From IMG/VR virus record IMGVR_UViG_3300048836_000712, positions 1 to 61,711 of that record: DNA of 61,711 nt; one strand, 5' to 3'. The translations under genes were made by a program, and so were the position numbers. This DNA is from a virus. Lineage: Duplodnaviria > Caudoviricetes. Shown one piece after another: positions 1 through 61,711 of this stretch. How positions within the stretch are numbered: the stretch's first letter is position 1; each line of letters opens with the position of its first letter. The notes below the pieces were generated by a model, which was given only the letters and a program-made list of their open reading frames with translations, was not told where the DNA came from and ran no database searches.

Positions 1-1
1 T

Positions 2-1036
2 GTCGATTCTTATGTTCTTCCAATCGAATTCGAGTCCGTCCACGAATGGCTGGCGACCTTGCATAAGTGGGCGATGAAGTTTTCGCTTCCACTGCTTCGA
101 GGCTTCGTTGAAGTATGGAACGGTGATGACAATGACGCTGCCGAGTTTATTCGGCTGACTCAGACTTGGGGCGGGGTTGGAGATGTGTCGTATCCGCTAC
201 ATCCGCTCGTCTTCAATCTTCAGTACAACGTGTATTCGTCTACTCGTGCAGCACTTGAGGCGTTGTTGATGCCTGATTTCGTTATTGCAACGAATGAACC
301 TTGGCCGCTTTCAAGTGCAATGACAGCAGGCAAGGACAAGCGGAAGTTACAAAGCAGTCTCAACACTGCTGACGTTAAGGACGACAAGGATCGCCAGCAT
401 ACCGTCACACATCGCCCTGACGCACACCGGATTGTCCAAACACCGGGGCAATGGTGTGTAATTCCCGCAGGATCAGAAACTCCGTTTGTCCCAATCAAAC
501 AGACGGGGCTGATTCGAGTTGCGATGCTGATTGATCGCAGCCCGAGTGTATTCACCCCACTTGAGTTAAGTCGGTTTACTGGGGCTAGTTCACTAGGGGC
601 AGGTATTGGTCGTCACGCCATTCAAAGTGAAGATGGCAGCGTGTCTGCAATAAGCAAGCCGCAGCCTCAAGACAATAGGCAACAAAGAGAAGACGCTGAA
701 AACGAGTTGCGAGAATTGGCCGAAGAGCGAGCCAAGGCCAAAAGAAGTGGCGACAATGCTACCCTTGATCGAGTGAATCAACAGATTCGGGCGGTCTCGG
801 AGACGTTTCACGTCACAAAGGATTACAAGGTCAAACCGCAACGTGCGTTTCGTGACGAGGGATGGAAGAAGGCTCAAGACACCGTTTCCAAGACGATTCG
901 ACAGTTCTGGGATGAACTTGACGACAAAGGTTGGTCGCCTCTTCGAGCAGAGCTTGAGAAGCAGATCAAGCTTCCAACTCTCTCATTTAGTCCCGAGGAT
1001 GGCTTTGTGCCTTGGGAAGTGTGCCGCATTACCTAG
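2..1036 (+). CDS. Hypothetical protein, 5'-truncated by the window; helical C-terminus resembling regulator tails
   Basis: Frame is open from position 2. The C-terminal ELRELAEERAKAKRSGDNATLDRV...VSKTIRQF segment is helical. Confidence 0.55.
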   Translation, partial: VDSYVLPIEFESVHEWLATLHKWAMKFSLPLLRGFVEVWNGDDNDAAEFIRLTQTWGGVGDVSYPLHPLVFNLQYNVYSSTRAALEALLMPDFVIATNEPWPLSSAMTAGKDKRKLQSSLNTADVKDDKDRQHTVTHRPDAHRIVQTPGQWCVIPAGSETPFVPIKQTGLIRVAMLIDRSPSVFTPLELSRFTGASSLGAGIGRHAIQSEDGSVSAISKPQPQDNRQQREDAENELRELAEERAKAKRSGDNATLDRVNQQIRAVSETFHVTKDYKVKPQRAFRDEGWKKAQDTVSKTIRQFWDELDDKGWSPLRAELEKQIKLPTLSFSPEDGFVPWEVCRIT

Positions 1037-1099
1037 CAGATATACGGTAAGGCACCTGCTACTTGCTCCAGTTTTCGACCTTAAAACTGGGAGCCACAA

Positions 1100-1594
1100 A
1101 TGTCTCGCAACGCCGTCCACGTCATTGCCCGCTTTTGGGTCGTGGCATACTTCTTCGCCCTTGTCCCATTTGGCCTGCCCGCCGTTCTCGCAGGAGTCCT
1201 GACTCTGCCGTTTCTTGCAGGCGTTGCTCTCCTCGTAGCGCTCGGCTTCAACTTCGCCCAATGGCTCGGCCACCGTGCCCTCTTCGGCGGCACGAAAGAG
1301 TACGAGGAGCTTCGGACCAACGGACAAGACGCATGGTTCGACGTGTCGTGCCCGTGGCCCTTTCGCTCCGAATCCGAGCAGGATGGGCTGGCTGCTCACG
1401 ACGATCCAGCGGTTCGGTGGTTCTGCAACAACTGCCGCAGTGAGACCCACGATCTCGATGCTCCATGCTGGGCCTGCGGATACGAGCAGTATGAGTGTCG
1501 TGTCTGCGGCTCCCCGGTGAAGGATGTCATTCGGCGCGTTAAAACCAGCCAGGCATCGGCGGGTTCGATCCAGCCGGTGGTGATGATTGTATGA
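1100..1594 (+). CDS. Membrane protein with Cys-rich Zn-ribbon; 3' end probably replaced by IS21 sequence after 1524
   Basis: Hydrophobic N-terminus, CNNC/CWAC/CRVC motifs, and an IS terminus beginning at 1525. Confidence 0.55.
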   Translation: MSRNAVHVIARFWVVAYFFALVPFGLPAVLAGVLTLPFLAGVALLVALGFNFAQWLGHRALFGGTKEYEELRTNGQDAWFDVSCPWPFRSESEQDGLAAHDDPAVRWFCNNCRSETHDLDAPCWACGYEQYECRVCGSPVKDVIRRVKTSQASAGSIQPVVMIV

Positions 1595-1879
1595 TCGCTA
1601 CCAGCGTTACGATTCGCAAGATGCGTCCCTGGATTCGGGAACTAATTTGCCGTGGCGTGCGCCGCCGGACCCGGTCGGCGCATTGGCTGGTTTTGAATCT
1701 TCTGGCGCCGATTCCGTAGGCGCGTGCTTGTTGCGCAGGCGGTAACTCTGGCCAGTGATGGCGATGATCTCGGCATGGTGCAGGAAGCGGTCGAGAATCG
1801 CCGTGGCGCTGGGAACGTCGCCAATCAGCTTGCCCCAGTCTTCCAGCGGCCGGTTGCTCGTCATCATCGTCGAGCGCGT
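1525..1879 (-). mobile_element. IS21-family remnant (right end plus istB 3' fragment)
   Basis: Terminus-like TGTCATTCGGCGCGTTAAAACCAGCCA at 1525, followed by IstB C-terminal sequence. Confidence 0.75.
1607..1879 (-). pseudogene. istB: IstB ATPase C-terminal fragment
   Basis: TRSTMMTSNRPLEDWGKLIGDVPSATAILDRFLHHAEIIAITGQSYR is the typical IstB C-terminal motif; the N-terminus is missing. Confidence 0.85.
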
Positions 1880-2332
1880 TGGCATTGCGTTGAAGTCTTG
1901 GACCTATCCGGTGTGGAAGGCGAGTGCCAACGGTGCGGGCGGGCAATCCGATACGTCCACCGGATGGGCAACGACAAAGACCCCCGCAAGCTTTCGGTGG
2001 GTGGTTGTTGTGCAAAGAAGCTTTCCCCGGACCATGACGCCGAAGGGTTTGAACGGGACTTGTCCAATCGTGCGAAACGCCGAAGCCACTTCCCCACGTT
2101 GCTTGGGTGGCGTGAATCCTTGAAGGGCAATGATTGCATCACGCTTCCCAACATCAACGCAACGGTAACGGTGTTTCGTTCCCGCTTCGGTGAAGGGTTC
2201 GGTTGGTGCATTGTGATTGATGACGAAGAAGGCGAAGACACCACCAAGTTGTTTTCGGAAGACACCTTCACCACGAAGAAGGAAGCCAAGCTATCCGCTT
2301 GGGATGCGTTGGCCGAAAGGTTTGATTGGTGA
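1880..2332 (+). pseudogene. 5'-truncated Cys/His-rich hypothetical protein
   Basis: WHCVEVLDL...CQRCGRAIRYVHRM...VGGCCA abuts the istB fragment and has no start codon of its own. Confidence 0.55.
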
Positions 2333-2472
2333 CGCCCGCCCTAATGTTCGTGGCGGATAGTCACCACCCACCCCCGCCCCCCGGTGTCTAGGTTCTTTCT
2401 CCCCGATTATTCGTGAAGGGTTGGGCGGAACCAGCAAATTGGCCATGAAACAGACTCACCAAGGATGAAAAA

Positions 2473-3141
2473 ATGAAGCCCCAAGAAATCCAAGCCCAAT
2501 GGTTGAAGTGGTACGCCGCCGCGTTGGGATACTTCCAAGACTTGCACCCCGAAGGCTTACGCAAGGACCGTGGCGGAAATCTCATTCGTGAAAAAATCGA
2601 CCGGGCGGAAGACGGTTGGATAAAGCCCGAACTAGGCAAGTGGTTCCAAGAAGACTTTGGAACGCCCTTCACCGAAACCCACCGCCAAGCCTTCGCCAAA
2701 CAAGCCAAGGCAATGCAAGCCGCCGGACTTATCGAAGTGGAAACCACGGACCGGGGACGGCGGATTGCGTGGCTTCGGTTGACCACCAAGGGCTTGAAGC
2801 TTGCCCCGCAGGTAACGAAGAAGCCACCACGCCCGCCGCTTGGGATGGAAGACCTTGATTGGGCGGAAGCCAAGCTTCGTGAAACCATCGCCACTTGCAA
2901 CGCCACTCTTGCGAAGTTGCCCGAACACTTCCAAGCCCCGGCGGGTGAAGCCCGCTTCCTTGCCGAACACAACGCAACGAAACACAAAGACCGCCGCCAA
3001 CACTTGCAACGTTGCATTGAAGAAGCCCAAGCCAAGTTGCCCTTGGTGGCGGAAGGCAAGCAACGAATCATGCGCAGGGAAGACCCGTCCGCCGTGGTCA
3101 ACGCCACGCTTACCAAGGTCTTCCCTTCCCCAAAGAAGTAG
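2473..3141 (+). CDS. Hypothetical protein, possible winged-helix DNA-binding region
   Basis: ATG with AAGGATG upstream; AMQAAGLIEVETTDRGRRIAWLRLTTKG resembles a wHTH wing. Confidence 0.6.
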   Translation: MKPQEIQAQWLKWYAAALGYFQDLHPEGLRKDRGGNLIREKIDRAEDGWIKPELGKWFQEDFGTPFTETHRQAFAKQAKAMQAAGLIEVETTDRGRRIAWLRLTTKGLKLAPQVTKKPPRPPLGMEDLDWAEAKLRETIATCNATLAKLPEHFQAPAGEARFLAEHNATKHKDRRQHLQRCIEEAQAKLPLVAEGKQRIMRREDPSAVVNATLTKVFPSPKK

Positions 3142-3187
3142 CGTGGACGTGGACGAAGGGCGTGAGCCCGAAGTTCACGGTCCACGC
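3141..3187. repeat. Hairpin with GAA/GAA internal loop (copy 1)
   Basis: GCGTGGACGTGGAC-GAA-GGGC-GTGA-GCCC-GAA-GTTCACGGTCCACGC. Confidence 0.75.
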
Positions 3188-3219
3188 GAATAGGGGGCAA
3201 AGAATTTTTCCGGTAGGAC

Positions 3220-3284
3220 TTGATCGGTTAGTGTGCAAACACTAGCATAGTGGTGGAACACTAATAAAAGGTGTCGGGACACTA
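3220..3284 (+). promoter_or_regulatory. Sigma70-like promoter overlapped by three 16-bp palindromic operators
   Basis: TTGATC(3220)-N17-TAGCAT(3243). TAGTG-N6-CACTA at 3229 and 3248; AGGTG-N6-CACTA at 3269. Confidence 0.65.
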
Positions 3285-3303
3285 GCGGCCAAGGGGACCA
3301 CCA

Positions 3304-3822
3304 ATGAAACGAATCGGACTATCGGCCAAGCGTTACCTTCAATACATGCGGGGCCGCATGAACCCCGCTCTTGTTCCCGATACGGAACCCAAAAGCACCG
3401 AAGCCACCGCCGGGGAATTGCGGGTCCGTGGATACGCCGCCACGGCGGACAAGTTGAAAACTCTTGTTCGTTCCGGGGTATTGGATTCGTCCACGTCCGA
3501 AGGCAAGCAAGCCGCGTGGACTCGGGAACGCATCGAAGCCGCCGCCGGGATTTTTGAAGCCCGCCAAGACTTCACCACGCAAGCCGCGTTCTATGCCGAA
3601 TACGGTTTGACCATGACGGACTTCGTGGACGCATTGGAAGCCGCCTTTGCCGCCGCCATCGACGAATACGGCAACGCCGCCTTGGTGGTCCTTTCGCCTT
3701 CCGCCAACGAAGACTTCTTTTGCATGACGATTGAACCCGCCTTCCGTAACGAACCCGCCGCCATTTCCTTTGCCCTTGCCCCCAAGGTCCGCAAGGAAAT
3801 TGAAAAGAAGGGCCGCAAGTAA
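3304..3822 (+). CDS. Conserved pre-capsid protein (homolog of 47121-47726)
   Basis: PKSTEATAGELRVRG, WTRERIEAAA and TIEPA align by eye with the element B gene. Confidence 0.75.
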   Translation: MKRIGLSAKRYLQYMRGRMNPALVPDTEPKSTEATAGELRVRGYAATADKLKTLVRSGVLDSSTSEGKQAAWTRERIEAAAGIFEARQDFTTQAAFYAEYGLTMTDFVDALEAAFAAAIDEYGNAALVVLSPSANEDFFCMTIEPAFRNEPAAISFALAPKVRKEIEKKGRK

Positions 3823-3865
3823 CGCCGCCCAGCACAACGGACACAAGCCATGAAAGGAAGCAACC

Positions 3866-5818
3866 ATGACCACCGCCGCCCCAACGCTGCCCGAGGAATT
3901 GACCCTTTCCGCCCCCTTCGTCTTGGACCTTGAAGCCAAGGCAGCGGGGGACGGTAAGCCCCGGTTTTCCCTTGTGGCGAATTCGGGAACGGAACCAATG
4001 AAGGTGGCGGGCTTCTTTGACCCGGTGGTAATTGACCTTGCCGGGGCAACCTTTGATCGGCAACCAACCCCGGTCATTGCGGACCATGACACCACCAAGC
4101 GGATTGGTCACACAACGAAGCAAGCGGTAACGTCCAACGGAATCATGGCGGAAGGGGTGGTGTCTTCCACTTCTCCCGAAGCCACTTCCTTTGTGGCGGA
4201 CGCCAAGGCGGGCTTCCCCTTCCAAGTATCGGTTGGGGCAGCGGTTCAAGAAGCGGTGTTCGTCCCCAAAGGACAATCCGCAACGGTCAACGGTAAGACC
4301 TTCAACGGTCCCATCATCGTTGCCAAGAAGACGTTGATTCGTGAATTGAGCGTAACGGTTTTGGGGGCGGACAAGAACACTTCCGCTTTGGTTGCCCAAG
4401 CCAATAAAAACCACTTTCAAAAAGGGAAGACTATGTCCACCACAACCACCACAAATGACCATGACACCATCCTTGCCGCCGAACGGGAACGGGTGGGATT
4501 GATTGACCAAGCCTTCACCGGGCTTGCGAGGGCCAAGCATGTTGCCGCCCAAGTTGCGGACCTTCGGGCCAAAGCCATGAAGGGCGAAGTTGACGTTGCG
4601 GACTTGCCCGAACGGATTGCGAAGCTTTCCAAGTTGGAAGGTCTTTACGCTGCCCTGCCGGGACAAACGCCGGGAACGGCAATCCATATCCGCCCCGGCA
4701 ACATTCCCAACAACCAAGCGGTGTTGGAAGCCGCCGTTGCTGGTTACGCTTGCGGGTCCAACATCGACCTTGAAGCCACCTATGGCGAAGCCACCGCCGA
4801 AGCCTCAAAGCGGTTGGGTGTCACTTGCCTTATGGACGTGGCAAAGCTTGCGGTTCAAGCAACGGGGCAAGTGTTGGATTGGCGAAACAAAGACCAAGTG
4901 ATTCGGGCTTCGTTTTCGACCGCCGATCTTGGCAACATCTTGTCCAACGTGGCAGGCAAAAGCTTGGAGCAAGCGTATCGGGCGTTCCCGTCCGCCGCCC
5001 GTATCGTGGCGAAGAAGCTGGACGCCGACAATTTCAAGGCCCATACGGGGCTTCGCCTCACCGGTGACGTTGCCTTCCAAAAGGTTGCGAAGGACGGGGA
5101 AATCAAGCATGGCAGTTTGTCGGATTCGGCCTATACCTACCGGGTTGAAACCTTCGCCCGCATGTTGGGCTTGGACCGTCAAACCTTGATTGATGACGAC
5201 ACAAGCAGTTTGGATGATTTGCCCCGCATGTTCGGACGTGGGGCAGCGTTGGCGGTTGAAGAAGTGTTTTGGACGTTGGTTCTTGCCAACACCGGAAGCT
5301 TCTTCCACGCGAACAACAAGAACCTAATTACCGGTGCAACATCGGTCTTGGGTGCAACGGGCTTGGGTCTTGGTGTCCAAAAGTTTTTGGAGCAAACGGA
5401 CGCCAACGGAAAGCCAATCGGCGTGGTCCCGAAGTGGTTGGTTGTTGGTCCGCCTAACAAAGTTACCGCCGATGAATTGTTTGTGTCCCGTACCTTCAAC
5501 GTGGGCGGTGGTTCCACCACGGCAAGCGACAAGGTCACCACGGCAAACGCCTTCTTCGGGCTTTATCAACCGGTGGTGTCGCCTTGGATTGCTTCCGCCG
5601 GTGGCATCGCGGGGGCTTCGGATACTTGTTGGTATCTGTTTGGCGACCCCCGGGACGTTGCCGCCTTCGGGTTGGCTTACTTGAACGGGTCCGAAGCCCC
5701 AACGATTGAACAAGTGGACCAACCCGCCAACAAGCTTGGCGTTCAATGGCGGGCATATCTCGATTTCGGTGCTTGCCAGATTGACCATAGGGGGGCGGTA
5801 CGTTCCGCCGGTGCATAG
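3866..5818 (+). CDS. Prohead protease-major capsid fusion (Mu gpT-like capsid)
   Basis: IADHD, FQVSVGA and ELSVTVLGAD protease motifs; GEIKHG and DFGA...DHRGAVRSAGA capsid motifs; collinear with the two other copies in the window. Confidence 0.9.
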   Translation: MTTAAPTLPEELTLSAPFVLDLEAKAAGDGKPRFSLVANSGTEPMKVAGFFDPVVIDLAGATFDRQPTPVIADHDTTKRIGHTTKQAVTSNGIMAEGVVSSTSPEATSFVADAKAGFPFQVSVGAAVQEAVFVPKGQSATVNGKTFNGPIIVAKKTLIRELSVTVLGADKNTSALVAQANKNHFQKGKTMSTTTTTNDHDTILAAERERVGLIDQAFTGLARAKHVAAQVADLRAKAMKGEVDVADLPERIAKLSKLEGLYAALPGQTPGTAIHIRPGNIPNNQAVLEAAVAGYACGSNIDLEATYGEATAEASKRLGVTCLMDVAKLAVQATGQVLDWRNKDQVIRASFSTADLGNILSNVAGKSLEQAYRAFPSAARIVAKKLDADNFKAHTGLRLTGDVAFQKVAKDGEIKHGSLSDSAYTYRVETFARMLGLDRQTLIDDDTSSLDDLPRMFGRGAALAVEEVFWTLVLANTGSFFHANNKNLITGATSVLGATGLGLGVQKFLEQTDANGKPIGVVPKWLVVGPPNKVTADELFVSRTFNVGGGSTTASDKVTTANAFFGLYQPVVSPWIASAGGIAGASDTCWYLFGDPRDVAAFGLAYLNGSEAPTIEQVDQPANKLGVQWRAYLDFGACQIDHRGAVRSAGA

Positions 5819-5940
5819 TTCAACGGGTGTCGGCAACACCCGCACGCTTGGCCCACGCCCGGGAATCATGGTCCCGGGTATGGGGCAACGCCAAGTGTGG
5901 TCTTGGCCCCGTCCTTCACCAACGGGGCCGGGGACGAAGA

Positions 5941-5986
5941 AGCCACCGGGGGAAACTTACAACTCCGCCCCCGGTGGCTTTCTTTC
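5941..5986 (+). terminator. Rho-independent terminator after the capsid gene
   Basis: AGCCACCGGGGG...CCCCCGGTGGCT 12-bp stem followed by TTCTTTC. Confidence 0.65.
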
Positions 5987-6007
5987 ATTCGCAACAAGGA
6001 CGAAGCC

Positions 6008-6220
6008 GTGTTGTTCCAATACATACGCAAGCCACGGAAGCCCACGCCCCAAGACACCGGGGCTTACTTGCCCACGCCCGAAGAAATCGCCACCACTTGC
6101 CGGGAAATCCAAAACGGTTGGACACCCGAAACGGAAGAAGACCGCCGGACGATTGCCCACAAGCCTTGGTTCGCCCCAATGGTTGCCGTGGAAGCCTTGC
6201 CCGAAGACGTGGACGAATGA
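6008..6220 (+). CDS. Small YLPT-motif protein (homolog of 42460-42693)
   Basis: GTG start after AAGGA, downstream of the terminator; YLPTPEEIATTCREIQNGW. Confidence 0.6.
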   Translation: MLFQYIRKPRKPTPQDTGAYLPTPEEIATTCREIQNGWTPETEEDRRTIAHKPWFAPMVAVEALPEDVDE

Positions 6221-6243
6221 AGCTAATAAAAACCACCAAAAGG

Positions 6244-6918
6244 TCATGCCGGGTAATCGGCAAGGAAACGCCCAACGTATTTGTGGGCGTCTTGAACGTC
6301 CGCCACGTTCACCTTGGCGAAGTTGCCGTGGGCAGCATCGTTGCGAACGTCCCCAATAGATTGAATCCGCCGCCACGCTGGTTTGTCGTAAACGGTTGCA
6401 CCATGCAAAGCATCGTTGTATTTCGCAAGGTTGCCGTTGCCGGTTACAGTCTTTCCATGTTTGGTGCAAAGCTTCTCCAAGTGGTCTTCCAAAACGCCAC
6501 CAATCAAAACCATTGCGGCAACGTGATAGCCTTGGTCCAAAAGGGACTTGGCTTGTTGCAAGAAATCGTCATGGATGTTTGCCCGAAGGCGGGCTTCCAA
6601 CGAAACAAGCAAGCCCCTATCCACCGCATCCCGCAAAGCCTTCAATGTTCCAAGAATCGAAGGGAGTGCGGTATTGCTATACCCCGGGACGCTAATCCTA
6701 TTTGCGTTGTCCAACTTAGGCAGCAATCGGAAGTATTGGCTTTGCTCACCCGCAATTCGTTCAACGATTGCGAAAGCTTGGGCTGCCAGTGTGCGAAATT
6801 CATGCTCTGGCAAATCCGAGTAATATGCTCCCATATCCATCTTGAAGGATTGGTCCAACCGGTTGCCTTCGGCAATAAGCCCGTCCAATTCCGCCAGCAA
6901 GTCCGCTTCGATACTCAT
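6244..6918 (-). CDS. HEPN/DUF4145-like protein, candidate defence cargo
   Basis: AAMVLIGGVLEDHL and the RxxxxH motif RNDAAH. Confidence 0.7.
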   Translation of the reverse strand: MSIEADLLAELDGLIAEGNRLDQSFKMDMGAYYSDLPEHEFRTLAAQAFAIVERIAGEQSQYFRLLPKLDNANRISVPGYSNTALPSILGTLKALRDAVDRGLLVSLEARLRANIHDDFLQQAKSLLDQGYHVAAMVLIGGVLEDHLEKLCTKHGKTVTGNGNLAKYNDALHGATVYDKPAWRRIQSIGDVRNDAAHGNFAKVNVADVQDAHKYVGRFLADYPA

Positions 6919-6940
6919 GGATTCATCCCCAAAGAATTCG

Positions 6941-6993
6941 TGTTATGGACAAATGGACGAAGGGCGAAGCCCGAAGTCCATTTGTCCATAACA
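6941..6993. repeat. Hairpin with GAA/GAA internal loop (copy 2), 18-bp perfect outer stem
   Basis: TGTTATGGACAAATGGAC-GAA-GGGC-GAA-GCCC-GAA-GTCCATTTGTCCATAACA. Confidence 0.8.
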
Positions 6994-7007
6994 TCCCAAA
7001 TAGCGGT

Positions 7008-7298
7008 TCAACCGCACGTCAACTTCTTGTTGATGCTTACCGCCACGTCGGCAAGCGAAACGCTTCGGAAGAACGGGTGGAAGTTTTGCGGTGCAAGGAA
7101 GCCCATGCGACCACCGCCGGTATCCCAAACCGGAACCACGGTTCCCGCGAGTCCCGCCGCCGTCGCACACGCTTGTAGGCTTGCACAAACTTCGTTTTGC
7201 TCATGGTTGGTCTTGTGGCCGAATGAAGAAGCCACGAAGACAATAATCAAATCAACGCCTTGTTCCTTAACGTGGGCAACATCGAATGTCGTGGACAC
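7008..7298 (-). CDS. Small hypothetical protein
   Basis: GTG start with GGAGG RBS; globular 96-aa ORF. Confidence 0.6.
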   Translation of the reverse strand: MSTTFDVAHVKEQGVDLIIVFVASSFGHKTNHEQNEVCASLQACATAAGLAGTVVPVWDTGGGRMGFLAPQNFHPFFRSVSLADVAVSINKKLTCG

Positions 7299-7424
7299 CT
7301 TGGGTTCCTCCCTACGGATGACTTGGGACGCCGAAACGGATAAGATAGACGGACCGCCCAAGGTGCTGGAAACACCAGGGGCGGTCCTAACCACAACACC
7401 CCTTTGTTAAGGAAAGGGAACGTC

Positions 7425-9251
7425 ATGGCTGCACGCCATTCTATCGCCACGCCCACGGCAAGGGCAGTTGCTTACATTCGCCGGTCCACCCACAAGCAAG
7501 AAAAATCCCTTGCGGACCAACGGCGGGAGATTGAAGCCTACGCCGATCGGGAAGGCTTCGTGATTGTCCGTTGGTTTGAAGACGACGGCATAAGTGGGGA
7601 CGCCACCGACAAGCGAAACGGTTTCCAAGCCATGCACGCCAAGGCTTGCAACGGGCGGGACTTTGACGTGATTCTTTGTTGGGACCAAGACCGCTTCGGG
7701 CGGTTCAACAGCATTGAAGCGGGCTATTGGATTCACCCGCTTATGAAAGCCGGGGTCCGCCTTGTCACCGTCACCGAAGGGCCGATCAATTGGGACGATT
7801 TCAGCGGGCGTATCGTCCACGCCGTCAAGCAAGAAGGCAAACACCAATTCTTGGTGGACCTTTCCCGCAACGTCGCCCGGGGGCAGATTACCGCCGTTGC
7901 CCAAGGTTGGATTACCGGGCGTGCCGCCCCTTACGGGTTTGACCGGATGTTGGTTGACGAAGCCGGGAACCACAAGCAACGGGTTCACAATTGCGAACCG
8001 GTGGCGAAGCCCCGTTCATGGCATGTTACCTTAGTCATTGCCGACAACCCCGAAGTGGTCCGCGTTGCCAAGTGGCTGTTTGAAACCTACGTCAACGAAG
8101 ACGTGGGCTTGCGTGAATTGGTCAACCGGTTGAACGGGCAAGGCATCCCCGGCCCCCGGGGCGGACCTTGGCACTTGGGGACTGTCCGGGAAATCTTGAA
8201 GAACGAAACCTACGCCGGGGACTTCATTTGGCCCAAGCGAAGCCTTGGAAAATACCACCGCATTTCCGCCGGGGAAATCAAACCCCGCAACGGGTCAACC
8301 GCCGTGAAGCATACGGACCACGCCGAACGGGTCCACCACGAAGGCATGTTCCCCGCGTTGGTTGACCGCGAAACCTTCAACCGCGTTCAAGCCAAGCTTA
8401 CGGAACGGAAGAAGCGGACCACGCCCCACAAGGCGAAGAACGGGGACGATTACCTTCTTTCCGGTTTGGTCCATTGCGAACATTGCGGGGCCAAAATGTA
8501 CGGGGCACGTTCCAACGCCACGAAGAACGGAAAGAAGTACAGTTACCCCCGCTACGTTTGCTCCACCTATCACACGAAGGGCCGCCACCTTTGCAACCAC
8601 AATACGGTTGACCAAGGGAAGTTGCTTGCCGCCATCGTCACCAAGCTTCGCCAAACGGTGTTGGCGGGCGGTGGCGTGGAACAAGTGGCTTCCCGCGTTG
8701 CCGCCATGTTGAAGAAGCAACTTTCCGCCGCCGGTGGCGAGTCCGAAGGGTTGCGTTCCCGGTTGGCGGAATTGGACAAGCAAGTGGCCCAAGGAACCAA
8801 GCGCTTGCTTGCGGCCCCGGATGACGTGGCGGACCTTCTGGCAGCGGAACTATCCAACCTACGCCGGGAACGGGACCACTTGGCCGAACGGTTGAAGCAA
8901 TCGGCCCCTGCCCCGGTGGACGTGGAAGCCCAAGCGGAAGCCTTGGCCCAACGCCTTTGGACCTTCACCGAAGAAGTGGCCAAAGCCACGCCCGCCCGGC
9001 AACGGGAGTTGCTTCGCCGGGTGGTGGGCAAGATAAGCCTACGGTTTCGCCAAACGAAGTGGGGCCGCAAGTCCGTATCCCGCTTTGACGGCGGAACGGT
9101 GGACTTGCGGCCCCATTCGGACTTGTACAGTCTTGTCAGTCGGGGCGACTGGCCGTCGTTTGAACGCGTGGTCGCGACCGTGGTGGACGCCGCGCTCTCG
9201 CCAAACGCGGAAACCATTGTAGCACACCGGGTTGTACGGTTGTCGGCGTGA
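7425..9251 (+). CDS. Large serine recombinase of element A; tail after SRGD probably from the neighbouring element
   Basis: YIRRST catalytic Ser, DQDRFGR, APYGF, and Zn-ribbon CEHC...YVC. Confidence 0.92.
   Translation: MAARHSIATPTARAVAYIRRSTHKQEKSLADQRREIEAYADREGFVIVRWFEDDGISGDATDKRNGFQAMHAKACNGRDFDVILCWDQDRFGRFNSIEAGYWIHPLMKAGVRLVTVTEGPINWDDFSGRIVHAVKQEGKHQFLVDLSRNVARGQITAVAQGWITGRAAPYGFDRMLVDEAGNHKQRVHNCEPVAKPRSWHVTLVIADNPEVVRVAKWLFETYVNEDVGLRELVNRLNGQGIPGPRGGPWHLGTVREILKNETYAGDFIWPKRSLGKYHRISAGEIKPRNGSTAVKHTDHAERVHHEGMFPALVDRETFNRVQAKLTERKKRTTPHKAKNGDDYLLSGLVHCEHCGAKMYGARSNATKNGKKYSYPRYVCSTYHTKGRHLCNHNTVDQGKLLAAIVTKLRQTVLAGGGVEQVASRVAAMLKKQLSAAGGESEGLRSRLAELDKQVAQGTKRLLAAPDDVADLLAAELSNLRRERDHLAERLKQSAPAPVDVEAQAEALAQRLWTFTEEVAKATPARQRELLRRVVGKISLRFRQTKWGRKSVSRFDGGTVDLRPHSDLYSLVSRGDWPSFERVVATVVDAALSPNAETIVAHRVVRLSA
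9139..9165 (+). other. Putative hybrid att junction (GAC core 9147-9149), tRNA-Pro 3'-end-like
   Basis: GTCGGGGCGAC-TGG...TTTGAAC resembles the reverse complement of a tRNA-Pro 3' end; composition changes here. Confidence 0.55.
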
Positions 9252-11465
9252 TCACGGGGCCTGGGGCGATTGGCGGATACGGTAGAACCCGGTTCGCGGC
9301 GCTCCCACGAATTCAATCCTGCCTTCGTCCTTCAAGGCCGTCAGATCCCGTTGCGCCGTCTTCACGGAGCACCCGAAATGCTCAGCCACATCGGGAGCTT
9401 TAAGCCGCCTCTCCTTGGCCAACTCCTGAAGAATCCAGGCGTGGCGAGCCCCGGCGGCGTCATCACGGACATCGAAGACATCACGGACATCGTCATTAGG
9501 GACATCGCTGGCTTCGTCCATGTCCGTAATGTCCGTGATCTTGGGTGGATCGACATATTGGACAGTCAGACACTCGGCGAAACGGTAGCCGGGACCGCCA
9601 CTCAAGATCAGCTCCTTGTGCCCAGAGATGAGCCCCGCATGGTTTCGCAGGCCCTCCATGATGTCATCTCGTAGATCATCGATCCACCGACCCACGTCCC
9701 CCCTCGCGCCATGCTTTTTCGCCTCGGCCGCAAGGTCGTCGCCGCTGTAAGCAACGAACGAGCCGTCCTTCCGGCGGCGGCTGAGCAGTTCCAGTACGAT
9801 CCGCCGGCTCGCCCGCCGTGGGCCGCTACAAACATCGACGCCGCAAATCTCAACTCGATCCAAATAGAAGACGACCTCCCCGCGGTTGAATGCCTTCGGT
9901 TCCAGATCGCCGGCCACTTCGACGGGTCGACCGCTTACGGGCTCTTCAATGCCTTCGCTCGCCTTCGCCGGGTGACTACTGCCAGCGGGTCGACGGGCGT
10001 GGCATATCGCTTCAAGGTGTCGTCGTCGCGAATCAATCTCTCGAACAAGGTTTGACGCAACGTCTAATTGCTGGCTGACCACGGACGCCGCCATCTCCGC
10101 GCGAGGATCGTCGGAGGCGCTTTGGGGAGGGCCGGAAGTGAAAACGTAACTGATTGCGCTTGTACAGTCGGAGAGCATTGCCAGCAGCTGAACGCTCCAC
10201 TGCTCACGGTCAGTCCCCGGCGGCGGAACTATTGCTGAAACAAGCTGTGCTCCGACTAAACGCTCAGCTCGATGGTGCGCCGCGGAGAGTTCGGCACTAC
10301 GACTCCTGGTCCATTTGACCGCATCGTCGAACGACTCAATCTCCGGGTGATTGGCCTCAAGGATGATCTGGTTCACCATGCCGGTGTAGGCAGCGAGCGA
10401 TTTTATGAATTGCTCCAGCATCAGGTGGCTGTCAACGTCCTGTTGCGGCGCTGCCGGCCGCGCCGCCACGCCCGCCGTAGAGTCGGAAGCTTCAAATTGC
10501 TGCGCTATCACGTCGAGATATTCAGCGAGGCACAACGCCATGTGCTTGAGGTCCTTTCGCGCCTCATCGAGCACGAACACGCCCTCTACCTCTTCGCCGC
10601 GTGTCCGCGCGGTGTATTCGACGACTTGCCGGGAAAACTCCACGCGCGCCTCGTGAAGCCGATCAAGGCGAGCCGAGAAACTGCGGGCGAAATCCGCGCT
10701 CTTATGAAACTCCAGCAAATCGTAGGCTTCGTGGCTGCCGATCCAATCTCTAACTGCCCAAGTCTCGAAAACTCGAAACGGAGCATCCTCGGGCACCATC
10801 CGGGTTCGAACGAAGAATGGGTCTTTCGCCAGATGGCTGACCTGGTGCAAGAGGTGCTGCTTGAGATTGCCAGCCCAATTGCAGATGTCGTCGGCCAGGA
10901 CTCGCAGCACGCTGCTCACGTTTCCTTCCCGTACTGCAATCGCGAGTCGCAGTCGCCGGGCTGCCTGCGTGTCGATTTCGCGTAGCGTGAACTCGCGATA
11001 CTCCTTCTCTTGGCGAGCACGCTGCTCGAAAGCCCGAGCTTCATCCAGATTGTCGGCATCCCATTTGTTGGCCGGTTCAAACCGCCCACCGACATTCCTC
11101 AAGCCACATGAGTTCGTCAGACGCTTGTCCACCGTCACGTCGGGATGCTCGCCAACTTGCTGCAGCCAGTGAACCGTTACTAGCGCCCCTTCGGCCGGGA
11201 TCGTCTCCGGGTTCGTGCCCATCAGCAATCGCGAGAGATCAATCTCGACCGAGTAGGAGCAACCGTGCTCCGCACGCTCATTTAGCTGACCTTCAGCGTA
11301 AGCGCAAGCATCTAGGATGCTCGCCAGCTTGTTGCCTGCCTTAAAGGTGTTGTCGGTGAAGTCGAACGCAAACCGCTTTTGGTCGACGACGCAGACGTAG
11401 AGCCGGTGCCCCTGCGGGTAGTGCAAGAAGAAACGCTGAACGTTGCTGGAGTCACTACCGGTCAT
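9252..11465 (-). CDS. Large protein with C-terminal wHTH and DeoR-type HTH domains
   Basis: LSGGPGYRF and KAPDVAEHFGCSVKTAQRDLTALKDEGRIEFVG; likely start MTGSDS at 11465. Confidence 0.7.
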   Translation of the reverse strand: MTGSDSSNVQRFFLHYPQGHRLYVCVVDQKRFAFDFTDNTFKAGNKLASILDACAYAEGQLNERAEHGCSYSVEIDLSRLLMGTNPETIPAEGALVTVHWLQQVGEHPDVTVDKRLTNSCGLRNVGGRFEPANKWDADNLDEARAFEQRARQEKEYREFTLREIDTQAARRLRLAIAVREGNVSSVLRVLADDICNWAGNLKQHLLHQVSHLAKDPFFVRTRMVPEDAPFRVFETWAVRDWIGSHEAYDLLEFHKSADFARSFSARLDRLHEARVEFSRQVVEYTARTRGEEVEGVFVLDEARKDLKHMALCLAEYLDVIAQQFEASDSTAGVAARPAAPQQDVDSHLMLEQFIKSLAAYTGMVNQIILEANHPEIESFDDAVKWTRSRSAELSAAHHRAERLVGAQLVSAIVPPPGTDREQWSVQLLAMLSDCTSAISYVFTSGPPQSASDDPRAEMAASVVSQQLDVASNLVREIDSRRRHLEAICHARRPAGSSHPAKASEGIEEPVSGRPVEVAGDLEPKAFNRGEVVFYLDRVEICGVDVCSGPRRASRRIVLELLSRRRKDGSFVAYSGDDLAAEAKKHGARGDVGRWIDDLRDDIMEGLRNHAGLISGHKELILSGGPGYRFAECLTVQYVDPPKITDITDMDEASDVPNDDVRDVFDVRDDAAGARHAWILQELAKERRLKAPDVAEHFGCSVKTAQRDLTALKDEGRIEFVGAPRTGFYRIRQSPQAP
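9462..9539. repeat. Five copies of ATYASGGACAT inside the HTH gene
   Basis: Forward copies at 9462, 9480 and 9495; inverted copies at 9520 and 9529. Confidence 0.75.
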
Positions 11466-11584
11466 TTCCCATTCCCGGCCAACTGGTAAAGACCACCCAC
11501 GGCACAAACATGCTACCGCACCACTGTAGACTTTGATAGACTTCTTCTGGGCATTCACCGCGTTCCGAAACACGGCTGGCTCAG

Positions 11585-11797
11585 ATGACCAAGTTAAGTG
11601 AGTACGTGAAAGTGGCCGAAGCAGCTTCGATTCTGGGCGTATCGCAGGGGACCGTGCGAGCCTGGGCTGAATCGGGGCAACTCCCGATGCAGCGAAATCC
11701 GGCGAACGGTTACCGGCTGTTCCTGCGATCAGACCTCGATAAGTTCCTGCGGAAAGTTGAATCCAGCCGAACCAAGCGACTGTCGCGGAAGGGTTAG
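11585..11797 (+). CDS. MerR/excisionase-like HTH protein
   Basis: VAEAASILGVSQGTVRAWAESGQL...NGYRLF. Confidence 0.85.
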   Translation: MTKLSEYVKVAEAASILGVSQGTVRAWAESGQLPMQRNPANGYRLFLRSDLDKFLRKVESSRTKRLSRKG

Positions 11798-11799
11798 CA

Positions 11800-13299
11800 A
11801 TGGCCGAGAAAGAACTCGACCTCTCGACGCTTTCCAACCACCTGTGGGAATCCGCCAACATCTTGCGCGGCCCGGTCGACGCTGCCGATTTCAAGACTTA
11901 CATCTTCCCGCTGCTATTCTTCAAACGCATTTCCGACGTGTTCGACGAGGAAATCGCCGAGGCCCTCGACGAGTCGGGTGGCGACCAGCAGTACGCCTTG
12001 TTCCCTGAGAACCACCGCTTTCAGATCCCCGACGATTGCCACTGGGCAGACGTGCGGAAGAAAACGAACAACGTCGGCCAAGGCCTACAGCGGGCCATGC
12101 GGGAGATCGAGAAAGCCAACCCTGACACGCTCTACGGGATCTTCGGCGATGCCCAATGGACGAATAAGGATCGCCTTTCGGACGCACTTCTTCGCGACCT
12201 GATCGAACACTTCTCAAAGTTGCCGCTGGGGAACAAGGCTGCCCGCGCCGACATTCTCGGCCAGTCCTACGAATACCTCATCAAGAAGTTTGCCGACGCC
12301 ACCAACAAGAAGGCGGGTGAGTTCTATACGCCTCGTAGTGTCGTCAACCTCATGGTTCGCATCCTGAACCCTCGGGAAGGTGAAACCATCTACGACCCCG
12401 CCTGCGGCACCGGCGGCATGCTCATCGAAGCAATTCACCATGTCCGCGAGGCCGGCGGCAACATTCGCACGCTCTGGGGGAAGCTCTTCGGCCAGGAGAA
12501 GAACCTCACCACGTCCGCCATCGCCCGCATGAATCTGTTCTTGCACGGCGTAGAGGACTTCCAGGTGGTTCGCGGCGATACGCTTCGCCAACCCGCCTTT
12601 CACACCGGTGATAGTCTCGCCACCTTCGATTGCGTGATCGCCAATCCGCCATTCTCACTGGAAAAGTGGGGCGACGATGTGTGGAGCAGCGATCCCTACG
12701 GTCGCAACTTCGCTGGTATGCCACCTGCAAAGAGCGGCGACTACGCCTGGGTGCAGCACATGATCCTTTCGATGGCTCCCAAATCGGGTCGCATGGCCGT
12801 CGTCTTGCCCCACGGCGCACTGTTCCGCATGGCCGCCGAAGGCAAGATTCGCGAGAAACTGCTGGGCATGGATATCCTCGATGCTGTGATCGGCCTCGGG
12901 CCAAACCTGTTCTACGGCACCAGCCTGGCCGCTTGCATCTTGGTGTTCCGCCTGAAGAAACCGAAGGACCACCGCAAAAAGGTGCTGATCGTCGATGCCT
13001 CGAAGGAGTTCAAGAAGGGTCGCGCCCAGAACGAACTTCTCCCCGAGCACGTTGACCACATTTACCAGTGGTATGTCGGCCACAAGGATGTCGCAGGCAT
13101 TGCCCGGCTGGTTCCGCTCGACGAAATCCAGCAGAACGATTGGAACCTGAACATTCCACGATACGTTGAGCCGGTCGTCGAAGCGGAAACGCTCACGGTG
13201 GCCGATGCCCTTGCCAACCTAAAGACCAGCCTCGATGCCGCATACGCCGCCGAGGATCGACTCAAATCACTGCTGGCGAAAGCGGGGCTAATGCAATGA
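11800..13299 (+). CDS. hsdM: Type I R-M methyltransferase M1 (NPPF, m6A type)
   Basis: GEFYTP, YDPACGTGGML and ANPPF. Confidence 0.95.
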   Translation: MAEKELDLSTLSNHLWESANILRGPVDAADFKTYIFPLLFFKRISDVFDEEIAEALDESGGDQQYALFPENHRFQIPDDCHWADVRKKTNNVGQGLQRAMREIEKANPDTLYGIFGDAQWTNKDRLSDALLRDLIEHFSKLPLGNKAARADILGQSYEYLIKKFADATNKKAGEFYTPRSVVNLMVRILNPREGETIYDPACGTGGMLIEAIHHVREAGGNIRTLWGKLFGQEKNLTTSAIARMNLFLHGVEDFQVVRGDTLRQPAFHTGDSLATFDCVIANPPFSLEKWGDDVWSSDPYGRNFAGMPPAKSGDYAWVQHMILSMAPKSGRMAVVLPHGALFRMAAEGKIREKLLGMDILDAVIGLGPNLFYGTSLAACILVFRLKKPKDHRKKVLIVDASKEFKKGRAQNELLPEHVDHIYQWYVGHKDVAGIARLVPLDEIQQNDWNLNIPRYVEPVVEAETLTVADALANLKTSLDAAYAAEDRLKSLLAKAGLMQ

Positions 13300-14801
13300 G
13301 TACCCGCATCACCCAATCGCAACTCGAATCGTACTTGTGGGGCGCGGCCGTCCTGCTGCGCGGTTACATCGACGCGGGCGACTATAAGCAGTTCATCTTC
13401 CCGCTGCTGTTCTACAAGCGGCTGTGCGATGTGTTCGACGAAGAGGTGGCCGCGGCGCTGGCGGAGTCAGGCGGCGATCAGGCGTATGCCCACTTTGCCG
13501 AGAATCATCGATTTCAGATCCCCGAGGACGCCCACTGGAAAACCGTTCGTGAAGCCAGCAAGAACGTCGGCACCAAGTTGCAGAATGCATTCCGGGCAAT
13601 TGAGACAGCCAACCCCGACAAGCTCTTCGGTATCTTTGGCGACGCGCAGTGGACCAACAAAGACCGTCTGCCCGACCACACCCTCAAGGAACTGATCGAG
13701 CACTTTAGCTCGCTCACTCTGTCGGTCGCCAACTGCCCCGAGGATGAACTCGGCGTCGGGTATGAGTACCTCATTAAGAAGTTCGCTGACGATTCCGGCC
13801 ACACCGCCGCCGAATTCTACACGAACCGCACCGTCGTCCATCTGATGACTGAACTGCTCCAGCCGCAGCCGGGCGAATCGATCTACGATCCCACTTGCGG
13901 ATCAGGCGGCATGCTCCTGTCGTCCATCGCTCACCTGCGAAAGCAAAAGAAGGAATGGCGGACGGTAAAGCTCTTCGGCCAAGAGCGAAACCTGATGACC
14001 TCGTCCATCGCCCGGATGAACTGCTTTCTGCACGGTGTCGAAGACTTCCAGATCATTCGCGGAGACACGCTGGCCGAGCCCAAGTTCGTGGCTGGCGACC
14101 GGCTGCATCAGTTCGATGTGTGCCTGGCCAATCCACCGTACTCGATCAAGCAATGGGATCGCGACGCATTTGTTTCTGATCCCTGGGGTCGCAATATTTA
14201 CGGAACGCCCCCGCAAGGCCGCGCCGACTATGCCTTCTGGCAGCACATTATCCAAAGCCTGAACCCGAAGACTGGTCGCTGCGCGATCCTGTTTCCGCAT
14301 GGTGTGCTGTTTCGCAACGAAGAAACCGAGATGCGGCGGAAACTGGTCGAGCACGATGTCGTTGAAACGGTGCTCGGACTGGGGCCTAACCTGTTCTACA
14401 ACTCGCCGATGGAAGCGTGCGTCGTGATCTGCCGGATGAAGAAATCCCGCAAACGTAAGGGCAAGATTCAATTCATCAATGCCGTGAACGAAGTCACTCG
14501 CGAACGAGCGCAAAGCTTTCTAACCGACGCCCATATCGCTCGAATCGTCTCATCCTATGAAAGCGACGACGATCTGCCTGAGTTCTCACGGCTCGTTCCG
14601 CTCGAGGAAATTCGTAGCCAGCAGCACAACCTGAGCATCCCGCTCTACGTGCGGACGGAATCGACCACCGCTAACGGCAATGGCCAGCCGCACGGGTCGG
14701 TCAAGGAGGCCATTGGGGCATGGCAAGCCAGCTCGCGGAAGCTTCGGCAGTCGATGGACGATCTGTTCAGCACGCTCAAGGAGGCTGGCGTTGGCAAGTA
14801 A
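13296..14801 (+). CDS. hsdM: Type I R-M methyltransferase M2 (NPPY, m4C type)
   Basis: AEFYT, YDPTCGSGGML and ANPPY; paralog of M1. Confidence 0.93.
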   Translation: MSTRITQSQLESYLWGAAVLLRGYIDAGDYKQFIFPLLFYKRLCDVFDEEVAAALAESGGDQAYAHFAENHRFQIPEDAHWKTVREASKNVGTKLQNAFRAIETANPDKLFGIFGDAQWTNKDRLPDHTLKELIEHFSSLTLSVANCPEDELGVGYEYLIKKFADDSGHTAAEFYTNRTVVHLMTELLQPQPGESIYDPTCGSGGMLLSSIAHLRKQKKEWRTVKLFGQERNLMTSSIARMNCFLHGVEDFQIIRGDTLAEPKFVAGDRLHQFDVCLANPPYSIKQWDRDAFVSDPWGRNIYGTPPQGRADYAFWQHIIQSLNPKTGRCAILFPHGVLFRNEETEMRRKLVEHDVVETVLGLGPNLFYNSPMEACVVICRMKKSRKRKGKIQFINAVNEVTRERAQSFLTDAHIARIVSSYESDDDLPEFSRLVPLEEIRSQQHNLSIPLYVRTESTTANGNGQPHGSVKEAIGAWQASSRKLRQSMDDLFSTLKEAGVGK

Positions 14802-16011
14802 GGTGAAAACAACGACGACCGCCCCCGCGAACAACGCCAGCCTTCCTAAAGGCTGGCGGATGGTTCGGTTCGATGAACTCGCACAGATGGTCAACGAACG
14901 AGTTGATCCTTCGGCGACCGACGCCGACATCTACGTTGGACTGGAGCACCTCGATCCCGATTCGCTCAAGTTGCGTCGCTGGGGAACGCCGAGCGACGTC
15001 ATCGGTGACAAGCTGCAGTTTCGGAAGGGTGACATTATCTTTGGCCGGCGGCGGGCGTATCAGAGGAAGTTGGCGGTCGCTGAGTTCGATGGCATATGTT
15101 CGGCCCATGCAATGGTCGTTCGCGCAAATGCGGAGACGGTCGACCCGGAGTTCCTGCCGTTTCTGATGCAAAGCGATCTCTTCATGCAGCGGGCCATCGA
15201 CATTTCGGTCGGGTCCCTTTCGCCTACGATCAACTGGAAGACTCTCCGCATCCAAGAGTTCCCGCTGCCGCCGAAGGACGAGCAACGCCGCATCGCCGAC
15301 ATACTCTGGGCGGCGGAGGATGCTATCGAGTCTTGGGATGCAGCCGTAGAGTGTTTCGCGGCGCTGCTAGATGCAATCTCACTCGACGAATTCAGCTCTC
15401 ATCCCTCGGATACGACTGCGATTTCACCAGTTGACCTGTGTGAGTCTGTGACAGTGGGAATTGTCGTTACGCCAGCCAAATGGTATTGCAGTGATGGAGT
15501 TCCAGCGCTCAGATCGTTGAATGTGTTTCCCGATAGATTTGTATTGGACGATCTAGTTCGACTCACACAGACTGGTCATAACGAACATCGCAAGTCGGAA
15601 TTGAGCGAAGGGGATGTTGTAATCGTTCGCACAGGCCGCCCCGGCGATGCGGCAGTTGTAACTAGAGATGTACATGGATTTAATGCGATTGATCTCATTA
15701 TTGCCCGTCCTCTCCCGACACTGGACCCTCATTTTCTTAGTCGGTTTCTAAACTCAGCTGCGGGACGACGGCAACTTCGCCGCGGCACTGCCGGCACTGC
15801 CCAGCAGCATTTCAACGTCGGCGAAATGAAGCATCTTCGAATTCCTGTGCGAACACTTAACGGACAGGCGGAAACTGTCGCCCGAATGCGAGCCGTCGAA
15901 ACAAAATTACAGGACGCAGTTAAGAATCGAGAGTGCCTGCGCCGTATGGCCACAATTCTCAGGGACACGTTGCTCTGCAACAGATCGGGGGACCACAAGC
16001 GTGTTTACTGA
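14791..16011 (+). CDS. hsdS: Type I R-M specificity subunit
   Basis: TTG start after AAGGAGG; LPKGWRMVRF and FPLPPKDEQRRIADIL; two TRDs. Confidence 0.92.
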   Translation: MASKVKTTTTAPANNASLPKGWRMVRFDELAQMVNERVDPSATDADIYVGLEHLDPDSLKLRRWGTPSDVIGDKLQFRKGDIIFGRRRAYQRKLAVAEFDGICSAHAMVVRANAETVDPEFLPFLMQSDLFMQRAIDISVGSLSPTINWKTLRIQEFPLPPKDEQRRIADILWAAEDAIESWDAAVECFAALLDAISLDEFSSHPSDTTAISPVDLCESVTVGIVVTPAKWYCSDGVPALRSLNVFPDRFVLDDLVRLTQTGHNEHRKSELSEGDVVIVRTGRPGDAAVVTRDVHGFNAIDLIIARPLPTLDPHFLSRFLNSAAGRRQLRRGTAGTAQQHFNVGEMKHLRIPVRTLNGQAETVARMRAVETKLQDAVKNRECLRRMATILRDTLLCNRSGDHKRVY

Positions 16012-18904
16012 AGCCAATACCATCGAGCAGATGGTCATCGACGCCTGTGTGTCGTTAGGTTGGCGCTATTCCCCCGCGCCGGCGCTTCCACGTCAAACAT
16101 CGGAGGTGTTCGTCGAATCGCTGCTGCGCGCCTCGCTCATCAAGCTCAACCCCGAGATCGCCGCCCAACCTGACAGAGCCGATGAGGTGATCTACAAGCT
16201 GCGGGCGATCCTGCTGACGGTGCAGAACGATGGAGTGGTTCGTTCCAACGAAGCCCTTTCCGAGTGGCTGCAGGGGGACAAGACGATGCCGTTCGGCCCG
16301 AACGGTGAGCATACAGCAGTTCGTTTGATCGACTTCGAGAACCCTGCGAACAACGACTTGGTCGTCTGCAATCAATGGACTTACCAAGTGGGCCTGCTCT
16401 CCAAGAGGTTCGACGTGGTGTTGCTGGTCAACGGCCTGCCGATCGTGATTGGTGAGGCTAAGACGCCCGTTCGTCCTGCGGTCACTTGGGTCGATGGGGC
16501 CGCGCAAGTTCATGACGACTATGAACAAAGCGTGCCGGGGATGTTCGTGCCGAATGTTTTTAGCTTCGCCACCGAAGGAAAGGCGTTCCGCTATGGCTCG
16601 GTGCGTATGCCAATCGACATCTGGGGCCCGTGGCGCGACGCCGACAACCAGCAAGAAGGTTCGCTGTCGGACGTGCGAAAGTCGGTCGCCAGCATGTTCC
16701 GCCCGGAGGTAGTGCTCGACATCCTCCAGAATTTCACCTTGTTCGCGACAGACAAGAAGCACCGCCGGATAAAGACAATCTGCCGCTATCAGCAGTACGA
16801 GGGCACGAATCTAATCGTTCAGCGCGTGGTGCAATCGAAGATCAAGAAGGGTCTGATCTGGCATTTTCAAGGTTCTGGCAAGTCGCTGCTGATGGTCTTC
16901 ACGGCGCAGAAGCTGCGGATGCATCCGGCGCTTGGGAACCCGACGGTGATGATCGTCGTGGATCGAATCGACCTCGATACGCAAATCACTGCGACATTCA
17001 GTGCCGCCGATGTGCCAAACATGGTCAAGGCCGACAGCCGCGAGGCGCTGCAAACCTTGCTGGCCCAGGACGTGCGGAAAGTGGTCATCACCACGATCCA
17101 CAAGTTTGGCGAGGCCGAAGGCGTTCTGAACGACCGCAAGAACATCATCGTGCTGGTGGACGAGGCCCACCGCACCCAGGAAGGCGACCTGGGCCGCAAG
17201 ATGCGCACGGCCTTGCCGAACGCGTTTCTCTTCGGCTTGACCGGAACGCCGATCAACCGCGCCGACAAAAATACTTTCTGGGCGTTCGGGGCCGATGAAG
17301 ACGAGAAGGGCTACTTGAGCCGCTACACGTTTCAGGAGTCGATTCGCGACAAGGCGACATTGCCGCTGCACTTCGAGTCGCCTGAGATCAAGCTCAAGAT
17401 CGACAAAGCGGCCATCGACGAAGCGTACAAACAGATCACGGATAACCTAAGCGAGCAGGACCGCGATGACCTGGCTAAGCGGGCCGCCAAGATGGCAGTG
17501 CTCGTCAAGTCGCCCGAGCGGGTACGGGGCGTTGTGCAGCACATCGTCAATCACTATCAGTCCAAGGTGGAGCCGAACGGCTTCAAGGCCCAAGTGGTGA
17601 CCTTCGACCGCGAATGCTGCGTGATGTACAAAGCCGCGATGGACGAAATGACGGGCGACCCGGAGTGTAGCGCCATTGTGATGCACGTCACACAGGGAGA
17701 TCCGGCCGAGTGGAAAGTACACGGCCGCGACAAGGATTCCGAGGAAAAACTGCTTGACCGGTTCCGCGATCCTGGCGACCCGCTGAAATATCTGATCGTC
17801 ACCTCGAAACTGCTTACCGGGTTCGACGCCCCAATTCTGCAGGCGATGTATCTCGATAAGCCGATGAGAGATCACAACCTGTTGCAAGCCATCTGTCGCA
17901 CGAACCGCCCCTACCCGAACAAGACTCACGGCTTGATCGTCGATTACATCGGCATTTTTGATGATGTGGCCCAGGCGCTCGACTTTGACGAAAAGGCGGT
18001 CCAGCAGGTCATTACGAATCTGGACGATGTGAAAAAGGAACTGCCGAAGCAGGTCGTCGCGTGCCTCGCGTTCTTTCCGGGCGTCGACCGCACCGTGGGC
18101 GGCTACGAGGGACTTATCGCGGCGCAGGACTGTCTGCCGAACAATGAAAAACGGGATGCGTTCGCAGCCGCCTACTCAGTTCTGGGGCGCATTTGGGAGG
18201 CGTTATCGCCGGACGTATGCCTATCGCCTTACGAAACCGACTATCGCTGGCTGACGCAGGTGTACGAATCGGTGAAGCCGCCCAGCGGGAACGGCAAGCT
18301 GCTATGGCATGTTCTCGGTGCCAAGACCATTGAATTGATCCATCGAAACACGCACTTGGACACCATCCGCGACGATCTTGAAACCCTGGTAATGGATGCC
18401 GAAGTATTGGAAAGCGTCCTCGGTGTGCCAGATCCCGACAAGAAGGGCAAGACGCTGGAGATCAATTTGGTCGCCCGTCTTCGCAAGCACGGCAAGGACC
18501 CGAAGTTCGTCGCCCTGGGCGAACGACTGGAGAAGATCAAAGAGAAGCACGAGCAGGGGCTTCTCGACAGCAAGGAGTTTCTGAAACAGCTTCTCGAATT
18601 GGCGCGTGACGTGGTCGAGGCCGAGAAAAAGGTCGACCCCGTTGAAGAGCAGGACAAAGCAAAGGCGGCGCTGACGGAGCTTTTCCAGCAGGTGAAGAAT
18701 GCCGAGACGCCGGTGATCGTTGAACGGATCGTGGCGGACATCGACGAGATCGTGCGGATGGTACGGTTCCCTGGTTGGCAGCAAACCACCGCTGGCGAAC
18801 GCGAAGTGCAGAAGGCCCTCAGGAAAACGCTGCTAAAATACCACTTGCACAAGGACCAGGAACTGTTCGACCGGGCGTATGGGTATATTCGTCAGTACTA
18901 CTAA
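16001..18904 (+). CDS. hsdR: Type I restriction endonuclease subunit
   Basis: FDVVLLVNGLPIVIGEAK, HFQGSGKS, DEAHR and TGFDAP. Confidence 0.95.
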   Translation: MFTEANTIEQMVIDACVSLGWRYSPAPALPRQTSEVFVESLLRASLIKLNPEIAAQPDRADEVIYKLRAILLTVQNDGVVRSNEALSEWLQGDKTMPFGPNGEHTAVRLIDFENPANNDLVVCNQWTYQVGLLSKRFDVVLLVNGLPIVIGEAKTPVRPAVTWVDGAAQVHDDYEQSVPGMFVPNVFSFATEGKAFRYGSVRMPIDIWGPWRDADNQQEGSLSDVRKSVASMFRPEVVLDILQNFTLFATDKKHRRIKTICRYQQYEGTNLIVQRVVQSKIKKGLIWHFQGSGKSLLMVFTAQKLRMHPALGNPTVMIVVDRIDLDTQITATFSAADVPNMVKADSREALQTLLAQDVRKVVITTIHKFGEAEGVLNDRKNIIVLVDEAHRTQEGDLGRKMRTALPNAFLFGLTGTPINRADKNTFWAFGADEDEKGYLSRYTFQESIRDKATLPLHFESPEIKLKIDKAAIDEAYKQITDNLSEQDRDDLAKRAAKMAVLVKSPERVRGVVQHIVNHYQSKVEPNGFKAQVVTFDRECCVMYKAAMDEMTGDPECSAIVMHVTQGDPAEWKVHGRDKDSEEKLLDRFRDPGDPLKYLIVTSKLLTGFDAPILQAMYLDKPMRDHNLLQAICRTNRPYPNKTHGLIVDYIGIFDDVAQALDFDEKAVQQVITNLDDVKKELPKQVVACLAFFPGVDRTVGGYEGLIAAQDCLPNNEKRDAFAAAYSVLGRIWEALSPDVCLSPYETDYRWLTQVYESVKPPSGNGKLLWHVLGAKTIELIHRNTHLDTIRDDLETLVMDAEVLESVLGVPDPDKKGKTLEINLVARLRKHGKDPKFVALGERLEKIKEKHEQGLLDSKEFLKQLLELARDVVEAEKKVDPVEEQDKAKAALTELFQQVKNAETPVIVERIVADIDEIVRMVRFPGWQQTTAGEREVQKALRKTLLKYHLHKDQELFDRAYGYIRQYY

Positions 18905-18935
18905 TCTCGATATGCAGCTTTGAAGTTTCCACCGC

Positions 18936-19754
18936 GTGCCGACATCCACCCCTCAACTCCGTCGCAAGATCGCAGCGCGATATCGCCGCTGCCCAATAGA
19001 TTGTCCAATCTATTTGGACACGGTCATTGAATCGCTGAGTGACTTCTTTGCCGTGTTTCACTCGTTGCTTGAGCCAGGCAAGGTGTTTTGGTTTCGAGGG
19101 CATTCAAAGCGAGAATACGAGCTCTGCCCCTCAGCATTGCGTCATGCCGATGGAAAGAAACGAGAGGCCGCTCTGGGCTTAATTGCCGACATGAAGCGGT
19201 TTCTTGAGATGAAACTTCCGCGTCCGCCAGCCGTCGACGATCACCTCGGTTGGATGCAGGTTGCCCAGCACTACGGGCTACCAACGCGCTTGCTCGATTG
19301 GACTCAGAATGCGGCAGTAGCTTTGTTCTTCGCGTGCTGCTCAAACGACGACACGGATGGTTTGGTTGTGATTCTGAATCCGATTGAATTGAATCAGCGA
19401 GTGGACCCGCGTCTGCCACGAGTGTTTAACGCGCAAAAGGATGCAGGGATTATCGCCCCTTACCTCACACTCGACGGGAACACTGTTCGACGAGGAGGGA
19501 AGCATACCATCGGGATCAACCCCACATGGAATACGGAACGGATCGCAATGCAACAAGGTGCGTTTACATTGCACGGTTCACGAACGTTTGCACTATGTCG
19601 CAAGCAGGCGAGCTCCCTTCTGTATGTGCCTATTCTGCGAGAGTTCAAGGGCGCGTTGCTTAACGAGCTGGGGCGAGTGGGAATAGGGGAAATGTTTATC
19701 TTCCCGGAGCCAGAGCATGTGTGCTCACACCTCAAGCGCACCGCACGACTGTGA
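18936..19754 (+). CDS. FRG domain protein
   Basis: WFRGHS, QHYGLPTRLLDWT and RIAMQQGAF; start position uncertain. Confidence 0.88.
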   Translation: MPTSTPQLRRKIAARYRRCPIDCPIYLDTVIESLSDFFAVFHSLLEPGKVFWFRGHSKREYELCPSALRHADGKKREAALGLIADMKRFLEMKLPRPPAVDDHLGWMQVAQHYGLPTRLLDWTQNAAVALFFACCSNDDTDGLVVILNPIELNQRVDPRLPRVFNAQKDAGIIAPYLTLDGNTVRRGGKHTIGINPTWNTERIAMQQGAFTLHGSRTFALCRKQASSLLYVPILREFKGALLNELGRVGIGEMFIFPEPEHVCSHLKRTARL

Positions 19755-19763
19755 AAGAAACCT

Positions 19764-20936
19764 ATGGCCAGCCACATCCCGTTTGTTACAAGTGATGACG
19801 GTATTCAACTCGTGTCAAAGGTCTACGCTGATTCGGAGTTTGTTCGAATCGCACTCGACCGAGCTGATAAGTTCGTTCCACAGATCCCTTCCGGCGTGAA
19901 GCTTTGGTTAGACCCATGCACTGACGGCATGGATGACCTGGCCAAGCGTCAGAAGCCGGGAAAGAAGAATCCTTGGTTCGACTACCTAAATGCATTCCCG
20001 CATTTCCAGAAGATCGCTTCTGTATCGTACCACGCCAAGCCCGTTGCCGCAGAAGTAAATGCATTCGTCAAGGCGGTCCTCGACAAGTGCGCGACTTACA
20101 AGCCGTCGTTGATCACACTTCCACAGTTGCCGGTGATTGGAGATACGTCGAGAAATAAGGTCAACAAGATGCTTGCCACGGCTGCAGGCAAATGGAAGGC
20201 AACGTCCGGCTTTCATGGAAGCCTAATTCTGCCTTTAGTGTTCACGCACCAAAAACAGATCAATGGCAAGACGGCCCGCAATCCCAAAGTAGTGCAGGCA
20301 GAACGATGCTACATTGATTCTGGCGCGGATGGATTCTGGGTTGTCGATGCGGATCTGAAGGATGAAAGCGGCTCAGGTACCCTGATGAGCAAGCGCTTTC
20401 CCGGCGTGATCGGAATGCACGAAGAGCTAAATGCGAAGATCACGTCTCGATTGCGAATTGCTGGACCGTATTGGGGACTCAACCTTGTATTGTGGGCTAA
20501 AGGTCTGATTGATTACCCAGCAATTGGAATCGGTGGCGGCTATCAATACTTCCTTTCCGGCTCACTCCACGGAAGCGTTCCGTCAGCGAGACTCGCGCTA
20601 CCACCCTTGCGGCGGCGGGCTGTCGCCGACCCGTCACTAGAGAAGTGGCTGGATGCGGCAATTGCACGTCTGTCGGCGTCACATCCTGCGCATTCCGACT
20701 TCGCAAGGATCAAAGCTCGCTTTTCGCTTCTCTCTGCAAACGCACGTGAACAGGTTGCACGCTTCTACAAGAGCTGGTTCGATTCGATTTCGGCAATACC
20801 GACGGCCGGACGGTCACTGGCTCTCTTTCAGGATCTTTCAGCAGCATATGCTCTCGGTAAGCCGCTGCCCGATCTCGAAGACGCTGTGCGCCGGCCGGAG
20901 GCTGTTGCCGAGCCTCTAATGCTCAGTTGTCTTTGA
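19764..20936 (+). CDS. Hypothetical protein, possibly TIM-barrel-like
   Basis: 390-aa ORF directly after the FRG gene; fold guessed only from the alternating beta/alpha pattern. Confidence 0.6.
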   Translation: MASHIPFVTSDDGIQLVSKVYADSEFVRIALDRADKFVPQIPSGVKLWLDPCTDGMDDLAKRQKPGKKNPWFDYLNAFPHFQKIASVSYHAKPVAAEVNAFVKAVLDKCATYKPSLITLPQLPVIGDTSRNKVNKMLATAAGKWKATSGFHGSLILPLVFTHQKQINGKTARNPKVVQAERCYIDSGADGFWVVDADLKDESGSGTLMSKRFPGVIGMHEELNAKITSRLRIAGPYWGLNLVLWAKGLIDYPAIGIGGGYQYFLSGSLHGSVPSARLALPPLRRRAVADPSLEKWLDAAIARLSASHPAHSDFARIKARFSLLSANAREQVARFYKSWFDSISAIPTAGRSLALFQDLSAAYALGKPLPDLEDAVRRPEAVAEPLMLSCL

Positions 20937-21609
20937 GCCGGGTGCGCCAGAACTTTTCGACGGCGTACAGCTGAAGTGCCTGGTCGAACATTGCGTCGCT
21001 GGCACGGGCAGCGATCAGGGGAGTGCAGGTCCGTTTGGTAACGCTTAGCAAGCCAATTCCAGCGTCGAAATAGTGTTGCCAGCGTTGAGCAGTAGCAACT
21101 ATCCGGCTCGCAATGGCGGATGGAAATGCTACGTATGACTCTGCACCCAAGCCAAGATTGTTCATCGCCTGTTGCATCGCCTCTTCAATCCGCGCCAACT
21201 TCAATTCAACGGCGACGAGCCTCTCTTGCAGCGGCATCCATCCGTTGACCTTCTGGAGTCGACCACCTCTTGAGCGAACTACGAAGCGATCGGCAACAAG
21301 GCGGTGAAGCTCTCGTTCGATTGTGTCCTCCGAGAGCACCGGGGAGCAATCGTGAACTAGCTTGTCCGCAGTCGTGGACTTGCGCGTTTCGATGTCTGGA
21401 ACTTGCAGTAGTAGAATTGCACGCGTGATCGAGCTCACGGGCTTGGTCTGACGCAGTTGAAGTCGATGTTCAACGCGGTCCTGATTGAAGCTCAGTGCTA
21501 CGAGGTCGCACACCCCCCACGGCGTGATGAACTCCCGCTTCACGCGCAGATCGGCTGCTTTGAGCCATCGGCTCACCGCCGGAGCCATTTCTGATTCGCG
21601 AAGAAACAT
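20923..21609 (-). CDS. PD-(D/E)xK nuclease-like protein with wHTH insert
   Basis: RESEM...GVCDLV...AVELK...QQA...SYVAFP. Confidence 0.65.
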   Translation of the reverse strand: MFLRESEMAPAVSRWLKAADLRVKREFITPWGVCDLVALSFNQDRVEHRLQLRQTKPVSSITRAILLLQVPDIETRKSTTADKLVHDCSPVLSEDTIERELHRLVADRFVVRSRGGRLQKVNGWMPLQERLVAVELKLARIEEAMQQAMNNLGLGAESYVAFPSAIASRIVATAQRWQHYFDAGIGLLSVTKRTCTPLIAARASDAMFDQALQLYAVEKFWRTRLKDN

Positions 21610-21675
21610 CCCACCACACCCGATCGCTGCTGGAAGACAACATCTCAATGGACATTATATCGGTCCTGCAGCCAG

Positions 21676-22431
21676 CTAGCCATCACCCATCTTAGGGTTC
21701 GCTAGCTGCCAGCTATCGAGAACTGTGAAGCTGGCCTCGGATGCCTTCGTCGCCACCCACGGCGTGCGGTGGTTTGCCCGATACCACTCGGGCGTTCGAC
21801 CGTTCTCGCCGAGGTCATAGCCGATGTTTTGAATTCGGCTGAGGACCGGAAAGACCTCGCGGCGGGTGCGGCGGTAGTGCTGTTTGAACTGGCAGGTGAA
21901 GCACTTCTTGTTGCGGGTACACCAGTTGGCGATCAGCCAGACGAGTCGGCGACGATCCACAGCCCAGCCCCAGGGCGACCAGATTGGCCGCGTTTGGCAA
22001 GTGTGGCTTTGTTCTGGGCGAGGCTCCGTCTTCGGCTTGTTGTAGCCCGACGCCAGGAGGATCTGGTGCCCATCAGACGACTTCACGTCGGGGATCAGCA
22101 GGTCGCGAACTGCCCAGTCGAAATATCGCAGTGCGTCTGGGCTGGGCACCGTGTCGTCTTCCAGGTGGACGACTACATCGGGTCGAAGCTGGAACGCCCG
22201 GAATAGCGCGTCGTGCGTGTTCTTGTTCAGCCCGAGGCGATTCCGGTTGACCAGCAACCGCGACTCGCAGGCGCTCCAATTGCGGAAAGACCCGATCACC
22301 TCGTCGTGGCCGGGCTCGACGTTCGGAAGCAGAATCCAGTCGGCGATGCCGTCGCACTTGGACAGCGCATCGAGCACCTCGCTGGTGTAGGCGGGCCGGC
22401 GATAGGCGGTCATGGTGATCACGCGGAGCAT
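21676..22431 (-). CDS. GT-A fold glycosyltransferase
   Basis: TAYRRPAYT, HLEDD, SPWGWA and SRIQNIG. Confidence 0.8.
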   Translation of the reverse strand: MLRVITMTAYRRPAYTSEVLDALSKCDGIADWILLPNVEPGHDEVIGSFRNWSACESRLLVNRNRLGLNKNTHDALFRAFQLRPDVVVHLEDDTVPSPDALRYFDWAVRDLLIPDVKSSDGHQILLASGYNKPKTEPRPEQSHTCQTRPIWSPWGWAVDRRRLVWLIANWCTRNKKCFTCQFKQHYRRTRREVFPVLSRIQNIGYDLGENGRTPEWYRANHRTPWVATKASEASFTVLDSWQLANPKMGDG

Positions 22432-23048
22432 AGTGGTTCATCCTTGTGAATGTAGATGGCATCCTGGTGCGTCGCATGGCGGTTGTATTCGGCCACGCGC
22501 TTGTATCCGCTCTCGATGAGGAAGGCGTCGAGTTCGCGAGGATCGCACCAGCCTTCCGCAGGCCGGTGACCCGCGCGGCGCTCTTCCAGGTTGATCCACC
22601 GCACCCGCCCTGACGCCAAGAAATGCGGCCCGCTACGAAACGCTGCGAGTTCGCTGCCTTCGATGTCGATCCACAGCAGAATGCGGTCGGGCTGGCCCAT
22701 CTGCTCGTCGAAGCGGTCGAGTGTCCAGACCTTCACTTCGCACGTCTTGTTGGCATACGGCACCGGGAACAGGCTGCAACATTTGAGATCGTGAGTCGGC
22801 ACATGCAGCGTCGTGGTGCCTTCGACTTCGCCGATCGCCACTTGAGCCAGCGGGCCGGGGAACTTGGCCTTCACCAGCTGAGCGTGCTGCACCGGATGCG
22901 GCTCACATCCGAAGATGCGCATCGCCGGGAACTTGGCCGCGAGCGTCTGCCATTCGGTTTTCATGCCTACGCCGATGTCGTACATGGCGTCAGGCGTGCC
23001 GCGAATGAAGCGGGAGATATAGGTCTCATTGAGCGCTTGAATGTTCAT
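22419..23048 (-). CDS. FkbM-family methyltransferase
   Basis: YDIGVG, GCEPHP, TLDRF and WIDIEGSE. Confidence 0.85.
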   Translation of the reverse strand: MNIQALNETYISRFIRGTPDAMYDIGVGMKTEWQTLAAKFPAMRIFGCEPHPVQHAQLVKAKFPGPLAQVAIGEVEGTTTLHVPTHDLKCCSLFPVPYANKTCEVKVWTLDRFDEQMGQPDRILLWIDIEGSELAAFRSGPHFLASGRVRWINLEERRAGHRPAEGWCDPRELDAFLIESGYKRVAEYNRHATHQDAIYIHKDEPLCSA

Positions 23049-23766
23049 GGGATTCCTCCATCTGCGTGGGCGAAGCGGCGGCGTGCAGCGCGAGCCAATC
23101 GTGGGACCAGCGAGGCGTGATCGTGGAAGCGCGGCCAGAGGCGATGCGGCCGAGACGTTCGTATCCGTCCTTGCCGAGCGCCGAGATGTGGTGCGAATGA
23201 GCCGTGTACCAGCGATAGACGTAGCTCGGGCGTGGGTCGTGCTGGATCGGATTAGCACGGCGAAGCTTGGCGTCCTTGAACCGCCGCAGTAGCCCCTGAT
23301 CCTGGCCGCTCTGAATGAAGGGATAGCCGCAGACGCGGTCGAATGCCTCGCGACGGAATGCCCATGCGCCGTGGAAGAGATACTGGTTGCCCTTCCGCTC
23401 CAAGCGATTTCGCTTATCGCTGTAGATAACGGTGGGGATCGTGTAATCGGCGTCGGCCAGCGCGGCGGCTGCGGCGCTCATGTGCCAGGGGAGATAAATG
23501 TCGTCATCGTCCCACACGCAGTAGGCATCCACGTCGGCCGACACGAGCGCCGCCGAGGCGTTCCGCTTTTCTCCAAGCGTGCGGAAGCGAAGGGGCAGCG
23601 AAACGACGCGCCAGCCCTCGCCACGCTGGTTGCCATACTGCCCGGCGTCATCGAGCACGATCAATTCGCGCTGTTCCGCCGGGTAATCTTGGCGCACGAA
23701 GCACTCGATGGCCTCGGCCAGGAGCGTCGGGCGCTTATACGTGCAGCAGATCGCGGCGATCTTCAT
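23026..23766 (-). CDS. Glycosyltransferase family 2
   Basis: CCTYKRP, QDYP, IVLDD, LGEKRN and WDDDD. Confidence 0.88.
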   Translation of the reverse strand: MKIAAICCTYKRPTLLAEAIECFVRQDYPAEQRELIVLDDAGQYGNQRGEGWRVVSLPLRFRTLGEKRNASAALVSADVDAYCVWDDDDIYLPWHMSAAAAALADADYTIPTVIYSDKRNRLERKGNQYLFHGAWAFRREAFDRVCGYPFIQSGQDQGLLRRFKDAKLRRANPIQHDPRPSYVYRWYTAHSHHISALGKDGYERLGRIASGRASTITPRWSHDWLALHAAASPTQMEESHEHSSAQ

Positions 23767-24436
23767 GCGATTCTCCTTTAAGCCAGGCTTCGCAGGCCCG
23801 CATCAGGCGGCTGCGATGGGCAAGATGTGCGGACCAATTGCGGCCGTGGATGGAATGCGGCGCGGGCAACTCGGTGACGGGCAAGCGATGCACGCGGTTC
23901 AGGCGGCCGGTGTAGCGCATTGCGGTGTAGCTGAAGAGAATGTCTTCGCCGTTACCGTCGGGTCTGCCTTCGCGCTGGATCAACTCGAACTCGGGCGCAA
24001 CGTCGAAGAAGTCGGCGGCGTAGCGCCGCGACGCCACGAGTGCCCGCGTTAGCACCACGGGCACGTCGCCGTTGGCCACGTTCCGCGGGTCGTAGGAACC
24101 GTCGGCCTTGGGGCGACGCCCAAAGACGCCATGCAGCACGTCGGGGTCTTGCCGCCACGCGTCGTACAGGTCTCGCAGCGACTCGGCGGGCAATTCGAGA
24201 TCGTCGTCCTGGATTAGAACGCATTGGTTCCGCGCCAAGCACGCCGCAGCGAAGCGGGTATAAAGGCCCAAGTCTTGTTCGGCGTTGATCACCTTGGCCC
24301 AGTCGTGGCGGAACCGCTCGGCCGGGTTGTTGTTCCAGACGATGGCCTCGGTGACGATGCCGCCGGCGCGCCAACCATCAATGATGCGGGCGACGTTCGC
24401 CGGGCGTTTCCAATTGAGAATGACAGCGGTGATCAT
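23735..24436 (-). CDS. GT-A glycosyltransferase (GT2/GT64-like)
   Basis: ILNWKRP, IVWNN, RF, QDDD and NGEDILFS. Confidence 0.8.
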   Translation of the reverse strand: MITAVILNWKRPANVARIIDGWRAGGIVTEAIVWNNNPAERFRHDWAKVINAEQDLGLYTRFAAACLARNQCVLIQDDDLELPAESLRDLYDAWRQDPDVLHGVFGRRPKADGSYDPRNVANGDVPVVLTRALVASRRYAADFFDVAPEFELIQREGRPDGNGEDILFSYTAMRYTGRLNRVHRLPVTELPAPHSIHGRNWSAHLAHRSRLMRACEAWLKGESHEDRRDLLHV

Positions 24437-25485
24437 GCGGCGGCCCTCCGTTCAATGGCCAGTAAATCAAACAGGCGTTGCCAGCCCGCCCAGATCACGT
24501 CGGGGCTGGCGAGTTCATTGACGAGCCGCTCGCGGGCGGCGTGGACGATCCGAATCCGCAGGTCTTCGTCATAGGCGAGCATGGCGGTGTAGTGGGCTAA
24601 CTCTTCGTCGCACTTGCCGAGGAACCCCGTGACGCCGTGCTGAATCATTTCGCGCCAGCCCCATTCGTTCTGGGTGACGACCGGCACCCCCATCGCCATC
24701 GCCTCCAGGCCGACGCGGGGCCAGTTCTCGCGAGCGCCGCCATTGACCGGCAACGTGCAATGCAACTGGCGGAAGAAGTCCTGCGCCGTGATCGCCATCG
24801 GCTTGAGGCAGTCGGACCACGCCGGCGCTTTGCCGAGCTTGGCGTGCGTCTTCTCATCCATGCCGAGCATCAAGGCACGCTTGGGGCGATACTGGATGCG
24901 TTCGTAAATCGGCCAGGTGTTGCTCGACCACTTATCCCCATCGGGCCGGGCGGCGCGGCCGACGACGAAGGCTTCGCCAGGAGCATGCGGTCGCGGGTAG
25001 AAGGGCCATTCGTCGGCGTCAAACGCGCCGCGGATCAAATGCCCCTGCGCCGGCTGGTAGCCGAACTCGGCCAGCTGCGGTTCGAGCTGCCCGCGCTGAA
25101 AGTCGCTCTGGAACACGAAGGCGTCGAACGGTCCGCAACTGCGATAGAAGTCCCGTTCGGCGTTGAACAGCCAGGTCATGCAGTTGACCCACACCATGCG
25201 GCAGCCCAGTTCGCGCAGCCGCTTGGCGTTGGCCAGGAAAGCACTGTTGCAGAAGCTGACGACCGTACCGCCGGCCAGTCCAGACACCTGCTCCAGCGTC
25301 TCAGCGGTCGCCGCATGGGTGACGCAGCCGAGCGCATCGAGCCGGGTCTTCCATTTCTCGTCGGCACCCCATGTCGGGATGAGGTGGACCTCGACGCCGA
25401 AGCGCCGCCAGATCTTCACCGTGTGCCAGGCCTCGGTGCAGGCCCCACCGAGATCACCCGGATAGCCCATCAAAAACACTTTCAT
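24433..25485 (-). CDS. GT-B (GT4-like) glycosyltransferase
   Basis: ENWPRVGLEAMAMGVPVV...EMIQHGVTGFL. Confidence 0.88.
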   Translation of the reverse strand: MKVFLMGYPGDLGGACTEAWHTVKIWRRFGVEVHLIPTWGADEKWKTRLDALGCVTHAATAETLEQVSGLAGGTVVSFCNSAFLANAKRLRELGCRMVWVNCMTWLFNAERDFYRSCGPFDAFVFQSDFQRGQLEPQLAEFGYQPAQGHLIRGAFDADEWPFYPRPHAPGEAFVVGRAARPDGDKWSSNTWPIYERIQYRPKRALMLGMDEKTHAKLGKAPAWSDCLKPMAITAQDFFRQLHCTLPVNGGARENWPRVGLEAMAMGVPVVTQNEWGWREMIQHGVTGFLGKCDEELAHYTAMLAYDEDLRIRIVHAARERLVNELASPDVIWAGWQRLFDLLAIERRAAA

Positions 25486-25499
25486 CGAACGGTTGCTCC

Positions 25500-27596
25500 T
25501 TAGGACGAACTGCCGGGCGGCGGACCACTCGACGGTGCGGAACTGGGTGGACTTGAGGATGTAGGTGGCGCGCTCGACGGCGTGGAACTCGTCGGCGGGC
25601 TGGATGGCGTATGCGAATCGCTAGACGAGGACGAGCTTTCGCTGGACGAACCTTCGCCCGAAGGCGTCGGGGGCGAACTGGATGTCGGTGGTGAACTCGA
25701 CGTGGGCGGGCCGCTGCTGGGAGGCGAACTACTCGTTGGCGGGTTGCTCGAGTTCGGATCGCTGCTGGAATTGTCGTCGCTCGAAGTATCACCGCTCGAT
25801 AAGTCGCCGCTGGACGACGGGTCACTGGATGACGAGCTGGCCTCGCTGGAACTGCTCGACGAAGAACTGCTGCTTTCACTCGACGAGGACGAACTGCTAC
25901 TACTTGAATTGCTTGGCTCGGAACTAGACGACGAAGGCGCAGAGGAACTGGAGCTTGACGATGAACCGGAGCTCGAAGAGGAGCTTGACGAAGAACTGCT
26001 GCTCGACGAGGAGGAACTCGAAGACGACGAGCTCGATGGACTGCTGCTGGACGAACTGCTACTCGAAGATGACGAGCTAGATGAGCTGCTCGCGCTGTCC
26101 GAGGAACTGCTTTCGCTCGAACTCGACGACGACGGGTCAGACGAACTGCTGCTGCCCGATGACGATGATGACGAACTGGAGCTGCTCGAACTCGATGAGC
26201 TGCTTTCGCATGGCTCGCAGCATTCCTCACGCACCCACTCGCCACGCTCCACGCGAGTGGCGTTGTGGACTTCCACGGGCCGCTTCATCAGTTTGTTCTC
26301 GGCGAGGCACTGCACCTCGAACAGTTGCAGCGTGCTGTCGCTGCTGCTGCCGCTCGATGAATCGCAGCACACCGGCACGGTGCAAGGCGAACCCGGTTCC
26401 ACGCTCCGCAGTTGGCCGCAGACGAACGACCATCGCTCGGTCGGGAACGTGATCGAGTCGCCGCTACGCACTGGGCAAGGAATGAGCACTTCCAGTACCG
26501 CCGACAGGCCTTGGCCGGGCGGACATGGTCCGCTGCTCGATGGCTCGCTGCTGGATGGTTCGCTAGTAGAAGATTCACTGCTCGATGACGGTTCGCTCGA
26601 CGATGGCTCGCTGGATGATGATTCACTGGAACTACTGGACGAGCTGCTTTCGCTCGACGAACTGCTGCTCGATGATTCCGACGAAGACGAACTCGACGAG
26701 CTACTCGACGACGACGAACTACTGCTGGAACTGGATGACGAGGACGAACTGGATGAATCACAGCAACCTTCACCGAGCTGAACCACTTCCCATTTCTGGC
26801 TGTCGGCCAGCCATTTGGCCCAGCCATAAGTTCCGGCTGGCACACTCTCGGACTCGGCGCAACCGCAGTCGCCGCCCGATGTGCCGCCCGCTTGGCACAC
26901 CTTGGGGCAAACGACGCCCATCGAGTCGTACAGCGTGAAGGGGCAATCAGCCTCGCACCACTTGGGCGTCCCGTCGGTCTCGCTGTACGCGATCCGTATC
27001 GCTTCGGCGCTGCCGCAGCGCGCGAGCGGCGTGAGCAATTTGAAGCGGCGGAAGTCCTCGGGGAAGTTGGACAGGCGAACGACCGCCCATTGTTTCCCGA
27101 GTCCCCCTTCGCGCCAGAGGATGCGGGCGGAACCAACGGGCCGGCTCAATAGCACCGTTGGATCGTCGTGCTTCACGTCCGCGAATTCATGGCATTCGTC
27201 TTCGACTTCGATGTACGCCGGACAGGTACCGCTGACCCAGGCGCGGCCGATCTTGCCGACGCGCAGCGGGTCGAGCAGGATCATGAACCGCCCGAAGTGG
27301 TCGGGATGCTTGGGCTTCACTCCGACCAGCGCCACCTGGTTCTTGAACTCCCGCAGGTGCGATCCAGGAGTGATGATCGGCGACGAGATGCCCAGCACAT
27401 GGAACCGCAGCCGTTCTTCGCCGCTGCCGTTCCGCATCTTGATGATGTCAGCCTGCCGAATCTGATCGAGCGCGTCGGCGAGCTGGTCGTGCTTCTTACC
27501 CTTCTGAGCGCGGACTGTGTCCAAGAAGGAGTTCCACACCTCCGAAGAGAACTCCAGCGGCTGGCCGGTCTGGGTTTTCTTGAAGCGGTCGCCCAT
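25500..27596 (-). CDS. Putative tail-tip/fibre protein with Cys-rich modules and long poly-Ser/Pro-Ser tracts
   Basis: Last gene of the tail block; Ser runs at ~25500-26200 and ~26540-26760 use mixed codons. Confidence 0.75.
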   Translation of the reverse strand: MGDRFKKTQTGQPLEFSSEVWNSFLDTVRAQKGKKHDQLADALDQIRQADIIKMRNGSGEERLRFHVLGISSPIITPGSHLREFKNQVALVGVKPKHPDHFGRFMILLDPLRVGKIGRAWVSGTCPAYIEVEDECHEFADVKHDDPTVLLSRPVGSARILWREGGLGKQWAVVRLSNFPEDFRRFKLLTPLARCGSAEAIRIAYSETDGTPKWCEADCPFTLYDSMGVVCPKVCQAGGTSGGDCGCAESESVPAGTYGWAKWLADSQKWEVVQLGEGCCDSSSSSSSSSSSSSSSSSSSSSSSSSSESSSSSSSSESSSSSSSSESSSSEPSSSEPSSSSESSTSEPSSSEPSSSGPCPPGQGLSAVLEVLIPCPVRSGDSITFPTERWSFVCGQLRSVEPGSPCTVPVCCDSSSGSSSDSTLQLFEVQCLAENKLMKRPVEVHNATRVERGEWVREECCEPCESSSSSSSSSSSSSSSSGSSSSSDPSSSSSSESSSSDSASSSSSSSSSSSSSSSSSPSSSSSSSSSSSSSSSSSSSSSSSGSSSSSSSSAPSSSSSEPSNSSSSSSSSSSESSSSSSSSSSEASSSSSDPSSSGDLSSGDTSSDDNSSSDPNSSNPPTSSSPPSSGPPTSSSPPTSSSPPTPSGEGSSSESSSSSSDSHTPSSPPTSSTPSSAPPTSSSPPSSAPSSGPPPGSSS

Positions 27597-28381
27597 TAGG
27601 TTCCGATCCCCAGGCCTGAGAAGTCGCCATACTCGTAGACCTGCTCGACATAGGCCGCGATCGGTTTCTTGATGAGCGTTTTGGCTGCGTTATCCTCTTC
27701 GTCGGCGAACCGAATCCAGAGGTAGTGCCAGCCCTCCTTGCTCGCGACCACGATGTTCCCCAGGTGGAGATCGGTGACGTTCGGACTGGCGGCGAAACGG
27801 AACGTGATCTCCCAATCCTCGAAGCCGCGCTTCGCTCCGCTTGCGCCCAGGAACAGCACCTCACCGCGGGCGAACCCTTTGAAGGGCGCGTCGTTCACCT
27901 TCCCGGTCAGAAAGAACAGCGCCGCCTTGTAAGCGCCGGTGACCAGCGCATCGTCGATCTGATGTGTTTCGGTGAAGTTGTAGATCGGGACAGTAATATC
28001 TGTCCCTTCGATCTGATCCTGGTTGACGCCGATTGCGCCCTGGAAGTCAGGTGCGATCTCGCCGGGTGCGGCGTAGCGGCCGACCGTCGTCATGCTCTGG
28101 CTAATATGCTGGTTGCCGCCGCCGGTATCGAACGTGAACTGCGACTCGTCTTCGAGCTTCACGTACTGAACGGCGCATTCCCACACACCGCCGCCCACGG
28201 TGGAGATCGTGAAACTATCGCGTTTCAGCCCGTCGTAGAACGCGGGTGCCGTGGCCGCGACCAGCCCTTTGACGAGCAGATCGTCGTCAGTGCCCTGGAC
28301 GACGTAGAGCAACTCCGTGTTCGGGTCTTCGCTCTCGGTCGCTTCGCGGCTGTTGTAACGTTCGTCGATGGTGATGGGCAT
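27596..28381 (-). CDS. Putative distal tail protein
   Basis: Lies directly after the tape measure gene; beta-rich. Confidence 0.6.
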   Translation of the reverse strand: MPITIDERYNSREATESEDPNTELLYVVQGTDDDLLVKGLVAATAPAFYDGLKRDSFTISTVGGGVWECAVQYVKLEDESQFTFDTGGGNQHISQSMTTVGRYAAPGEIAPDFQGAIGVNQDQIEGTDITVPIYNFTETHQIDDALVTGAYKAALFFLTGKVNDAPFKGFARGEVLFLGASGAKRGFEDWEITFRFAASPNVTDLHLGNIVVASKEGWHYLWIRFADEEDNAAKTLIKKPIAAYVEQVYEYGDFSGLGIGT

Positions 28382-28393
28382 ATTTCATCCGTG

Positions 28394-30382
28394 CTACGGC
28401 GCGAACACGAGCTTCCCTTGCTTGGCCTGCGCGAGCAGGTCCTTGGTGTTGACCACGATCTGCTCGGCGGCGCGGGCCGTGCGCTCGGCCAGACTGTCGG
28501 CACCGAGGCCACGGGCAGCGAGCGCGTTGAATGTTCCCTTGGCCTCCACCTTCCGTTGCTCCTCGGCCAGCACGCCGCCGCTGGTGGAAAGGCTGTCTTC
28601 GACTTGCTTGAGCCGTTCGGGATCGCTAGTTTCGGCGGCAGCCCGCTTCTTGGCTGCTTCGGCGATGGCGTCCTGCCATTCCTTGCGCGCGCCGCTGAGT
28701 TCGCCCTCCGTCTCGGCCAGATCGTCGGCAAATTGCTGTTGGCGGCGGGCATGTTCCTCGGATTGCATGTCGCCGAGCGTCGATTCGACGCCGGCGCGGT
28801 CCCGCTCGATCTGTTCGCGGCGCTCCCTGCGTTCGCGGTCGCGCTGTCCGACGGCATCGAGCATTTGCTGGTCGGCTGCGCCGGTCGCATCGCTCACCTC
28901 GCGGTTGATCTGGTTCACCTCGGCATCGACATCGACCTCGTCGCTGAACAGCGACTTGAGCCGCACCCAGGCTTTCTTGATGAAGCCGATGGTGTTGTGC
29001 CAAGTGTGTGTGAGCAGGTTGGTGAAGACACTCCAGGCGTCGGCCAGGAACCCGACCGTTTCGGTCCAGCCGATTTCGATAGCCGCCCAGCCGTTGTTGA
29101 GAATCTTGGCGACGCCGAACACCGCGTCGGTCCAGAGGGAGAGGAAGAACTCTTTGGCCCCGATCCACAGCCCGTTGAGGAAGTGGATTCCACGTTTCCA
29201 CTCCATTTTCAGAGTGAGCCAGACGATCTTCGCGGCCAGCGCCAAGTCGCCCGCCGCAAGCGCATCACCGATCCCCTGCCACGCCGCCAGGGCGTCGTTC
29301 TTGAGCGTCTCGAAGCGCTCCCCCAGCCACGTCAGTGCCTTGGCCCCCAGGCCGGACGCATATAAGAGGTACGCGCCGAGTGCGACCGCGGCGACAATTA
29401 CCAGCCCAATGGGCGAAAGCAGCAGGGCGATGATCTTGCCCAGGATGGCGATGGCGGTGCCCACCGCACCCACGATGGTCACCACCGCACCAATGGCTGC
29501 GCCGAACCCCGAGATAATCGTTCCCAGAACAATCAGCGCCACGCCGGCCCCAACAACGGCGGCGGCAATCTTGAAAACGGTGACGACGAGGGCTTTGTTC
29601 TGTTTGATCCATTTGACGGCCGCGACCACAAACTTCGTGGCCTTGGCGACCAGGTCGGTCAGCATCGGAGCCAGCGCCGAACCGATGGCGAAGACACCCG
29701 CCTTAACCGATTTCCACAGGTCGTCCAGCGTGTCGCCAAATAGCGTGGCCGCTTGGGCATCGTCCTTGGAGATCGTCAGCCCCAGTTCGCGAGCCCGCTG
29801 CTGCAGTTCCTCAATCCCCTTGGCCCCGCCCGCCATCAGGGGCAGCAACTGCGTACCCGACTTGCCGAACACTTTCATCGCCATCGCCGCCTTGAGTGTC
29901 GGGTCTTCGATCCGCGATAGGCGATCTGCGATCAGTTTGAATTGCTGGTCGGGCGAGAGGCCGGCAAGCTGCTCGACGGTGAGGCCGAGCATGGCGAGAT
30001 TTTCCTGCGCCGACTTCGACCCCTTGGCGGCATCGAGAACCGACGCCTGCATGCGCCGCAGGCCCCCTTCGAGCGTTTCGAGATTCGCGCCCGACTGGTC
30101 CGCCGCATAGGCGAGCTCGGAGAGAGCTTCGACCGCGACGCCGGTGCGATCCGAGGCCTTGTTGACCTGATCGCCCGCTGTGGCGAAGTGCTGCACCGCT
30201 GCCAACAGGGGCGCGATAACAGCGCCGCCGGCGGCAACCAGCTGAAAGCCCATCGTCTGCACGCTCGCCCCGAAGGCTTCGAGCTTTTGCGACGCCGAGC
30301 GCAGACCCTTCACCATCCGGCTGTCCCTGGTGAACAGCTCGATGTAGGCCGCGCCGGCCCGGATGGCTTGACCTGCCGCCAT
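28394..30382 (-). CDS. Tail tape measure protein
   Basis: AMKVFGKSGTQLLPLM, a hydrophobic Ala/Gly stretch and W-spaced repeats; position in the tail operon. Confidence 0.9.
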   Translation of the reverse strand: MAAGQAIRAGAAYIELFTRDSRMVKGLRSASQKLEAFGASVQTMGFQLVAAGGAVIAPLLAAVQHFATAGDQVNKASDRTGVAVEALSELAYAADQSGANLETLEGGLRRMQASVLDAAKGSKSAQENLAMLGLTVEQLAGLSPDQQFKLIADRLSRIEDPTLKAAMAMKVFGKSGTQLLPLMAGGAKGIEELQQRARELGLTISKDDAQAATLFGDTLDDLWKSVKAGVFAIGSALAPMLTDLVAKATKFVVAAVKWIKQNKALVVTVFKIAAAVVGAGVALIVLGTIISGFGAAIGAVVTIVGAVGTAIAILGKIIALLLSPIGLVIVAAVALGAYLLYASGLGAKALTWLGERFETLKNDALAAWQGIGDALAAGDLALAAKIVWLTLKMEWKRGIHFLNGLWIGAKEFFLSLWTDAVFGVAKILNNGWAAIEIGWTETVGFLADAWSVFTNLLTHTWHNTIGFIKKAWVRLKSLFSDEVDVDAEVNQINREVSDATGAADQQMLDAVGQRDRERRERREQIERDRAGVESTLGDMQSEEHARRQQQFADDLAETEGELSGARKEWQDAIAEAAKKRAAAETSDPERLKQVEDSLSTSGGVLAEEQRKVEAKGTFNALAARGLGADSLAERTARAAEQIVVNTKDLLAQAKQGKLVFAP

Positions 30383-30385
30383 GCG

Positions 30386-30829
30386 TCACCTCCGGTCTAC
30401 AAAGATGGTTTTCAAGGTGCGAACTCCGGTCTTGGCTTTCACGGGCTTCTTCCGCTCGTCGGCCAGCGGGTTGAACTCCGCGGGCGTGAACGGCTGGGGT
30501 TTCTTTTTCGGATTGCGATGGACGTTGGCGAGCATGGCGAGCAGCGCCGACGTGTGCTGCCACCCGTCGCGCCGCCGGGCGTCGGCCATCCAGACCAATT
30601 CCCGCAGTGTCAAATGGCCGGGCTCGACGCCGACGATGCCGGCGAGTTGCCAGATGAGTCGCCAGGCGTCAGCGCCGGTAACCCGTCCCCGTTGAGGATC
30701 TGTTCCAGATGCCGGTCGAGCTTCGGATCGTCCAACCGCTTGCTGGCCGTCTCGACCGCCTTCGTCTGAAAGGCCTTCAGCTTCGCGAGCGCCTTGGCCA
30801 GCACCTGACGCTTCGCCAATGGGAAAAAA
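30386..30829 (-). CDS. Tail assembly chaperone extension (gpT-like, -1 frame)
   Basis: Overlaps the chaperone in the -1 frame; LTLRELVWMA...NPKKK...FNP. Confidence 0.6.
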   Translation of the reverse strand, partial: FFPIGEASGAGQGAREAEGLSDEGGRDGQQAVGRSEARPASGTDPQRGRVTGADAWRLIWQLAGIVGVEPGHLTLRELVWMADARRRDGWQHTSALLAMLANVHRNPKKKPQPFTPAEFNPLADERKKPVKAKTGVRTLKTIFVDRR

Positions 30830-31113
30830 TCGACGAGTTCCTCCAAGAGGCAGGTCGTGCCGTGATCGATGGCGTCGCCCGCCATTGCGCGCCCGAAGTC
30901 TTCGTCGGTGACGCTCTTGGCATCCGCTTCGGGCTTGCACAGCACGAACAGCACGTCGCAGAGCAGCACCGGATCGGAGACCAGCTGTTCGATGAGCTTC
31001 CCCTCGACCGCTTCAAGCAGGTTGATGCTGAGCAGCGATTTCACTCGCTTGATGGCATCGACGTTAATCGCGACGGTCCAGTTGCGGCCGGCGTTGTCGT
31101 TGAACGTTTTCAT
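30610..31113 (-). CDS. Tail assembly chaperone (gpG-like)
   Basis: Lies between the tail tube and tape measure genes; ELVDFFP. Confidence 0.75.
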   Translation of the reverse strand: MKTFNDNAGRNWTVAINVDAIKRVKSLLSINLLEAVEGKLIEQLVSDPVLLCDVLFVLCKPEADAKSVTDEDFGRAMAGDAIDHGTTCLLEELVDFFPLAKRQVLAKALAKLKAFQTKAVETASKRLDDPKLDRHLEQILNGDGLPALTPGDSSGNSPASSASSPAI

Positions 31114-31131
31114 GCGGTGACCACTCTCCTA

Positions 31132-31587
31132 TCAGGCCGAGGAACTGCCTTCGCCGTTGATCCACTGGGGCGCATTGGCGGCGTAGGTCGGCTTGATGGT
31201 CACGTCGACCATGATCGCCTCCTCCAGCGCCTCGTTCCGCGTGAAGTTGAAGATGTCGAAGGTGGCCCGCAGCCCTTCCGAGTCGGGATCGCCCATATCG
31301 CCATCCATCACGGCGAACTCGATGGGCGTGTTGCTGAAGAACGCCTGCTGCATCGCCGAGAACCCGGCGTCGGCCGTGTCCCACACCATCTGGAATTCGA
31401 TGCTGGCGTCCTTGAGTGTGCCGACAGTTGCCCGCCAGCCGCCGTTGGCGCGCGTCGTCACGTCGGCCTCGCCCTTTTCCAGGTTGAGCGTGAGGTCTTT
31501 GACGTTGGTGACCTCGGTCCAGATGGGCGACCCGAAGCTGCCGCCATTGCGATACAGCTTCGCGTCCATGCCGAGTCGAGTGGACAT
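31132..31587 (-). CDS. Major tail tube protein
   Basis: VKDLTLNLEKGEADVTTR...GW...LKDASIEF; size and position fit. Confidence 0.8.
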   Translation of the reverse strand: MSTRLGMDAKLYRNGGSFGSPIWTEVTNVKDLTLNLEKGEADVTTRANGGWRATVGTLKDASIEFQMVWDTADAGFSAMQQAFFSNTPIEFAVMDGDMGDPDSEGLRATFDIFNFTRNEALEEAIMVDVTIKPTYAANAPQWINGEGSSSA

Positions 31588-31599
31588 CGCGGTGTTCTC

Positions 31600-31995
31600 C
31601 TATGCTTTCACCGACCCGGCCCACAGCTTGGGCAGGCGGTCTTGAGTCTTTTCGAGTGCCGGTCCCATGAACGGCCGCTTGGGATAGCGCTGCCGCTTGT
31701 ATCTGCCGCCATGCTCATGTGCGCTCCCCGAAGCACCGACCTTGGAGTGGTCCGGCCCGATCACAACCAGGCCTTTCTGCTTCTCCACGTCGAACATGAT
31801 CGCGCCGCGTAGCTGTCCCCTGCGGGTGCTGGGCGGCTGACCTTCGGGGCTCGCTTTCTTGCGCTTGCGGATGCTGCGCTTCGCGGTCAAACGAATCGCC
31901 GCGCCGGCGTGGCCGAGGCTCTTGAAATTGCCTTGTTTGGCTTTCGCCAGCACCTTTTTCGTTTCGTCTTTGGTTTTGACCTTCGTGGCGATCAT
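31600..31995 (-). CDS. Tail completion (HK97 gp10-like) protein
   Basis: Basic protein with HEHGG...YPKRPFMGPA. Confidence 0.7.
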   Translation of the reverse strand: MIATKVKTKDETKKVLAKAKQGNFKSLGHAGAAIRLTAKRSIRKRKKASPEGQPPSTRRGQLRGAIMFDVEKQKGLVVIGPDHSKVGASGSAHEHGGRYKRQRYPKRPFMGPALEKTQDRLPKLWAGSVKA

Positions 31996-31997
31996 CG

Positions 31998-32423
31998 TTA
32001 CCTCGCCATGCGGAAGGTGAGAGTCAGCACGCTCGTGAATTGCCGTAGCTCGTCGAGGTGCTCCTGGGAATAGACCGGCGCGTTCTTCACATCCACGCAG
32101 CGTGCGCCAGGGAAGCTCGACAGCGGCTCGGCACGAAAGTGGTCGGCGATTTCCTCCACGAGCGTCATCAGCGCGTCGAGCGACTCCTGCCCCATGTCGG
32201 TCTTCTTCTGCACCGCCAAATCGATGTCGTAGCTGAACGAGTCCCGCTTTCGGTCGAGCGACGTGCTGGCGATCCCGCGCGGCACGACGGTGACGTGCAA
32301 CGTTTCCATGTCCGGCAGTTCAAACGACGGCGCGTACAGCCGGGCCGCAGAGAGCGGTTGACTGAACGTGGCCGCATTGAGTTGGGCAACCACGGCATCG
32401 GCGATCTGAATGATCGTGGCCAA
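31998..32423 (-). CDS. Tail terminator-like protein
   Basis: Synteny and size. Confidence 0.55.
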   Translation of the reverse strand: MATIIQIADAVVAQLNAATFSQPLSAARLYAPSFELPDMETLHVTVVPRGIASTSLDRKRDSFSYDIDLAVQKKTDMGQESLDALMTLVEEIADHFRAEPLSSFPGARCVDVKNAPVYSQEHLDELRQFTSVLTLTFRMAR

Positions 32424-32807
32424 CTACGCTGCCTCCGTCGCGATGAGCTTGGTGTGAATTCGCAGCGTCTGCCGATACGGATCGCTGTAGCGCCAGTGCT
32501 GTTCGCCGCCGAGTGGCAGCACCTCATAGGTGTGCTTCTGGCCGGCGGCGATCTCCTCGATCCGATCCCCTTTGGCTGGGAGCGTTTGATTGCCCGCCAG
32601 CACGACGTCCGCCGAATCGATCAAGTAATCTCGAACTTGCAGGCGGACGATCACGCCCGCGCCGTCGTCCTGCTCAAACAGGGTTCTGCCGATGGTCGCT
32701 TTGACGACCACCGAATCAACGCCGCGCCAGTAGGTCACATCGACGGTGCGGTGCTTTTTTCGCTGGTCCTCCAGCCAGGCAGAACTTTTGCTGAGCAGAT
32801 CGGCCAC
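32424..32807 (-). CDS. Head closure/head-tail joining protein
   Basis: PAKGDRI...YEV; synteny. Confidence 0.6.
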   Translation of the reverse strand: MADLLSKSSAWLEDQRKKHRTVDVTYWRGVDSVVVKATIGRTLFEQDDGAGVIVRLQVRDYLIDSADVVLAGNQTLPAKGDRIEEIAAGQKHTYEVLPLGGEQHWRYSDPYRQTLRIHTKLIATEAA

Positions 32808-32810
32808 GGC

Positions 32811-33191
32811 TTACACCCCGCTGCTCGAGGCGCTCTCGGTCGGCACCGCGCACGGGCACAACCGCACACGAACCGTCGCGTCGGCATCGGCCGCCGCCTT
32901 TACAACCTTGCCAAGCAGCTTGTAAGCGCCGCCGCCGTCGTCGGTCACCGCGACCTTATTCACGGAGTCCCAGTAGGCCAGCGCCCCGACGGCGAATGTC
33001 ACGCCGCCGTCCGCCTCCTTGGCGAAGTCGAACACTCCAATGACGGCGAGCGCACCCAGGACGTTGGCCTTGATGTCGAGCGAAGCAACGCCGACGAGAT
33101 CGCCTTGCACGATCACGTCGCCGGCGGTCACATCCGCGCTGGGGGTGTAATCGATGGTCTTGCCATCGTGAACGAACTCTGCGGTTGCCAT
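32811..33191 (-). CDS. DUF2190-like capsid decoration protein
   Basis: FVHDGKTIDYT...GVFDFAK...YWD...ATVRVRL. Confidence 0.85.
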   Translation of the reverse strand: MATAEFVHDGKTIDYTPSADVTAGDVIVQGDLVGVASLDIKANVLGALAVIGVFDFAKEADGGVTFAVGALAYWDSVNKVAVTDDGGGAYKLLGKVVKAAADADATVRVRLCPCAVPTESASSSGV

Positions 33192-33212
33192 GTGGCTTCT
33201 CCTTCGAGTGGT

Positions 33213-35234
33213 TTACGCCTCGCCCTTGGCCTTGATGCCGGCGAGCCATTCCGCGAAATCGACGCCGAAGTCGTGGTAGCCGCGGAACTGCACGCCCAGC
33301 GTGTTGAAGTCCGCCTCGGCCATATCGACGGTCGGCGTCTGCACACCGTCGAGGAAGCTGACGACGACCGCCGACAGCACGGTCGGCGAACGGAGCAGAT
33401 ACCAGGCTTTCGCGGAATTGCCCGTGAAGGTCGCATCGCTGAGCCAATCAACGACGACCGGCCGATACTTGCCGGCATGGATGTTGTCGCTCGGGACCGA
33501 GTCGTTTGACGAAGCGCCGCCGGTGTTCACGGTCGTGCTCTGGTACAGTCGCTGCGCGATGAACTGCAGCTCGGGCGGAACGAGCAAGATGGATGGGAGG
33601 CCTCCGATCCGTTTGCCGTCGGGCGACTTCAGTTTGCGAAAGGCCAGGATGCCCGCCTGCAACCCGGTGCCGTTGATGTCGAGCGCGGTGCCGGCACCCT
33701 TGATGAAGTTGCCGCGCGCTTCGGTGAAGAAGGTCGCGTTGTTGATGTACCGCGACCAAAACACGTTGTTGAAACTGCGAGCCGCGCCGGCACCGAGCCG
33801 CACCCGCAAGTCCTCGAATGCGCCCAGATCATCGTCGATGATTTTGTCCCGCGTGAGCGAGAACATTTTGGCGTAGGTCCGCGCTTGCCGGGTGTACGAC
33901 TCTTCCGATAGCTTGCCGTGCTTGATCTCGCCGGTGGGGCCCAGCTCCTCGTACTCCATATCGTCGAGCATTCGGTAGCTGGTCACCGTCTTGAAGTCGC
34001 CGACCGTGCGAGTGATCGAGACATCACGCCACGATTGATCCTCCTCCATGAACCCAGCCAGCAGTTCCTTGTTGGCGACGTTCGAGAGGATGTTGGGGAG
34101 AGAGAGCGTGCTGAACGCCGCATTGATCGGCGCGAATGCCGCGCGGAACATATCCGGCAGCGTGGCCTTGGTGACGACCGAGCGGCCGACGTAACCGTTG
34201 GCCTGGGCAGCCATCAGGATCATCTCGTGGAGGCCCAGCTGGCGATAGTTTTTGTCGGCCGCCTCCAGCGTTTGTTCGGAGAACAGCTTCTCGCGACCGG
34301 GCGTGCGGAGTGTGCCGCAGAGCGCCGCTTCGATCACTTCGGCCGCGATAGGCCCGCTTGTGCCAGCGGCATGAATAGCCGGAGCGCGGGGGCGCTCCTC
34401 GCGCATGACTTCCAGTTCGGTGCGGGTCGCATCCCACCCGTCGCCGATCGCCTTGGCTTCGATGATGGGATGCCGACCTGCACAGAGCTTGCGAATGGCT
34501 CCAACCCGCGCCGTCTCGGCCGCGAGCTCGGCCCGCAGTTCCGCGACGGCGGACGTGGCAGCGCCCTTGCCTCCGGGCTTCTGCGTGCCGTCATACATCG
34601 CCTGCAGGCTGGCCGTTTGCTTGTCGTCCAGGTCGTCGGTGACGAATCCCTGCGCCTCGATCCACTGGGTGAATTCCATGTCCGTCTTCTCCTTCGAAGT
34701 TGCGGCCTTCGCCGCGATGTTGACGCTGGTGTCTCCGTCGGCACCGTTGGCGACGATGGCGACATGCTTCAGCCGCGAACGACGCACGAGCAGAAAGCTC
34801 GACGACTCGGCGCGGATCGTGCGGCCGTTGACGACCACCTGCTTCCCCTTGGCGATCCGCTCGGTTTCCAGGGGCTCCGCGCCGACGCTGGCTTGTAGCG
34901 GCACGCCTTCGCGATGCAGATCAATCACGCGCAGCGCCCGCTCGCTGGTGCGCGAGAGGGTTCCTTCGACGGACAGACGCCCGTCGCGCCGCGCGGGAGC
35001 ACCGCTCCCCAGGACCGCTTCGATGCGGTTCTCGTGATCGGCTAGAAGCGGAATACGGTCGGGCGATTCGATCCCTTCCACGTCGAGGACGACGGGGCCG
35101 AAACCGGCAACGGTCATCAGACCGCCGCTGTACGCATCGACTCGCACCAGCGCCGGTTTGTCGTCGCTGGCTGCAGCCTCGATGGTCAGATCGACCGGGC
35201 TGACGAATCGCATTTCACGCTGGTCATGCGGCAT
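33213..35234 (-). CDS. Prophage prohead protease-major capsid fusion (Mu gpT-like capsid)
   Basis: LLADHE, LQASVGA, GEIKHG, LLVPPEL and HDFGV; follows the portal gene. Confidence 0.92.
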   Translation of the reverse strand: MPHDQREMRFVSPVDLTIEAAASDDKPALVRVDAYSGGLMTVAGFGPVVLDVEGIESPDRIPLLADHENRIEAVLGSGAPARRDGRLSVEGTLSRTSERALRVIDLHREGVPLQASVGAEPLETERIAKGKQVVVNGRTIRAESSSFLLVRRSRLKHVAIVANGADGDTSVNIAAKAATSKEKTDMEFTQWIEAQGFVTDDLDDKQTASLQAMYDGTQKPGGKGAATSAVAELRAELAAETARVGAIRKLCAGRHPIIEAKAIGDGWDATRTELEVMREERPRAPAIHAAGTSGPIAAEVIEAALCGTLRTPGREKLFSEQTLEAADKNYRQLGLHEMILMAAQANGYVGRSVVTKATLPDMFRAAFAPINAAFSTLSLPNILSNVANKELLAGFMEEDQSWRDVSITRTVGDFKTVTSYRMLDDMEYEELGPTGEIKHGKLSEESYTRQARTYAKMFSLTRDKIIDDDLGAFEDLRVRLGAGAARSFNNVFWSRYINNATFFTEARGNFIKGAGTALDINGTGLQAGILAFRKLKSPDGKRIGGLPSILLVPPELQFIAQRLYQSTTVNTGGASSNDSVPSDNIHAGKYRPVVVDWLSDATFTGNSAKAWYLLRSPTVLSAVVVSFLDGVQTPTVDMAEADFNTLGVQFRGYHDFGVDFAEWLAGIKAKGEA

Positions 35235-36681
35235 CGGCGGGCTCCATTTCTTCGTCGGCGGGTTCTTCCGCGGGCGAGGTTGTGGGCTGCGCCGCCGCTG
35301 GCGCGAGGCCAAGTTCGCCTAGCAGCGCGATTTCCTTGGCACGCTGGCGAATCTGCGATTCCCAGTCCTGGCCGCGCCGCGCGTATTCGTCGGCGAGCGT
35401 GGTCGTATGATTGGCAAGGCGCGTCGCCTGCGCCGTCGCTTCCTTGGCGGGATCAACGTGCTCGTGCCCGTCCCAAAACCACTGGTGCGGCCATTCGGCG
35501 ATAGGCGGCAGGCCCGAAGGAAAGAGGCCTGGAATGAGAACCGCCTCGTCCAGCCAGGCGGCGAGAATGCGATCCAGCACTACGCATTCGAGGTGCGATT
35601 GCTCGACGCGGATCGCTTTGAAATACGTCTGGTGGTCGAGGCGACCGGAGGCGTAGTTGTATCCGCTGCTATTACAGGCCGCGATGTTATACGGCATGTT
35701 GAGGCAGCGGCTGATTTCGTTCAGAAGTTCGCGTTTGAATTCGCCATAGGTGGTCGCGGGCTGCTCCGCTTCCATCTGGCTCATCTTCCAGCCGCCCGGC
35801 ATCGTCAGGAGGGCACGCTTCTCGAGTTCGATCGGCTCGAACGGTTCGGCAGCGTCCGCTTCGCCGTTGGCAGGCGCGTCGGTGTAGAGGATGCCCGCGA
35901 AGTCGGCGGCTGTTTCCGCCGCTGCGAGTACCGCGAGCGTGAAGCGCCGCAGCTGCGCGAACAGCGGTAGCGCCGGCATGAAGTCGGGGATGCCGCGGGC
36001 CTGGCCCGGCCGGTCGGCGCGGAACCAGTGGATCATCGATTCGACCGGAACCTTGTCGTAGGTCCGCGCTGCCAGCGATGTCATGTCGCCGGGATGCTCT
36101 CGCAGGACGTGATACTCGGTCGGGTTGCCGGCAGCGTCGAATACGATGCCGTCGATGGAGTTCGGATCGGCGCGAAACAGATCGGGTGTGCATACTTGGT
36201 CCGCCTCAACGAGCCGCACATCGAGTTGAATGGCAGTCGGCAAGGCGGGGTTACTCGTCAGAATGCCGAACGCCTCGCCATCGGAAGCGCGGGCCATTCG
36301 CATGGTGCGGAGCTTCTCGGCCAGCCCAACCGCCTTCGACCACCGCATAAAGGCCTGCTCGATGCGGCTGTTGGCGTCGGAGTCGGTGGTGAGAAGTTGC
36401 AGCCGCGGGCCGGTGCCCACCACATCGTTGGCGAGCGTGAGTGCAATCCCGCGGGCGTAGCTGTTGTTGGCGACTTCATAGCGGGCCCGGTTCCGCAGCA
36501 CGCGGCGCACGTCGGGACTGTTGGCAGCGTTGGCCGAGAGGCCGTCGGCATTCGACCAGTGGCGGCGGTTGTCGGGATTCGTCGCCGCTGCGTCGTACTT
36601 GGCGCGCACGATCCGCACCGCCCGGCTGGTGGTCGGGGTTGTCGGCTTCGACGAAAAGAGGTTGGTGAGCCAGCCCAGCAC
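35224..36681 (-). CDS. Lambda-family portal protein
   Basis: YDAA, LRNRARYEVANNSYA, RPGQARGIP, NYASGR and VDPAKE. Confidence 0.93.
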   Translation of the reverse strand: MLGWLTNLFSSKPTTPTTSRAVRIVRAKYDAAATNPDNRRHWSNADGLSANAANSPDVRRVLRNRARYEVANNSYARGIALTLANDVVGTGPRLQLLTTDSDANSRIEQAFMRWSKAVGLAEKLRTMRMARASDGEAFGILTSNPALPTAIQLDVRLVEADQVCTPDLFRADPNSIDGIVFDAAGNPTEYHVLREHPGDMTSLAARTYDKVPVESMIHWFRADRPGQARGIPDFMPALPLFAQLRRFTLAVLAAAETAADFAGILYTDAPANGEADAAEPFEPIELEKRALLTMPGGWKMSQMEAEQPATTYGEFKRELLNEISRCLNMPYNIAACNSSGYNYASGRLDHQTYFKAIRVEQSHLECVVLDRILAAWLDEAVLIPGLFPSGLPPIAEWPHQWFWDGHEHVDPAKEATAQATRLANHTTTLADEYARRGQDWESQIRQRAKEIALLGELGLAPAAAQPTTSPAEEPADEEMEPADAA

Positions 36682-36878
36682 TACTCTGCCCCCGGTGGAA
36701 CAAACTTGTTGAGCACCAGGCCGCGCCGCTTCGACTTGGCGGCTTCCTTCGACGCGATATACTTATCCGCCGCGATCTGATCAGGGAGCTTGTGCTGCTC
36801 CATCGAGCCCGAGTCGCCGGCGGCTTTCGCCGGGCCTTGGGCGTTTTCGCGGATTGCGTCTTCGAGTTCGTCGGCCAT
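36681..36878 (-). CDS. Small head-tail adaptor (gpW-position) protein
   Basis: 65 aa, immediately upstream of the portal gene. Confidence 0.6.
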   Translation of the reverse strand: MADELEDAIRENAQGPAKAAGDSGSMEQHKLPDQIAADKYIASKEAAKSKRRGLVLNKFVPPGAE

Positions 36879-36921
36879 CGCGGTTGCTTCCTAGGAAGAC
36901 AACCAACCGGGCGAGCGCACG

Positions 36922-36959
36922 AAAAAAGGCCACGCGGGGATGCGGCCCCGCATGGCCTT
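36922..36959 (-). terminator. Terminator/attenuator-like hairpin just upstream of the structural operon
   Basis: Minus strand AAGGCCATGCGGGG-CCGCAT-CCCCGCGTGGCC-TTTTTT. Confidence 0.55.
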
Positions 36960-37111
36960 GTTGTGCGCTGGTTTCACCTTCGATGATCAGTCGTCGGCGT
37001 CGCCCGATTTGGTTGTATACTTAAAGCTTATAACCAACCTACCGATGGTGAACACCGCTTAAAGAGCGGAAAGCAGAAATCGTTACACATCTAGACCTGT
37101 TGGCTGACAAG

Positions 37112-37741
37112 TCATCGCAACAAGTTCCCAGATGAGACTTGAAGGTCATGAATATAACTGCCGAGAGCCCGCATTACGTTATCCTCTTCAGCGTCTAAAC
37201 CCATTCCAAAAATTGCGCGAAGTGCCGTATCGCAATCGACAGCGGGAACTATCTTTCTCTTTGTATAGTCGAAGCCTCGAACTGTGATAATCTGCTTCAC
37301 TACTTGTTCTAGGCACAGCAGGCGGTGCTCTAGGGACTGAGCAATAGGTTTGCACGCTTCGGAACTCGCGAGGCATCGAATAGAACGCTTGTCCCCAGTC
37401 ACGACAATCACACTAGACAATTCAGAGGCAGTCGCGAACAACTGAGCCTCGCCAGCATCGATTGCGGAAAGATCCTCAAACATCAGAAGCAACTCATTTC
37501 GAGCCGCCGGGATTTCTCCCACGTTTTGCTGGAATTCCAGAATTCGATGAAATGTCTGTTTGCCGATCTCCTGCTCTATTCGAGCGCGTCGCTTTTCATT
37601 TGTGATTCCGAAGCGATGCTTGAACGAACTCAAAATCTGGACAGATGCCCGCGTCGAATCTAAGGACGCGAGAGCATCATCCAGGAGATCGCAGGATGCC
37701 AATTTAGAGATGGCGTCATTGTCCAGAAAGAGTGGCGTCAT
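37112..37741 (-). CDS. PIN-like domain protein
   Basis: LFLDND, IDAGEAQL and VTGDKR acidic motifs. Confidence 0.7.
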   Translation of the reverse strand: MTPLFLDNDAISKLASCDLLDDALASLDSTRASVQILSSFKHRFGITNEKRRARIEQEIGKQTFHRILEFQQNVGEIPAARNELLLMFEDLSAIDAGEAQLFATASELSSVIVVTGDKRSIRCLASSEACKPIAQSLEHRLLCLEQVVKQIITVRGFDYTKRKIVPAVDCDTALRAIFGMGLDAEEDNVMRALGSYIHDLQVSSGNLLR

Positions 37742-38760
37742 GTCCGATGTTTCGGCGAACTGACACGCATGAGAAATTCCGAACTGTCCTCTGGTATCCC
37801 GCTCCAGTCCAAATTCCCAGCCATCTTTTCGTGGATTAACTTTGTCGCATCCGGGTGAGGGCAGATCAACTTTAACGCAGCATTTCCCAGTGCATGAAAA
37901 GATGGGCCCCTAAAATTTGAATAGTTTAGCACTATATGGCCAGGATCGATTTGGTGAATTCGGCCATGCGCCTTTGCTGCGTCTGCCAGTTCTTTGGCGT
38001 TCGGCCAACGTCCTGGCGAACTAAAACGGCAGTTCGAATCGCCAGTAAGTATCTCGGTCGCTGTAGCATTAGCTTCCGTCTCTTGGACATCTGTGCTGTC
38101 CTTAGCGATATGCTCATCAACCAAGACTCCATTCTGCGACACATGTCCTCGCACGATATGGCCTAACTCGTGCGCAAGAATAAAAAGCAACCATGCCTCT
38201 TGCTTTGCATTCTTGCACAAAATGATCACAGGTCGGCCGTCGACCAATGCTGCCATACCGTCCATCTTCTTCGTAGCTCTAGGAAAACTGGCTACGTGAA
38301 GGACAGGAATTCCACGGCTCCAACACCAATCGAGAAGGCTTTCGAGGCTCACCCATGGAGCGCCTGCGCGTAGGATATCTTCGCGGATTTCGGACCCGTC
38401 AGCAGGTATCGTTCCCTTCCAAGGCGTCTGAATAGACGCCGCCGCGATTTGGGCGGCACGCGTGCAAATGGAGCGTGCAATGGCAAGATCGTCTGCTGAA
38501 ACGCCTTGAGTCTTCTTGAAATTGCATGGACCAAAGTCACGCAACTCAAGGGGTGCGGATTCGTCCTGCAGGCTCGTAAGGCTTAGACCAAGATGTCTAG
38601 CTAGAAGGAGAAGGCCTTCTTGGTAGCCTGATTGTGTTTGAGCGACGCTATCTTCCCACCAACTTGGCAACACCGTATTTTGGACAAACGGAGTGTCAAA
38701 GCCGACGGCGCGCAGTCGCTGATAGAGCCCTTTCATCGGATTTTGCGCCGCGGTTGTCAT
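37738..38760 (-). CDS. ImmA/IrrE-family metallopeptidase
   Basis: FILAHELGH and ETEANA. Confidence 0.85.
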   Translation of the reverse strand: MTTAAQNPMKGLYQRLRAVGFDTPFVQNTVLPSWWEDSVAQTQSGYQEGLLLLARHLGLSLTSLQDESAPLELRDFGPCNFKKTQGVSADDLAIARSICTRAAQIAAASIQTPWKGTIPADGSEIREDILRAGAPWVSLESLLDWCWSRGIPVLHVASFPRATKKMDGMAALVDGRPVIILCKNAKQEAWLLFILAHELGHIVRGHVSQNGVLVDEHIAKDSTDVQETEANATATEILTGDSNCRFSSPGRWPNAKELADAAKAHGRIHQIDPGHIVLNYSNFRGPSFHALGNAALKLICPHPDATKLIHEKMAGNLDWSGIPEDSSEFLMRVSSPKHRT

Positions 38761-38885
38761 AAGTCGTTTCCCCCTTTGCTCCAACCTTCGCAATCGCAAC
38801 TTTTGATCAGCGAATATTTACCTCCACGTCCTTGAAAAGGACGACGTGTTAAACCACGTAATTCTAACGCCGAATTGAACTTGCG

Positions 38886-39074
38886 TCAATTGCCGGTTCC
38901 GATCACGCGTTCCCAGGTCGTGATTCGTTGCCCGCAGTGTCGGCACTCTCTACGACGAACAACCTTTCCACCCCAGGCCGAGCGAGTGTAGACAACCCAG
39001 AAATGTCTGCAGCCACAGTTGTGGCATTGAAGGCCGCGGTCGCCATCACGGGGCATCTTCTGATCGTGCTTCAC
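38886..39074 (-). CDS. Zn-ribbon protein (NrdR-N/Ogr-like), possible late activator
   Basis: CHNCG...RRRECRHCGQRITTWE. Confidence 0.7.
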   Translation of the reverse strand: MKHDQKMPRDGDRGLQCHNCGCRHFWVVYTRSAWGGKVVRRRECRHCGQRITTWERVIGTGN

Positions 39075-40465
39075 AAATGCTTCCTCCGTTGAAGTTCGGC
39101 AAAACTAATCCGCTCACGCTTGACCGGTTGAACGGCTCCGCCGGCCCCCGCCAACACTGCCCCCTGAATCGACGCCGCTGCAGCACATCCAACGAGGCCG
39201 TCAAACCAGTGGTTGTCGCCTCTCTCTGGTCGCATCTTCCATTCGTCAACGGTCCGCCCGCGGCCTTCGGTTTTCACGCGGTACTCGGACGTTAGATGCT
39301 CGACGAAGAGACGGTGCTGTTCCGGGCCATCGCCGAAGATGGAGAGACAGCCACGGTCGCCCATCGGCACCACAAGCCGAGCGTGGACGAACGTCTTCCA
39401 GAAGTTGGTGTCGTACACGACGTGGCGTACCGCGCGCTTGCCGGCGACGTTCGGCATCCGCCAGTTGTGGCCGACGCGATCACCTGGTCGGCGCTTGTAC
39501 TCAGAAAACGGCTGGCTCGACGCGCCGACGAACCGTCCGTGGCTGGGCATGACGACTCCCGCGTGCGCCGACTGCCGGCAGAATTGGTAGACCACATCCG
39601 TACTCGATCCCCAGTTGGCGTCGATCAGACAGCGTTCAACCCGCAGCATCGCCCCGTCGTCGCGTCGCCATTCGCGTCCAAGATAGGAAGTGGTGAGCTG
39701 CTCGAGGCCAGCGTAGATGGCCCCTTCGATGCCGCTGGCCTTGGTCGCTAGCGGCAACGTGAGCCGTGCATCGCGGAGTGTGAAATACGGTCGCTGCTGG
39801 TCGGGGAATGTACCGTAGTCGATGACGTATCCGGTGAAGTCGTCCTCCCATGCGGCGACCACGAAGAACAGCAGGTTCGCCTGCACGTCGATAAACATGG
39901 TGACGTGGTTGCAGCCGACTGGCACGGCGCGGCGCTGCATTCGATTGGTCTTGCTGGCAATCTGGTCAGCTGAGAGTTCTTCAGACTCGGACGTTTCCGC
40001 AGGAAGCGGTTCGTTCTGGTACTCCGCGAAGAATGCTGCTTCGTCCTGAAGGCGAAGGTTCATCGCATGCTGGATCGCAGATAGCTCGTCGTGGTTGAAT
40101 CGCTCGGGCCAAGCGATCTCTGCGCCGGCGTCCATCGCCTCGCGATCGGCAGCATAGAACTCGGTTGCCAGACGAATGTCGCCGTGGGCGCGGAGACTTT
40201 CGCCACGCAATTCACCGTACCGCTGCCACTTCTTCTCTTCGACTGGGAACGAGTAAACCATCTTCGTCCGCTCGCCGTTCCACTCCGGGTGCTTGTCACG
40301 CGAGAGGATGTTGTCCGCCATGTCGCCAGGACGAATCACCGTGCAAGGCATGATCCCGCTGATCTTCTTGCCTGGTCCAGCCAAACCGAGAATGGCACCA
40401 GCCAAGATTCCCTCGCGCGTCGCGCACTGCGAAAGCGAACGAGCGGATTCGTCGGTCTGCGGATC
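39071..40465 (-). pseudogene. terL: Terminase large subunit, C-terminal part (fused in frame to the element B LSR)
   Basis: Starts at DPQTDESARS; FIDVQ and DNHWFD gpA-type nuclease motifs. Confidence 0.88.
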
Positions 40466-40489
40466 GTCCCCTCCCACGACCTGTGTGGA
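40466..40489 (-). other. att junction at the LSR end; attP half-site
   Basis: Minus strand TCCACAC-N14-GAC. Confidence 0.85.
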
Positions 40490-42217
40490 AGCGAAAGCTG
40501 ATTGCAAATCGGCGTACAGAATAATCGTGCCAGTGTTGGCGTCGGGTTCGATCTCGATGCGCTGCACGAAAGCTTCCACCAATTGCCGATCGGCCAGGGT
40601 GATTTCGGCCTTCGCAGCAATCGCATCCAGTCTCGCCAGTTGCTCACTGGCCCAATCGCGTAATTGCTGTTGAGTGAGCGCCGGTCGCGTCGTCGCGTCG
40701 CTGGCCTTCTGCTGGCTCATCAGCGCGTCGCGCTTCCGCTTCAGTTCCGTCAGCACGGTGTGAATGTCATCCAGGCCGTCGAAGGTCGGGTCGGCGAGCA
40801 AGGCAACGGTCGTCTTGATGCGGCGGTTGATCTGGTCGAGCTCGCGCCGTTGCTCCGAAGCGTTGGTGGCCGCAATCGGCTTCGAGACGGATTTCACAAA
40901 GGCGTCGATGGCCTGCTTCCGCGTCTTGGCGTCGCCCTGCAACACCTGGCCGATGACCTTCAGCACGAACTCATCGAGCGCCGGCCCCGGAATACGAACC
41001 AGGCCGCAAACATTCTTCCCGTAGCGATGGTAGCCGGAGCAGGTGTAATGCCGGTAAGGACCGCCAAGTCCCGGCTTCCGCCGGTGGTCGCGGACGGTCG
41101 TGAAGCTCATACCGCAGCGTTTGCAAACGAGCAGCGTCGAAACCAGCGTGCGCCGCACCGAGCGGGCTTTGCCGCCGGCGTCCCTGCGTTTCAGGATGCC
41201 CGCCTGAACGGCGTCGAACGTCTCCTTGGAAACCAAAGGTTCGTGAACGTTGGGGACGATGATCCAGTCCGACTCCTGGTTCTTAAAGTTACCGCGTTTG
41301 CCCTTCTTGGCCTTCAGCTTGCCGTTGGCGTCCATGCTGAACAGCGAGCCGCTTGTCCGCTTGTTGTAGGCCAGCGCTCCGTAGTACACCGGCGACCGCA
41401 GCATCTGCGCGATGTTGGACGTGTTCCATTTGAATCCGAACATCGTCGGCACGCCTTCTTCGTTGAAGCGCTCCGCGATGTACTTGAACCCGTAGCCCTT
41501 CGCGCTGAGGTCGAACATGCGCTGAATCGCTTGGACGTGCTCCGGCGTGCTGGGCGTATAGCGCACGATGTCTCCCTTCGCCTTGGCCACGTAAACGTCG
41601 CCGGCAATGGTGCGGACCAGCTTGCCCTCGGCGTCGAATTCGAGTTTGCTGCCATCGGCCATCCAACGCAGCGTGCGGACGACTTTGCCATCCGGCGTGA
41701 CGTGCTGCTTGTCGTAGCCGTAAGGCGGTTGCCCGCCCGGCGCGCTCTTGCGTTCGCGGATGTTGCTGATTTGACCGCGAATGGAATCCCGCGCGAGCTT
41801 CACCGAGTACTGCCGCGCTTGCCAGGACTTCACGCCCTGAATGAGTTCGCCTTCGTCGCCCTCGGGAATGCCGTCAGCGGTGAAAACTACATCGACGCCG
41901 GCGAGCCGCAAGCGATGCAGGTAATACCCGGTCTCATTCGTTCCGCCGCGCGAGAAGCGTGAAATGTCATAGCAGAGAATGGTGTCGAAGTCGCGACCGT
42001 TCTCGGCGGCAGCGATGATCTGTTCGAACGCATTGCGGCCCTTCGCGCTGGTGCCGGAGATTGCGTCATCGATGAACCACCGCACGATGCGGTAGCCATG
42101 CTCCTTGGCCCATTTCTCGACGTAGGCCTGCTGGTCGGGGATCGAGCGCTCCTGCATGTCGGTGCTGCGGCGGGCGTAGCCGACCGCAGGGATGCCACTA
42201 GAATTACGAGTAGCCAT
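40466..42217 (-). CDS. Large serine recombinase of element B (no stop; reads through into terL-C as far as 39071)
   Basis: YARRST, DISRFSR, PPYGY and CKRC...YTC; first part of the 1053-aa ORF. Confidence 0.92.
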
Positions 42218-42459
42218 TGCTTCCCTTTCCAATACAAAGGGTGGTCTTGGTCAGAGCCGCTTCGGCGTTGCGCGTCCGAGCGGCTCGTTTCGTTCACGAA
42301 CCACCACAGTTACCAGGACATCGCCGCAGTCATCCAGCCGGTACCAGCGCGCGCGGGTGGCCTGCGTTCGCGTCGCCGGGCCGGTCGGACGAGCGGTCCA
42401 ACCGTAAGAAAAGGCCGCGTCGTGCGGCCTCGTGGGCGACGTGGTGGCGAACCGGGGCA

Positions 42460-42693
42460 TCAGATGCCGGCCGTGGTGGCCACTGCGAACTCCCCGTCGC
42501 GCGGGCGGCGCTTGGCCGCACCACGCCAGCCTTTGATCGCGCGGAACAACCGGCACTTGGCGGCGATCTCCCGTTTGGTCGGCAGGTATTCGAGCGTTCC
42601 GTTCGTCGCCCGCGTCCATCGCCCGCGATCTACCCACCGGCCTTCGATCTGCCACTGGCGGACTTGGCCTGTCAACATCTTCTGCTCGTCCAT
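42460..42693 (-). CDS. Small YLPT-motif protein
   Basis: YLPTKREIAAKCRLFRAIKGW; similar to 6008-6220. Confidence 0.6.
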   Translation of the reverse strand: MDEQKMLTGQVRQWQIEGRWVDRGRWTRATNGTLEYLPTKREIAAKCRLFRAIKGWRGAAKRRPRDGEFAVATTAGI

Positions 42694-42814
42694 CGTTCTG
42701 GCTCCCAATTATGTGGTTTCGGCGGGCGGCCATTCCGCCCGCGGGAGTCACACAGGAGCCAGCAGTTCCGAAACATTGCAAGTCAATCGCTGCCAAATTG
42801 CTGAAGATTTTCAT

Positions 42815-43051
42815 CTAGGCTTCATCCTCGTCGACAAGTTCCGCCAGGGCGTCGTTCCACGGCAATCGGCCATCGCGGATCGCGGCCTCGATCCGTTTGA
42901 AGAACCGCCATTCCCACAGCGGGACGATGGCGACGTCCTCGCGCTTGTACCGCCGCACGATGATCGGCTCGTCCGTATTCGCCACGTGCTGGCAGGCGAT
43001 GCCCAGCCCGTCACGAAGGTGCGTAATGCTCATCTGGTGTTCGGTGGCCAT
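42815..43051 (-). CDS. Phd/YefM-like antitoxin-fold regulator
   Basis: MSITHLRDGL...VANTDEPIIVRR...VAIVPL. Confidence 0.7.
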   Translation of the reverse strand: MATEHQMSITHLRDGLGIACQHVANTDEPIIVRRYKREDVAIVPLWEWRFFKRIEAAIRDGRLPWNDALAELVDEDEA

Positions 43052-43349
43052 AAAAATTCGGACATGTACAAGAATAAAACACTGTCCTGATTTGCGACTG
43101 TTCCCGCACGCCTCGGGAAGACGGCCTCGGCGGGGAAGTACCTACGCGACTGTCCGGTTCGAATAGTGACCACCTGGCCCGACCATACGCCACACGGGCC
43201 AACGTGGCGCGACGGGTGGCCTCGGTCGTACCCATCAACCTCGCGTGCTTGCGCTTCGCGCGCTACGCATACAACCCGGCCCCGGGCGTGCGTTCGCGCA
43301 CGCACCGGGGGGGTACGGGGGGGCGCGCGTACAGAACACACAAAGCGCA

Positions 43350-44960
43350 TCACCTCTCCTCCGGTTGCGGTTCGGTGGCGAACTGCACTGGATGGGTAGC
43401 ACCGAATTTCCAGCGGTGAATCAACCCCTGCGACTCGGCCTGCTTGAGCAGCTTGGTCGCCTTGCGTTCCGACAAGCCGGCATCCATCGCCGCCTGCGTG
43501 AGGGCCAGGATCGTGGCCGGCGTCGAGCCGACGAACGACTCGGCGAACCGCTCGACGTCCCACTCAGGCTTGGCCGGCGCGTCGGGGGCGACGGGTTTGG
43601 GTTCCTTGCGCCGTCGCGGGCGCTCAGGCCGCAGGTCGGCCGGGTCGAGCGAGTCGTCGGGGGTCCAGACGGGAAACGTCCACCGCAAGCAGCGCGGCGA
43701 CAACGGGGGCCAGGACCGAACGGCAGCATCGAGCACGACCACGTCGTCCTGCTCATGCGGCCGCAGGATCAGGTGGGTATCGGTGGCCCGCGACTGCGAG
43801 CCCGCGCCGGCCCCGACGTCGGTCACGCTCTTGCCCGACTGGTTCCCCTTGCTGCTGTGATGCACCAGCGCGAAGGCGCACCCCAAGCGGGCCGCGAACG
43901 AGTCCAGCACGTTGTAGACCTGGGCCATCGTCCCGTTGTCGTTCTCGTCGGTGTCGCGCGGCATGAATCTGTAAAATGCATCGAGCACCACGAGCTTGAA
44001 CCGGCCCGGCGGCAACTGCTGGAAGTATTCCCCCAGGCCGAAGATGTCCTTGAGCCGGCCCCGCATGTTGGCGACGAACACGCGGTCGGCGACTTCCTCG
44101 AGCACAACGTCGCGGGCCTGCATCACCTTGGGGATGCGATGGGCGCTCGTCTCGCGGTGCAATTCGTTGTCGACGATCAGCACGTCCCCCCGCTCACACG
44201 CGAACGTATCAAGCCAGGAGCGTCCGGTGGCGACCGCCAGGGCCAGATCGGTCACGAGCCAACTCTTGCCGACTTTGCTGGTTGCGATCACGTTCATGGT
44301 TTCCCCTTCCCGCAGTAGGCCGTGAATCACCGGCCGGCGCAGGTCGGGGTTCTCGTTGATCAGTTGGCGAAGGCTCTTGACCGCCAGGGAAAGGGGCAGG
44401 TTGTTGGCCTTCGCCTCTTCCTTGGCGACTTGTTCGAGGCGGTCGAGCAAGGCGCGGCGCTCGGGGTCGATGCACTCCTCCGGCGCGGGCGGGCCCTTGA
44501 TCGTGGCCGGGTTGATTTCCGCGCCGGCCCACCGCCGCACCCGCTCGGCCCAAGGTTGCATCACCAGCAGGCGAATTGCCTCATCGAGAACTCCCCGGTC
44601 CTCGAACTTCTCCCAGCACTGGGCGGCAAGCTCGAAGGCCTGGACGCGGCCCCGATGGCGGGCGGCCTCAACGTCGTGCCCCGCGCGGTAGAGCACCTGC
44701 TCGGAATCGAATTCGGGATTCCCGTACAGCGCGGCGCTGGGAACCAGCACCTCGGCGCGCTCGCGGGCGTTGCGGCGATCCTGCCAGGCGGCTTCAATCA
44801 ATTCGCAGTCGGGGATGTCCCACTCCGCGACGACGTTCGCCGCCTCTACGAAGGCGGATCGATAGGCCCGCTCCGCTTCCATCAACAGAGGCGTGGAGGA
44901 AAAATCGGGACCGTCGTTGTAGAACCGCACCGTGTCAGCCGGCAGCGTCAGCGTTGGCAT
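43350..44960 (-). CDS. AAA_25/RepA-type replicative helicase
   Basis: ATSKVGKS, VDNEL, LVVLDAFYR, LVHHSSKG and GAGSQSR. Confidence 0.88.
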   Translation of the reverse strand: MPTLTLPADTVRFYNDGPDFSSTPLLMEAERAYRSAFVEAANVVAEWDIPDCELIEAAWQDRRNARERAEVLVPSAALYGNPEFDSEQVLYRAGHDVEAARHRGRVQAFELAAQCWEKFEDRGVLDEAIRLLVMQPWAERVRRWAGAEINPATIKGPPAPEECIDPERRALLDRLEQVAKEEAKANNLPLSLAVKSLRQLINENPDLRRPVIHGLLREGETMNVIATSKVGKSWLVTDLALAVATGRSWLDTFACERGDVLIVDNELHRETSAHRIPKVMQARDVVLEEVADRVFVANMRGRLKDIFGLGEYFQQLPPGRFKLVVLDAFYRFMPRDTDENDNGTMAQVYNVLDSFAARLGCAFALVHHSSKGNQSGKSVTDVGAGAGSQSRATDTHLILRPHEQDDVVVLDAAVRSWPPLSPRCLRWTFPVWTPDDSLDPADLRPERPRRRKEPKPVAPDAPAKPEWDVERFAESFVGSTPATILALTQAAMDAGLSERKATKLLKQAESQGLIHRWKFGATHPVQFATEPQPEER

Positions 44961-45111
44961 GCTCGCCCTCCATCCGCTTTGCTTCCCACTGGGCGAGCAG
45001 CCAAGCGGCGAGCGCCTCGACGCGCCGTTGGCGATAATCCTCATTCTCTTGGGGCGCGCAAAACGCCACGCGCACGTCGTAGTTGCCGACGCGCTCCGTC
45101 GTTTCGGGCAT
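44935..45111 (-). CDS. 58-aa hypothetical protein (not in the ORF track)
   Basis: AAGGAGG RBS; MPETTERVGNYDVRVAF...RRVEALAAWLLAQWE; overlaps the helicase start. Confidence 0.55.
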   Translation of the reverse strand: MPETTERVGNYDVRVAFCAPQENEDYRQRRVEALAAWLLAQWEAKRMEGEHANADAAG

Positions 45112-45282
45112 GACCGTTCCTCCTTTGCCGAGTGCTGCGGGAAGCAGCGAGAGGGGCGCGGCGGCCCGCAGGGGTCTGCCTGCGGACCGCGGTCGCCAAG
45201 CGGCGAGGTCGGTCGGTGGATCGGTAGGTTGGTTCGGTGGGGGGCGGTTGGATGACTACGGGTATCCCGAAGTGAGAAGCGA

Positions 45283-47124
45283 TCAGGCTTCCCCCTTGGC
45301 CTTGTAGGCGGCACGGTGATCGGCCAGGGCCGCACCGAAATCGTGATACACCCGCCACGATGCGGCCAGCGTGTTGGGGTCGGCATCGAACCCGAAGAAC
45401 TCGACGGTGGGGGACTGCTTCCCTTGGAGGAACGCAACCACCAGCGCGGCGTCCGCCGGGCCGGCGAACAGATACCACGCCTTGCCGCTCGTGCCGTCGA
45501 ACCGCTCGTCGTTCGACAGACGCGGCTCGACCTCTAGCGACACCGAATTCTTCAGCGCGTTGCCGGTCGGCAGGTCGTTGTTGGCCCGCTGGATGAAGTC
45601 GCTGAGCAGCAACTCCTTGGCGGTCTGTTGCAACTCCGGCGGCACCAGGAGCGTGCGCGGCCGGATGTCGAGGTCGCGGTTCTCGTCGTCCCGTTGCGCC
45701 AGCATCTTGGCGATGCCGGCGGCGAGCGAAGTCGAACCGAGCACCGTCCCCGCGCCGGCGTCGTAGTTGCCGTGGCCGGTGCTGAAGAAGTTGCCGGTGT
45801 TCGCCAGCAGCACCTTGTAGACTAGGTCGGAGAGCGAACGCATCGCGGCCCGCCCCAGCGAGCGGGCCGTGTCGTCGAACAGGCTGAGGTCGTCGTTGAT
45901 GATGTCCCGCCGGTCGATGCTGAGCATCTTGGCGAAGGTGTCGATGGAGAAACCGTACATCGCCTCCTTCACCGAGCCGTGCTTGATCTCGCCGCCGGGC
46001 GGAAGCTGCGTCAACTCCCCGGTATCGCTGATGCGGATGCCGGTGTGTTGCTTGAAATCGACGGCCGACTTCACCGAGGCGAAGGCCCGCCAGGTGGCCG
46101 GCGACTCGGTGTAGGACTCGAACAGCAGCTTGTTGGCCGCGTCCCCCAGGGCGGTCGGCAACGAGTAGGTGGAGAGCGCCGCCTTGATCAGCCCGTCGCG
46201 GCCGTGCGGGGCGTCGCGGCCGTCGATTACGAGCGCCGCACGGCACAGATCGACCAGGTTCGTCGCCCGCAGGTCGCGGGCCCGCTGCGCGGCTTCCGGC
46301 CCCAGGTGCTTCTCGGCCAGGTGCTCGCTGTTCATGTGGGCCAGGATCGCCGCCTCGAGCACCAAGCGCGAGGCGGGCTCCTCGCGGGGGTGCGTCGAGA
46401 GCGGGATCGGCCGCCGCGCCCGCAGCACTTCCAGTTCCGTCCGCTGAGCGTCCCAGCCCTCGGCGATGGCCTTGGCTTCGATGTTGCCGAACCGCCCGCC
46501 GCAGGCCTTGCGGATGGCGTGGATGCGAGTCGTTTCCGCCAGGGCGTCGGCCCGAATCTGCTCGGCGGTGAGCGTTTCCGTTTGAGACATGTTTTGCTCC
46601 TTCCCGTTGGCCGCAATCGAGACCGACGTACCGGCGTCGGCCCCGATGGCGACGATGCTGACCTCCCGCAGCACGCCCGCACGCACGAGCGTGAACCCGC
46701 TGGCCGGCGCTTTGAGGGCGCGGCCGTTGACCTCCACCGTCTCGCCGCCCCGCACCCGCTGGTAGTCGGTGGGTGCGACGCCGACCGATGCCTGGAAGCG
46801 GAACCCGCCCTTGGCCAGATCGACCACTTGGCGAGCCGCATCCGTTGAAGGCGTGATGGTGCCTTGCACCAGCAACTTGCCGTTGGCGACCACCGCTTTG
46901 CCATGCCCAACAATGCCGGCTAGCGAAGCATTGTGATCGGCCAGGATGCTCACCTGCTCGGCCGAGGCGTCGATGCCGCCGAGTTCAATGGCAACCGGGC
47001 CCCAGCCGGGCACAACCATCAGTCCGCCGGTATAGGCGACGATGCTCACCGCCGGCGACTTGCCCGTTGCCTGAATCTCGACCTCTGCGGCCGAGAGCAA
47101 AAGTTCATCAATTGCAACGGTCAT
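45283..47124 (-). CDS. Element B prohead protease-major capsid fusion
   Basis: ILADHN, FQASVG, EVSIVAIGAD, GEIKHG and HDFGAALADHRAAYKAKGEA. Confidence 0.92.
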   Translation of the reverse strand: MTVAIDELLLSAAEVEIQATGKSPAVSIVAYTGGLMVVPGWGPVAIELGGIDASAEQVSILADHNASLAGIVGHGKAVVANGKLLVQGTITPSTDAARQVVDLAKGGFRFQASVGVAPTDYQRVRGGETVEVNGRALKAPASGFTLVRAGVLREVSIVAIGADAGTSVSIAANGKEQNMSQTETLTAEQIRADALAETTRIHAIRKACGGRFGNIEAKAIAEGWDAQRTELEVLRARRPIPLSTHPREEPASRLVLEAAILAHMNSEHLAEKHLGPEAAQRARDLRATNLVDLCRAALVIDGRDAPHGRDGLIKAALSTYSLPTALGDAANKLLFESYTESPATWRAFASVKSAVDFKQHTGIRISDTGELTQLPPGGEIKHGSVKEAMYGFSIDTFAKMLSIDRRDIINDDLSLFDDTARSLGRAAMRSLSDLVYKVLLANTGNFFSTGHGNYDAGAGTVLGSTSLAAGIAKMLAQRDDENRDLDIRPRTLLVPPELQQTAKELLLSDFIQRANNDLPTGNALKNSVSLEVEPRLSNDERFDGTSGKAWYLFAGPADAALVVAFLQGKQSPTVEFFGFDADPNTLAASWRVYHDFGAALADHRAAYKAKGEA

Positions 47125-47726
47125 TTCACCACCTCCTGGGGCTCAAGCTTAGCGCCCTTGGGGTAAAACCAGACGTAGGCGTAATCATCAGGGTCTTCGG
47201 CGGGTTCGATCACCGTCGCCAGTCCCAACGGGTCAAAACTCAACCCGACGCTAACGCCGTAGCGCGCGGCGGCGACGCGATGTGCTTTGACACATTGGCC
47301 AAATCGCAGATTGCATACCCAGCAGAAGTGCGTCCACGAACCCCAGTACTCATGCTCATAGAGCCATTCGGCGGCTGCATCGATGTCCTCCTTCTCCCAG
47401 AACATGATGTGGATGGACGGAACGTAATCGACGTTGCCCTGGTCGTCGGTCACCAGCGAGTGTCCGCGGCGGGGATTGCAGATGCCCCGCTCGACTAGGT
47501 GCTGCAGCATCGGCTCGTCGCACTTGAGCCCGCGCAGCCGCAGCTCGCGGAACGCTCCTTCGGTGTGCTTCGGGTACTGGAGCGACGAACTCGAGTTGTA
47601 ATGGTTCGGATTGGGAATGTCCGAACCGGGCAACAAACTGATCAGGTGATTGAAGTCTTCCCGCAGCCAGTAGTAGCGCTTCTTGCTTTCCTGCCGCGCG
47701 GGCAGTTCGTCAGTCAGCTTTGGCAT
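47121..47726 (-). CDS. Conserved pre-capsid protein (homolog of 3304-3822)
   Basis: PKHTEGAFRELRLRG, WEKEDIDAAA and VIEPA. Confidence 0.75.
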   Translation of the reverse strand: MPKLTDELPARQESKKRYYWLREDFNHLISLLPGSDIPNPNHYNSSSSLQYPKHTEGAFRELRLRGLKCDEPMLQHLVERGICNPRRGHSLVTDDQGNVDYVPSIHIMFWEKEDIDAAAEWLYEHEYWGSWTHFCWVCNLRFGQCVKAHRVAAARYGVSVGLSFDPLGLATVIEPAEDPDDYAYVWFYPKGAKLEPQEVVK

Positions 47727-48261
47727 TCTTGTGCTCCTTTCGTAGTGCTTCCAATTCTCGTTCCACGGTCCGCAAGCCGATGCTGAGTTCGTCAGCAATC
47801 TCGGCGTTGGAATAGCCCGCCATGCGCAGGCCGATGACCTTGCGCCGGCGCGGCGGCAATGACGCGAGATAGTCGTTGAGTCGAGCTATCTCGGCGGGGT
47901 CGCCCTGCGCCCGTTCGTGCCGCGAGGGGGTGTCCCAAGCACGAACGGCGTCTTCACTCCAGAGATTCCCTGATTGGTCGATGGATGGGCTGGTGAGTAG
48001 GTCGGATTGGGATTTCGGTTCGTGGCGTCGTTGGGATCGATAGTCGCGGAACAAGTTTGAGATGCGGGCGACCATGCGGTTCTTGGCCAGACCAAGGTCG
48101 CCTTCGTCTTGCCAGACCTGCCAGCCGGCAAGGAACAGGTCTTGCGCCGCGTCTTCCATGCGGTGCTCGTCCCAGTTCAGTTGGCGTCGCCTCTTCAGCT
48201 TCCGCACCAAGGCTTGGGCGAACTTGAAAAGGTCTTCAGGACTATCGCGTTCTTCAACCAT
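47710..48261 (-). CDS. ECF sigma-factor-like regulator
   Basis: EDAAQDLFL (region 2-like) and LPPRRRKVIGLRMAGYSNAEIADELSIGLRTVER (region 4). Confidence 0.8.
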   Translation of the reverse strand: MVEERDSPEDLFKFAQALVRKLKRRRQLNWDEHRMEDAAQDLFLAGWQVWQDEGDLGLAKNRMVARISNLFRDYRSQRRHEPKSQSDLLTSPSIDQSGNLWSEDAVRAWDTPSRHERAQGDPAEIARLNDYLASLPPRRRKVIGLRMAGYSNAEIADELSIGLRTVERELEALRKEHKNAKAD

Positions 48262-48513
48262 TCGTCCTCCATCGAGGCCATCATCGGCCCCTATCCAACT
48301 AATCCACGCGAGGGCGTCGGAACCCGCCAAGGATTTTCCGCTCGCGGGCACCGTGCCCGTCTAACCCCTTATTTCCTGCGGCAGGGCGAGTTCGTAAAAG
48401 CACGGCCGGAAAATTTTCTCCCACGCCCTTGACAGATGATTGTGCGGAGATACCTGATCGGCTAAAATTCGTCCAACTATTGAGGGATCGATTCTTCTTA
48501 CCGAGGTTGGAAC

Positions 48514-49557
48514 ATGAAGCCTACTCGGGGTTTAGCCTGTCCAGTGATGGTCCCTTCCAGGATCGATTGGGAGCGGGATTATTCAGAATTGACCACAGCC
48601 GATCTGGCGGCGATGTCGGATGAGCAATTGGCGGCGGTCGATCCGCTGGCGATAAACCTCATCGTGGCCAAAGGCCTCCCGTCGCTGGCCGACCTCGACA
48701 TCCGGCCCTACCAGGACATCGTGGACGGATGGGTGCTGGATTTGAACCGCCGCTGCCTGCCGCAATGGGAGCCGCACTTCCATCAATCGCCCCAAGACTG
48801 GGAGAACGACATTCGGTACTTCCGCTTGGGCATGGTCTGCCAGTACCTCGATCTGGAAGTCGGCATTCAGTACAACCAGCACCAGCGCGACGTATCCCGG
48901 ATCCTCTACACCAATCCGTCGGACGTTTTTCTGAACGGCGTGCTCGATACCCGCGAGGGCACCTGTGGCAACCTAGCCGCTCTGCACGTAGCGATGGGCT
49001 GGCGGATGGGTTGGCCCGTCTCGCTCGCCTGCGTCGTATCGCATTACATTCTGCGTTTCGACGATGGCGAGGTAATCTACAACATTGAGGCGACGCAGGC
49101 TGGTCATGGCGGGTTCAAGTCCGACCCCGACGATTACCTCATCAGAGAGAAGAAACTGCCGGCAATTGCAATCACGAGCGGTTCCGATCTACGCGCCGTG
49201 CGGCCGCGTGAAATGCTGGGCATCTTCATCAGCCTTCGGGCGCGGCACCTTCAAGACGTAGGCAAGCAGCAGAACCGCGAGGAACTGATGCTGGCGTCCG
49301 AGGCCGACTGGCTGTTGGCCCGGCACCTTTTCCCGCGCAATCGGGCCATTTACAAACACCAGATGGTCATCTCGGCCATGCGCGGCGATCATCTATTCAA
49401 CGAAGACGAAGGCGGTCATCCCAATACGTTTAGTTTGTTGCTCGACGAGATCGCGAGCCGTCGCGGCCGCAATCAGATCGTCGCGCAGCAAGAACTCACT
49501 CTGCCAAACTCCAAGGCCATCGACGAACTCTTCTCGGCTATCGAGGTACGCATATGA
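48514..49557 (+). CDS. Transglutaminase-like (SirB1-like) protein
   Basis: FLNGVLDTREGTCGNL...SHYILRF...NIEAT. Confidence 0.75.
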   Translation: MKPTRGLACPVMVPSRIDWERDYSELTTADLAAMSDEQLAAVDPLAINLIVAKGLPSLADLDIRPYQDIVDGWVLDLNRRCLPQWEPHFHQSPQDWENDIRYFRLGMVCQYLDLEVGIQYNQHQRDVSRILYTNPSDVFLNGVLDTREGTCGNLAALHVAMGWRMGWPVSLACVVSHYILRFDDGEVIYNIEATQAGHGGFKSDPDDYLIREKKLPAIAITSGSDLRAVRPREMLGIFISLRARHLQDVGKQQNREELMLASEADWLLARHLFPRNRAIYKHQMVISAMRGDHLFNEDEGGHPNTFSLLLDEIASRRGRNQIVAQQELTLPNSKAIDELFSAIEVRI

Positions 49558-50327
49558 CAACCACCCTGACCGCTCCCGTCCGCAATCGCTCCACCAATCG
49601 TCTGAGTCGTTTCGCTCCGATGCTTGACCAGCTGGCCGATCCACTTGGATATGAGGCCGGCGACGCGAATCTGCGCCGGTACGTCGGAAATTCGCCGACG
49701 GACTTAACCGATCCAACTGGACTTAGCCCATGGAAGGGTATCGCTGGAATTCTAGGGAAAAAATGGACTGCGGAAACTTGCGAGCGAGCCGGAAAAACGC
49801 TCGCAACTGAACTGTTGCAGAAATTAGCCCAACAACGCCCAGATTCGCAAAAGGCTCAAGAAATACTGCGAGCTCTAAAGAACATGGGTTGGGTTGAAGA
49901 AGCGTTAGGAAAGGGATCAAAAGCAGGTAAGTCACTTGAAGAGGGTGGGGGAATTGTTCTGCGCGAGATGGAGAATGGGAAACCGACCGGACGGTTTCTG
50001 GAATGGTATCCCGGGGAAGGGCCCCACCACAAAGATCCTCACTGGAAATTTAGTAGTGGAGAGTCTGGAACATTGCGAACCACCATCACAGGAACAGTCG
50101 CGGCAATTGCAATTGCAGTCGTTCCTGGTGCAGCCCAGGCGAGCGAAGGTGATTGGAATGGCGCTGGTAGGGATGTGTTTGTCGAGGTGACGCCACTGGC
50201 TTGGTCAAAAATGATGTGGGAAACGCTGGGTTCTTTTTTTGATTTCTGTGAAAGCGATCTGTACGGCGAGGATTACCACCGTGAGATGGAGGAATACCGA
50301 AAGGAGTACTGGAAAAATAAGAAGTAA
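49554..50327 (+). CDS. Rhs core-end fragment plus C-terminal toxin-like domain
   Basis: DPLGYEAGDANLRRYVGNSPTDLTDPTGL, then a lower-GC domain with GPHHKDPHWK. Confidence 0.8.
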   Translation: MTTTLTAPVRNRSTNRLSRFAPMLDQLADPLGYEAGDANLRRYVGNSPTDLTDPTGLSPWKGIAGILGKKWTAETCERAGKTLATELLQKLAQQRPDSQKAQEILRALKNMGWVEEALGKGSKAGKSLEEGGGIVLREMENGKPTGRFLEWYPGEGPHHKDPHWKFSSGESGTLRTTITGTVAAIAIAVVPGAAQASEGDWNGAGRDVFVEVTPLAWSKMMWETLGSFFDFCESDLYGEDYHREMEEYRKEYWKNKK

Positions 50328-50374
50328 ATTGCGACCAAGTACTTTCGAGATGCATTTGGTAGGCCTAAACAACA

Positions 50375-50779
50375 ATGAGTAACGCCGCTAGCAAGCTAAA
50401 TTTGATCCAGTTGCGTAAAAGTCTGCAACAAGCGGCCCTGCCAGCAGACCGTCAAATCGCGCGCCTACAAGGCTTTGACGTAGCATTTGAAGTTGCCGAT
50501 GACTTTGACAACTGGTGCCGCTGGGCGTTGAATAGTGCAGACACACAATTGACGGATGAGCAGCGGTCCCTACTTATCGAGTTGAACAATCGTCTCAATC
50601 AAATGAGCGGCGAACACAACTCCGATCTCTGGACCGATGACGCACTTCGGTCGCGAAACGAATGGGATGAAGTGCGGCGTGAGGCTCGATGTATTCTCGA
50701 TTCCTTTAGCTGGCCGATTGAAGATGCGGAGAAATCGGAAATAGAAGTGGTTCGAGTTAATCCTAGCTCGAACACCTAA
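50375..50779 (+). CDS. Putative immunity protein
   Basis: Small acidic ORF directly after the toxin-like gene. Confidence 0.55.
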   Translation: MSNAASKLNLIQLRKSLQQAALPADRQIARLQGFDVAFEVADDFDNWCRWALNSADTQLTDEQRSLLIELNNRLNQMSGEHNSDLWTDDALRSRNEWDEVRREARCILDSFSWPIEDAEKSEIEVVRVNPSSNT

Positions 50780-50852
50780 ACTTCAGTTTCTGTTTGAGTG
50801 GGAAACCCCAGTATTGGTTATTCTCCCCCGCTCCCACGCGAACGCGACCCGC

Positions 50853-50875
50853 TCCACACGGCTACCCATCCTGTC
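50853..50875 (-). other. att junction on the terL-N side; attP half-site
   Basis: Minus strand GAC-N13-GTGTGGA, the inverted match to TCCACAC at the other junction. Confidence 0.85.
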
Positions 50876-51748
50876 GAGCACCACGAGCGACGGGCGAACG
50901 GTGTGGCCGTCGGCGCGCTTGTACTTCATGCCGCGGATGCGGCCTGTAATTCCCGCGACTTTGATGATCGCACCGCTGCCCACACTGCCGGGCATCGTCG
51001 GCAGTACGATCTCACGAGCGGTCCAGCCGATGTGCGTCCGTTCGCCTTTGTAGAGCTGGCCGTTGCATCGATTGGCGATCCCGTCGAGGCACTGGATTGG
51101 ATAGACGACCTCGGGGAAGTCTTCGAGCAGCAGGTCGTTGCCGTCGAGCTCCATCTTGATCGAGTCGAGCATATCCATCGCATGGCCTTCGTCCGATCCG
51201 ATCAGGCAGACGAAGTCGCGGTGCCCGTACAACACCGCCCAGATACAGGCGCACTCACAGATGGTGGTCTTGCCCGAGCCTCGCGGCATCGCCATTGCGA
51301 ACAAACCGCCGCGTAACACCGCCTGCTCGATCTTGCCAATGACCTTCAGATGGTCCGGCGACCACGGCAAGTGAAACGTGAGCGGGAAATACGACTCGCA
51401 GAAGAAGCGGAAATCAGAAGCAGCCTGCTTCTTGCGTTCGATATTGACGACGGCCGGCAGGTCGCCGATGTCACGGCCTGCGATGGCGAGCGCGACGTTC
51501 CTCGCCCGAGCTCGATCCTTCAGCTTCTCGTAGGGATCGCCGTCGGGTTCGGGTTTTGGTGCGTGCCGCAGCTCGACGAGCCACGCAGCGTAACGCAGTA
51601 AATCGACAAACCGGGCGTCGCCAATGCGGAGGCCGGCTCGCGTGCGATGGCGATGCAGCTGGCGCTCGTTGATGACTTCGCCGAGCGGCGTCGAGTTGAG
51701 CAGCCGGCAGAGTTCGCTCGGTCGTAGCTTTCGCGGATCAGTCGCCAC
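50873..51748 (-). pseudogene. terL: Terminase large subunit, N-terminal ATPase part
   Basis: Walker A MPRGSGKTT; ends at Walker B RPSLVVLD, then a 29-aa foreign tail to 50783. Confidence 0.88.
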
Positions 51749-51962
51749 GCCCCATCTCCTTCACCAGCCACGCGGCGTAGTGGACCAGGTTGATCGTTCC
51801 GTCTGCGTTCGTTGGTGCGCCGGCCGCTACGTCATCACGCAGCATCGATTCGGCAATCGATGGAGCCCCTACCCGAGCCAACAGACGGGCTGCGGCGGGC
51901 AACGCCAGAGCGCTTGGGTTCAAGCCAGAACCGGGCGAATTCCCTTGGCTTTCCGCCATCAT
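51738..51962 (-). CDS. Small HTH-like protein at the terminase small subunit position
   Basis: AAARLL...GAPTNADGTINLVHYAAWL; overlaps the terL start. Confidence 0.6.
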   Translation of the reverse strand: MMAESQGNSPGSGLNPSALALPAAARLLARVGAPSIAESMLRDDVAAGAPTNADGTINLVHYAAWLVKEMGRGD

Positions 51963-52081
51963 TTGGTCCCCGAAAAAAAGCTGCGAAATCGAGCCGGAAT
52001 CCGCTGGATGTTCTCTGGAAACAGAGGTAACTGTGTCAGCGTTGAATGACCTAAACCATTCCCGCCAAAGGAGAAACGACC

Positions 52082-52414
52082 GTGACCGACGCGAACGAAA
52101 CGAACGACCTGGACCTGGGCGACGACTTCGAAATCACCAAGACCACCCGCCGGGCTTCGGGCGGGGGCACCTGGGTTTGCGGACGCCTGAACGGGCACCG
52201 CTTCGACGCCCTGGTTTTCCCCGAGCATGCCGAGAACCCCGAATGGGAATTGGGCGACAGCCGCATCTCGAAGCTTTGGATTCAGCGCTTGGCGGACAAA
52301 GCGACGGTCTTCAGCTGGGACCGGGGGATGGACATTCCCGCCGCCGACAAGATCGCGGGCGCGGTAGCCGACTTCCTCGCGGGCGGACTCGCCGACCACA
52401 TCTACGCCGACTAA
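52082..52414 (+). CDS. Hypothetical protein
   Basis: AAGGAG RBS; SRISKLWI...WDRGMD. Confidence 0.7.
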   Translation: MTDANETNDLDLGDDFEITKTTRRASGGGTWVCGRLNGHRFDALVFPEHAENPEWELGDSRISKLWIQRLADKATVFSWDRGMDIPAADKIAGAVADFLAGGLADHIYAD

Positions 52415-52516
52415 GCCGAAACGCTGGTCGGCCCCGGGCCGGCGAGCGTCGCGGCGGGTGGTTCCCGCCGCCTGATGATGGCAGCCTTTCCATCCGCATT
52501 TCCAAGGAGAACGATC

Positions 52517-52900
52517 ATGTCCAAGACCAAGACCACCAAGAAGGCCGCAGCCGCCAAGGCGACCAAGAGCGCGAAGGCCCCGAAGGCAGCGCCAGCGAAG
52601 AAGGCCGAGGCGTCGAAGCCCGTCGCCAAGAAGGCGAAGGCGTCCGCGACGAACGGCGAGGCCAAGACCAAACGGGTCAGCGCCATCGACGCCGCCGCCC
52701 AACTGCTCGCCACGTCTAAGGAGCCGATGGGCTGCAAAGAGTTGATCGAAGCGATGGCGGCGAAGGGCCTCTGGTCGAGCCCCGGCGGCAAGACGCCGCA
52801 CGCCACGCTGTACAGCGCGATCCTGCGGGAGATCAATGTGAAGGGGAAGGACGCCCGCTTCACGAAGACCGACCGAGGGCGTTTCGCCGCCAACGCCTAA
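52517..52900 (+). CDS. Lys/Ala-rich histone-like tail plus HARE-type wHTH
   Basis: PAKKA repeats; GKTPHATLYSAILREI...RF. Confidence 0.8.
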   Translation: MSKTKTTKKAAAAKATKSAKAPKAAPAKKAEASKPVAKKAKASATNGEAKTKRVSAIDAAAQLLATSKEPMGCKELIEAMAAKGLWSSPGGKTPHATLYSAILREINVKGKDARFTKTDRGRFAANA

Positions 52901-52921
52901 CGCTCGCGACGGGTTCCGCCC

Positions 52922-52955
52922 AAACGCCCCACGCTCGCCACGTCGGGGCGTTTTC
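52922..52955 (+). terminator. Rho-independent terminator
   Basis: AAACGCCCC...GGGGCGTTTT. Confidence 0.65.
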
Positions 52956-53047
52956 TCGTTGGTGGGCGATAATGTTAAACTGCATCGGCGAGCCAAATCA
53001 TAAAGTTGATGTGGGTATGCAAACGCGTAATCGGATCGGGAGGAGCA

Positions 53048-53896
53048 ATGCGTTCGATGACGGAACTTGAAAAACTGTTTGCCGGACTTGATATCGATTA
53101 TCGGAACATCGAGTTCTACAATTCCTCGGCCTTTCAATCGGCTGAAGGCCGCGATCCGAATTTTCTTGCGACCTATGGAGAGTATGTCCAGGCGAGAACT
53201 TTTGACGCTGAATACCTCGCACGCAGCAAAGCCATTGTGCCGAAAGTGGCGGCATTTCTGCGCCGCGAACTTGTCAGGGACGGTCGCCTGGGGGCATGCA
53301 TTGATGCGTCCCACGCGATGATGAAAATCTTGGAGAAGTTGGGGATCTGGTGTTATTTCACGGGGGGATCGCTGACTATTGAGTTCGCTCCCGAGACGAA
53401 ACTTACTACTCGCTATTGGGCACACTTCTTTGAGCCGCCACCAAATGCCGGAACTCCCGTGGGCCACGCTTGGCTTTCCGCTCCACCATTCAAAGTGGTT
53501 GACATCACAATTGGCCGGCAACCGAATACGGAGCAGATCGCCTCTCACCTTCCCGACTTGGTAGTCGCAGAGCAGGTGGGAGAAGTCGAGGGTGTATCGC
53601 TCGAAGACATGCTCGACAACTCGCTCAAAGAGAAAATGATGCGACAAGGTTACCGAGAGCCAACAATTCATGAATTGATGAGGCAACGCCCTGAGGTGGC
53701 GCAAATGCTTCGCACGTTTCGCCCGTTTTGTGTGCGACATGAAAAGGCGACACTTAAGTACTTCTCGTGCTGTGCTGGCGCATTGGCGGAAAAATTCGAA
53801 GTCGCTCGCACTCAGTGCTTTTCGAGCCGCACCTATCAGCAGCTGTTCGATGATCTGATGGGTGAGATCGGGCCTGAGTTTCCGTTGCATCGTTAG
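53048..53896 (+). CDS. Hypothetical protein with possible Cys-His-Asp triad
   Basis: GACIDAS...GHAWL...VVDITI; lower GC. Confidence 0.6.
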   Translation: MRSMTELEKLFAGLDIDYRNIEFYNSSAFQSAEGRDPNFLATYGEYVQARTFDAEYLARSKAIVPKVAAFLRRELVRDGRLGACIDASHAMMKILEKLGIWCYFTGGSLTIEFAPETKLTTRYWAHFFEPPPNAGTPVGHAWLSAPPFKVVDITIGRQPNTEQIASHLPDLVVAEQVGEVEGVSLEDMLDNSLKEKMMRQGYREPTIHELMRQRPEVAQMLRTFRPFCVRHEKATLKYFSCCAGALAEKFEVARTQCFSSRTYQQLFDDLMGEIGPEFPLHR

Positions 53897-53913
53897 TTGA
53901 CCCGTAGAGTGGT

Positions 53914-55209
53914 TCATTTGCGTTCCGCCTTCCGCCCCGTGAATTTCTCCCAGCGCTGGACGATCACGTCGCAATAGGGTGGATCAAGCTCCATGAGGAA
54001 CGCCTTGCGGCTCGTCTGCTCGCAGGCGATAAGCGTCGAACCACTCCCGCCGAACAAGTCCAGAACGTTCTCGCCGATGCGCGATGAATACTGCATCGCT
54101 CGCACCGCCAGCTCGACGGGCTTCTCCGTGAGGTGGACCATCGACTGCGGATTGACCTTCTTCACATGCCAAAGGTCGGTCGCGTTGTTCGGGCCGTAGA
54201 ACTGATGCCCAGCGCCGAGCCGCCAACCGTAGAAGCAGATCTCGAACGCGCCCATGAAATCCTTGCGCGTGAGCACAGGATGCTGCTTGTCCCACACGAT
54301 GCCTTGGCTGAAGTACAGATCGTGCTTCTTCAGGAACGGTGGATAGTTCCCGAGGTTGGCGTACCCACCCCAGATATAGAAACCACGTCCGGCCTCCAGC
54401 ACGCGGGCCATGTTGCCGAACCAGGCATCGAGCAGTTCGTCGAATGCTTCATCGGTCACGAAGTCGTTTGCAAGCGGTCGATCCTTGGCTCGCATCTTCT
54501 TGTGGGTCGCCTTCGCTTTCTCCGGGTGGCGTTCCAGATCGAACTTCTGATGATGCTTGTTCGGGTTCGCAAAGCTGCTGTTGCCGGCGGCGATGGCATT
54601 GTTGCTGCGCGGCTCGACCTTCACGTTGTAGGGAGGGTCCGTGTTCACGAGTTGGATCGTCGCGCCGTCGAGCAACCGATCCACATCCGCTGGCTTCGAC
54701 GAGTCGCCGCATAGCAATCGGTGATCGCCGAGAATCCAGAGGTCGCCCGGTTGCGTGATTGCTTCGTCTGGCGGGGCTGGCACATCGTCGGGATCGGTGA
54801 GGCCTTCCTGCAAATCGCCGCCGAGCAGCTTGGCGAGCTCGTCCTGGTCGAATCCCAACAGGCCGAGGTCGTAATTGGCCGCTTGCAATTCACCAAGCTC
54901 GATCGGCAAGAGATCGTAATTCCAGTCCGCGAGCGATGCGGTCTGATTGTCCGCGATCCGATACGCCTTGATCTGCTCGGACGTGAGGTCCTTGGCGACA
55001 TGAACGGGAACCTTTTCCAGGCCCAGCTTCTGCGCCGCCTTGAAGCGGGTATGCCCGCAGATGATTACCCCCTCCGCATCGACGACGATGGGTTGACGGA
55101 ACCCGAACTCGCGCAGCGACGCCGCCACGGCATCGACCGCGTCGTCATTCACCCGCGGGTTGTTGGGATAGGGTTTGACCCGCGATACGGGCCAGAGATC
55201 GATCTTCAT
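53914..55209 (-). CDS. ParB-N fused N4/N6 DNA methyltransferase
   Basis: NNPRVND, GHTR, TDPPYNV, HLTEKP and DLFGGSGST. Confidence 0.92.
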   Translation of the reverse strand: MKIDLWPVSRVKPYPNNPRVNDDAVDAVAASLREFGFRQPIVVDAEGVIICGHTRFKAAQKLGLEKVPVHVAKDLTSEQIKAYRIADNQTASLADWNYDLLPIELGELQAANYDLGLLGFDQDELAKLLGGDLQEGLTDPDDVPAPPDEAITQPGDLWILGDHRLLCGDSSKPADVDRLLDGATIQLVNTDPPYNVKVEPRSNNAIAAGNSSFANPNKHHQKFDLERHPEKAKATHKKMRAKDRPLANDFVTDEAFDELLDAWFGNMARVLEAGRGFYIWGGYANLGNYPPFLKKHDLYFSQGIVWDKQHPVLTRKDFMGAFEICFYGWRLGAGHQFYGPNNATDLWHVKKVNPQSMVHLTEKPVELAVRAMQYSSRIGENVLDLFGGSGSTLIACEQTSRKAFLMELDPPYCDVIVQRWEKFTGRKAERK

Positions 55210-55322
55210 TGAGCGCACCTTTAGCACGGAGAAACGTGCTGGTGGCTCCGAGTAGCGGAGTGCGACCCCGGCAATCCAGGGCGGCGGACAGTGGGACCAG
55301 AAACCGACTGTCTCTAGATTAG

Positions 55323-56306
55323 TTATTGTGCAATCTGCTCGGTTTCCGATTCACCTTGTTGGCCTGTCGCGCTGTTCGCATCGATCAAGACAAATGTTGG
55401 AGCACCATATCCTGCAACATTGCGAACGGTCGTCGTCTGTAACGTAGCTATGCACGGTTTGTTCGTAAGTTGGTCAATTCGATCCAGATCATCCTCTGTA
55501 AGCGCATCCGCTACTGTTCCGGTGATTACTGTACCGTCATCTAGCCGCAGGTCGAAGTATCCCGATTCGCGGGTTACACCACGGAAGACGCCCGTGTAAG
55601 TGACTGTACTTTGTTCGATGTCTCGTTCGAGCCGTTCTGCCGTTCGAGTAACCTGATCCGATGTTAGGGTCTTTGATGGAGCATCATGGAACGCTAGACG
55701 AAGTTCAGCTTGATTCTCGGACAATATTCTCAAGAATTGCTTGAGTGGCTGCAGCACACGCGAGGGAATGGATCGGACGATTTCATCAAGAGTGTCTTCA
55801 TTTGCAGCGGAAATCCGAACAACCACGTCCGCCACATTGTGCAGTGTTTGTGCATGGACTCTGGAGACACCTGAGTCTTCAGTGGCAAGCGGTGAGAACT
55901 CTAGGCCGAACGAACCCCTCGGCGTTCCAGTAAAGAGAAGAGATGGCTTGGGAGCTCCTCGAGGTCGTCGTTGCCGTCCCGCTCGTCGTGCCTCCTCCCG
56001 CTCATCGTGCAACGCTTGTTCGACGAACATCTTTTCGTACTGAATCAGTGCTTCACCGGCTAAACTGGGGCGTATCCCGTGCGAGTCCTGGACACCAGCA
56101 CCTCTGAGGAAAATAGCAGCACGGGGAGACACCACCGCATCGAGCGGCAGTAGAGATCCCGATTCGTGTTGCATCGCCTGCATCTGCGCCTCGACTTCGT
56201 CGAGGCGTTCCTGAAGTTGAGGCGCAATTATTGGGTCGTCGCCAGCATCCTGAAGCATGCTTCGAAGCTGAATCGCTTGGACCTGCAAGAACGTCCAATC
56301 ACTCAT
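55323..56306 (-). CDS. Hypothetical cargo protein
   Basis: 327-aa ORF coupled to the upstream gene; lower GC. Confidence 0.65.
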   Translation of the reverse strand: MSDWTFLQVQAIQLRSMLQDAGDDPIIAPQLQERLDEVEAQMQAMQHESGSLLPLDAVVSPRAAIFLRGAGVQDSHGIRPSLAGEALIQYEKMFVEQALHDEREEARRAGRQRRPRGAPKPSLLFTGTPRGSFGLEFSPLATEDSGVSRVHAQTLHNVADVVVRISAANEDTLDEIVRSIPSRVLQPLKQFLRILSENQAELRLAFHDAPSKTLTSDQVTRTAERLERDIEQSTVTYTGVFRGVTRESGYFDLRLDDGTVITGTVADALTEDDLDRIDQLTNKPCIATLQTTTVRNVAGYGAPTFVLIDANSATGQQGESETEQIAQ

Positions 56307-56857
56307 GGGGCACCTCCCATAGCTCGACGGGCATCTGCGTCATCAGCTATGTCGAGCCTTACGAGGAGCATGCCTTTCCAAATTCTGTCCCTTCGGTGCG
56401 AAAACAACCCGCACCAGTAACGCGTCTGATCCACCACTCGGTCAGGTCTAGAACCGAGCGGAAGGTAGAAATGGTCGATCGAGTATTTTGCCTTTATGTC
56501 AGATCTCTTAAACAGTTCAGGGGTAGGCGCTAAAACACTGCTAAGTGCAATTGGGTCCGCGGGATTGGTTACAAACGAGACCACATCTACATCCTTCGGC
56601 TCCCGCCGCTCTTGGGCCTCGATATCCTCAACAAAGCTTCCGCTAAGCCATTGAAAGCCCTCGACGCCGAGACTGAGGATTCTTTCGCGAAAGTCCAGTA
56701 AGCCTGTCAGAATCTCCTTGCGCCGTAGTGAGGTTGGAAACCGCGTGCAAACCTCAACCATTGAACATGGATATGGAGAAAGGTCATTGGGATTCCTCGG
56801 ATCACCGATGTGTGGTGGTAAAACGTTCAAGATTGAGTCGAAGGGTGGAATCGGCAT
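56303..56857 (-). CDS. DUF6932-like nucleotidyltransferase-fold protein
   Basis: QWLSGSF...PKDVDVV...KGML. Confidence 0.7.
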   Translation of the reverse strand: MPIPPFDSILNVLPPHIGDPRNPNDLSPYPCSMVEVCTRFPTSLRRKEILTGLLDFRERILSLGVEGFQWLSGSFVEDIEAQERREPKDVDVVSFVTNPADPIALSSVLAPTPELFKRSDIKAKYSIDHFYLPLGSRPDRVVDQTRYWCGLFSHRRDRIWKGMLLVRLDIADDADARRAMGGAP

Positions 56858-56912
56858 GAACTCAATCTCGGCAGGCCACTTTCGGCTAAAGGACAAAGCG
56901 CGCACACAACTT

Positions 56913-57161
56913 CTATTTTAAACGATTCGGGGGGGCTGGAACAGGCATTTTGCAGTCGGCTTGGATGTCCTCAAAACGAGCGCCGCACGGCGCAAGGATC
57001 GCAATGCGGGCCTTTCTGCCTTTCCGTCCAACGAATCGCACCACTATTTTCACGCCTTGAGCAGACACGGTCCTCGCTTCTCCCTCTGCGAACCAGTCAA
57101 TCGAGGTCGAGATCGAGTCACTCCGTTCGACATGAACTCTGCTATCTGTCGGGTGGGCCAT
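56913..57161 (-). CDS. CsrA-like small protein
   Basis: GE...VKIVVRFVGRKGRKARIAILAP resembles the CsrA beta pattern. Confidence 0.4.
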   Translation of the reverse strand: MAHPTDSRVHVERSDSISTSIDWFAEGEARTVSAQGVKIVVRFVGRKGRKARIAILAPCGARFEDIQADCKMPVPAPPNRLK

Positions 57162-57430
57162 TGAACTACCTTGATGGTTCGGACATCGAAAACAAACTGT
57201 GTCTAGGATGGTGGCTGTTCCCGCGTGCCTCACCTGAGGATTCCCGCCGGGAAGGAACCATTGGCCGGCTGGCAGGTGGTCTTTCGGCGTGCCACTTTGG
57301 CAGACGCGACGTGTGGCCCACGGGCGGGACCGGCGGCGGGTTGGGGCGTTGATCGCCAATGGCCCGATGGACGCAACAGACGCGAACGTGGGCGACGTGT
57401 TGGCAACCGTTGGGGACGCTACTGCCGCAG

Positions 57431-57530
57431 ACTGTCGCGACAGTTCCTATTGCGCCCGAGGTTTCTCCCGCGTGCGCGCCCGTACATCCGCGCTTGGCAA
57501 TGGTTACTGTCGCGACAGTGCGCGACAGTA
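57431..57530. repeat. Repeated palindrome ACTGTCGCGACAGT downstream of the primase gene
   Basis: Copies at 57431 and 57506, plus a partial GCGACAGT near 57522. Confidence 0.7.
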
Positions 57531-57578
57531 GACCCGTCGAACGGGTTTCCCTGCTTGCCATGCTTCGCTGCTTTGTCA

Positions 57579-59909
57579 TCACCAGCCCCCTTTCAGCGCG
57601 ATGCCTTCGTAGAACGGTTGCTGTGCTGTTCCACGACGGCGCGTGATGCCGGCGATGGCGGCGGCGAGATCGCGGCCGAAGGTTTGCTTGGTCGTAACCG
57701 CTTGCCTGCCTTCGTCTTCGCACCAACGCTTCCAGGCGTCGTACAGCGAATCGACGCTCACGCGGTGCCCAGCGCCGACGATACAGGCGTCGCGCACGAA
57801 TGCGGAAACGGGGGAAGAGAGATCTTCAATCTCCTGCACCACGTCGCGGACGCTGGTCGGCATCACGAAGTGACTTCGCTCCCGCAGGCGTCGCCAACCT
57901 TCAATCGCCCAATTCAGGATGCCGGGGAGCTCGTTGAGCAGCCGTTCGGTTAGCCCGATGTCCTCCTTGCCGTAGAAGCTCTCGGTGAGGCGCAGGATCA
58001 CGAACCGCCCGGCCAATGCCCCGCTGGCGTCGTGGAGCCGCGGAAACTCGTTCGTAAGAAACATGAAGCGGGTGGGAAGCTTCATGGTCACGCTGGTCGT
58101 GTGCTTCCGGTCAACCGTGAGCGTGTCTTCGCCGCTGATGCAGAGTAGGCGTTCGACGACCGTGGCAATGTTCTCACCGTGAAAGCGGGCGTCGCTGACG
58201 ATGGCCAGCGTCTTGCCGATCAGCGGCTGAAGGCCGAATGGACCGGCCAGGCTCGATGTCGTCGGCCCGCTCACGTTGCCGTTGCCGATGAGGCGGGTCA
58301 GCACGCGAGCAATGGTGCCCTTGCCGCTGCGTTTGGGCCCGACCATCAGCATCATCTTCTGTTGCGACGTATCGCCGGTCAGGCAGTAGCCGAACCACTC
58401 TTGAAGTAGATCGAGCGACTCCGTATCGCCGTCGAAGAGCTGGTGAAGAAACTGGTGCCACGACGTTGGAGGCGGCGCTGCCGGATCGGGATCAAATTCG
58501 AGAGCGTTCACCGTGAAGAACTGCGGCGTCGCCGGGAAGTGCTTCATCGTGGGCAAGTGCAAGAGCGTCGAACGGCACGGCAAGATGTCGTTTGGCAACA
58601 GCGCGTGCGGCGCGTTACCCAGCCAGGATGGTGAACTCACCGTGGCAGGCAGATGCGTATATGCCCGGATCGATTCGAGCGCCGAATTGATCGTGCCGGC
58701 GTTCGACTCGTAATCGACGAGCTCAAGCTCCTCGGTGCGGCGGTTGAAGATGTAGCGGAGCGATTCGTGCAACCAGACCTGCAAACGCTTCTTAACCGCG
58801 TTGTCCTCGACCTCGCTGTAGCGGTTGTCGCGCCATTCCATGAGCAGACCGGCATAGCACTGAATCGCTCGCCCTTGGGGATGCAGGTGAAAGTCGCGGA
58901 CATACGCATCCGCCGTCGGCAGCGTCTTCTTGGGCGAGATCACGAGGCGTCCGGTGACCGGATCGCGTCCACCGAGAGCAATACAGCCTTCGGCGTCTAC
59001 CTCCAGCGCTTGCCCGCGCCGGCACTGGCCTTCGGCATCGCGAACGCGACGAATGATCTCGTCGTCGCCCCACGCTTTCGGAAAGGGCTTCTGGCGAGTG
59101 TATTCACAGATCGTCGCCAGAGCCGCAGCGTCGTCCAGGTCGTACTCGACCGCTCGGCAGGCGGCAACGAACAGACGATGCGACCCGTCGCGCTGGTCGG
59201 TGATTCGGATGCGGAGCATCGCCGCCAAACATCGAGTGGAACGGTCGGCCGGATCGACGTTGGTCGTAGCGGCCTGCGTTGCCTGCGGCTGGGCCTTGGT
59301 CCGCTTCTTCTTCTCTGGCGCAGGCTGCTTTTCGCCGAGCTCGACCTTCACGGCGTCCGCCAGGCGCTGCACGCATTCCAACAGATGGCCAGGTTCCACC
59401 GTGGCCGGCTGATGATCAGTTTGATCCCAGCAGATCGATTCGCCCGACTCGTGGGTGCTGGGCGGAAAGACGGTTTGCATCCCAGTTGAGCGGAACTCGA
59501 CGAGCATGCCGGCCGACTTGCTGCGGAACTTCTTCGTGGCAGCAGGCGCGGAGACCCGATATATCCAGTGCGAGCGGGGCTTGCCGGGGCGACCGAAGAT
59601 CGCTGGCGTGGCTGGCAAGAACTGCGGAGCCAATTCCACGGCCCGCATGTGATCGAGGTCCACGTCGATCAGCCACCCCGATGGCTCGCCGAGCAGCACG
59701 CCAATGTTCTGCGGATGGCCGTTGAAATGCTGGTCGAGCGCTTCGACCGTCAGCCGCATCTGCTCCCAGCCCTTGAAGCCGGGATTCTTGCTTTGATGCG
59801 GGATCGGGATCACAGACCAACCGTTCCGCGCATAGACCTCCGCTGCCGAACGAGTCGTCGTGCTTCCTGGGTCGATATGCTCCGAATCGGATTGACTCGC
59901 GTCTTCCAT
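57579..59909 (-). CDS. Bifunctional primase-polymerase plus P4/D5-type SF3 helicase
   Basis: NIGVLLG, DVDLD, QTVFPPSTH, GPKRSGKGT and FLTNEFP. Confidence 0.92.
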   Translation of the reverse strand: MEDASQSDSEHIDPGSTTTRSAAEVYARNGWSVIPIPHQSKNPGFKGWEQMRLTVEALDQHFNGHPQNIGVLLGEPSGWLIDVDLDHMRAVELAPQFLPATPAIFGRPGKPRSHWIYRVSAPAATKKFRSKSAGMLVEFRSTGMQTVFPPSTHESGESICWDQTDHQPATVEPGHLLECVQRLADAVKVELGEKQPAPEKKKRTKAQPQATQAATTNVDPADRSTRCLAAMLRIRITDQRDGSHRLFVAACRAVEYDLDDAAALATICEYTRQKPFPKAWGDDEIIRRVRDAEGQCRRGQALEVDAEGCIALGGRDPVTGRLVISPKKTLPTADAYVRDFHLHPQGRAIQCYAGLLMEWRDNRYSEVEDNAVKKRLQVWLHESLRYIFNRRTEELELVDYESNAGTINSALESIRAYTHLPATVSSPSWLGNAPHALLPNDILPCRSTLLHLPTMKHFPATPQFFTVNALEFDPDPAAPPPTSWHQFLHQLFDGDTESLDLLQEWFGYCLTGDTSQQKMMLMVGPKRSGKGTIARVLTRLIGNGNVSGPTTSSLAGPFGLQPLIGKTLAIVSDARFHGENIATVVERLLCISGEDTLTVDRKHTTSVTMKLPTRFMFLTNEFPRLHDASGALAGRFVILRLTESFYGKEDIGLTERLLNELPGILNWAIEGWRRLRERSHFVMPTSVRDVVQEIEDLSSPVSAFVRDACIVGAGHRVSVDSLYDAWKRWCEDEGRQAVTTKQTFGRDLAAAIAGITRRRGTAQQPFYEGIALKGGW

Positions 59910-60035
59910 GCGACACTGCTCCGCATAGCAGCAACCGATGAGGCCGGCGTCGTCGCGGGCCGTAACAACCACCTCGGTCGCGTGTCCTGTCAATCGAATC
60001 CTAGGGAGAAGTTGCAGCGGTGGAACACGGACAAG

Positions 60036-60154
60036 GAAACTCATATGCGCCGCATATGCGCGGGACATGCGCGGGAGATGCGCGAGAGATTAGGGACATG
60101 CGCCGCATATGAGTTTCGCCGCGCATGCGTTTGACCGGAGACGATGTCCGTAAT
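60036..60154. promoter_or_regulatory. Operator/iteron-like array between the divergent primase and LSR genes
   Basis: 14-bp inverted repeat GAAACTCATATGCG (60036/60104); three ATGCGCGRGAS tandem units; ATTASGGACAT pair at 60089/60144. Confidence 0.65.
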
Positions 60155-60232
60155 CGACGCGGAAAATGCCCACAGGAAAACGCGGTCGGGAACGCCCACA
60201 GTTCCCGGCCCACTGGATGGGAGAAAGTTTCC

Positions 60233-60484
60233 GTGCCGACATCGCGTAACTTGGCTGGATTTCCGGGCACGACTCGGCATCATGGACCCGAGCCCGGCTC
60301 GGTTGCCGCGAGGCCGCTGTCAACGCAGTGGCTCTCGGACGAACGGATCGCCGAGGCCCGCCGCGTCTGGTCCAAGGCTTATGGCCGCGTGATCAGCGAC
60401 GACGAGGCCATCGAGATACTGACGAACGTCCGCAGGCTCGCTGAAATCCTGTTGCGTGCCGAAGAGGAGAAACGAAGAACATGA
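60233..60484 (+). CDS. Small protein translationally coupled to the LSR
   Basis: WLSDERIAEARRVWSKAYGRVISDDEAIEIL; ATGA overlap with the LSR; start uncertain. Confidence 0.55.
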   Translation: MPTSRNLAGFPGTTRHHGPEPGSVAARPLSTQWLSDERIAEARRVWSKAYGRVISDDEAIEILTNVRRLAEILLRAEEEKRRT

Positions 60485-61711
60485 ACGTCGTCGTGTGGGC
60501 GCGGGTATCATCCCGCGAGCAGAAAGAAGGATATTCGTTAGATGCCCAGCTTCGCGTGAACCGCGAACGGGCGCAGGCCAACGGGTGGAACGTCGTCCGC
60601 GAGTTTGTCGTGGCCGAGTCGGCCAAGCGAGGGGCAGAGCGGATCGCGTTCAACCAGATGTTCGCCTGGGTGAAGGCGAATGCGAAGAAGGAAAAGATCA
60701 AGGCGATCCTGAGCCACAAGCTCGACCGCGTCTGCCGCAACATGCGAGACGCCGTCCGCCTTCAGGAACTCGAAGACGGTTGCGGCGTCCAATTGGCGTT
60801 CGTCGATAACCAGTTCGGCCCCGGTGCCGCTGGAGCATTGTCGTTCAACGTGATGGCGGCGGTCGCCCAGTACTACAGCGACAACCTGCGGTCGGAAGTG
60901 CTGAAGGGGATGGACGAGAAGGTGCGGCAGGGATGGCCGACGGGCCTCGCCCCCTACGGCTACATCAACGTCGAAGACAACGAGGAGCCGGTCAAGCCAC
61001 ACCCCGAGAAGTCGCGAACGCTGGTCCGCATTTTCAATCTCTACGCCACGGGCGGATATACCTTCAAGACGCTCGCCGACGTGCTGGAGCGCGAGGGCCA
61101 CGTCTTCCGCAACAGCCAGCACCGGTTCCACCGGACGGCGCTCTCGTACATCCTTGGTAACCGCTTCTATATCGGCGAATTGCATCGGAACGGGCAGGTC
61201 TTCGAGGGTCGCTACCAGCGCCTGATCGATCGGCCCACCTTCGATGCCTGCCAAGACGTTCTGCACGGTCGCAACCGCCGGACGGGAACGCCGGACCATC
61301 CGTTGGCGGGCGGCTTGCTTCGGTGCGCCTACTGCGGTCAGTCGATCACGGGGGAACGCATCCGCCGCAAGCTCAAAGGGGGCGGCGTCCGCGAACACAT
61401 TTATTACCGCTGCGCCAACAACCACCCTGGCCCCGACCACCCGACCGTCCGTTGGAAGTCGGAAGACCTCGAGCAGGCTATCGAGGCCGATTTGGCGAAG
61501 ATGCGGTTCGAACCCGAAGTGGCAGCGTGGTTCCGCAGCCACCTGAGCGACGCCATCACCGACCTAACCTCGCACCGACGGCGACAGGCCACGGCGCTGG
61601 CCAAGCGGAAGAGCGAACTGGCGACCATGCAGGACCGCCTCCTGAACGCCTACCTCGCGGGCACGGTCGAAGAGATCGTCTACAAGGCCAAGTCGAACGA
61701 GCTCAAGTCCG
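60481..61711 (+). CDS. Prophage large serine recombinase (3' truncated by the window)
   Basis: Translated by eye: MNVVVWARVSSREQKEGYSLDAQ...HKLDR...APYGY...CAYCG...YYRC. Confidence 0.92.
   Translation, partial: MNVVVWARVSSREQKEGYSLDAQLRVNRERAQANGWNVVREFVVAESAKRGAERIAFNQMFAWVKANAKKEKIKAILSHKLDRVCRNMRDAVRLQELEDGCGVQLAFVDNQFGPGAAGALSFNVMAAVAQYYSDNLRSEVLKGMDEKVRQGWPTGLAPYGYINVEDNEEPVKPHPEKSRTLVRIFNLYATGGYTFKTLADVLEREGHVFRNSQHRFHRTALSYILGNRFYIGELHRNGQVFEGRYQRLIDRPTFDACQDVLHGRNRRTGTPDHPLAGGLLRCAYCGQSITGERIRRKLKGGGVREHIYYRCANNHPGPDHPTVRWKSEDLEQAIEADLAKMRFEPEVAAWFRSHLSDAITDLTSHRRRQATALAKRKSELATMQDRLLNAYLAGTVEEIVYKAKSNELKS

What the first reader, a model, noticed from the sequence alone, without database searches (positions are those of the whole stretch)
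3304..48261. Two related capsid-only islands (A and B) suggest an undescribed satellite family
Seen: both carry a protease-capsid fusion of the same type as the helper's (650 and 613 aa vs 673 aa). Both have a homologous gene directly upstream (PKSTEATAGELRVRG/PKHTEGAFRELRLRG; WTRERIEAAA/WEKEDIDAAA; TIEPA/VIEPA). Both have a small downstream gene (YLPTPEEIATTC..GW/YLPTKREIAAKC..GW), an LSR with YxRRST at the end, and opposite-strand cargo. Neither has portal, terminase or tail genes. Known: cf-PICIs encode full head and packaging modules, while P4 and PLE remodel helper capsids with scaffolds. Inference: these islands supply their own shell and borrow portal, terminase and tail, or form tailless particles. 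B is roughly a quarter of the helper's estimated length.
Basis: partly seen in the sequence, partly recalled or inferred. Interest (0 to 1): 0.88.

Follow-up and report, generated by a model that had tools for sequence, protein, structure and literature searches.

The report
Satellite islands embedded in phage genes
Island B is a 10.4 kb mobile element that carries its own capsid gene and sits exactly inside the DNA-packaging (terminase) gene of a Planctomycetota phage, one member of a widespread, apparently undescribed family of likely phage parasites; island A is a poorer, lone relative.

Summary
The sequence features are largely real. Their meaning changes in one major way.

**Island B (40466-50872, minus strand)** is not merely near a helper phage. 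It is inserted, in frame and in the same orientation, in the Walker-B codons of the helper's large terminase gene.
- The terL N-half is 50873-51748 and the C-half is 39071-40465.
- Sludge-metagenome contigs hold the uninterrupted terL. They also hold the same island end joined to a second helper gene (ParB-methylase).

**The family.**
- 86 capsids of this clade, almost all from Planctomycetota, share the order pre-capsid wHTH protein, ECF-like sigma, protease-scaffold-capsid fusion, helicase, serine recombinase.
- None has a portal gene upstream.
- Members lie in terL (two sites), portal, ParB-methylase, tRNA or tmRNA.
- Their scaffold segment is about 50 residues shorter than in helper capsids.

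**Known and new.** Helper-embedded satellites are known (HE-PICIs: tyrosine integrases, enterobacteria). This is a serine-recombinase, single-head-gene variant in another phylum.

**Island A (about 2473-9150)** shares the pre-capsid family, the capsid type and a 30%-identical recombinase.
- It lacks helicase and sigma.
- Its capsid falls outside the satellite clade.
- No close relative was found and its target is unresolved.

"Capsid-only" does not fit B. The parasitic life cycle is inferred, not shown.

The parts
2473..3141 (+). Island A: 222-aa protein upstream of the pre-capsid gene, possible winged helix
   Evidence: ORF reads like a real protein. Only a weak HTH_34 match, E 0.019. No relatives in the fetched loci.
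3304..3822 (+). Island A pre-capsid gene (172 aa), member of the 'pre' family
   Evidence: Profile from non-window members gives E 5.8e-18. Model pLDDT 90 with a MerR/excisionase-like winged-helix part. No Pfam family.
3866..5818 (+). Island A protease-scaffold-major capsid fusion (650 aa)
   Evidence: Phage_capsid_4 E 2e-38. NF045541 E 4.5e-81. Lies outside the satellite capsid clade.
5897..6220 (+). Island A small ORF with the YLPT..EIA..C motif
   Evidence: Only E 0.022 against the profile of the three clear members.
6244..6918 (-). Island A opposite-strand cargo, 224 aa, weakly DUF4145/HEPN-like
   Evidence: E 2.5e-4 and 4.5e-4, both under the curated cut-offs. No PADLOC match.
7008..7394 (-). 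Island A opposite-strand cargo, 128 aa, unknown
   Evidence: No family match.
7404..9251 (+). Island A large serine recombinase (615 aa); likely crossover after the codons for ..SRGD at about 9149/9150
   Evidence: Domains. Relatives L177-L179 (55-56% identity) share the sequence up to ..SRGD(W) and then diverge.
39071..40465 (-). Helper terL C-terminal part (nuclease domain), read in frame behind the island B recombinase
   Evidence: GpA_nuclease E 1.4e-25 at residues 748-1024 of the 1053-aa ORF. Aligns to intact terL of related phages from ORF residue 589 onwards.
40466..42232 (-). Island B large serine recombinase (native part about 588 codons); right end of island B
42460..42708 (-). Island B small YLPT protein just upstream of the recombinase
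   Evidence: Clear homologs in the same position in L107 and L182.
42815..43051 (-). Island B 78-aa Phd/YefM-like ORF
   Evidence: PhdYeFM_antitox E 0.002, under the cut-off.
43350..44960 (-). Island B AAA_25 (RepA/DnaB-like) helicase; the start codon is my guess
   Evidence: AAA_25 E 1.2e-32. Start position. Conserved downstream of 55 of 86 satellite-clade capsids.
45283..47124 (-). Island B protease-scaffold-major capsid fusion (613 aa)
   Evidence: Lies in a clade of 86 capsids that includes none with helper context. That clade has SH-aLRT 100 in the smaller IQ-TREE tree.
47121..47726 (-). Island B pre-capsid gene ('pre' family); start taken at the first ATG
   Evidence: L009 homolog is 57% identical.
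47710..48351 (-). Island B ECF-like sigma factor (region 4 detected)
   Evidence: Sigma70_r4_2 E 8.9e-9 and Sigma70_ECF E 3.4e-8. The L004-type counterpart has Sigma70_r2.
48514..50779 (+). Island B opposite-strand cargo: 347 aa (transglutaminase-like), 257 aa and 134 aa
   Evidence: The 347-aa gene recurs in the same place in other islands, for example L004, L005, L092, L098. No PADLOC match.
50786..50872 (-). Left end of island B: conserved tail codons (..RMGSRVERVxFAWERG..) read behind the terL N-part
   Evidence: The same tail lies at the left end of islands in whatever target. A strict pattern finds it in 19 ORFs: 9 in ParB-methylase, 4 at the terL Walker-B site, 1 at a second terL site, 5 in unknown targets.
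50873..51748 (-). Helper terL N-terminal part (ATPase), residues 1-292, ending in the Walker-B codons
   Evidence: phrog_38 terminase large subunit E 5.5e-21. Alignment to intact terL of related phages.
25500..36681 (-). Helper late genes: portal 35224-36681, capsid fusion 33213-35312, cement 32811-33191, head-tail joining 32424-32807, tape measure 28394-30382, tail genes
   Evidence: Synteny with many IMG/VR phages and with three prophages of genome G005.
53914..55227 (-). Helper ParB-N/DNA methylase gene, intact here; the alternative target of B-type islands, near codon 320-338
   Evidence: Split by islands in L005, L096, L098, L102, L103 and L104. Contigs join island end 50875 to 54266/54269.

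Best explanation
**What island B is.** Island B is a helper-embedded phage satellite.
- It is a 10,407-bp integrative element.
- Its large serine recombinase placed it, co-oriented and in frame, in the Walker-B codons of the large terminase gene of a lambda-like Planctomycetota siphophage.

**The family.** It belongs to a phylum-wide family with the core order pre-capsid wHTH protein, ECF-like sigma factor, protease-scaffold-capsid fusion, replication helicase, small DNA-binding protein, integrase.

**Shown here**
- The exact insertion.
- Empty and alternative sites in nature.
- The conserved architecture without portal, terminase or tail genes.
- A separate capsid clade with a shorter scaffold segment.
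- Co-occurrence with helper-type prophages.

**Inferred**
- While B is integrated, the helper cannot make TerL.
- On induction the recombinase excises B and restores terL.
- Excision also gives the recombinase gene back its own conserved C-terminal tail, because the attachment site lies inside the gene's 3' end.
- B replicates with its own helicase.
- Its sigma factor drives its single head gene.
- The resulting shells, probably smaller, are built on the helper's portal, filled by the helper's terminase and joined to helper tails.
- The pre protein may be the DNA-recognition or excision factor.

**Island A.** It is a reduced, divergent relative with pre, capsid fusion, small ORF, two cargo genes and recombinase. 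Its target and activity are unresolved.
For: **Insertion in terL**
- The terL N-part (phrog_38) and C-part (GpA_nuclease) flank B.
- Intact terL genes of six related phages align to residue 292 of the N-part and from residue 589 of the fusion ORF, at ..LVLID|DPQTDE...

**Mobility**
- An X1 contig joins 40465 to 50874 with one letter between, which restores ..LDDPQ...
- An X4 contig joins 40469 to 50907 with 30 other letters between.
- X1, X3 and X4 contigs join island end 50875 to 54266/54269 in the ParB-methylase gene.

**Relatives embedded in helper genes**
- All 7 close relatives found in IMG/VR touch helper genes: terL in L006 and L007; ParB-methylase in L005, L004, L008 and L010; portal in L009.
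- At least 11 of 80 genome loci do so as well.
- Recombinase and target read in one frame at three independent sites.
- Recombinase identity to B tracks the target: terL 70-78%, ParB-methylase 62-64%, second terL site 48%, portal 31%.

**Architecture of the 86 satellite-clade capsids**
- pre upstream in 63.
- sigma upstream in 60.
- helicase downstream in 55.
- serine recombinase downstream in 49 (40 of the 49 loci with enough sequence downstream).
- portal upstream in 0.
- helper structural genes within 4 kb downstream in 2.

**Capsid clade and scaffold**
- The clade holds 79 of 80 satellite-context capsids and 0 of 88 helper-context capsids. Its SH-aLRT support is 100.
- The scaffold segment has median 174 aa against 225 aa in helpers. 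Protease and capsid parts are equal in length.

**Co-occurrence with helpers**
- One complete chromosome holds 3 intact helper-type prophages and 2 islands.
- 5 of 7 pre-positive genomes have a helper-type portal, against 39 of 393 others (p 2.3e-4).
Against: **Functional steps not observed**
- No excision product of this exact genome was seen. The empty terL contig differs by one base at the joint, so it may be a never-occupied allele.
- No circular junction was listed. Those runs are contigs, which hide rare forms.
- No particle, transcript or protein data exist.

**Limits of the comparative evidence**
- No packaging site was identified.
- The pre protein's role rests on a roughly 65-residue fold likeness with Foldseek E above 0.1.
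- In some enterobacterial PICIs the capsid gene is not needed for transfer (stated in the introduction of PMC10111431). A capsid gene therefore does not prove that the element builds its own shell.
- The co-occurrence test ignores relatedness of genomes and includes embedded cases.
- The loci were gathered with B-clade capsid patterns, so the family picture is biased towards that clade.

**Island A**
- It has no helicase or sigma gene.
- No capsid relative above 45% identity was found.
- Its pre protein has only itself in the 5.8-billion-protein search.
- Its left end is unknown.
Confidence: 0.65

Rival explanations
1. The islands are selfish integrative 'intervening elements' that ride inside phage genes, tRNA genes or tmRNA genes but are not packaged as satellites. 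On this view the capsid fusion serves another end. It might poison or compete with helper head assembly as a defence carried for the host. It might instead be dispensable baggage captured from phages.
For: - No packaging signal or small-terminase homolog was found. The pre family matches no Pfam family.
- Islands carry cargo typical of defence islands. Methylase and HsdS genes sit in the cargo slot of L153, L168 and L171.
Against: - The capsid gene is the most conserved island gene. It is intact in all 86 clade members used, and it forms its own old clade with a consistently shortened scaffold segment. That argues for a selected structural role.
- The islands also keep their own replication and sigma genes.
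Confidence: 0.17
2. A and B are deletion remnants of full prophages, dead head modules left next to an integrase.
For: - The nearest relatives of A's capsid (35-39% identity) lie in complete head-tail modules.
- A lacks replication and sigma genes.
- L004 and L010 show rearranged islands fused to helper head or tail genes.
Against: - For B, the same gene order and size recur in 80 genome loci of two classes and in 7 viral contigs. Borders are sharp and ORFs are intact.
- The helper gene is split precisely and in frame, and empty sites exist in nature.
- Random decay would not give this pattern.
Confidence: 0.04
3. The islands make tailless, portal-less shells on their own, either compartments or gene-transfer-like particles, without any helper.
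For: One gene encodes protease, scaffold and shell. Many members sit in tRNA or tmRNA sites away from any phage.
Against: - Without a portal and terminase there is no known route to fill a shell of this kind with DNA.
- Members repeatedly target packaging and head genes of one phage lineage.
- They co-occur with that lineage.
Confidence: 0.05
4. Island A is not a working satellite of this helper. It is a stranded or decaying relative, or a different element that picked up a phage-type capsid gene on its own. Its nearness to B is a coincidence of a contig rich in mobile DNA.
For: - A's capsid lies outside the B clade on a long branch. The joint clade has p-AU 0.030.
- It has no helicase or sigma gene.
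- It has no close relative.
- Its recombinase's 55%-identical relatives show no A-type capsid or pre gene nearby.
- An IS-like remnant and a defence cluster flank it.
Against: - A's capsid and recombinase ORFs are full length.
- Its pre gene is a solid family member at E 5.8e-18.
- Gene order pre, capsid, ..., recombinase matches the family.
- Its scaffold segment (188 aa) is shorter than its neighbour helper's (215 aa).
Confidence: 0.35

Closest known systems
Helper-embedded PICIs (HE-PICIs; Tommasini, Mageeney & Williams 2023, PMC10111431). I read the abstract, section 17 and searched passages.
   Same: - Satellites integrated inside late genes of their helper prophage and co-oriented with them.
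- Targets include the cognates of terminase A, portal B, protease C and capsid E.
- They often carry their own capsid gene.
- Integrase subclades track the sites.
- Relatives also sit at chromosomal sites.
   Different: - HE-PICIs use one clade of tyrosine integrases with AlpA, and attL/attR share an identity block (10 bp in the model case).
- They were found in genomes reached from an enterobacterial model.
- Here the integrase is a large serine recombinase whose attachment site lies in its own 3' end.
- The host phylum is Planctomycetota.
- The head module is one protease-scaffold-capsid fusion preceded by a sigma factor and a new wHTH protein.
- A non-late gene (ParB-methylase) is also a target.
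Capsid-forming PICIs (cf-PICIs; preprint 10.1101/2022.09.08.507074, search listing and start of abstract only)
   Same: Satellites that encode their own capsid rather than remodelling the helper's.
   Different: By their abstract, cf-PICIs encode all proteins needed to make and fill small capsids and steal only tails. The islands here have no portal, connector or terminase gene inside their borders.
PLE of Vibrio cholerae (PMC9410903, search listing and start of abstract; further details recalled)
   Same: A phage satellite that uses a large serine recombinase, excises on helper infection and replicates on its own.
   Different: PLE sits in the host chromosome, parasitises a lytic phage and, as I recall, has no capsid gene of its own.
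P4-like satellites and ordinary chromosomal PICIs (recalled; families named in the abstract of PMC10085698)
   Same: - About 10 kb in size.
- Integrase plus primase/helicase plus regulators.
- tRNA or tmRNA integration in the chromosomal members. The L152 type has DUF3987 plus a tyrosine integrase at tmRNA.
   Different: As I recall, P4 resizes the helper's own capsid with Sid. Here a complete capsid fusion gene is carried instead.
Integrases whose attachment site lies inside their own gene (SSV1-type, recalled), and serine-recombinase intervening elements that split host genes (skin, SPbeta; recalled)
   Same: - Integration changes the end of the integrase gene.
- Excision restores a split gene exactly.
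   Different: - Those cases involve archaeal tyrosine integrases or bacterial sporulation genes.
- Here only the last 20-30 codons are exchanged, and the split gene belongs to a phage.

Membership tests
Helper-embedded PICI (HE-PICI) | [quoted passage not shown] | tested here: met
   - B lies in terL, on the same strand and in the same frame.
- Relatives lie in terL, portal and ParB-methylase.
- Not shown for A.
Helper-embedded PICI (HE-PICI) | Integrase of the single tyrosine-integrase clade described, with AlpA | tested here: not met
   A and B integrases have Resolvase, Recombinase and Zn_ribbon_recom domains. No Phage_integrase domain was found in either island.
Capsid-forming PICI (cf-PICI) | Own portal, head-tail connectors and small terminase besides the capsid | tested here: not met
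   - No portal, connector or terminase match inside A or B.
- 0 of 86 clade capsids have a portal upstream. Only 2 of 86 have helper structural genes within 4 kb downstream.
Large serine recombinase | N-terminal resolvase catalytic domain, recombinase domain and zinc ribbon | tested here: met
   with E values 1e-9 to 1e-25 for the three domains in all three recombinases of the window.
Prohead protease/major capsid fusion (NCBIfam NF045541; Pfam Phage_capsid_4) | One polypeptide aligned over protease, linker and HK97-type capsid parts | tested here: met
   - Profile positions about 47-634 of 634 are covered, E 1e-72 to 1e-88. Scores of 242-296 bits lie under the model's 525-bit cut-off, so these are relatives rather than equivalogs.
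- Phage_capsid_4 is above its cut-off.
- PDB relatives are Mu GpT-type capsids.
Phage satellite (general sense) | Mobilised and packaged only with a helper phage's particles | not testable with these tools
   Only indirect evidence: lack of portal, terminase and tail genes, embedding in helper genes, and co-occurrence.
Phage satellite (general sense) | Discrete element, present or absent at a defined site | tested here: met
   Uninterrupted terL and alternative-site joints in public contigs. Intact terL in related phages.

The most novel reading that the evidence does not exclude
A phylum-wide class of phage parasites needs only one structural gene, a protease-scaffold-capsid fusion with a shortened scaffold. 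With it the parasite builds its own small heads on a stolen portal. The embedded members act as a checkpoint on the helper:
- They split terL, portal or the ParB-methylase gene.
- Their serine recombinase regains its true C-terminal tail only on excision.
- The helper therefore cannot package until the parasite has left and begun its own programme.

A bolder form is that the in-frame recombinase-TerL nuclease chimera made in the integrated state has a function of its own.
Probability: 0.3. Interest if true: 0.85.

Novelty: new variant of a known kind. Interest (0 to 1): 0.7.

Why it matters
- Satellites are known mainly from Proteobacteria and Firmicutes. This would add a family in Planctomycetota, a phylum with almost no phage biology.
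- It would show that lodging inside the helper's own packaging and head genes arose a second time with a different recombinase class.
- It offers a minimal head module, one gene, for asking how scaffold length sets capsid size.
- It offers a set of natural serine recombinases with mapped sites in conserved phage genes. These sites include a Walker-B motif, an invariant target that the helper can hardly change.
- It warns annotators that a viral contig may be a composite of a phage and its parasites. Here about 10.4 kb of a 61.7 kb record is island B alone.

Tried and rejected
**Island A's left end and target remain unresolved**
- Direct repeats in 1-12000 gave only chance-like families.
- A 15-base search with A's recombinase-side arm found 2 matches against 3.7 expected.
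- A palindrome score around 9150 did not exceed background. The same score also failed on B's known sites, so the test is uninformative.
- ORFs flanking A have no homologs in the fetched loci apart from methylases and one 880-aa relative.

**Closer relatives of island A**
- Capsid against IMG/VR, metagenome contigs and 401 Planctomycetota genomes: nothing above 45% identity.
- pre against IMG/VR: nothing.
- pre against 5.8 billion proteins: only itself.

**Other attempts that led nowhere**
- pre alignment A2 was too divergent for locus scans.
- GpA_ATPase (PF05876) did not detect the terL N-half. PHROGs did.
- The target of 15 Phycisphaerae islands ('..SASSIHS..') gave no Rfam hit in six loci and no tRNA.
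- Codon-position variation in the conserved tail (0.22, 0.27, 0.33) is too weak to separate protein constraint from DNA-site constraint.
- Foldseek gave no whole-fold match for pre.
- Read laying listed no circular island junction. The runs are contigs and 13 joints were not shown, so this says nothing either way.

**Readings considered and dropped**
- That recombinase 3 (60481-61710) marks a third island. Its left neighbours do not fit the island order, so it is more likely the helper's own integrase.
- That the 671-aa ORF 51959-53974 is a gene. It is the antisense shadow of a HARE-HTH gene.

**Tools and files not used**
- Complex prediction and the second structure job were not used.
- Supplementary files of PMC10111431, which list its 491 elements, were not opened. 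They could hold non-enterobacterial or serine-recombinase cases that I cannot exclude.

Full report
**What the window is**

The window is a whole IMG/VR virus record of 61,711 bp. It is linear, with CheckV completeness 87%. No tRNA gene is present.

Pfam, PHROGs and NCBIfam scans give this map:
- **Late region of a lambda-like siphophage, minus strand.**
  - Portal, 35224-36681.
  - Protease-capsid fusion, 33213-35312.
  - Cement protein and head-tail joining protein.
  - Tape measure, 28394-30382.
  - Tail genes.
- **Further right.**
  - ParB/methylase gene, 53914-55227.
  - Primase-helicase, 57579-60068.
  - A third serine recombinase, cut by the contig end.
- **Left part (1-21650).** Island A, a Type I restriction system and other accessory genes.

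**The observation**

The three capsid ORFs are real and homologous over their full length: A-B 32%, A-helper 31%, B-helper 36%.
- All three align to the NCBIfam model 'prohead protease/major capsid protein fusion' over nearly its whole length. The 'fusion' reading therefore holds.
- The upstream genes look only weakly alike pairwise (E 2e-5). A profile made from four relatives from other contigs finds A's gene at E 5.8e-18 and B's at E 1.1e-7 among 39,027 ORFs. They are one family, which I call 'pre'.
- The two recombinases are 30% identical.

The YLPT similarity is the weak point.
- B's copy has clear homologs in L107 and L182, always just upstream of a recombinase.
- A's copy reaches only E 0.022 against their profile.
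- The family is rare in the loci.

Several long ORFs in A are antisense artefacts: 2388-3200 (-) and 5827-7410 (+). The real genes there are 2473-3141 (+), 5897-6220 (+), 6244-6918 (-) and 7008-7394 (-).

**Island B is inside the helper's terminase gene**

- The 1053-aa ORF 39071-42232 holds a complete serine recombinase at residues 16-427. It also holds a GpA terminase nuclease domain at residues 748-1024.
- The ORF 50783-51748 matches the ATPase part of large terminases.
- In six related phages with intact terL, the N-part aligns to residue 292. The fusion ORF aligns from residue 589, with the two meeting at the same base.
- The DNA alignment puts the break in ..LVLID|DPQTDE.., the Walker-B motif.
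- Island B therefore spans 40466-50872, which is 10,407 bp.
- From the terL-N side it holds:
  - three opposite-strand cargo genes;
  - a sigma-like gene;
  - pre;
  - the capsid fusion;
  - an AAA_25 helicase;
  - a Phd-like ORF;
  - the YLPT ORF;
  - the recombinase.

**Relatives**

Scanning IMG/VR with B's capsid gave 124 relatives, of which 80 were kept. Seven of these are 70-92% identical. The other 73 kept loci, at 33-41% identity, are ordinary phages with portal, capsid and cement genes.

All seven close relatives are islands of B's type that touch helper genes:

| Locus | Context |
|---|---|
| L006, L007 | In terL, at the same site as B |
| L005 | In the ParB-methylase gene (residues 1-338, island, residues 323-436) |
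| L009 | In the portal gene (residues 4-366, island, residues 330-468), followed by the helper's own capsid, cement and joining genes |
| L004, L008, L010 | Begin in ParB-methylase; L004 and L010 are rearranged on the right |

A scan of one genome per species with an alignment of these capsids gave 150 relatives, of which 80 were kept.
- 76 of the 80 are in records titled as Planctomycetota lineages, in both Planctomycetia and Phycisphaerae.
- One is an isolate, Roseimaritima sediminicola.

**Architecture of the family**

| Feature, among the 86 capsids of the clade | Count |
|---|---|
| pre within 2 kb upstream | 63 |
| sigma-like gene upstream | 60 |
| AAA_25 helicase downstream | 55 |
| serine recombinase within 7 kb downstream | 49 (40 of the 49 with enough sequence) |
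| portal upstream | 0 |
| helper structural genes within 4 kb downstream | 2 (L004 and L010) |

- The sigma-like protein shows region 2 in the L004 type and region 4/ECF in B.
- Many islands also carry, just before the recombinase, a small HARE-HTH protein with a lysine-rich head. The helper has a homolog at 52475-52900.
- In some Phycisphaerae members the replication and integration modules are replaced by DUF3987 and a tyrosine integrase next to tmRNA. The constant core is therefore pre, sigma and capsid.

**Targets and the attachment site**

- The left end of B-type islands encodes a conserved peptide..D|RMGSRVERVxFAWERGKV... It is read behind whatever gene was hit. A strict pattern finds it in 19 ORFs: 9 in ParB-methylase, 4 at the terL Walker-B site, 1 at a second terL site and 5 in unknown targets.
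- At the right end the recombinase ORF runs on in frame into the rest of the target:
  - 409-465 further residues of TerL in the window, L006, L007, L100, L107 and L108;
  - 125-145 further residues of the methylase in L005, L096, L098, L103 and L104.
- The simplest reading is that the crossover lies inside the 3' end of the recombinase gene, right after a ..GD codon pair. The conserved peptide would then be the recombinase's own tail in the excised form. This is an inference.
- Recombinase identity to B follows the target: 70-78% for terL, 62-64% for the methylase, 48% for the second terL site, 31% for portal.
- Other members end at tRNA-Met or tRNA-Pro genes (L113, L117, L129, L170) or at tmRNA (L141, L146, L152, L164).
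- At least 11 of the 80 genome loci have a helper gene piece at a junction. Many loci are too short to tell.

**Evidence from public runs**

Twenty runs of 16 studies hold part of island B. They are mostly sludge, wastewater and soil metagenomes. They are kept as contigs.

I laid four of them on 35500-55400:
- One X1 contig joins 40465 to 50874 with one letter between. By my reading of the flanks this restores ..LDDPQ.. with GAT for GAC.
- One X4 contig joins 40469 to 50907 with 30 other letters between.
- Contigs of X1, X3 and X4 join island end 50875 to 54266/54269, the methylase site.

Occupied terL, empty terL and the same island end at the other target all exist in nature. X1 may be the source sample, so it is not independent. 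Contigs can prove neither excision nor its absence.

**Capsid phylogeny and scaffold length**

- In a FastTree tree of 176 capsids, one side of a branch holds 79 of 80 satellite-context capsids, none of 88 helper-context capsids, six without context and L004. The only satellite-context capsid on the other side is A's.
- In an IQ-TREE mixture-model tree of 47 rows, the 21 B-type capsids form a clade with SH-aLRT 100. The window's helper capsid is among their nearest outgroups. A sits on a long branch with weak support.
- Forcing all 22 satellite-context capsids together costs 25.3 log-likelihood units (p-AU 0.030).
- Protease and capsid parts have equal lengths in the two groups. The segment between them is shorter in the satellite clade: median 174 aa (range 151-178, n=84) against 225 aa (171-257, n=87). 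B has 161 aa, A 188 aa and the helper 215 aa.
- A shorter scaffold fits, but does not prove, smaller heads for a 10 kb genome.

**Helper link**

- The complete chromosome G005 has three intact helper-type prophages: methylase, terS-like ORF, terL, portal, capsid, cement, joining, tape measure. It also has two islands.
- In 401 sampled Planctomycetota genomes, 8 have pre and 45 have a helper-type portal.
- Leaving out the centre genome, 5 of 7 pre-positive genomes have the portal, against 39 of 393 others (Fisher p 2.3e-4).
- This test does not correct for relatedness and includes embedded cases.

**The pre protein**

- With a 37-row alignment it folds confidently (pLDDT 90).
- No whole-fold match was found. 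A part of about 65 residues resembles MerR-type winged helices (RacA, BldC) and excisionase domains, with probabilities up to 0.93 but E above 0.1.
- No Pfam family fits.
- Its profile finds 357 representatives at E up to 0.001 among 1.84 billion proteins.
- As I recall, the small terminase of lambda has a DNA-binding domain of this fold. A role in DNA recognition for packaging, or in excision, is therefore a lead and not a result.

**Island A**

- It has pre, a capsid fusion and a recombinase in the family order.
- It has no helicase and no sigma.
- Two opposite-strand cargo genes sit in the middle.
- Recombinases 55-56% identical (L177-L179) agree with it up to ..SRGD(W) and then diverge. 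This places A's right junction near 9149/9150.
- I could not find its left end or its target. The island may run off the contig's left end.
- No closer relative of its capsid or pre gene turned up anywhere.

**Comparison with what is known**

Helper-embedded satellites were described by Tommasini, Mageeney and Williams (PMC10111431; abstract, section 17 and passages read).
- They report 491 further PICIs at 14 sites in nine lambda-like late genes.
- The elements are co-oriented with their target, often carry their own capsid gene, and belong to one tyrosine-integrase clade.

The present family works alike but fails that family's defining integrase feature. It also differs in phylum, in head module and in the position of the attachment site.

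Full-text searches gave:
- no paper holding both 'Planctomycetota' and 'phage satellite';
- 1 paper, on PLE, holding 'phage satellites', 'large serine recombinase' and 'capsid';
- 7 papers for Planctomycetes, prophage, satellite and capsid, none of which is about such elements by title or abstract.

I therefore rate it a new variant of a known kind. It is of real interest for phage-satellite biology, and every functional step is still to be tested.

Noticed in passing
window 37112-39074: A low-GC (0.51) two-gene insert lies between terL and portal. It holds a 353-aa M78/M48-peptidase-like protein that also matches PADLOC PD-Lambda-2_B and RmrA models, and a 209-aa unknown. Neither gene has relatives in the helper-type loci. 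The 62-aa ORF 38886-39074 next to terL has an NrdR-like zinc ribbon and is conserved in 46 loci.
   Followed up: partly
window 9252-20936: An accessory cluster lies to the right of island A:
- an 880-aa protein with a C-terminal DeoR/WYL-like HTH;
- a Type I restriction system with two HsdM paralogs (51% identical), HsdS and HsdR;
- an FRG-domain protein matching PADLOC candidate PDC-S15 (E 1e-45).

Related methylase and HsdS genes sit in the cargo slot of other islands: L153, L168, L171.
   Followed up: partly
window 51959-53974: The 671-aa minus-strand ORF is an antisense artefact. The real gene is 52475-52900 (+), a HARE-HTH protein with a lysine/alanine-rich head, opposite in direction to the late genes. 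Its homologs lie just upstream of the recombinase in many islands.
   Followed up: yes
window 60481-61710: A third large serine recombinase is cut by the contig end. Recombinases 68-77% identical to it occupy the integrase slot of some islands: L124, L097, L135. The recombinase modules therefore seem to be exchanged between phages and islands.
   Followed up: partly
L004 6943-9299; L010 7014-12152: These are rearranged loci. A stub of the island helicase is followed directly by the C-part of a helper capsid gene (L004) or by head-tail joining and tape-measure genes (L010). They could be deletions between an island and the helper, recombination between two islands, or assembly chimeras.
   Followed up: no
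G005 (loci L152, L197-L200): One complete 3.6 Mb Phycisphaeraceae chromosome carries three intact helper-type prophages and two islands. One island has a serine recombinase. The other has DUF3987 plus a tyrosine integrase at tmRNA.
   Followed up: yes
L094, L101, L111, L118: Four of the 80 island loci come from bins titled Pseudomonadales, Alcaligenaceae or Chloroflexota. Given the other 76, these are probably mis-binned contigs rather than other hosts.
   Followed up: no
window 1607-1885 (-): A 92-aa ORF reads like the C-terminal end of an IS21-type helper ATPase (IstB). This is by eye and from memory and was not tested. It would be an IS remnant to the left of island A.
   Followed up: no
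window 21676-25485 (-): Four or five glycosyltransferase and FkbM-methyltransferase genes, with the high GC3 of the phage late genes, lie directly beside the tail genes. They have no relatives in the other helper-type loci.
   Followed up: no
genomes G294, G338, G051, G404: Helper-type portal genes in several draft genomes are split over two contigs near residues 240-360. This is close to the portal insertion site of L009. The assembly breaks may mark further embedded islands.
   Followed up: no

Follow-up and report, generated by a model that had tools for sequence, protein, structure and literature searches.

A capsid-encoding element with a large serine recombinase splits the terminase gene of a Planctomycetota prophage: a probable satellite embedded in its helper

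Introduction

The closest described systems to the element reported here are the helper-embedded PICIs (HE-PICIs) of Tommasini, Mageeney & Williams 2023 (PMC10111431). In the sections of that study drawn on here, HE-PICIs interrupt late genes of prophages, including a terminase gene (site A:Terminase_1:245), and an induction experiment is presented together with a reading of the arrangement as "regulated gene integrity." The elements were surveyed from one enterobacterial integrase and have tyrosine integrases only, with AlpA; their targets are terminase, capsid, portal, and protease genes, and integrase subclades follow target sites (PMC10111431). Several of their properties recur in our element: an attP that carries no replacement sequence, so that the late gene stays broken until excision, a capsid gene and a primase (in many HE-PICIs), and occasional off-target copies (PMC10111431). 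The first-pass annotation of the present DNA, which knew of no capsid-bearing satellite gating the terL gene of a helper, was thus mistaken as to novelty because HE-PICIs with a terminase site had been described in 2023 (PMC10111431, in the sections cited). HE-PICIs are backed by an induction experiment, whereas the satellite here is known from sequence alone.

Reversible splitting of a gene by a large serine recombinase (LSR) is familiar from SPbeta in spsM, skin in sigK, and phi10403S in comK, where timed excision restores the interrupted gene. In those cases a host gene is interrupted, and the element has a role in host development or in infection; in the present case the interrupted gene is that of another virus, and it is presumably the satellite that profits. 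The PLE satellites of Vibrio cholerae are not known to encode their own capsid in the way that our element does. Like it, they bear an LSR and depend on a helper, but, in the portions of the literature cited, they reside in chromosomal repeats rather than inside the helper, which is lytic (PMC9638900, PMC9410903). Finally, in mycobacteriophage BPs, attP lies inside a coding sequence, and integration alters the encoded C terminus, as it does for the LSR here; in the cited part of that work, however, the ORF is that of the repressor and the integrase is tyrosine-type, whereas here the ORF is the recombinase's own (PMC4557955).

Results

The insert of 10,407 bp occupies positions 40466-50872 of the window, the whole 61,711-nucleotide stretch of viral DNA analyzed, and the composite resides in a prophage of a Planctomycetota host. 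It separates Asp-292 from Asp-293 in the invariant LVVLDD motif of a 756-residue large terminase (TerL). The N-terminal part of the gene (terL-N, residues 1-292; 50873..51748, minus strand) matches phrog_38 (5.6e-21), includes PRGSGKT as Walker A, and has LVVLD at its end; the minus-strand ORF that holds it (50783..51748) reads ...RPSLVVLD and on through the junction, with the GAC codon at 50875-50873. The C-terminal part (terL-C, residues 293-756; 39071..40465, minus strand) has a gpA-type nuclease domain and begins with DPQTDESARS at 40465. Coordinates and ORFs therefore agree with the first-pass annotation, which had placed the cut at LVVLD/DPQTDESARS with a GAC core at both junctions. It had also held that neither half contains a stop or a frameshift; none is present in either, as the ORFs and an alignment to locus L006 agree. 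L006, with an intact terL, is the closest locus to the split gene (96% identity to terL-N and 95% to terL-C). Removal of the ~10.4-kb insert had been predicted to restore an intact 756-residue TerL with LVVLDD, and this is borne out by lengths (292 + 464 = 756) and by relatives: in 76 of 80 IMG/VR loci with terL-N, the halves directly abut, residue 292 being followed by the first residue of terL-C. Among the other four, L018 and L032 are occupied, L064 reads through the site, and L059 ends at the contig edge.

A model of intact TerL (pLDDT 90.8) matches solved large terminases, PhiV-1 first (8dgc_E, 8.2e-12) and then Sf6, HK97, and T4. It shows a strand-loop-helix at residues 149-173 and a strand at 288-291, just before the two aspartates. 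Both aspartates are invariant in 36 homologues (~40-55% identity), and PRGSGKT and LVVLDD as wholes vary little or not at all. The nuclease of TerL-C is recognized by Pfam (GpA_nuclease, PF20454, 1.3e-25) and by hhalign to lambda gpA (377-594, probability 95.7); PDB sequence searches and hhalign to lambda gpA left the ATPase domain unaligned. Motif, invariance, predicted strand, and fold class together suggest that the insertion probably cuts the ATPase domain at Walker B.

The rejoined ends of the insert read TCCACAC-N14-GA-N14-GTGTGGA, in which the stretch 15-21 nt away from the GA gives 7 complementary positions in a row, a match whose chance at a fixed offset is ~4^-7; the attB-like join has 5 complementary positions, 13-17 nt from the core. 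The attP symmetry about a GA dinucleotide noted in the first reading is thus present as a 7-bp inverted repeat. The attP arms are kept in six other attR and three distinct other attL junctions that were read (the latter standing for four loci, as L018 and L086 lie on one contig). In L088, attL and attR share only GA, and the flanking bases differ, which reduces the core to 2 bp. The sites thus have the 2-bp core, the imperfect inverted repeats, and the attP longer than attB that characterize LSRs. Crossover takes place at the GA core in the Asp codon, and the attB of this LSR is formed by the codons for the invariant LVVLD/DPQTDE of the helper terL.

The first-pass annotation had proposed a search for homologous elements in terL. 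Related elements occupy the same codon in 12 other contigs from two collections (L086, which is the L018 contig, L087, L088, L089, L091, L092, L032, L097, L099, L118, L148, and L173), so the insertion is not a one-off. The source record is a metagenome-derived viral contig, which might raise the suspicion of an assembly artifact or chimera at the junctions, but this is already contradicted by the same junction architecture in the 12 independent contigs, by a fusion ORF in the protein library (P0022), and by Logan contigs of other runs that reach the junctions; we regard it as exceedingly improbable. In 11 occupied helpers with attR, terL-C is full length in nine (463-469 aa), off the contig in one, and truncated in one. 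The LSRs of L086 and L088 are 99.6% identical in DNA sequence, versus 78.4% for terL-C, and those of L091 and L092 are 99.4% identical, versus 78.7%. Such near-identical elements in clearly different helpers argue for ongoing mobility. Decay of some composites is nevertheless seen in L148, where the LSR is frameshifted and terL-C truncated.

A single bridging Logan contig of matching length (run X1) joins 40465 to 50874, omitting 10,408. We considered it as an excision product and rejected it; the third base of the Asp codon differs, GAT standing where the product of this copy would read GAC, which marks the contig as a variant with an unoccupied terL. The Logan contigs of four runs, which cannot show absence, included neither an excision product of this copy nor a listed circle junction; all that the metagenome contigs provided were co-occurring terL variants without an insert, and attP-form relatives. 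The missing excision junction, the decayed L148, and the truncated appearance of many HE-PICI helpers in the cited parts of that survey (PMC10111431) would all suit a dead-end insertion: a composite that has lost the ability to excise, with an inactivated prophage and two partners in decay. This seems rather unlikely, as the terL halves and the LSR, capsid, and primase genes are all open and full length here, the full terL-C frame is kept in those nine of 11 relatives, and the elements appear to be still moving between helpers.

The LSR gene (40466..42232, minus strand) matches phrog_95 (1e-94) and encodes, in order, Resolvase (PF00239, residues 16-153), Recombinase (PF07508, 230-347), and Zn_ribbon_recom (PF13408, 365-427) domains, which place the protein among the LSRs. 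Arg-17, Arg-18, Ser-19, Thr-20, Asp-21, and Gln-23 are invariant in eight aligned relatives (R-R-S-T-D-x-Q), and R-x-S-x-x-Q near the N terminus is what we take to be the catalytic serine motif. The ORF stays open through the junction and forms a single 1053-residue frame with terL-C (39071..42232), which the earlier reading had overlooked. The left arm of attP consists of the last codons of the LSR ORF. The right end of the satellite (50783..50872, minus strand), now behind terL-N, comprises the right arm of attP and 29 codons. The motif that these encode, G-S/R-R-V-E-R-V-x-F-x-W-x-R-G, is preserved in three target classes although synonymous codon changes have occurred, and in the attP-form contigs L104 and L177, the recombinase ORF is closed by this conserved tail. 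Judged by such conservation, the 29 codons are the native C-terminal tail of the recombinase in the circular form. Because attP lies inside the recombinase ORF, integration swaps this conserved tail of ~29 residues for an in-frame fusion, LSR::TerL-C.

In the recombinase tree, the terL-targeting LSRs form one clade (seven terL rows and one off-target row; SH-aLRT 99), whose sister is a methylase-rich clade. The methylase class comprises 11 loci split at Asp-323 of a ParB-methylase, the N-terminal part of which lies on the same contig in four (partial in two, at the locus end). The present helper has an intact ParB-N6/N4 DNA methylase gene (53914..55227, minus strand), in which Asp-323 is the codon that sister-clade satellites use. 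A third class, of five loci, sits at the 3' end of the helper capsid gene; both junctions were read in L095. The helper part fused to the recombinase is accordingly 464 residues of TerL, ~114 of methylase, or 11-13 of capsid protein. Activated sludge, wastewater, and soil metagenomes commonly contain the system, and part of the element occurs in 20 runs from 16 studies.

Within the insert, three small minus-strand ORFs of 187, 67, and 75 aa (42251..43238) match no family; a directionality factor for the LSR was not recognized, and, by inference only, these are candidate genes for one. They are followed by genes for a primase/helicase (AAA_25, 1.2e-32; phrog_2597, 6.6e-38; 43350..45437, minus strand), which probably starts downstream of the listed start, and for a protease-major capsid protein fusion of 613 aa (Phage_capsid_4, 1.7e-42; phrog_4523, 1.2e-72; 45283..47124, minus strand). 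Upstream of the capsid gene lies a conserved ORF of 225 aa (47121..47798, minus strand), which is present in 19 loci and has only a weak helix-turn-helix lead (Atlas 0.86), and an ECF-sigma-like regulator of 213 aa follows (Sigma70_r4_2, 8.9e-09; phrog_1740, 2.8e-13; 47710..48351, minus strand). The LSR, primase, capsid, and sigma-like genes are co-oriented with terL. Three cargo ORFs adjoin attL on the opposite strand, antisense to terL, and helper late read-through would cross them backwards: one of 347 aa, in which a transglutaminase-like core was weakly matched (PF13369, 1.8e-07; 48514..49557), found in four related loci, one of 257 aa (49554..50327) in a low-GC, variable zone, and one of 134 aa (50375..50779), the last two matching no family.

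Among 10 satellite ORFs scanned, none matched a portal, terminase, or tail family, and the sole structural gene is the protease-capsid fusion, so the virion gene set is incomplete. The element has its own integration (LSR) and replication (primase/helicase) functions, as a satellite does, and the earlier description of a capsid-encoding satellite with this gene set holds. The helper prophage supplies a portal (35224-36681, minus strand), a tape measure, and its own protease-capsid fusion (33213-35312, minus strand), to which that of the satellite is 36% identical. No cos- or pac-like DNA common to satellite and helper was found, only weak similarity inside the capsid genes. This could indicate that the insert is no packaged satellite but an integrative element with a capsid-like gene or the remnant of a second small prophage. 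We think this improbable given the capsid-primase-LSR synteny (the capsid gene is upstream of the LSR in 40 of the 48 loci with at least 6 kb upstream of the LSR), the element size (~10.3-10.8 kb in the four contigs with both junctions), and the lack of tail, portal, terminase, or lysis matches. One might also propose that the main role of the element is interference, blocking the packaging of resident or incoming related phages through terL, with its own transfer secondary. Its attB is conserved in many unoccupied phages (the 76 of 80 loci above), and satellites generally interfere with their helpers, as stated in the cited part of a study of the subject (PMC9618062). But the element encodes no terminase and relies on TerL for its packaging, and no defense family was matched in its cargo; there is little chance that interference is its chief function.

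Discussion

We consider it probable that the insert is a phage satellite, resident within the prophage of its helper, and that its excision gates helper packaging. The gating logic proposed in the first-pass annotation, that TerL is intact only after excision, follows from the anatomy of the split gene. Upon induction, the LSR and a directionality factor would excise the element, restoring both an intact terL and, on the circle, a full-length recombinase gene. The satellite would then replicate by its own primase/helicase and build heads from its own protease-capsid fusion, borrowing portal, terminase, and tail from the helper. Helper packaging would be delayed until the satellite leaves because functional TerL would be absent before excision. 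With a conserved helper gene as its attB, the satellite would be guaranteed to reside alongside a compatible helper.

In its mode of operation the element resembles an HE-PICI, but it falls outside that family, which is defined by an 11capE-clade tyrosine integrase and an adjacent AlpA; the recombinase here is serine-type, and no AlpA-like family was matched among the satellite ORFs scanned. What is new here is the LSR, with its 2-bp core, the phylum of the hosts, and the position of attP inside the recombinase ORF, which, unlike in HE-PICIs, yields in-frame recombinase::target fusions. A further difference is that one target, the ParB-methylase, is non-structural.

A regulatory consequence of the change at the LSR C terminus is hypothesized. 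It is conceivable, if doubtful, that the attP-in-ORF arrangement is a built-in switch through which the element senses whether it is integrated and couples its excision to late expression of the helper. On the circle, the gene would specify a recombinase of ~614 residues ending in the conserved tail, and in the integrated form only a tail-less recombinase fused in frame to the C-terminal part of a helper gene product; the two might differ in the direction, stability, or timing of recombination. A single design would have acquired several targets, each an invariant GA- codon (Asp or Glu) in a helper gene. Whether a C-terminal swap controls the directionality of a recombinase is a question that this design raises.

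Satellites have come to be embedded in helper late genes on at least two occasions, using recombinases of unrelated families in phyla far apart, which argues for a general and successful strategy rather than an enterobacterial curiosity. To our knowledge, almost no phage biology has been described for Planctomycetota, which gain a defined helper-satellite system. The retargeting of LSR specificity could also be studied on these loci, which offer a natural series of close serine recombinases whose attB sites, mapped and different, fall within conserved coding motifs.

The same invariant TerL motifs attract two kinds of selfish elements, inteins and the satellite. Three TerL homologues (P0043, P0056, and P0058) have in-frame inserts of ~360 aa between residues 292 and 296, and three others (P0007, P0012, and P0123) have such inserts at residue 160; a LAGLIDADG domain was found in these inserts in a Pfam run on P0043, P0058, and P0007. 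Inteins in the P-loop and Walker B sites of terminases resemble the satellite in their choice of target, but they are removed from the protein, and function is never interrupted, whereas it is from the DNA that the satellite is removed.

A probable satellite splits the large terminase gene of its helper

The first-pass annotation had described a large terminase gene (terL) that is split in two and could be restored to an intact 756-aa protein, and related loci bear this out. The halves lie in two ORFs on the minus strand. One, at 50783..51748, encodes 292 N-terminal large-terminase residues ending RPSLVVLD (terL-N; phrog_38, 5.6e-21), after which come 29 unrelated residues and then a stop. The other, a 1053-aa ORF at 39071..42232, begins about 10.4 kb downstream, starts as a large serine recombinase (LSR) and, with no intervening stop, continues into DPQTDESARS and a terminase nuclease domain of the gpA type (terL-C). 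The insert, 40466-50872, measures 10,407 bp and has a GC content of 0.62; the record itself is linear, with a CheckV completeness estimate of 87%.

A scan with terL-N yielded 80 IMG/VR loci, and in 76 of them residue 292 directly abuts the first residue of terL-C, the closest intact relative (L006) matching the two halves at 96% and 95% identity. These directly joined halves indicate that 292 + 464 = 756 aa is the natural protein, with no codon lost or gained in either half. Two of the four remaining loci (L018 and L032) are occupied at the same codon and a third (L059) is cut off by the end of its contig; in the fourth (L064), terL is uninterrupted at the site and loses its frame about 25 codons further on.

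The insert encodes its own capsid, as had been claimed, in the form of a protease-major capsid fusion at 45283-47124 (Phage_capsid_4, 1.7e-42; phrog_4523, 1.2e-72). Also on the same strand as terL are an ECF-sigma-like protein (47710-48351), a conserved 225-aa ORF (47121-47798) whose Atlas search score of 0.86 serves only as a lead, an AAA_25 primase/helicase (43350-45437), three small ORFs without assigned function (42251-43238) and the LSR (40466-42232), which has Resolvase, Recombinase and Zn_ribbon_recom domains and matches phrog_95 at 1e-94. Three lower-GC cargo ORFs (GC 0.55), one of them weakly transglutaminase-like, adjoin the terL-N junction (attL) on the opposite strand. Portal, terminase and tail families were absent from the matches of the satellite ORFs scanned, as were defence families, for which the cargo was also searched with PADLOC; a promoter/terminator scan gave nothing exceeding shuffles.

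The prophage around the insert provides a lambda-type portal (35224-36681, minus strand) and a protease-capsid fusion of its own (33213-35312, minus strand), 36% identical to that of the satellite, as well as a tape measure protein, a ParB-methylase, a Prim-Pol/D5 primase and, at the contig end, a further LSR that is open at its 3' end. Satellite and helper share no cos- or pac-like DNA detectable by blastn, which returned only a weak similarity between the capsid genes.

The attachment site lies inside the recombinase ORF

The proposed attP-type symmetry about a GA dinucleotide was confirmed. When the insert ends are rejoined, they read TCCACAC-N14-GA-N14-GTGTGGA, in which 7 bp form a perfect inverted repeat located 15-21 nt from the GA, and the restored terL (attB) has a shorter, 5-bp repeat around the same GA, at 13-17 nt. 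In L088, a contig that holds both junctions, the bases flanking the GA on both sides differ between attL and attR (the LSR::terL-C side); thus, the identity block spans no more than 2 bp, which is what a serine integrase would give.

The codons past the crossover, which in the integrated element lie at its far end, encode a tail, G-S/R-R-V-E-R-V-x-F-x-W-x-R-G. It is kept in elements inserted in terL, methylase and capsid genes, with synonymous changes among them (CGG/CGC/CGA/AGG, GGG/GGC/GGA and TTC/TTT). The unintegrated arrangement, in which the tail closes the LSR ORF, is found in a 2,174-nt contig (L104) and in a 6340-b metagenome contig (L177), the latter with a complete 624-aa LSR, an intact attP and the native tail. 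The strict attP motif occurs in two contigs of the metagenome collection (L177 and L178) and had no match in the viral contig collection. Because the LSR ORF spans attP and ends in a conserved tail, integration always swaps that tail for part of the target. Such an LSR::target fusion ORF is present in the public protein library as well (P0022). We know of no earlier description of a recombinase ORF that spans attP and exchanges a conserved tail on integration. The arrangement recalls the integration-dependent immunity of mycobacteriophage BPs (PMC4557955).

On the far side of the element in L177, after about 2 kb, lies a co-oriented terL with an unoccupied Walker B site and a premature stop near residue 357, which may represent late-gene capture by a satellite or another kind of insertion. 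L178 (2963 b) carries only the last ~30 LSR codons, the attP motif and the tail. They abut an oppositely oriented gene at its start; this gene encodes a 683-aa YD/RHS-type repeat protein, and the contig reads as a remnant or a chimera.

The recombinase family and its target genes

LSR scans identified relatives at 10 IMG/VR loci and at 80 loci in GTDB genomes. The latter are nearly all Planctomycetota MAGs (Planctomycetaceae, Pirellulales, Gemmataceae and Phycisphaerae), with a single isolate, Roseimaritima sediminicola JC651. Of the 48 loci with at least 6 kb of upstream sequence, 40 have a capsid gene upstream of the LSR. It had been suggested that related prophages be searched for an intact terL or for insertions at the same codon, and both were found: besides the intact genes, 12 other contigs are occupied at this codon, in that the LSR continues in frame into terL-C or terL-N runs on into the tail. 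Both junctions are present in L086, L088 and L097, with inserts of 10.3-10.8 kb. An attR junction is present in 11 contigs; nine of these have a full-length terL-C, one has a terL-C that runs off the contig end, and in one (L148) terL-C is truncated and the LSR also frameshifted.

Pairwise identities speak for movement between helpers. L086 and L088 are 99.6% identical in the LSR gene versus 78.4% in terL-C, and L091 and L092 are 99.4% versus 78.7% identical; L092 and L173 show the opposite pattern (73% for the LSR, 86% for terL-C). These contrasts indicate that the same satellite occurs in different helpers and that different satellites occur in similar helpers.

Target classes were assigned by reading each recombinase ORF past its junction. 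In a methylase class (11 loci), recombinases of a sister clade read on into the last 114 aa of the helper ParB-N6/N4 methylase, split at D323. In four of these loci, the N-terminal part is found on the same contig, about 10 kb upstream; in two of the four it is partial, cut by the locus end. In a capsid-end class (five loci), the LSR reads into the final 11-13 codons of a helper capsid gene, and both attL and attR could be read in L095. One locus (L123) is occupied at another terL site. The remaining elements sit at sites without recognizable identity or outside phage genes. Among post-junction peptides, SSxHS recurs in 26 loci (Phycisphaerae) and SRVKP in six, neither matched to a target gene; a portal gene on the opposite strand is close by in L151. 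Wherever a class could be read, crossover takes place at the GA of an Asp or Glu codon, and the element shares the orientation and reading frame of its target; as only in-frame targets are recognizable, the shared frame is no evidence of selection for frame.

In a quick IQ-TREE phylogeny of 77 recombinases, which excluded 15 partial or frameshifted rows and whose automatic labels missed some methylase rows, the terL-targeting recombinases form one clade (seven terL rows and one apparent off-target row; SH-aLRT 99) that adjoins a methylase-rich clade of 17 rows. A terL-clade LSR on a MAG contig (L096; 75% identical) reads GGE/DTQTGG instead of GGD/DPQTDE at the junction and ends in a stop 30 residues later; no terL is nearby. 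An off-target pseudo-site or a decayed remnant may explain this junction.

The insertion probably lies in Walker B

The first-pass annotation placed the insertion in the Walker B codons of TerL. The split at D292/D293 of LVVLDD stands; the identity of the motif we accept as probable. Sequence methods aligned the ATPase domain to no solved or studied terminase: Pfam gave no match to terL-N alone at E <= 0.01, searches of the PDB by sequence, using either the intact TerL or a profile, returned solely non-significant P-loop matches, and in an hhalign comparison of the TerL profile with lambda gpA, the nuclease domain aligned and the ATPase domain did not. A structure model from 17 close sequences had a pLDDT of 43, and an AlphaFold model from a deeper alignment (36 homologues at 40-56% identity) had a pLDDT of 90.8. 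The TerL model matches solved large terminases with a probability of 1.00, first PhiV-1 (8dgc_E, 8.2e-12) and then Sf6 gp2, HK97, T4 gp17 and D6E. A strand at 149-153 leads into PRGSGKT and a helix, the Walker A arrangement, and a strand at 288-291 (LVVL) is followed by D292 and D293. Only 28 columns of the 36-homologue alignment are invariant, and these include R156, G159, K160, D292, D293 and Q295. Finally, homologous terminases in the protein library carry in-frame inserts of about 350-390 aa exactly in the LVVLDD site, at residues 292-296 (P0043, P0056 and P0058), or in the P-loop, at residue 160 (P0007, P0012 and P0123). All three that were scanned by Pfam, of these six, contain a LAGLIDADG domain (P0043, P0058 and P0007), and the inserts look like inteins at the same two motifs. 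The modeled strand before D292/D293, the invariance, the terminase fold and the intein-like inserts at both motifs together point to Walker B as the probable site of insertion.

Evidence on excision

Sequence words of the element occur, all as Logan contigs, in 20 runs from 16 studies of activated sludge, sludge, wastewater, soil and landfill; the run that holds most of the element may be the source sample. Read mapping had been proposed as a check for the circle junction and the restored terL, and we mapped the Logan contigs of four runs onto 38500-52500. The restored joint appeared only as a variant. In one run (X1), a single contig joins 40465 to 50874 (depth 3.7, 65 nt on the shorter side); it carries the Asp codon GAT, not GAC, and thus represents an unoccupied variant rather than an excision product of this copy. 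Another run (X4) holds a diverged, unoccupied terL. No circle junction appeared among the joints listed for the contigs of the four runs, a type of data that cannot show absence. Several contigs stop at, or a few bases from, the junctions, which fits the presence of more than one context in those samples and proves nothing. That the element excises, and that excision gates packaging by the helper, is what we infer.

Comparison with known helper-embedded satellites

The first-pass annotation knew of no capsid-bearing satellite that gates the terminase of its helper. In that respect, the claim of novelty does not hold, because helper-embedded PICIs (HE-PICIs), including some at a terminase site, are already in print (Tommasini, Mageeney and Williams 2023; PMC10111431). 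That study describes 491 elements, which occupy 14 sites in nine lambda-cognate late genes (A:Terminase_1:245, capsid E, portal B and protease C among them). All use tyrosine integrases, whose subclades track the sites. In an induction experiment, the composite excised and replicated first and the satellite excised later, and the interpretation offered is that the late gene is not expressible before excision. In contrast to the HE-PICIs so described, the present element uses an LSR and has Planctomycetota hosts. It is a convergent serine-recombinase version of the known helper-embedded arrangement.

The finding of a helper-embedded satellite here is real, well supported and not an accident, and it brings such elements into a phylum in which this biology is undescribed. 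No LSR-type helper-embedded satellite was found in the literature searched; the supplement of PMC10111431 may list further hosts, sites or integrase types. The "helper-embedded" papers found do not deal with serine recombinases or Planctomycetota. In what we found on PLEs and some marine VEIMEs, which have serine recombinases too, nothing presents them as embedded in a helper.

Other features of the window

A second satellite-like module occupies the left end of the record (1-9251, plus strand), where the contig start interrupts it. It comprises a protease-capsid fusion (3866-5818) that is 31% identical to both other capsids in the window, a 527-aa unknown ORF and an LSR (7404-9251) that is 30% identical to that of the insert. 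This LSR ends SRGD followed by 33 more residues and a stop; the 33-aa tail after the GD matched nothing, and no attP-like symmetry was found there. A third LSR (60481-61710, plus strand), open at the 3' record end and divergent from the Prim-Pol/D5 primase, is probably the integrase of the helper prophage itself. A circular record in which this gene would continue at base 1 was rejected; the 5'-open ORF there is unlike an LSR C-terminus.

In a defence-like block at 9252-20936 lie an 880-aa protein whose C-terminal part is a DeoR/WYL-like HTH, a type I restriction-modification system (11800-18904) with one HsdR, one HsdS and two HsdM genes, and an FRG-domain protein that matches the PADLOC candidate PDC-S15 (1.2e-45). 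Between terL-C and the portal gene, at 37112-39074 on the minus strand, lie two low-GC genes (GC about 0.49-0.53), one with a weak M78-peptidase/RmrA-like match, and a 62-aa NrdR-like zinc-ribbon ORF adjoins. The spacing of terL-C and the portal gene ranges among relatives from about 0.5 to 4.4 kb, so this gap looks like a moron hot spot. Adjoining the tail genes, at 21676-25485 on the minus strand, are four to five glycosyltransferase and FkbM-methyltransferase genes, which may serve surface modification by the prophage.

Follow-up and report, generated by a model that had tools for sequence, protein, structure and literature searches.

How does a phage come to carry a large serine recombinase (LSR) that runs, in frame and without a stop, into the C-terminal part of a terminase large subunit (TerL), and does the chimera serve any purpose? 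The frame lies on the minus strand of the window analysed here, a stretch of 61,711 nucleotides from a viral record. We consider it probable that the locus is a satellite-like element, driven by its LSR and seated in the terL gene of a helper phage, that excision would restore terL, and that the chimera is incidental. The initial annotation had proposed that attP lies inside the integrase gene, that integration exchanges the C-terminus of the enzyme and that an LSR of 584 aa continues stop-free into 464 aa of TerL-C. These proposals agree with the following features:

39071-42232, minus strand: LSR-TerL-C chimeric ORF of the integrated state, 1053 aa, stop-free
40466-42232, minus strand: LSR part, 589 aa from a TTG at 42232
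39071-40465, minus strand: TerL-C, 464 aa (the remaining ATPase and the GpA nuclease domain), beginning DPQTDESAR
40466-40468, minus strand: attR core, an Asp codon GAC with the crossover dinucleotide (GA, from dyad symmetry)
40469-40488, minus strand: left arm of attP, CCACACAG (40481-40488) plus a 12-nt spacer, encoding ...STQVVGG
50854-50872, minus strand: right arm of attP, 11 nt after the shared C and then CCGTGTGG (50854-50861), encoding RMGSRVE
50783-50872, minus strand: element-encoded tail of 29 codons plus stop, RMGSRVERVAFAWERGRITNTGVSHSNRN, in frame behind TerL-N
50873-50875, minus strand: attL core GAC, the Walker-B-like Asp codon of terL
50873-51748, minus strand: TerL-N, 292 aa, with the Walker A motif PRGSGKT, ending ...RPSLVVLD

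The domain content of the 1053-aa ORF, with matches to Resolvase (residues 16-153; PF00239, E = 8.6e-25), Recombinase (230-347), Zn_ribbon_recom (365-427) and GpA_nuclease (748-1024) in Pfam, confirms its reading as a complete LSR that continues in frame into the last 464 aa of a GpA-type TerL. The count of 584 aa for the LSR corresponds to a start at the ATG at 42217 instead of the TTG at 42232. The Recombinase and zinc-ribbon matches are to PF07508 and PF13408, respectively. Across 60 aligned relatives, residues R21, R22 and S23 never vary, nor do C370, C373 and C409, and the motif position of S23 suggests that it is the nucleophile. In a sequence search against solved structures, the LSR showed weak matches to the SPbeta and A118 integrases, which left its C-terminus uncovered. 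An AF2 model (mean pLDDT 82.9) has long helices at residues 438-539, beyond the zinc ribbon, as in LSRs with an embedded coiled coil; its final structural elements are a strand (E567-572) and a helix (H576-582). Residues 583-589 (TQVVGGD) have pLDDT values below 50 and are predicted to be disordered, the predicted fold being complete by residue 582. Thus, the segment exchanged on integration is predicted to lie outside the folded LSR, and since the exchange falls in a disordered C-terminal appendage, the chimera would be tolerated.

The other side of the insertion is equally well defined. TerL-N matched phrog_38 (terminase large subunit; E = 5.5e-21), and the ORF that contains it (50783-51748) reads 321 aa, of which 292 belong to TerL-N and 29 are encoded by the element. 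Only GAC is common to the two junctions. Of 80 viral loci with relatives of TerL-C, 76 carry the uninterrupted frame ...RPxLVV[LI]D/DPQTDESARSLS (the slash marks the crossover) without an insertion; of the other four, three have the LSR fusion and the last is truncated where its contig stops. The codon in question is uninterrupted in all 76 loci (...LVV[LI]D/DPQTDESAR), which places the crossover in GAC; removal of the element at GAC gives, by sequence, the same terL reading as in these relatives. Identity to relatives is up to 95% for TerL-C (in L015) and 87-90% for TerL-N. The LSR-TerL-C junction recurs in six of ten viral LSR loci and in a metagenome locus (L095), and a 415-nt contig of an unrelated run (X4 record 17) spans positions 40260-40674, which together show that the fusion did not arise in the assembly of this record. 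The predicted junction peptide is STQVVGGDDPQTDESAR. An open TerL-C frame of 463-464 codons is present both in the window and in six of the seven other fused copies; in L095 it is frameshifted, suggesting that some copies may be decaying. The joint expected from excision (40466 to 50872) was absent from the assembled contigs of X1, X3, X4 and X7, although contigs cannot reveal rare excision products. Other joints listed in those contigs had sides of 20-31 nt, fell in unrelated places and were regarded as noise.

The attP site reconstructed from the two junctions is a 42-bp imperfect dyad, CCACACAG-12-GA-12-CCGTGTGG, contained entirely within the reading frame of the LSR, and its centre separates the first two bases of the Asp codon with which the folded enzyme ends. 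A short imperfect dyad, with attP/attB identity reduced to a few crossover bases, is what the attachment sites of serine integrases would lead one to expect. Conservation of attP is spread over all codon positions, with 9, 10 and 12 of 16 sites variable at positions 1, 2 and 3, respectively. In the excised circle, the 29-aa tail that now stands on TerL-N would be the C-terminus of the LSR, and the tail predicted by the initial annotation is indeed found, at 50786-50872 on the minus strand. Moreover, the excised form (...GGD/RMGSRVERV.F.WERG...) is present as such in five relatives (P0004, P0019, P0023, L103 and L110). One of these, L110, shows no mismatch to L109 through position 7734, after which the two split directly past GGGGAC and L110 enters the P' arm. 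L109 and L110 are one element caught in its integrated and attP states, and the natural occurrence of both forms would imply recombinase activity in this LSR family.

The free-form tail is itself conserved. Its motif, RVExVxFxWxRG, extends to about 45 nt from the crossover, beyond the half-site defined by the dyad, as seen in RMGSRVERVAFAWERG, SRGSRVERVKFAWDRG, PCATRVEIVPFAWHRG and LLTRLKPVAFTWGPGG, and persists even between clades in which LSR identity has dropped to about 50% (L010 and L167). Conservation past the half-site could point to a function of the tail as a peptide, and the state-dependent C-termini might then regulate the recombinase, the free-form tail tuning stability or integration competence and being lost on integration. 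In line with this, three of the six codons changed in RVE..RG between the window and L010 are synonymous, and an attP placed in a gene so as to give distinct viral and prophage C-termini is an established device of repressors, as described in the accessible text of PMC3694055 and PMC8092301. However, the first nine tail codons show the same degree of conservation at third as at first and second positions, and they mirror the left arm, so that attP DNA explains their conservation. Past W.RG, both the sequence and the stop positions vary, and the tails show no XXXAA-type or conserved degradation-tag-like ending. By analogy with the repressors, regulation through the tail is conceivable, but we think it rather doubtful, and favor a tail exchange that is incidental to integration.

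To what extent the exchange is peculiar to this locus can be judged from relatives surveyed in viral loci and metagenome contigs. The sequences of these LSRs part exactly past the conserved ...GD and continue as TerL, ParB-methylase, portal, capsid or host-gene sequence, and tail swapping is family-wide. Among 120 LSR homologues, the partner is a ParB-methylase in 23, a capsid-type KGEA end in 23 and TerL in 2; others are fused to Terminase_6C (P0003), portal (P0112, with a tail 55% identical to residues 347-478 of the window portal), Sel1 (P0048) and HEPN (P0094), and further partners include a SASA esterase and a sigma-54 AAA protein. In L010, which targets a capsid gene, the left junction reads capsid...ALQE/PCATRVEIVPFAWHRG, and the LSR ends in 11 aa of the capsid's own sequence, PRGGVRMKGEA. 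Pfam gave no match for the tails of L113, L131 and L009, nor for the antisense ORF of L133, whose target was called capsid by tblastn only. Tails of the integrated state are unrelated in content and anywhere between 5 and more than 560 aa long; given such differences, the LSR evidently functions irrespective of what comes after the Asp. The layout with attP inside the LSR gene appears to be ancestral to this large family, annotated members of which were found in Planctomycetota records, and the family targets phage packaging and head genes repeatedly.

This range of partners bears on the idea that the LSR-TerL-C chimera, the truncated TerL-N or both act as dominant-negative inhibitors of helper packaging. 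Both halves of TerL are intact, the chimera keeping the whole GpA nuclease domain (748-1024) and TerL-N the Walker A motif and the Walker-B-like strand, which speaks for this idea. The same family, however, fuses its LSRs to proteins as unrelated as a methylase, a portal, 11 aa of capsid, an esterase and a sigma-54 AAA protein, and its antisense insertions carry junk tails, which makes it unlikely that a role of the fused partner is, in general, under selection. We regard inhibition of the helper by either product as very improbable, and an incidental chimera as the better account.

The codon phase of the insertion sites leads to the same view. The chance expectation of a single in-frame fusion is about 1 in 3, unremarkable alone, but the family-wide pattern is remarkable: all 13 DNA-verified genic sites lie in the codon phase of the LSR. 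Target frames were taken from homology-supported ORFs, GC3 and open-frame scoring of the flanks being too noisy. The initial annotation had looked to preservation of the frame at other sites as an argument for a functional chimera. The frame is preserved, but the argument does not hold, as seven of the 13 sites are antisense and yield no fusion with the target protein. Because these seven share the same phase, a constraint at the DNA level is favored over selection for the chimeras. In attP, whose dyad axis lies between codon positions 1 and 2, the wobble positions of the two arms mirror each other. Possibly, targeting is locked to the codon phase, with coding motifs being read and synonymous drift ignored, and the RVExVxFxWxRG tail is a state-specific regulatory peptide lost on integration; we put this combination forward tentatively, as one of the less likely outcomes. 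If the enzyme does ignore synonymous drift in conserved motifs, repeated retargeting to terL, portal, capsid and methylase genes would follow.

The element delimited by the two GAC codons (40466-50872) has 10,407 bp and is co-oriented with terL. In addition to the LSR, it carries the following genes, cargo included:

42815-43051, minus strand: small gene adjoining the LSR, weakly Phd/YefM-like (E = 0.002, which fails the Pfam cut-off)
43350-45437, minus strand: AAA_25 / primase-helicase-like replication gene
45283-47124, minus strand: protease-major capsid fusion protein of the element, 36% identical to the helper capsid protein (33213-35312)
47710-48351, minus strand: sigma-70 region 4 / HTH protein
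48514-50779, plus strand: three opposite-strand genes at the element's left end, one transglutaminase-like and two without a family

Ten element ORFs were scanned; the protease-capsid gene is the sole structural one among them, none of them was recognised as a portal, terminase or tail gene, and four ORFs have no family. No recombination directionality factor (RDF) was identified. The Phd/YefM-like gene, with homologues in about two dozen of 90 related loci, is an unproven candidate for a regulator or RDF. The combination of capsid, AAA_25, Phd-like and LSR genes recurs in L001, L003, L005 and many metagenome loci. The portal, capsid and tail genes of the helper lie downstream of the insertion in terL, on the same strand. 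A segment resembling the helper ORF 51959-53974, apparently part of the element in related loci, had no significant match in the window; as part of this ORF also looks non-coding, the segment was set aside.

We propose that LSR-mediated recombination placed the element into the Walker-B-like Asp codon of a GpA-type phage terL. The free circle would encode the LSR with its 29-aa tail (618 aa in all), and the integrated copy would encode the LSR followed by whatever lies beyond the target crossover, here 464 aa of TerL. The chimera would most likely be an incidental read-through product, a by-product of the family's target recognition, and a terL that is split yet exactly restorable by excision would correspond to the arrangement of a helper-embedded satellite. 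Excision on induction, neutrality of the chimera and dependence on the helper, the latter judged from gene content only, are what we infer from this arrangement. Alternatively, the insertion could have inactivated a defective prophage, leaving both the element and terL non-functional. The virus record is linear and estimated to be 87% complete, the TerL-C of L095 is frameshifted and no excision joint was seen in assembled contigs, as a dead end might have it; yet the two parts of terL, the LSR and the head genes of the helper all have open frames and stay close in sequence to uninterrupted relatives, and the LSR family is demonstrably mobile (L109/L110), with many sites occupied. We consider a dead end unlikely and retain the proposal of a satellite-like element in a helper.

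Several known systems share parts of this layout. As described in the accessible text of Tommasini, Mageeney and Williams (2023; PMC10111431), the HE-PICIs of Enterobacteriaceae are satellites that lie within, and co-oriented with, prophage late genes, with a site in the terminase large subunit gene among them; their integrase clade repeatedly retargets prophage late genes, and satellite excision restores the interrupted gene. They use tyrosine integrases, AlpA and a long arm-type attP, and the word "serine" occurs 0 times in that text (PMC10111431). The present element resembles them in its co-oriented insertion in a helper late gene, but has an LSR and a 42-bp dyad attP inside its own frame, carries its own protease-capsid gene, belongs to an LSR family that also inserts antisense and resides in what appear to be Planctomycetota-type phages. 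By analogy, it may work like an HE-PICI, although it is not one in the strict sense. The cf-PICIs have their own capsid, portal, head-tail connectors and small terminase and take only tails from the helper; with a protease-capsid protein alone, the element falls outside their definition.

Attachment sites within coding genes are also known. In the integration-dependent immunity of mycobacteriophages (Broussard et al., 2013), which relies on a tyrosine integrase, attP lies in the repressor gene and the viral form of the repressor bears an ssrA-like degradation tag, with a demonstrated functional consequence, according to the accessible text of PMC3694055 and PMC8092301. The likeness is that an attP in a coding gene makes the viral and prophage C-termini differ; here, however, the gene is that of the recombinase, and its tail bears no recognisable tag. 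In SSV-type archaeal viruses attP lies within int, and integration of SSV1 leaves the tyrosine integrase gene in two pieces, neither of them functional. The integrase gene is likewise cut by its own attachment site here, but the cut follows a complete folded enzyme and just a disordered tail is exchanged. With skin/sigK, SPbeta/spsM and phi-comK, excision by an LSR precisely reconstitutes interrupted host developmental genes, as predicted here for a gene that belongs instead to another mobile element, the helper phage. To our knowledge, an attP inside the LSR frame has not been described for these three.

In our literature searches we found neither an LSR with attP in its own gene nor LSR-based helper-embedded satellites, and the satellites that we know to reside in late genes of a helper all belong to a single tyrosine-integrase clade of enterobacteria. 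The element would extend the same embedding strategy to an LSR basis, in a distant group of phages and hosts and with natural specificities for a dozen or more targets in conserved phage genes. With attP in its own frame, an LSR has two natural isoforms, one per DNA state, and the old question of whether a recombinase itself can carry information on its integration state becomes directly testable. Should the strict codon-phase rule be a matter of recognition, it would help in understanding serine integrases and in directing them to new targets; otherwise, the chimera is no more than a harmless oddity, and what is left is one more helper-embedded satellite. An alternative target in the same helper is unoccupied:

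54259-54261, minus strand: Asp323 codon of the ParB-methylase gene (...VLTRKD/FMGAFE)

The same codon is the insertion site of many relatives.

The LSR (large serine recombinase) gene of the element, a 10,407-bp satellite-like insert at 40466-50872, reads into the second half (TerL-C) of the GpA-type terL of the flanking helper phage, the first half being TerL-N. The reading frames concerned are:

39071..42232, minus strand: LSR-TerL-C chimeric ORF, 1053 aa without internal stop
50783..51748, minus strand: TerL-N plus tail ORF, with Walker A motif PRGSGKT and TerL-N ending in ...RPSLVVLD
50786-50872, minus strand: peptide predicted by the initial annotation for the excised form, in frame behind the ORF 50783..51748

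Pfam domains along the chimera were Resolvase (16-153), Recombinase (230-347) and Zn_ribbon_recom (365-427), followed by the GpA terminase nuclease (748-1024). The LSR measures 589 aa from a TTG at 42232 or 584 aa from an ATG at 42217, TerL-C 464 aa, TerL-N 292 aa and the element-encoded tail 29 aa. The ORF at 50783..51748 matched phrog_38 (terminase large subunit; E = 5.5e-21) and gave no Pfam match at E <= 0.01.

We compared the junction with 80 viral loci carrying TerL-C relatives (73-95% identity). In 76 of these terL was uninterrupted, and the frame 5' of DPQTDESARSLS read ...RPxLVV[LI]D into TerL-C, as at the end of the window TerL-N; removal of 40466-50872 thus recreates an ordinary terL. 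LSR-derived ...GGD stood upstream of TerL-C in three loci (L035, L083, L086), and one (L079) was cut by the contig end. The only sequence common to both element junctions is GAC. The reconstructed attP, the site of the free form, reads CCACACAG, 12 nt, GA, 12 nt, CCGTGTGG, with the dyad being our own reading of the junction sequences, and sits entirely within the LSR frame of that form. The dyad axis separates G from A in the Asp codon and so places the crossover dinucleotide at GA, in line with expectation for an LSR. Most likely, as judged from sequence, the window element is a serine-recombinase satellite lodged in the helper's terL, which its excision would restore. Fusion of the reading frames would then simply be tolerated, as attP overlaps the part of the recombinase gene that encodes its disordered end.

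Besides the LSR gene, the element carries a small, weakly Phd/YefM-like gene, an AAA_25/primase-helicase-like gene, a protease-major capsid fusion with 36% identity to the helper's own capsid protein, a sigma-70 region 4 protein gene and three opposite-strand genes, one transglutaminase-like. A scan of 10 element ORFs turned up no portal, terminase or tail gene. The helper has tail genes, a primase-polymerase/D5 helicase and:

33213-35312: capsid
35224-36681: portal
53914-55227: ParB-methylase

Both of these capsid proteins, the element's and the helper's, end in KAKGEA. L001, L003, L005 and many metagenome loci share the element's architecture, in which the LSR gene occupies the right end; in L001 and L003 a complete element sits between TerL-N and LSR-TerL-C.

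SSV-type integrase genes are split by their own attP. In integration-dependent immunity attP lies inside a repressor gene, and a degradation tag is lost on integration (PMC3694055, PMC8092301). Helper-embedded PICIs, as described in PMC10111431, occupy 14 sites in prophage late genes, one of them a Terminase_1 site, and are co-oriented with those genes; a single integrase clade has repeatedly retargeted such genes. Their integrases are tyrosine recombinases, with AlpA, and the paper nowhere uses the word 'serine', whereas the window element uses an LSR. The literature searched contained no description of an LSR-driven helper-embedded satellite, or of an LSR whose own frame holds attP.

Tails like the one predicted for the excised form (RMGSRVERVAFAWERG) did follow the LSR in P0004, P0019, P0023, P0013, L100, L103 and L110. 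Two loci from separate assemblies, L109 and L110, showed 0 mismatches to position 7734 and split directly after GGGGAC, where L110 continued into the right half of attP, the P' arm (AGGATGGGTAGCCGTGTGG...), and L109 into unrelated DNA. The two represent one element in two DNA states, broken precisely at the predicted point. At a loose end at 50875, contigs of run X4 (another sludge sample, with a P' arm at least 90% alike to the window's) joined the P' arm to KEHPVLTRK-coding sequence, the methylase B arm. The target thus differs between very similar elements, being terL in one place and the methylase gene in another. An excision joint of the window's own copy was not among the assembled contigs, in which rare forms drop out. 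In L103 (1087-6340) an uninterrupted terL lies within about 1.7 kb after an LSR with an intact attP-type tail; this layout could reflect capture of late genes, a tandem array or a chimeric assembly. The tail at 50826-50872 also resembles the methylase just past its crossover (54214-54258; FMGAFEICFYGWRLG), with ATGGG common in DNA and M, G, E, F, W and G in peptide, and the methylase B' arm may be the source of the P' arm or be mimicked by it.

The swap of the LSR C-terminus at an attP inside its own gene, as initially annotated, proved correct and extends to a large family. All 120 LSR homologues among the matches listed (47-81% identity) align to ...ST[RQ]xxxGD and then diverge at once.

Tails after ...GD, by simple motif class, among the 120 homologues listed
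ParB-methylase sequence (FMGAHEWCFYGW...): 23/120
Capsid-type end (...K.KGEA, then stop): 23/120
SSSHS-type: 11/120
Element-type, like the window's: 4/120 (variant P0005 counted under 'other')
GpA TerL: 2/120
Other: 57/120

The 'other' tails included Terminase_6C (P0003), Sel1 repeats (P0048) and HEPN (P0094) domains; the tail of P0112 showed 55% identity to window portal residues 347-478. In L005, a complete element interrupts a homologue of the window's ParB-methylase, methylase-N lying to one side and LSR-methylase-C to the other. L010 gives both junctions of an insertion at a capsid 3' end, where the capsid side reads ...ALQE|PCATRVEIVPFAWHRG.. and stop, and the LSR terminates in the capsid's own PRGGVRMKGEA and stop. 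In four methylase-targeted cases (L114, L120, L123, P0024) HEWC|QPP... is followed by about 270 aa past the crossover before methylase homology returns, a stretch that looks like an intein a few codons from attB. L116:2319-3790 is a copy that is either rearranged or chimeric: LSR residues 1-448 are joined directly to the TerL-N end (...LVVLD), with a P'-type tail behind it. The LSR-TerL-C fusion of L095 is frameshifted at about codon 135 of TerL-C (2976-2978), through either sequencing error or decay.

Whether the frame is preserved at other insertion sites had been raised by the initial annotation. Flanks past the LSR were read in six frames at 27 representative loci, and target genes were accepted only with homology support. 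At sense sites the LSR frame entered GpA TerL, ParB-methylase, the capsid 3' end, a sigma-54 AAA domain (L117, E = 1.5e-13), a SASA esterase (L134) and a pectate-lyase-like protein (L156), in frame in 6/6; the four protein-only cases given above (P0003, P0048, P0094, P0112) come on top of these, having been found via long ORFs and hence biased towards in-frame. Antisense targets were the N-terminus of an SU10-type capsid gene (L150, L154, L157, L160 and the rest of the SSSHS clade), a mid capsid gene position (L133), TerL-N (L151, L153), TerL-C at two different places (L146, L165), an ABC-F ATPase (L166) and a phytase (L122, E = 3.8e-102). The offset was computed for 10 antisense loci, covering 7 sites, and was 0 in every one: third codon positions in the target line up with those in the LSR frame. 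Thus, 13/13 DNA-verified genic sites are in one of three possible phases, that of the LSR, with a chance of ~(1/3)^13 if sites are independent, which those inside one LSR subclade may not be. This count leaves out eight unassigned sites (L009/L149, L109, L113, L130, L131, L142, L144 and L152, the last upstream of a panC-like gene). In the six-frame flank reading, sense out-of-frame ORFs over the junction were met only as shadows of antisense genes.

Because the phase rule holds equally where a target-protein chimera is impossible, it argues for a cause at the level of DNA. With the attP axis between codon positions 1 and 2, wobble positions are mirror-symmetric on both arms. A half-site reader indifferent to wobble positions would accept coding targets only in this phase, on either strand, and we infer that such reading may be the cause of the rule. 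Most differences among the occupied terL B arms (CTCGTGGTGCTC, CTCGTAGTCATC, TTGGTCGTCCTC, CTGGTCGTCCTC) fall on third positions, which fits a tolerance of wobble changes.

The proposal that the chimera or the tails are functional finds no support in the comparative data, the same phase being found at the 7 antisense sites, where no target-protein chimera forms. In an AF2 model of the LSR (60-sequence alignment, mean pLDDT 82.9) the fold ends with strands 556-562 and 567-572 and helix 576-582, and residues 583-589 have pLDDT < 50; the exchange would thus fall after a complete enzyme. Integrated-state tails of relatives range from 5 to >560 residues, with unrelated content. The first nine codons of the element tail show conservation at every codon position (variable sites 9, 10, 12 of 16) and include CCGTGTGG, the mirror image of the left-arm motif that encodes the conserved ST[RQ] of the LSR; their conservation is attributable to attP DNA, not to the peptide. 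Past these codons V.F.W.RG is still kept even at the distance of L010 and L167, with LSRs sharing only about 50% identity with that of the window, and some changes in this region are synonymous. This conservation is the sole observation that keeps the idea of tail regulation alive.

A low-GC insert (37112-39074; 49-53% GC, in surroundings of about 63%) separates terL from the head-tail/portal genes and encodes a 209-aa ORF, an M78/ImmA-like peptidase (37738-38799) and an NrdR-like zinc-ribbon protein (38886-39074). On the plus strand, 3866-20936 forms a second module of the same kind as the element, with a third capsid paralogue (3866-5818, Phage_capsid_4), a 527-aa ORF and a second LSR (7404-9251; about 30% identity to the first), followed by a DeoR-HTH protein, type I restriction-modification genes (two HsdM, HsdS, HsdR; 11800-18904) and an FRG-domain gene; it may be a further satellite or a defence island within this record. 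A third serine recombinase (60481-61710) runs off the right end of the window.
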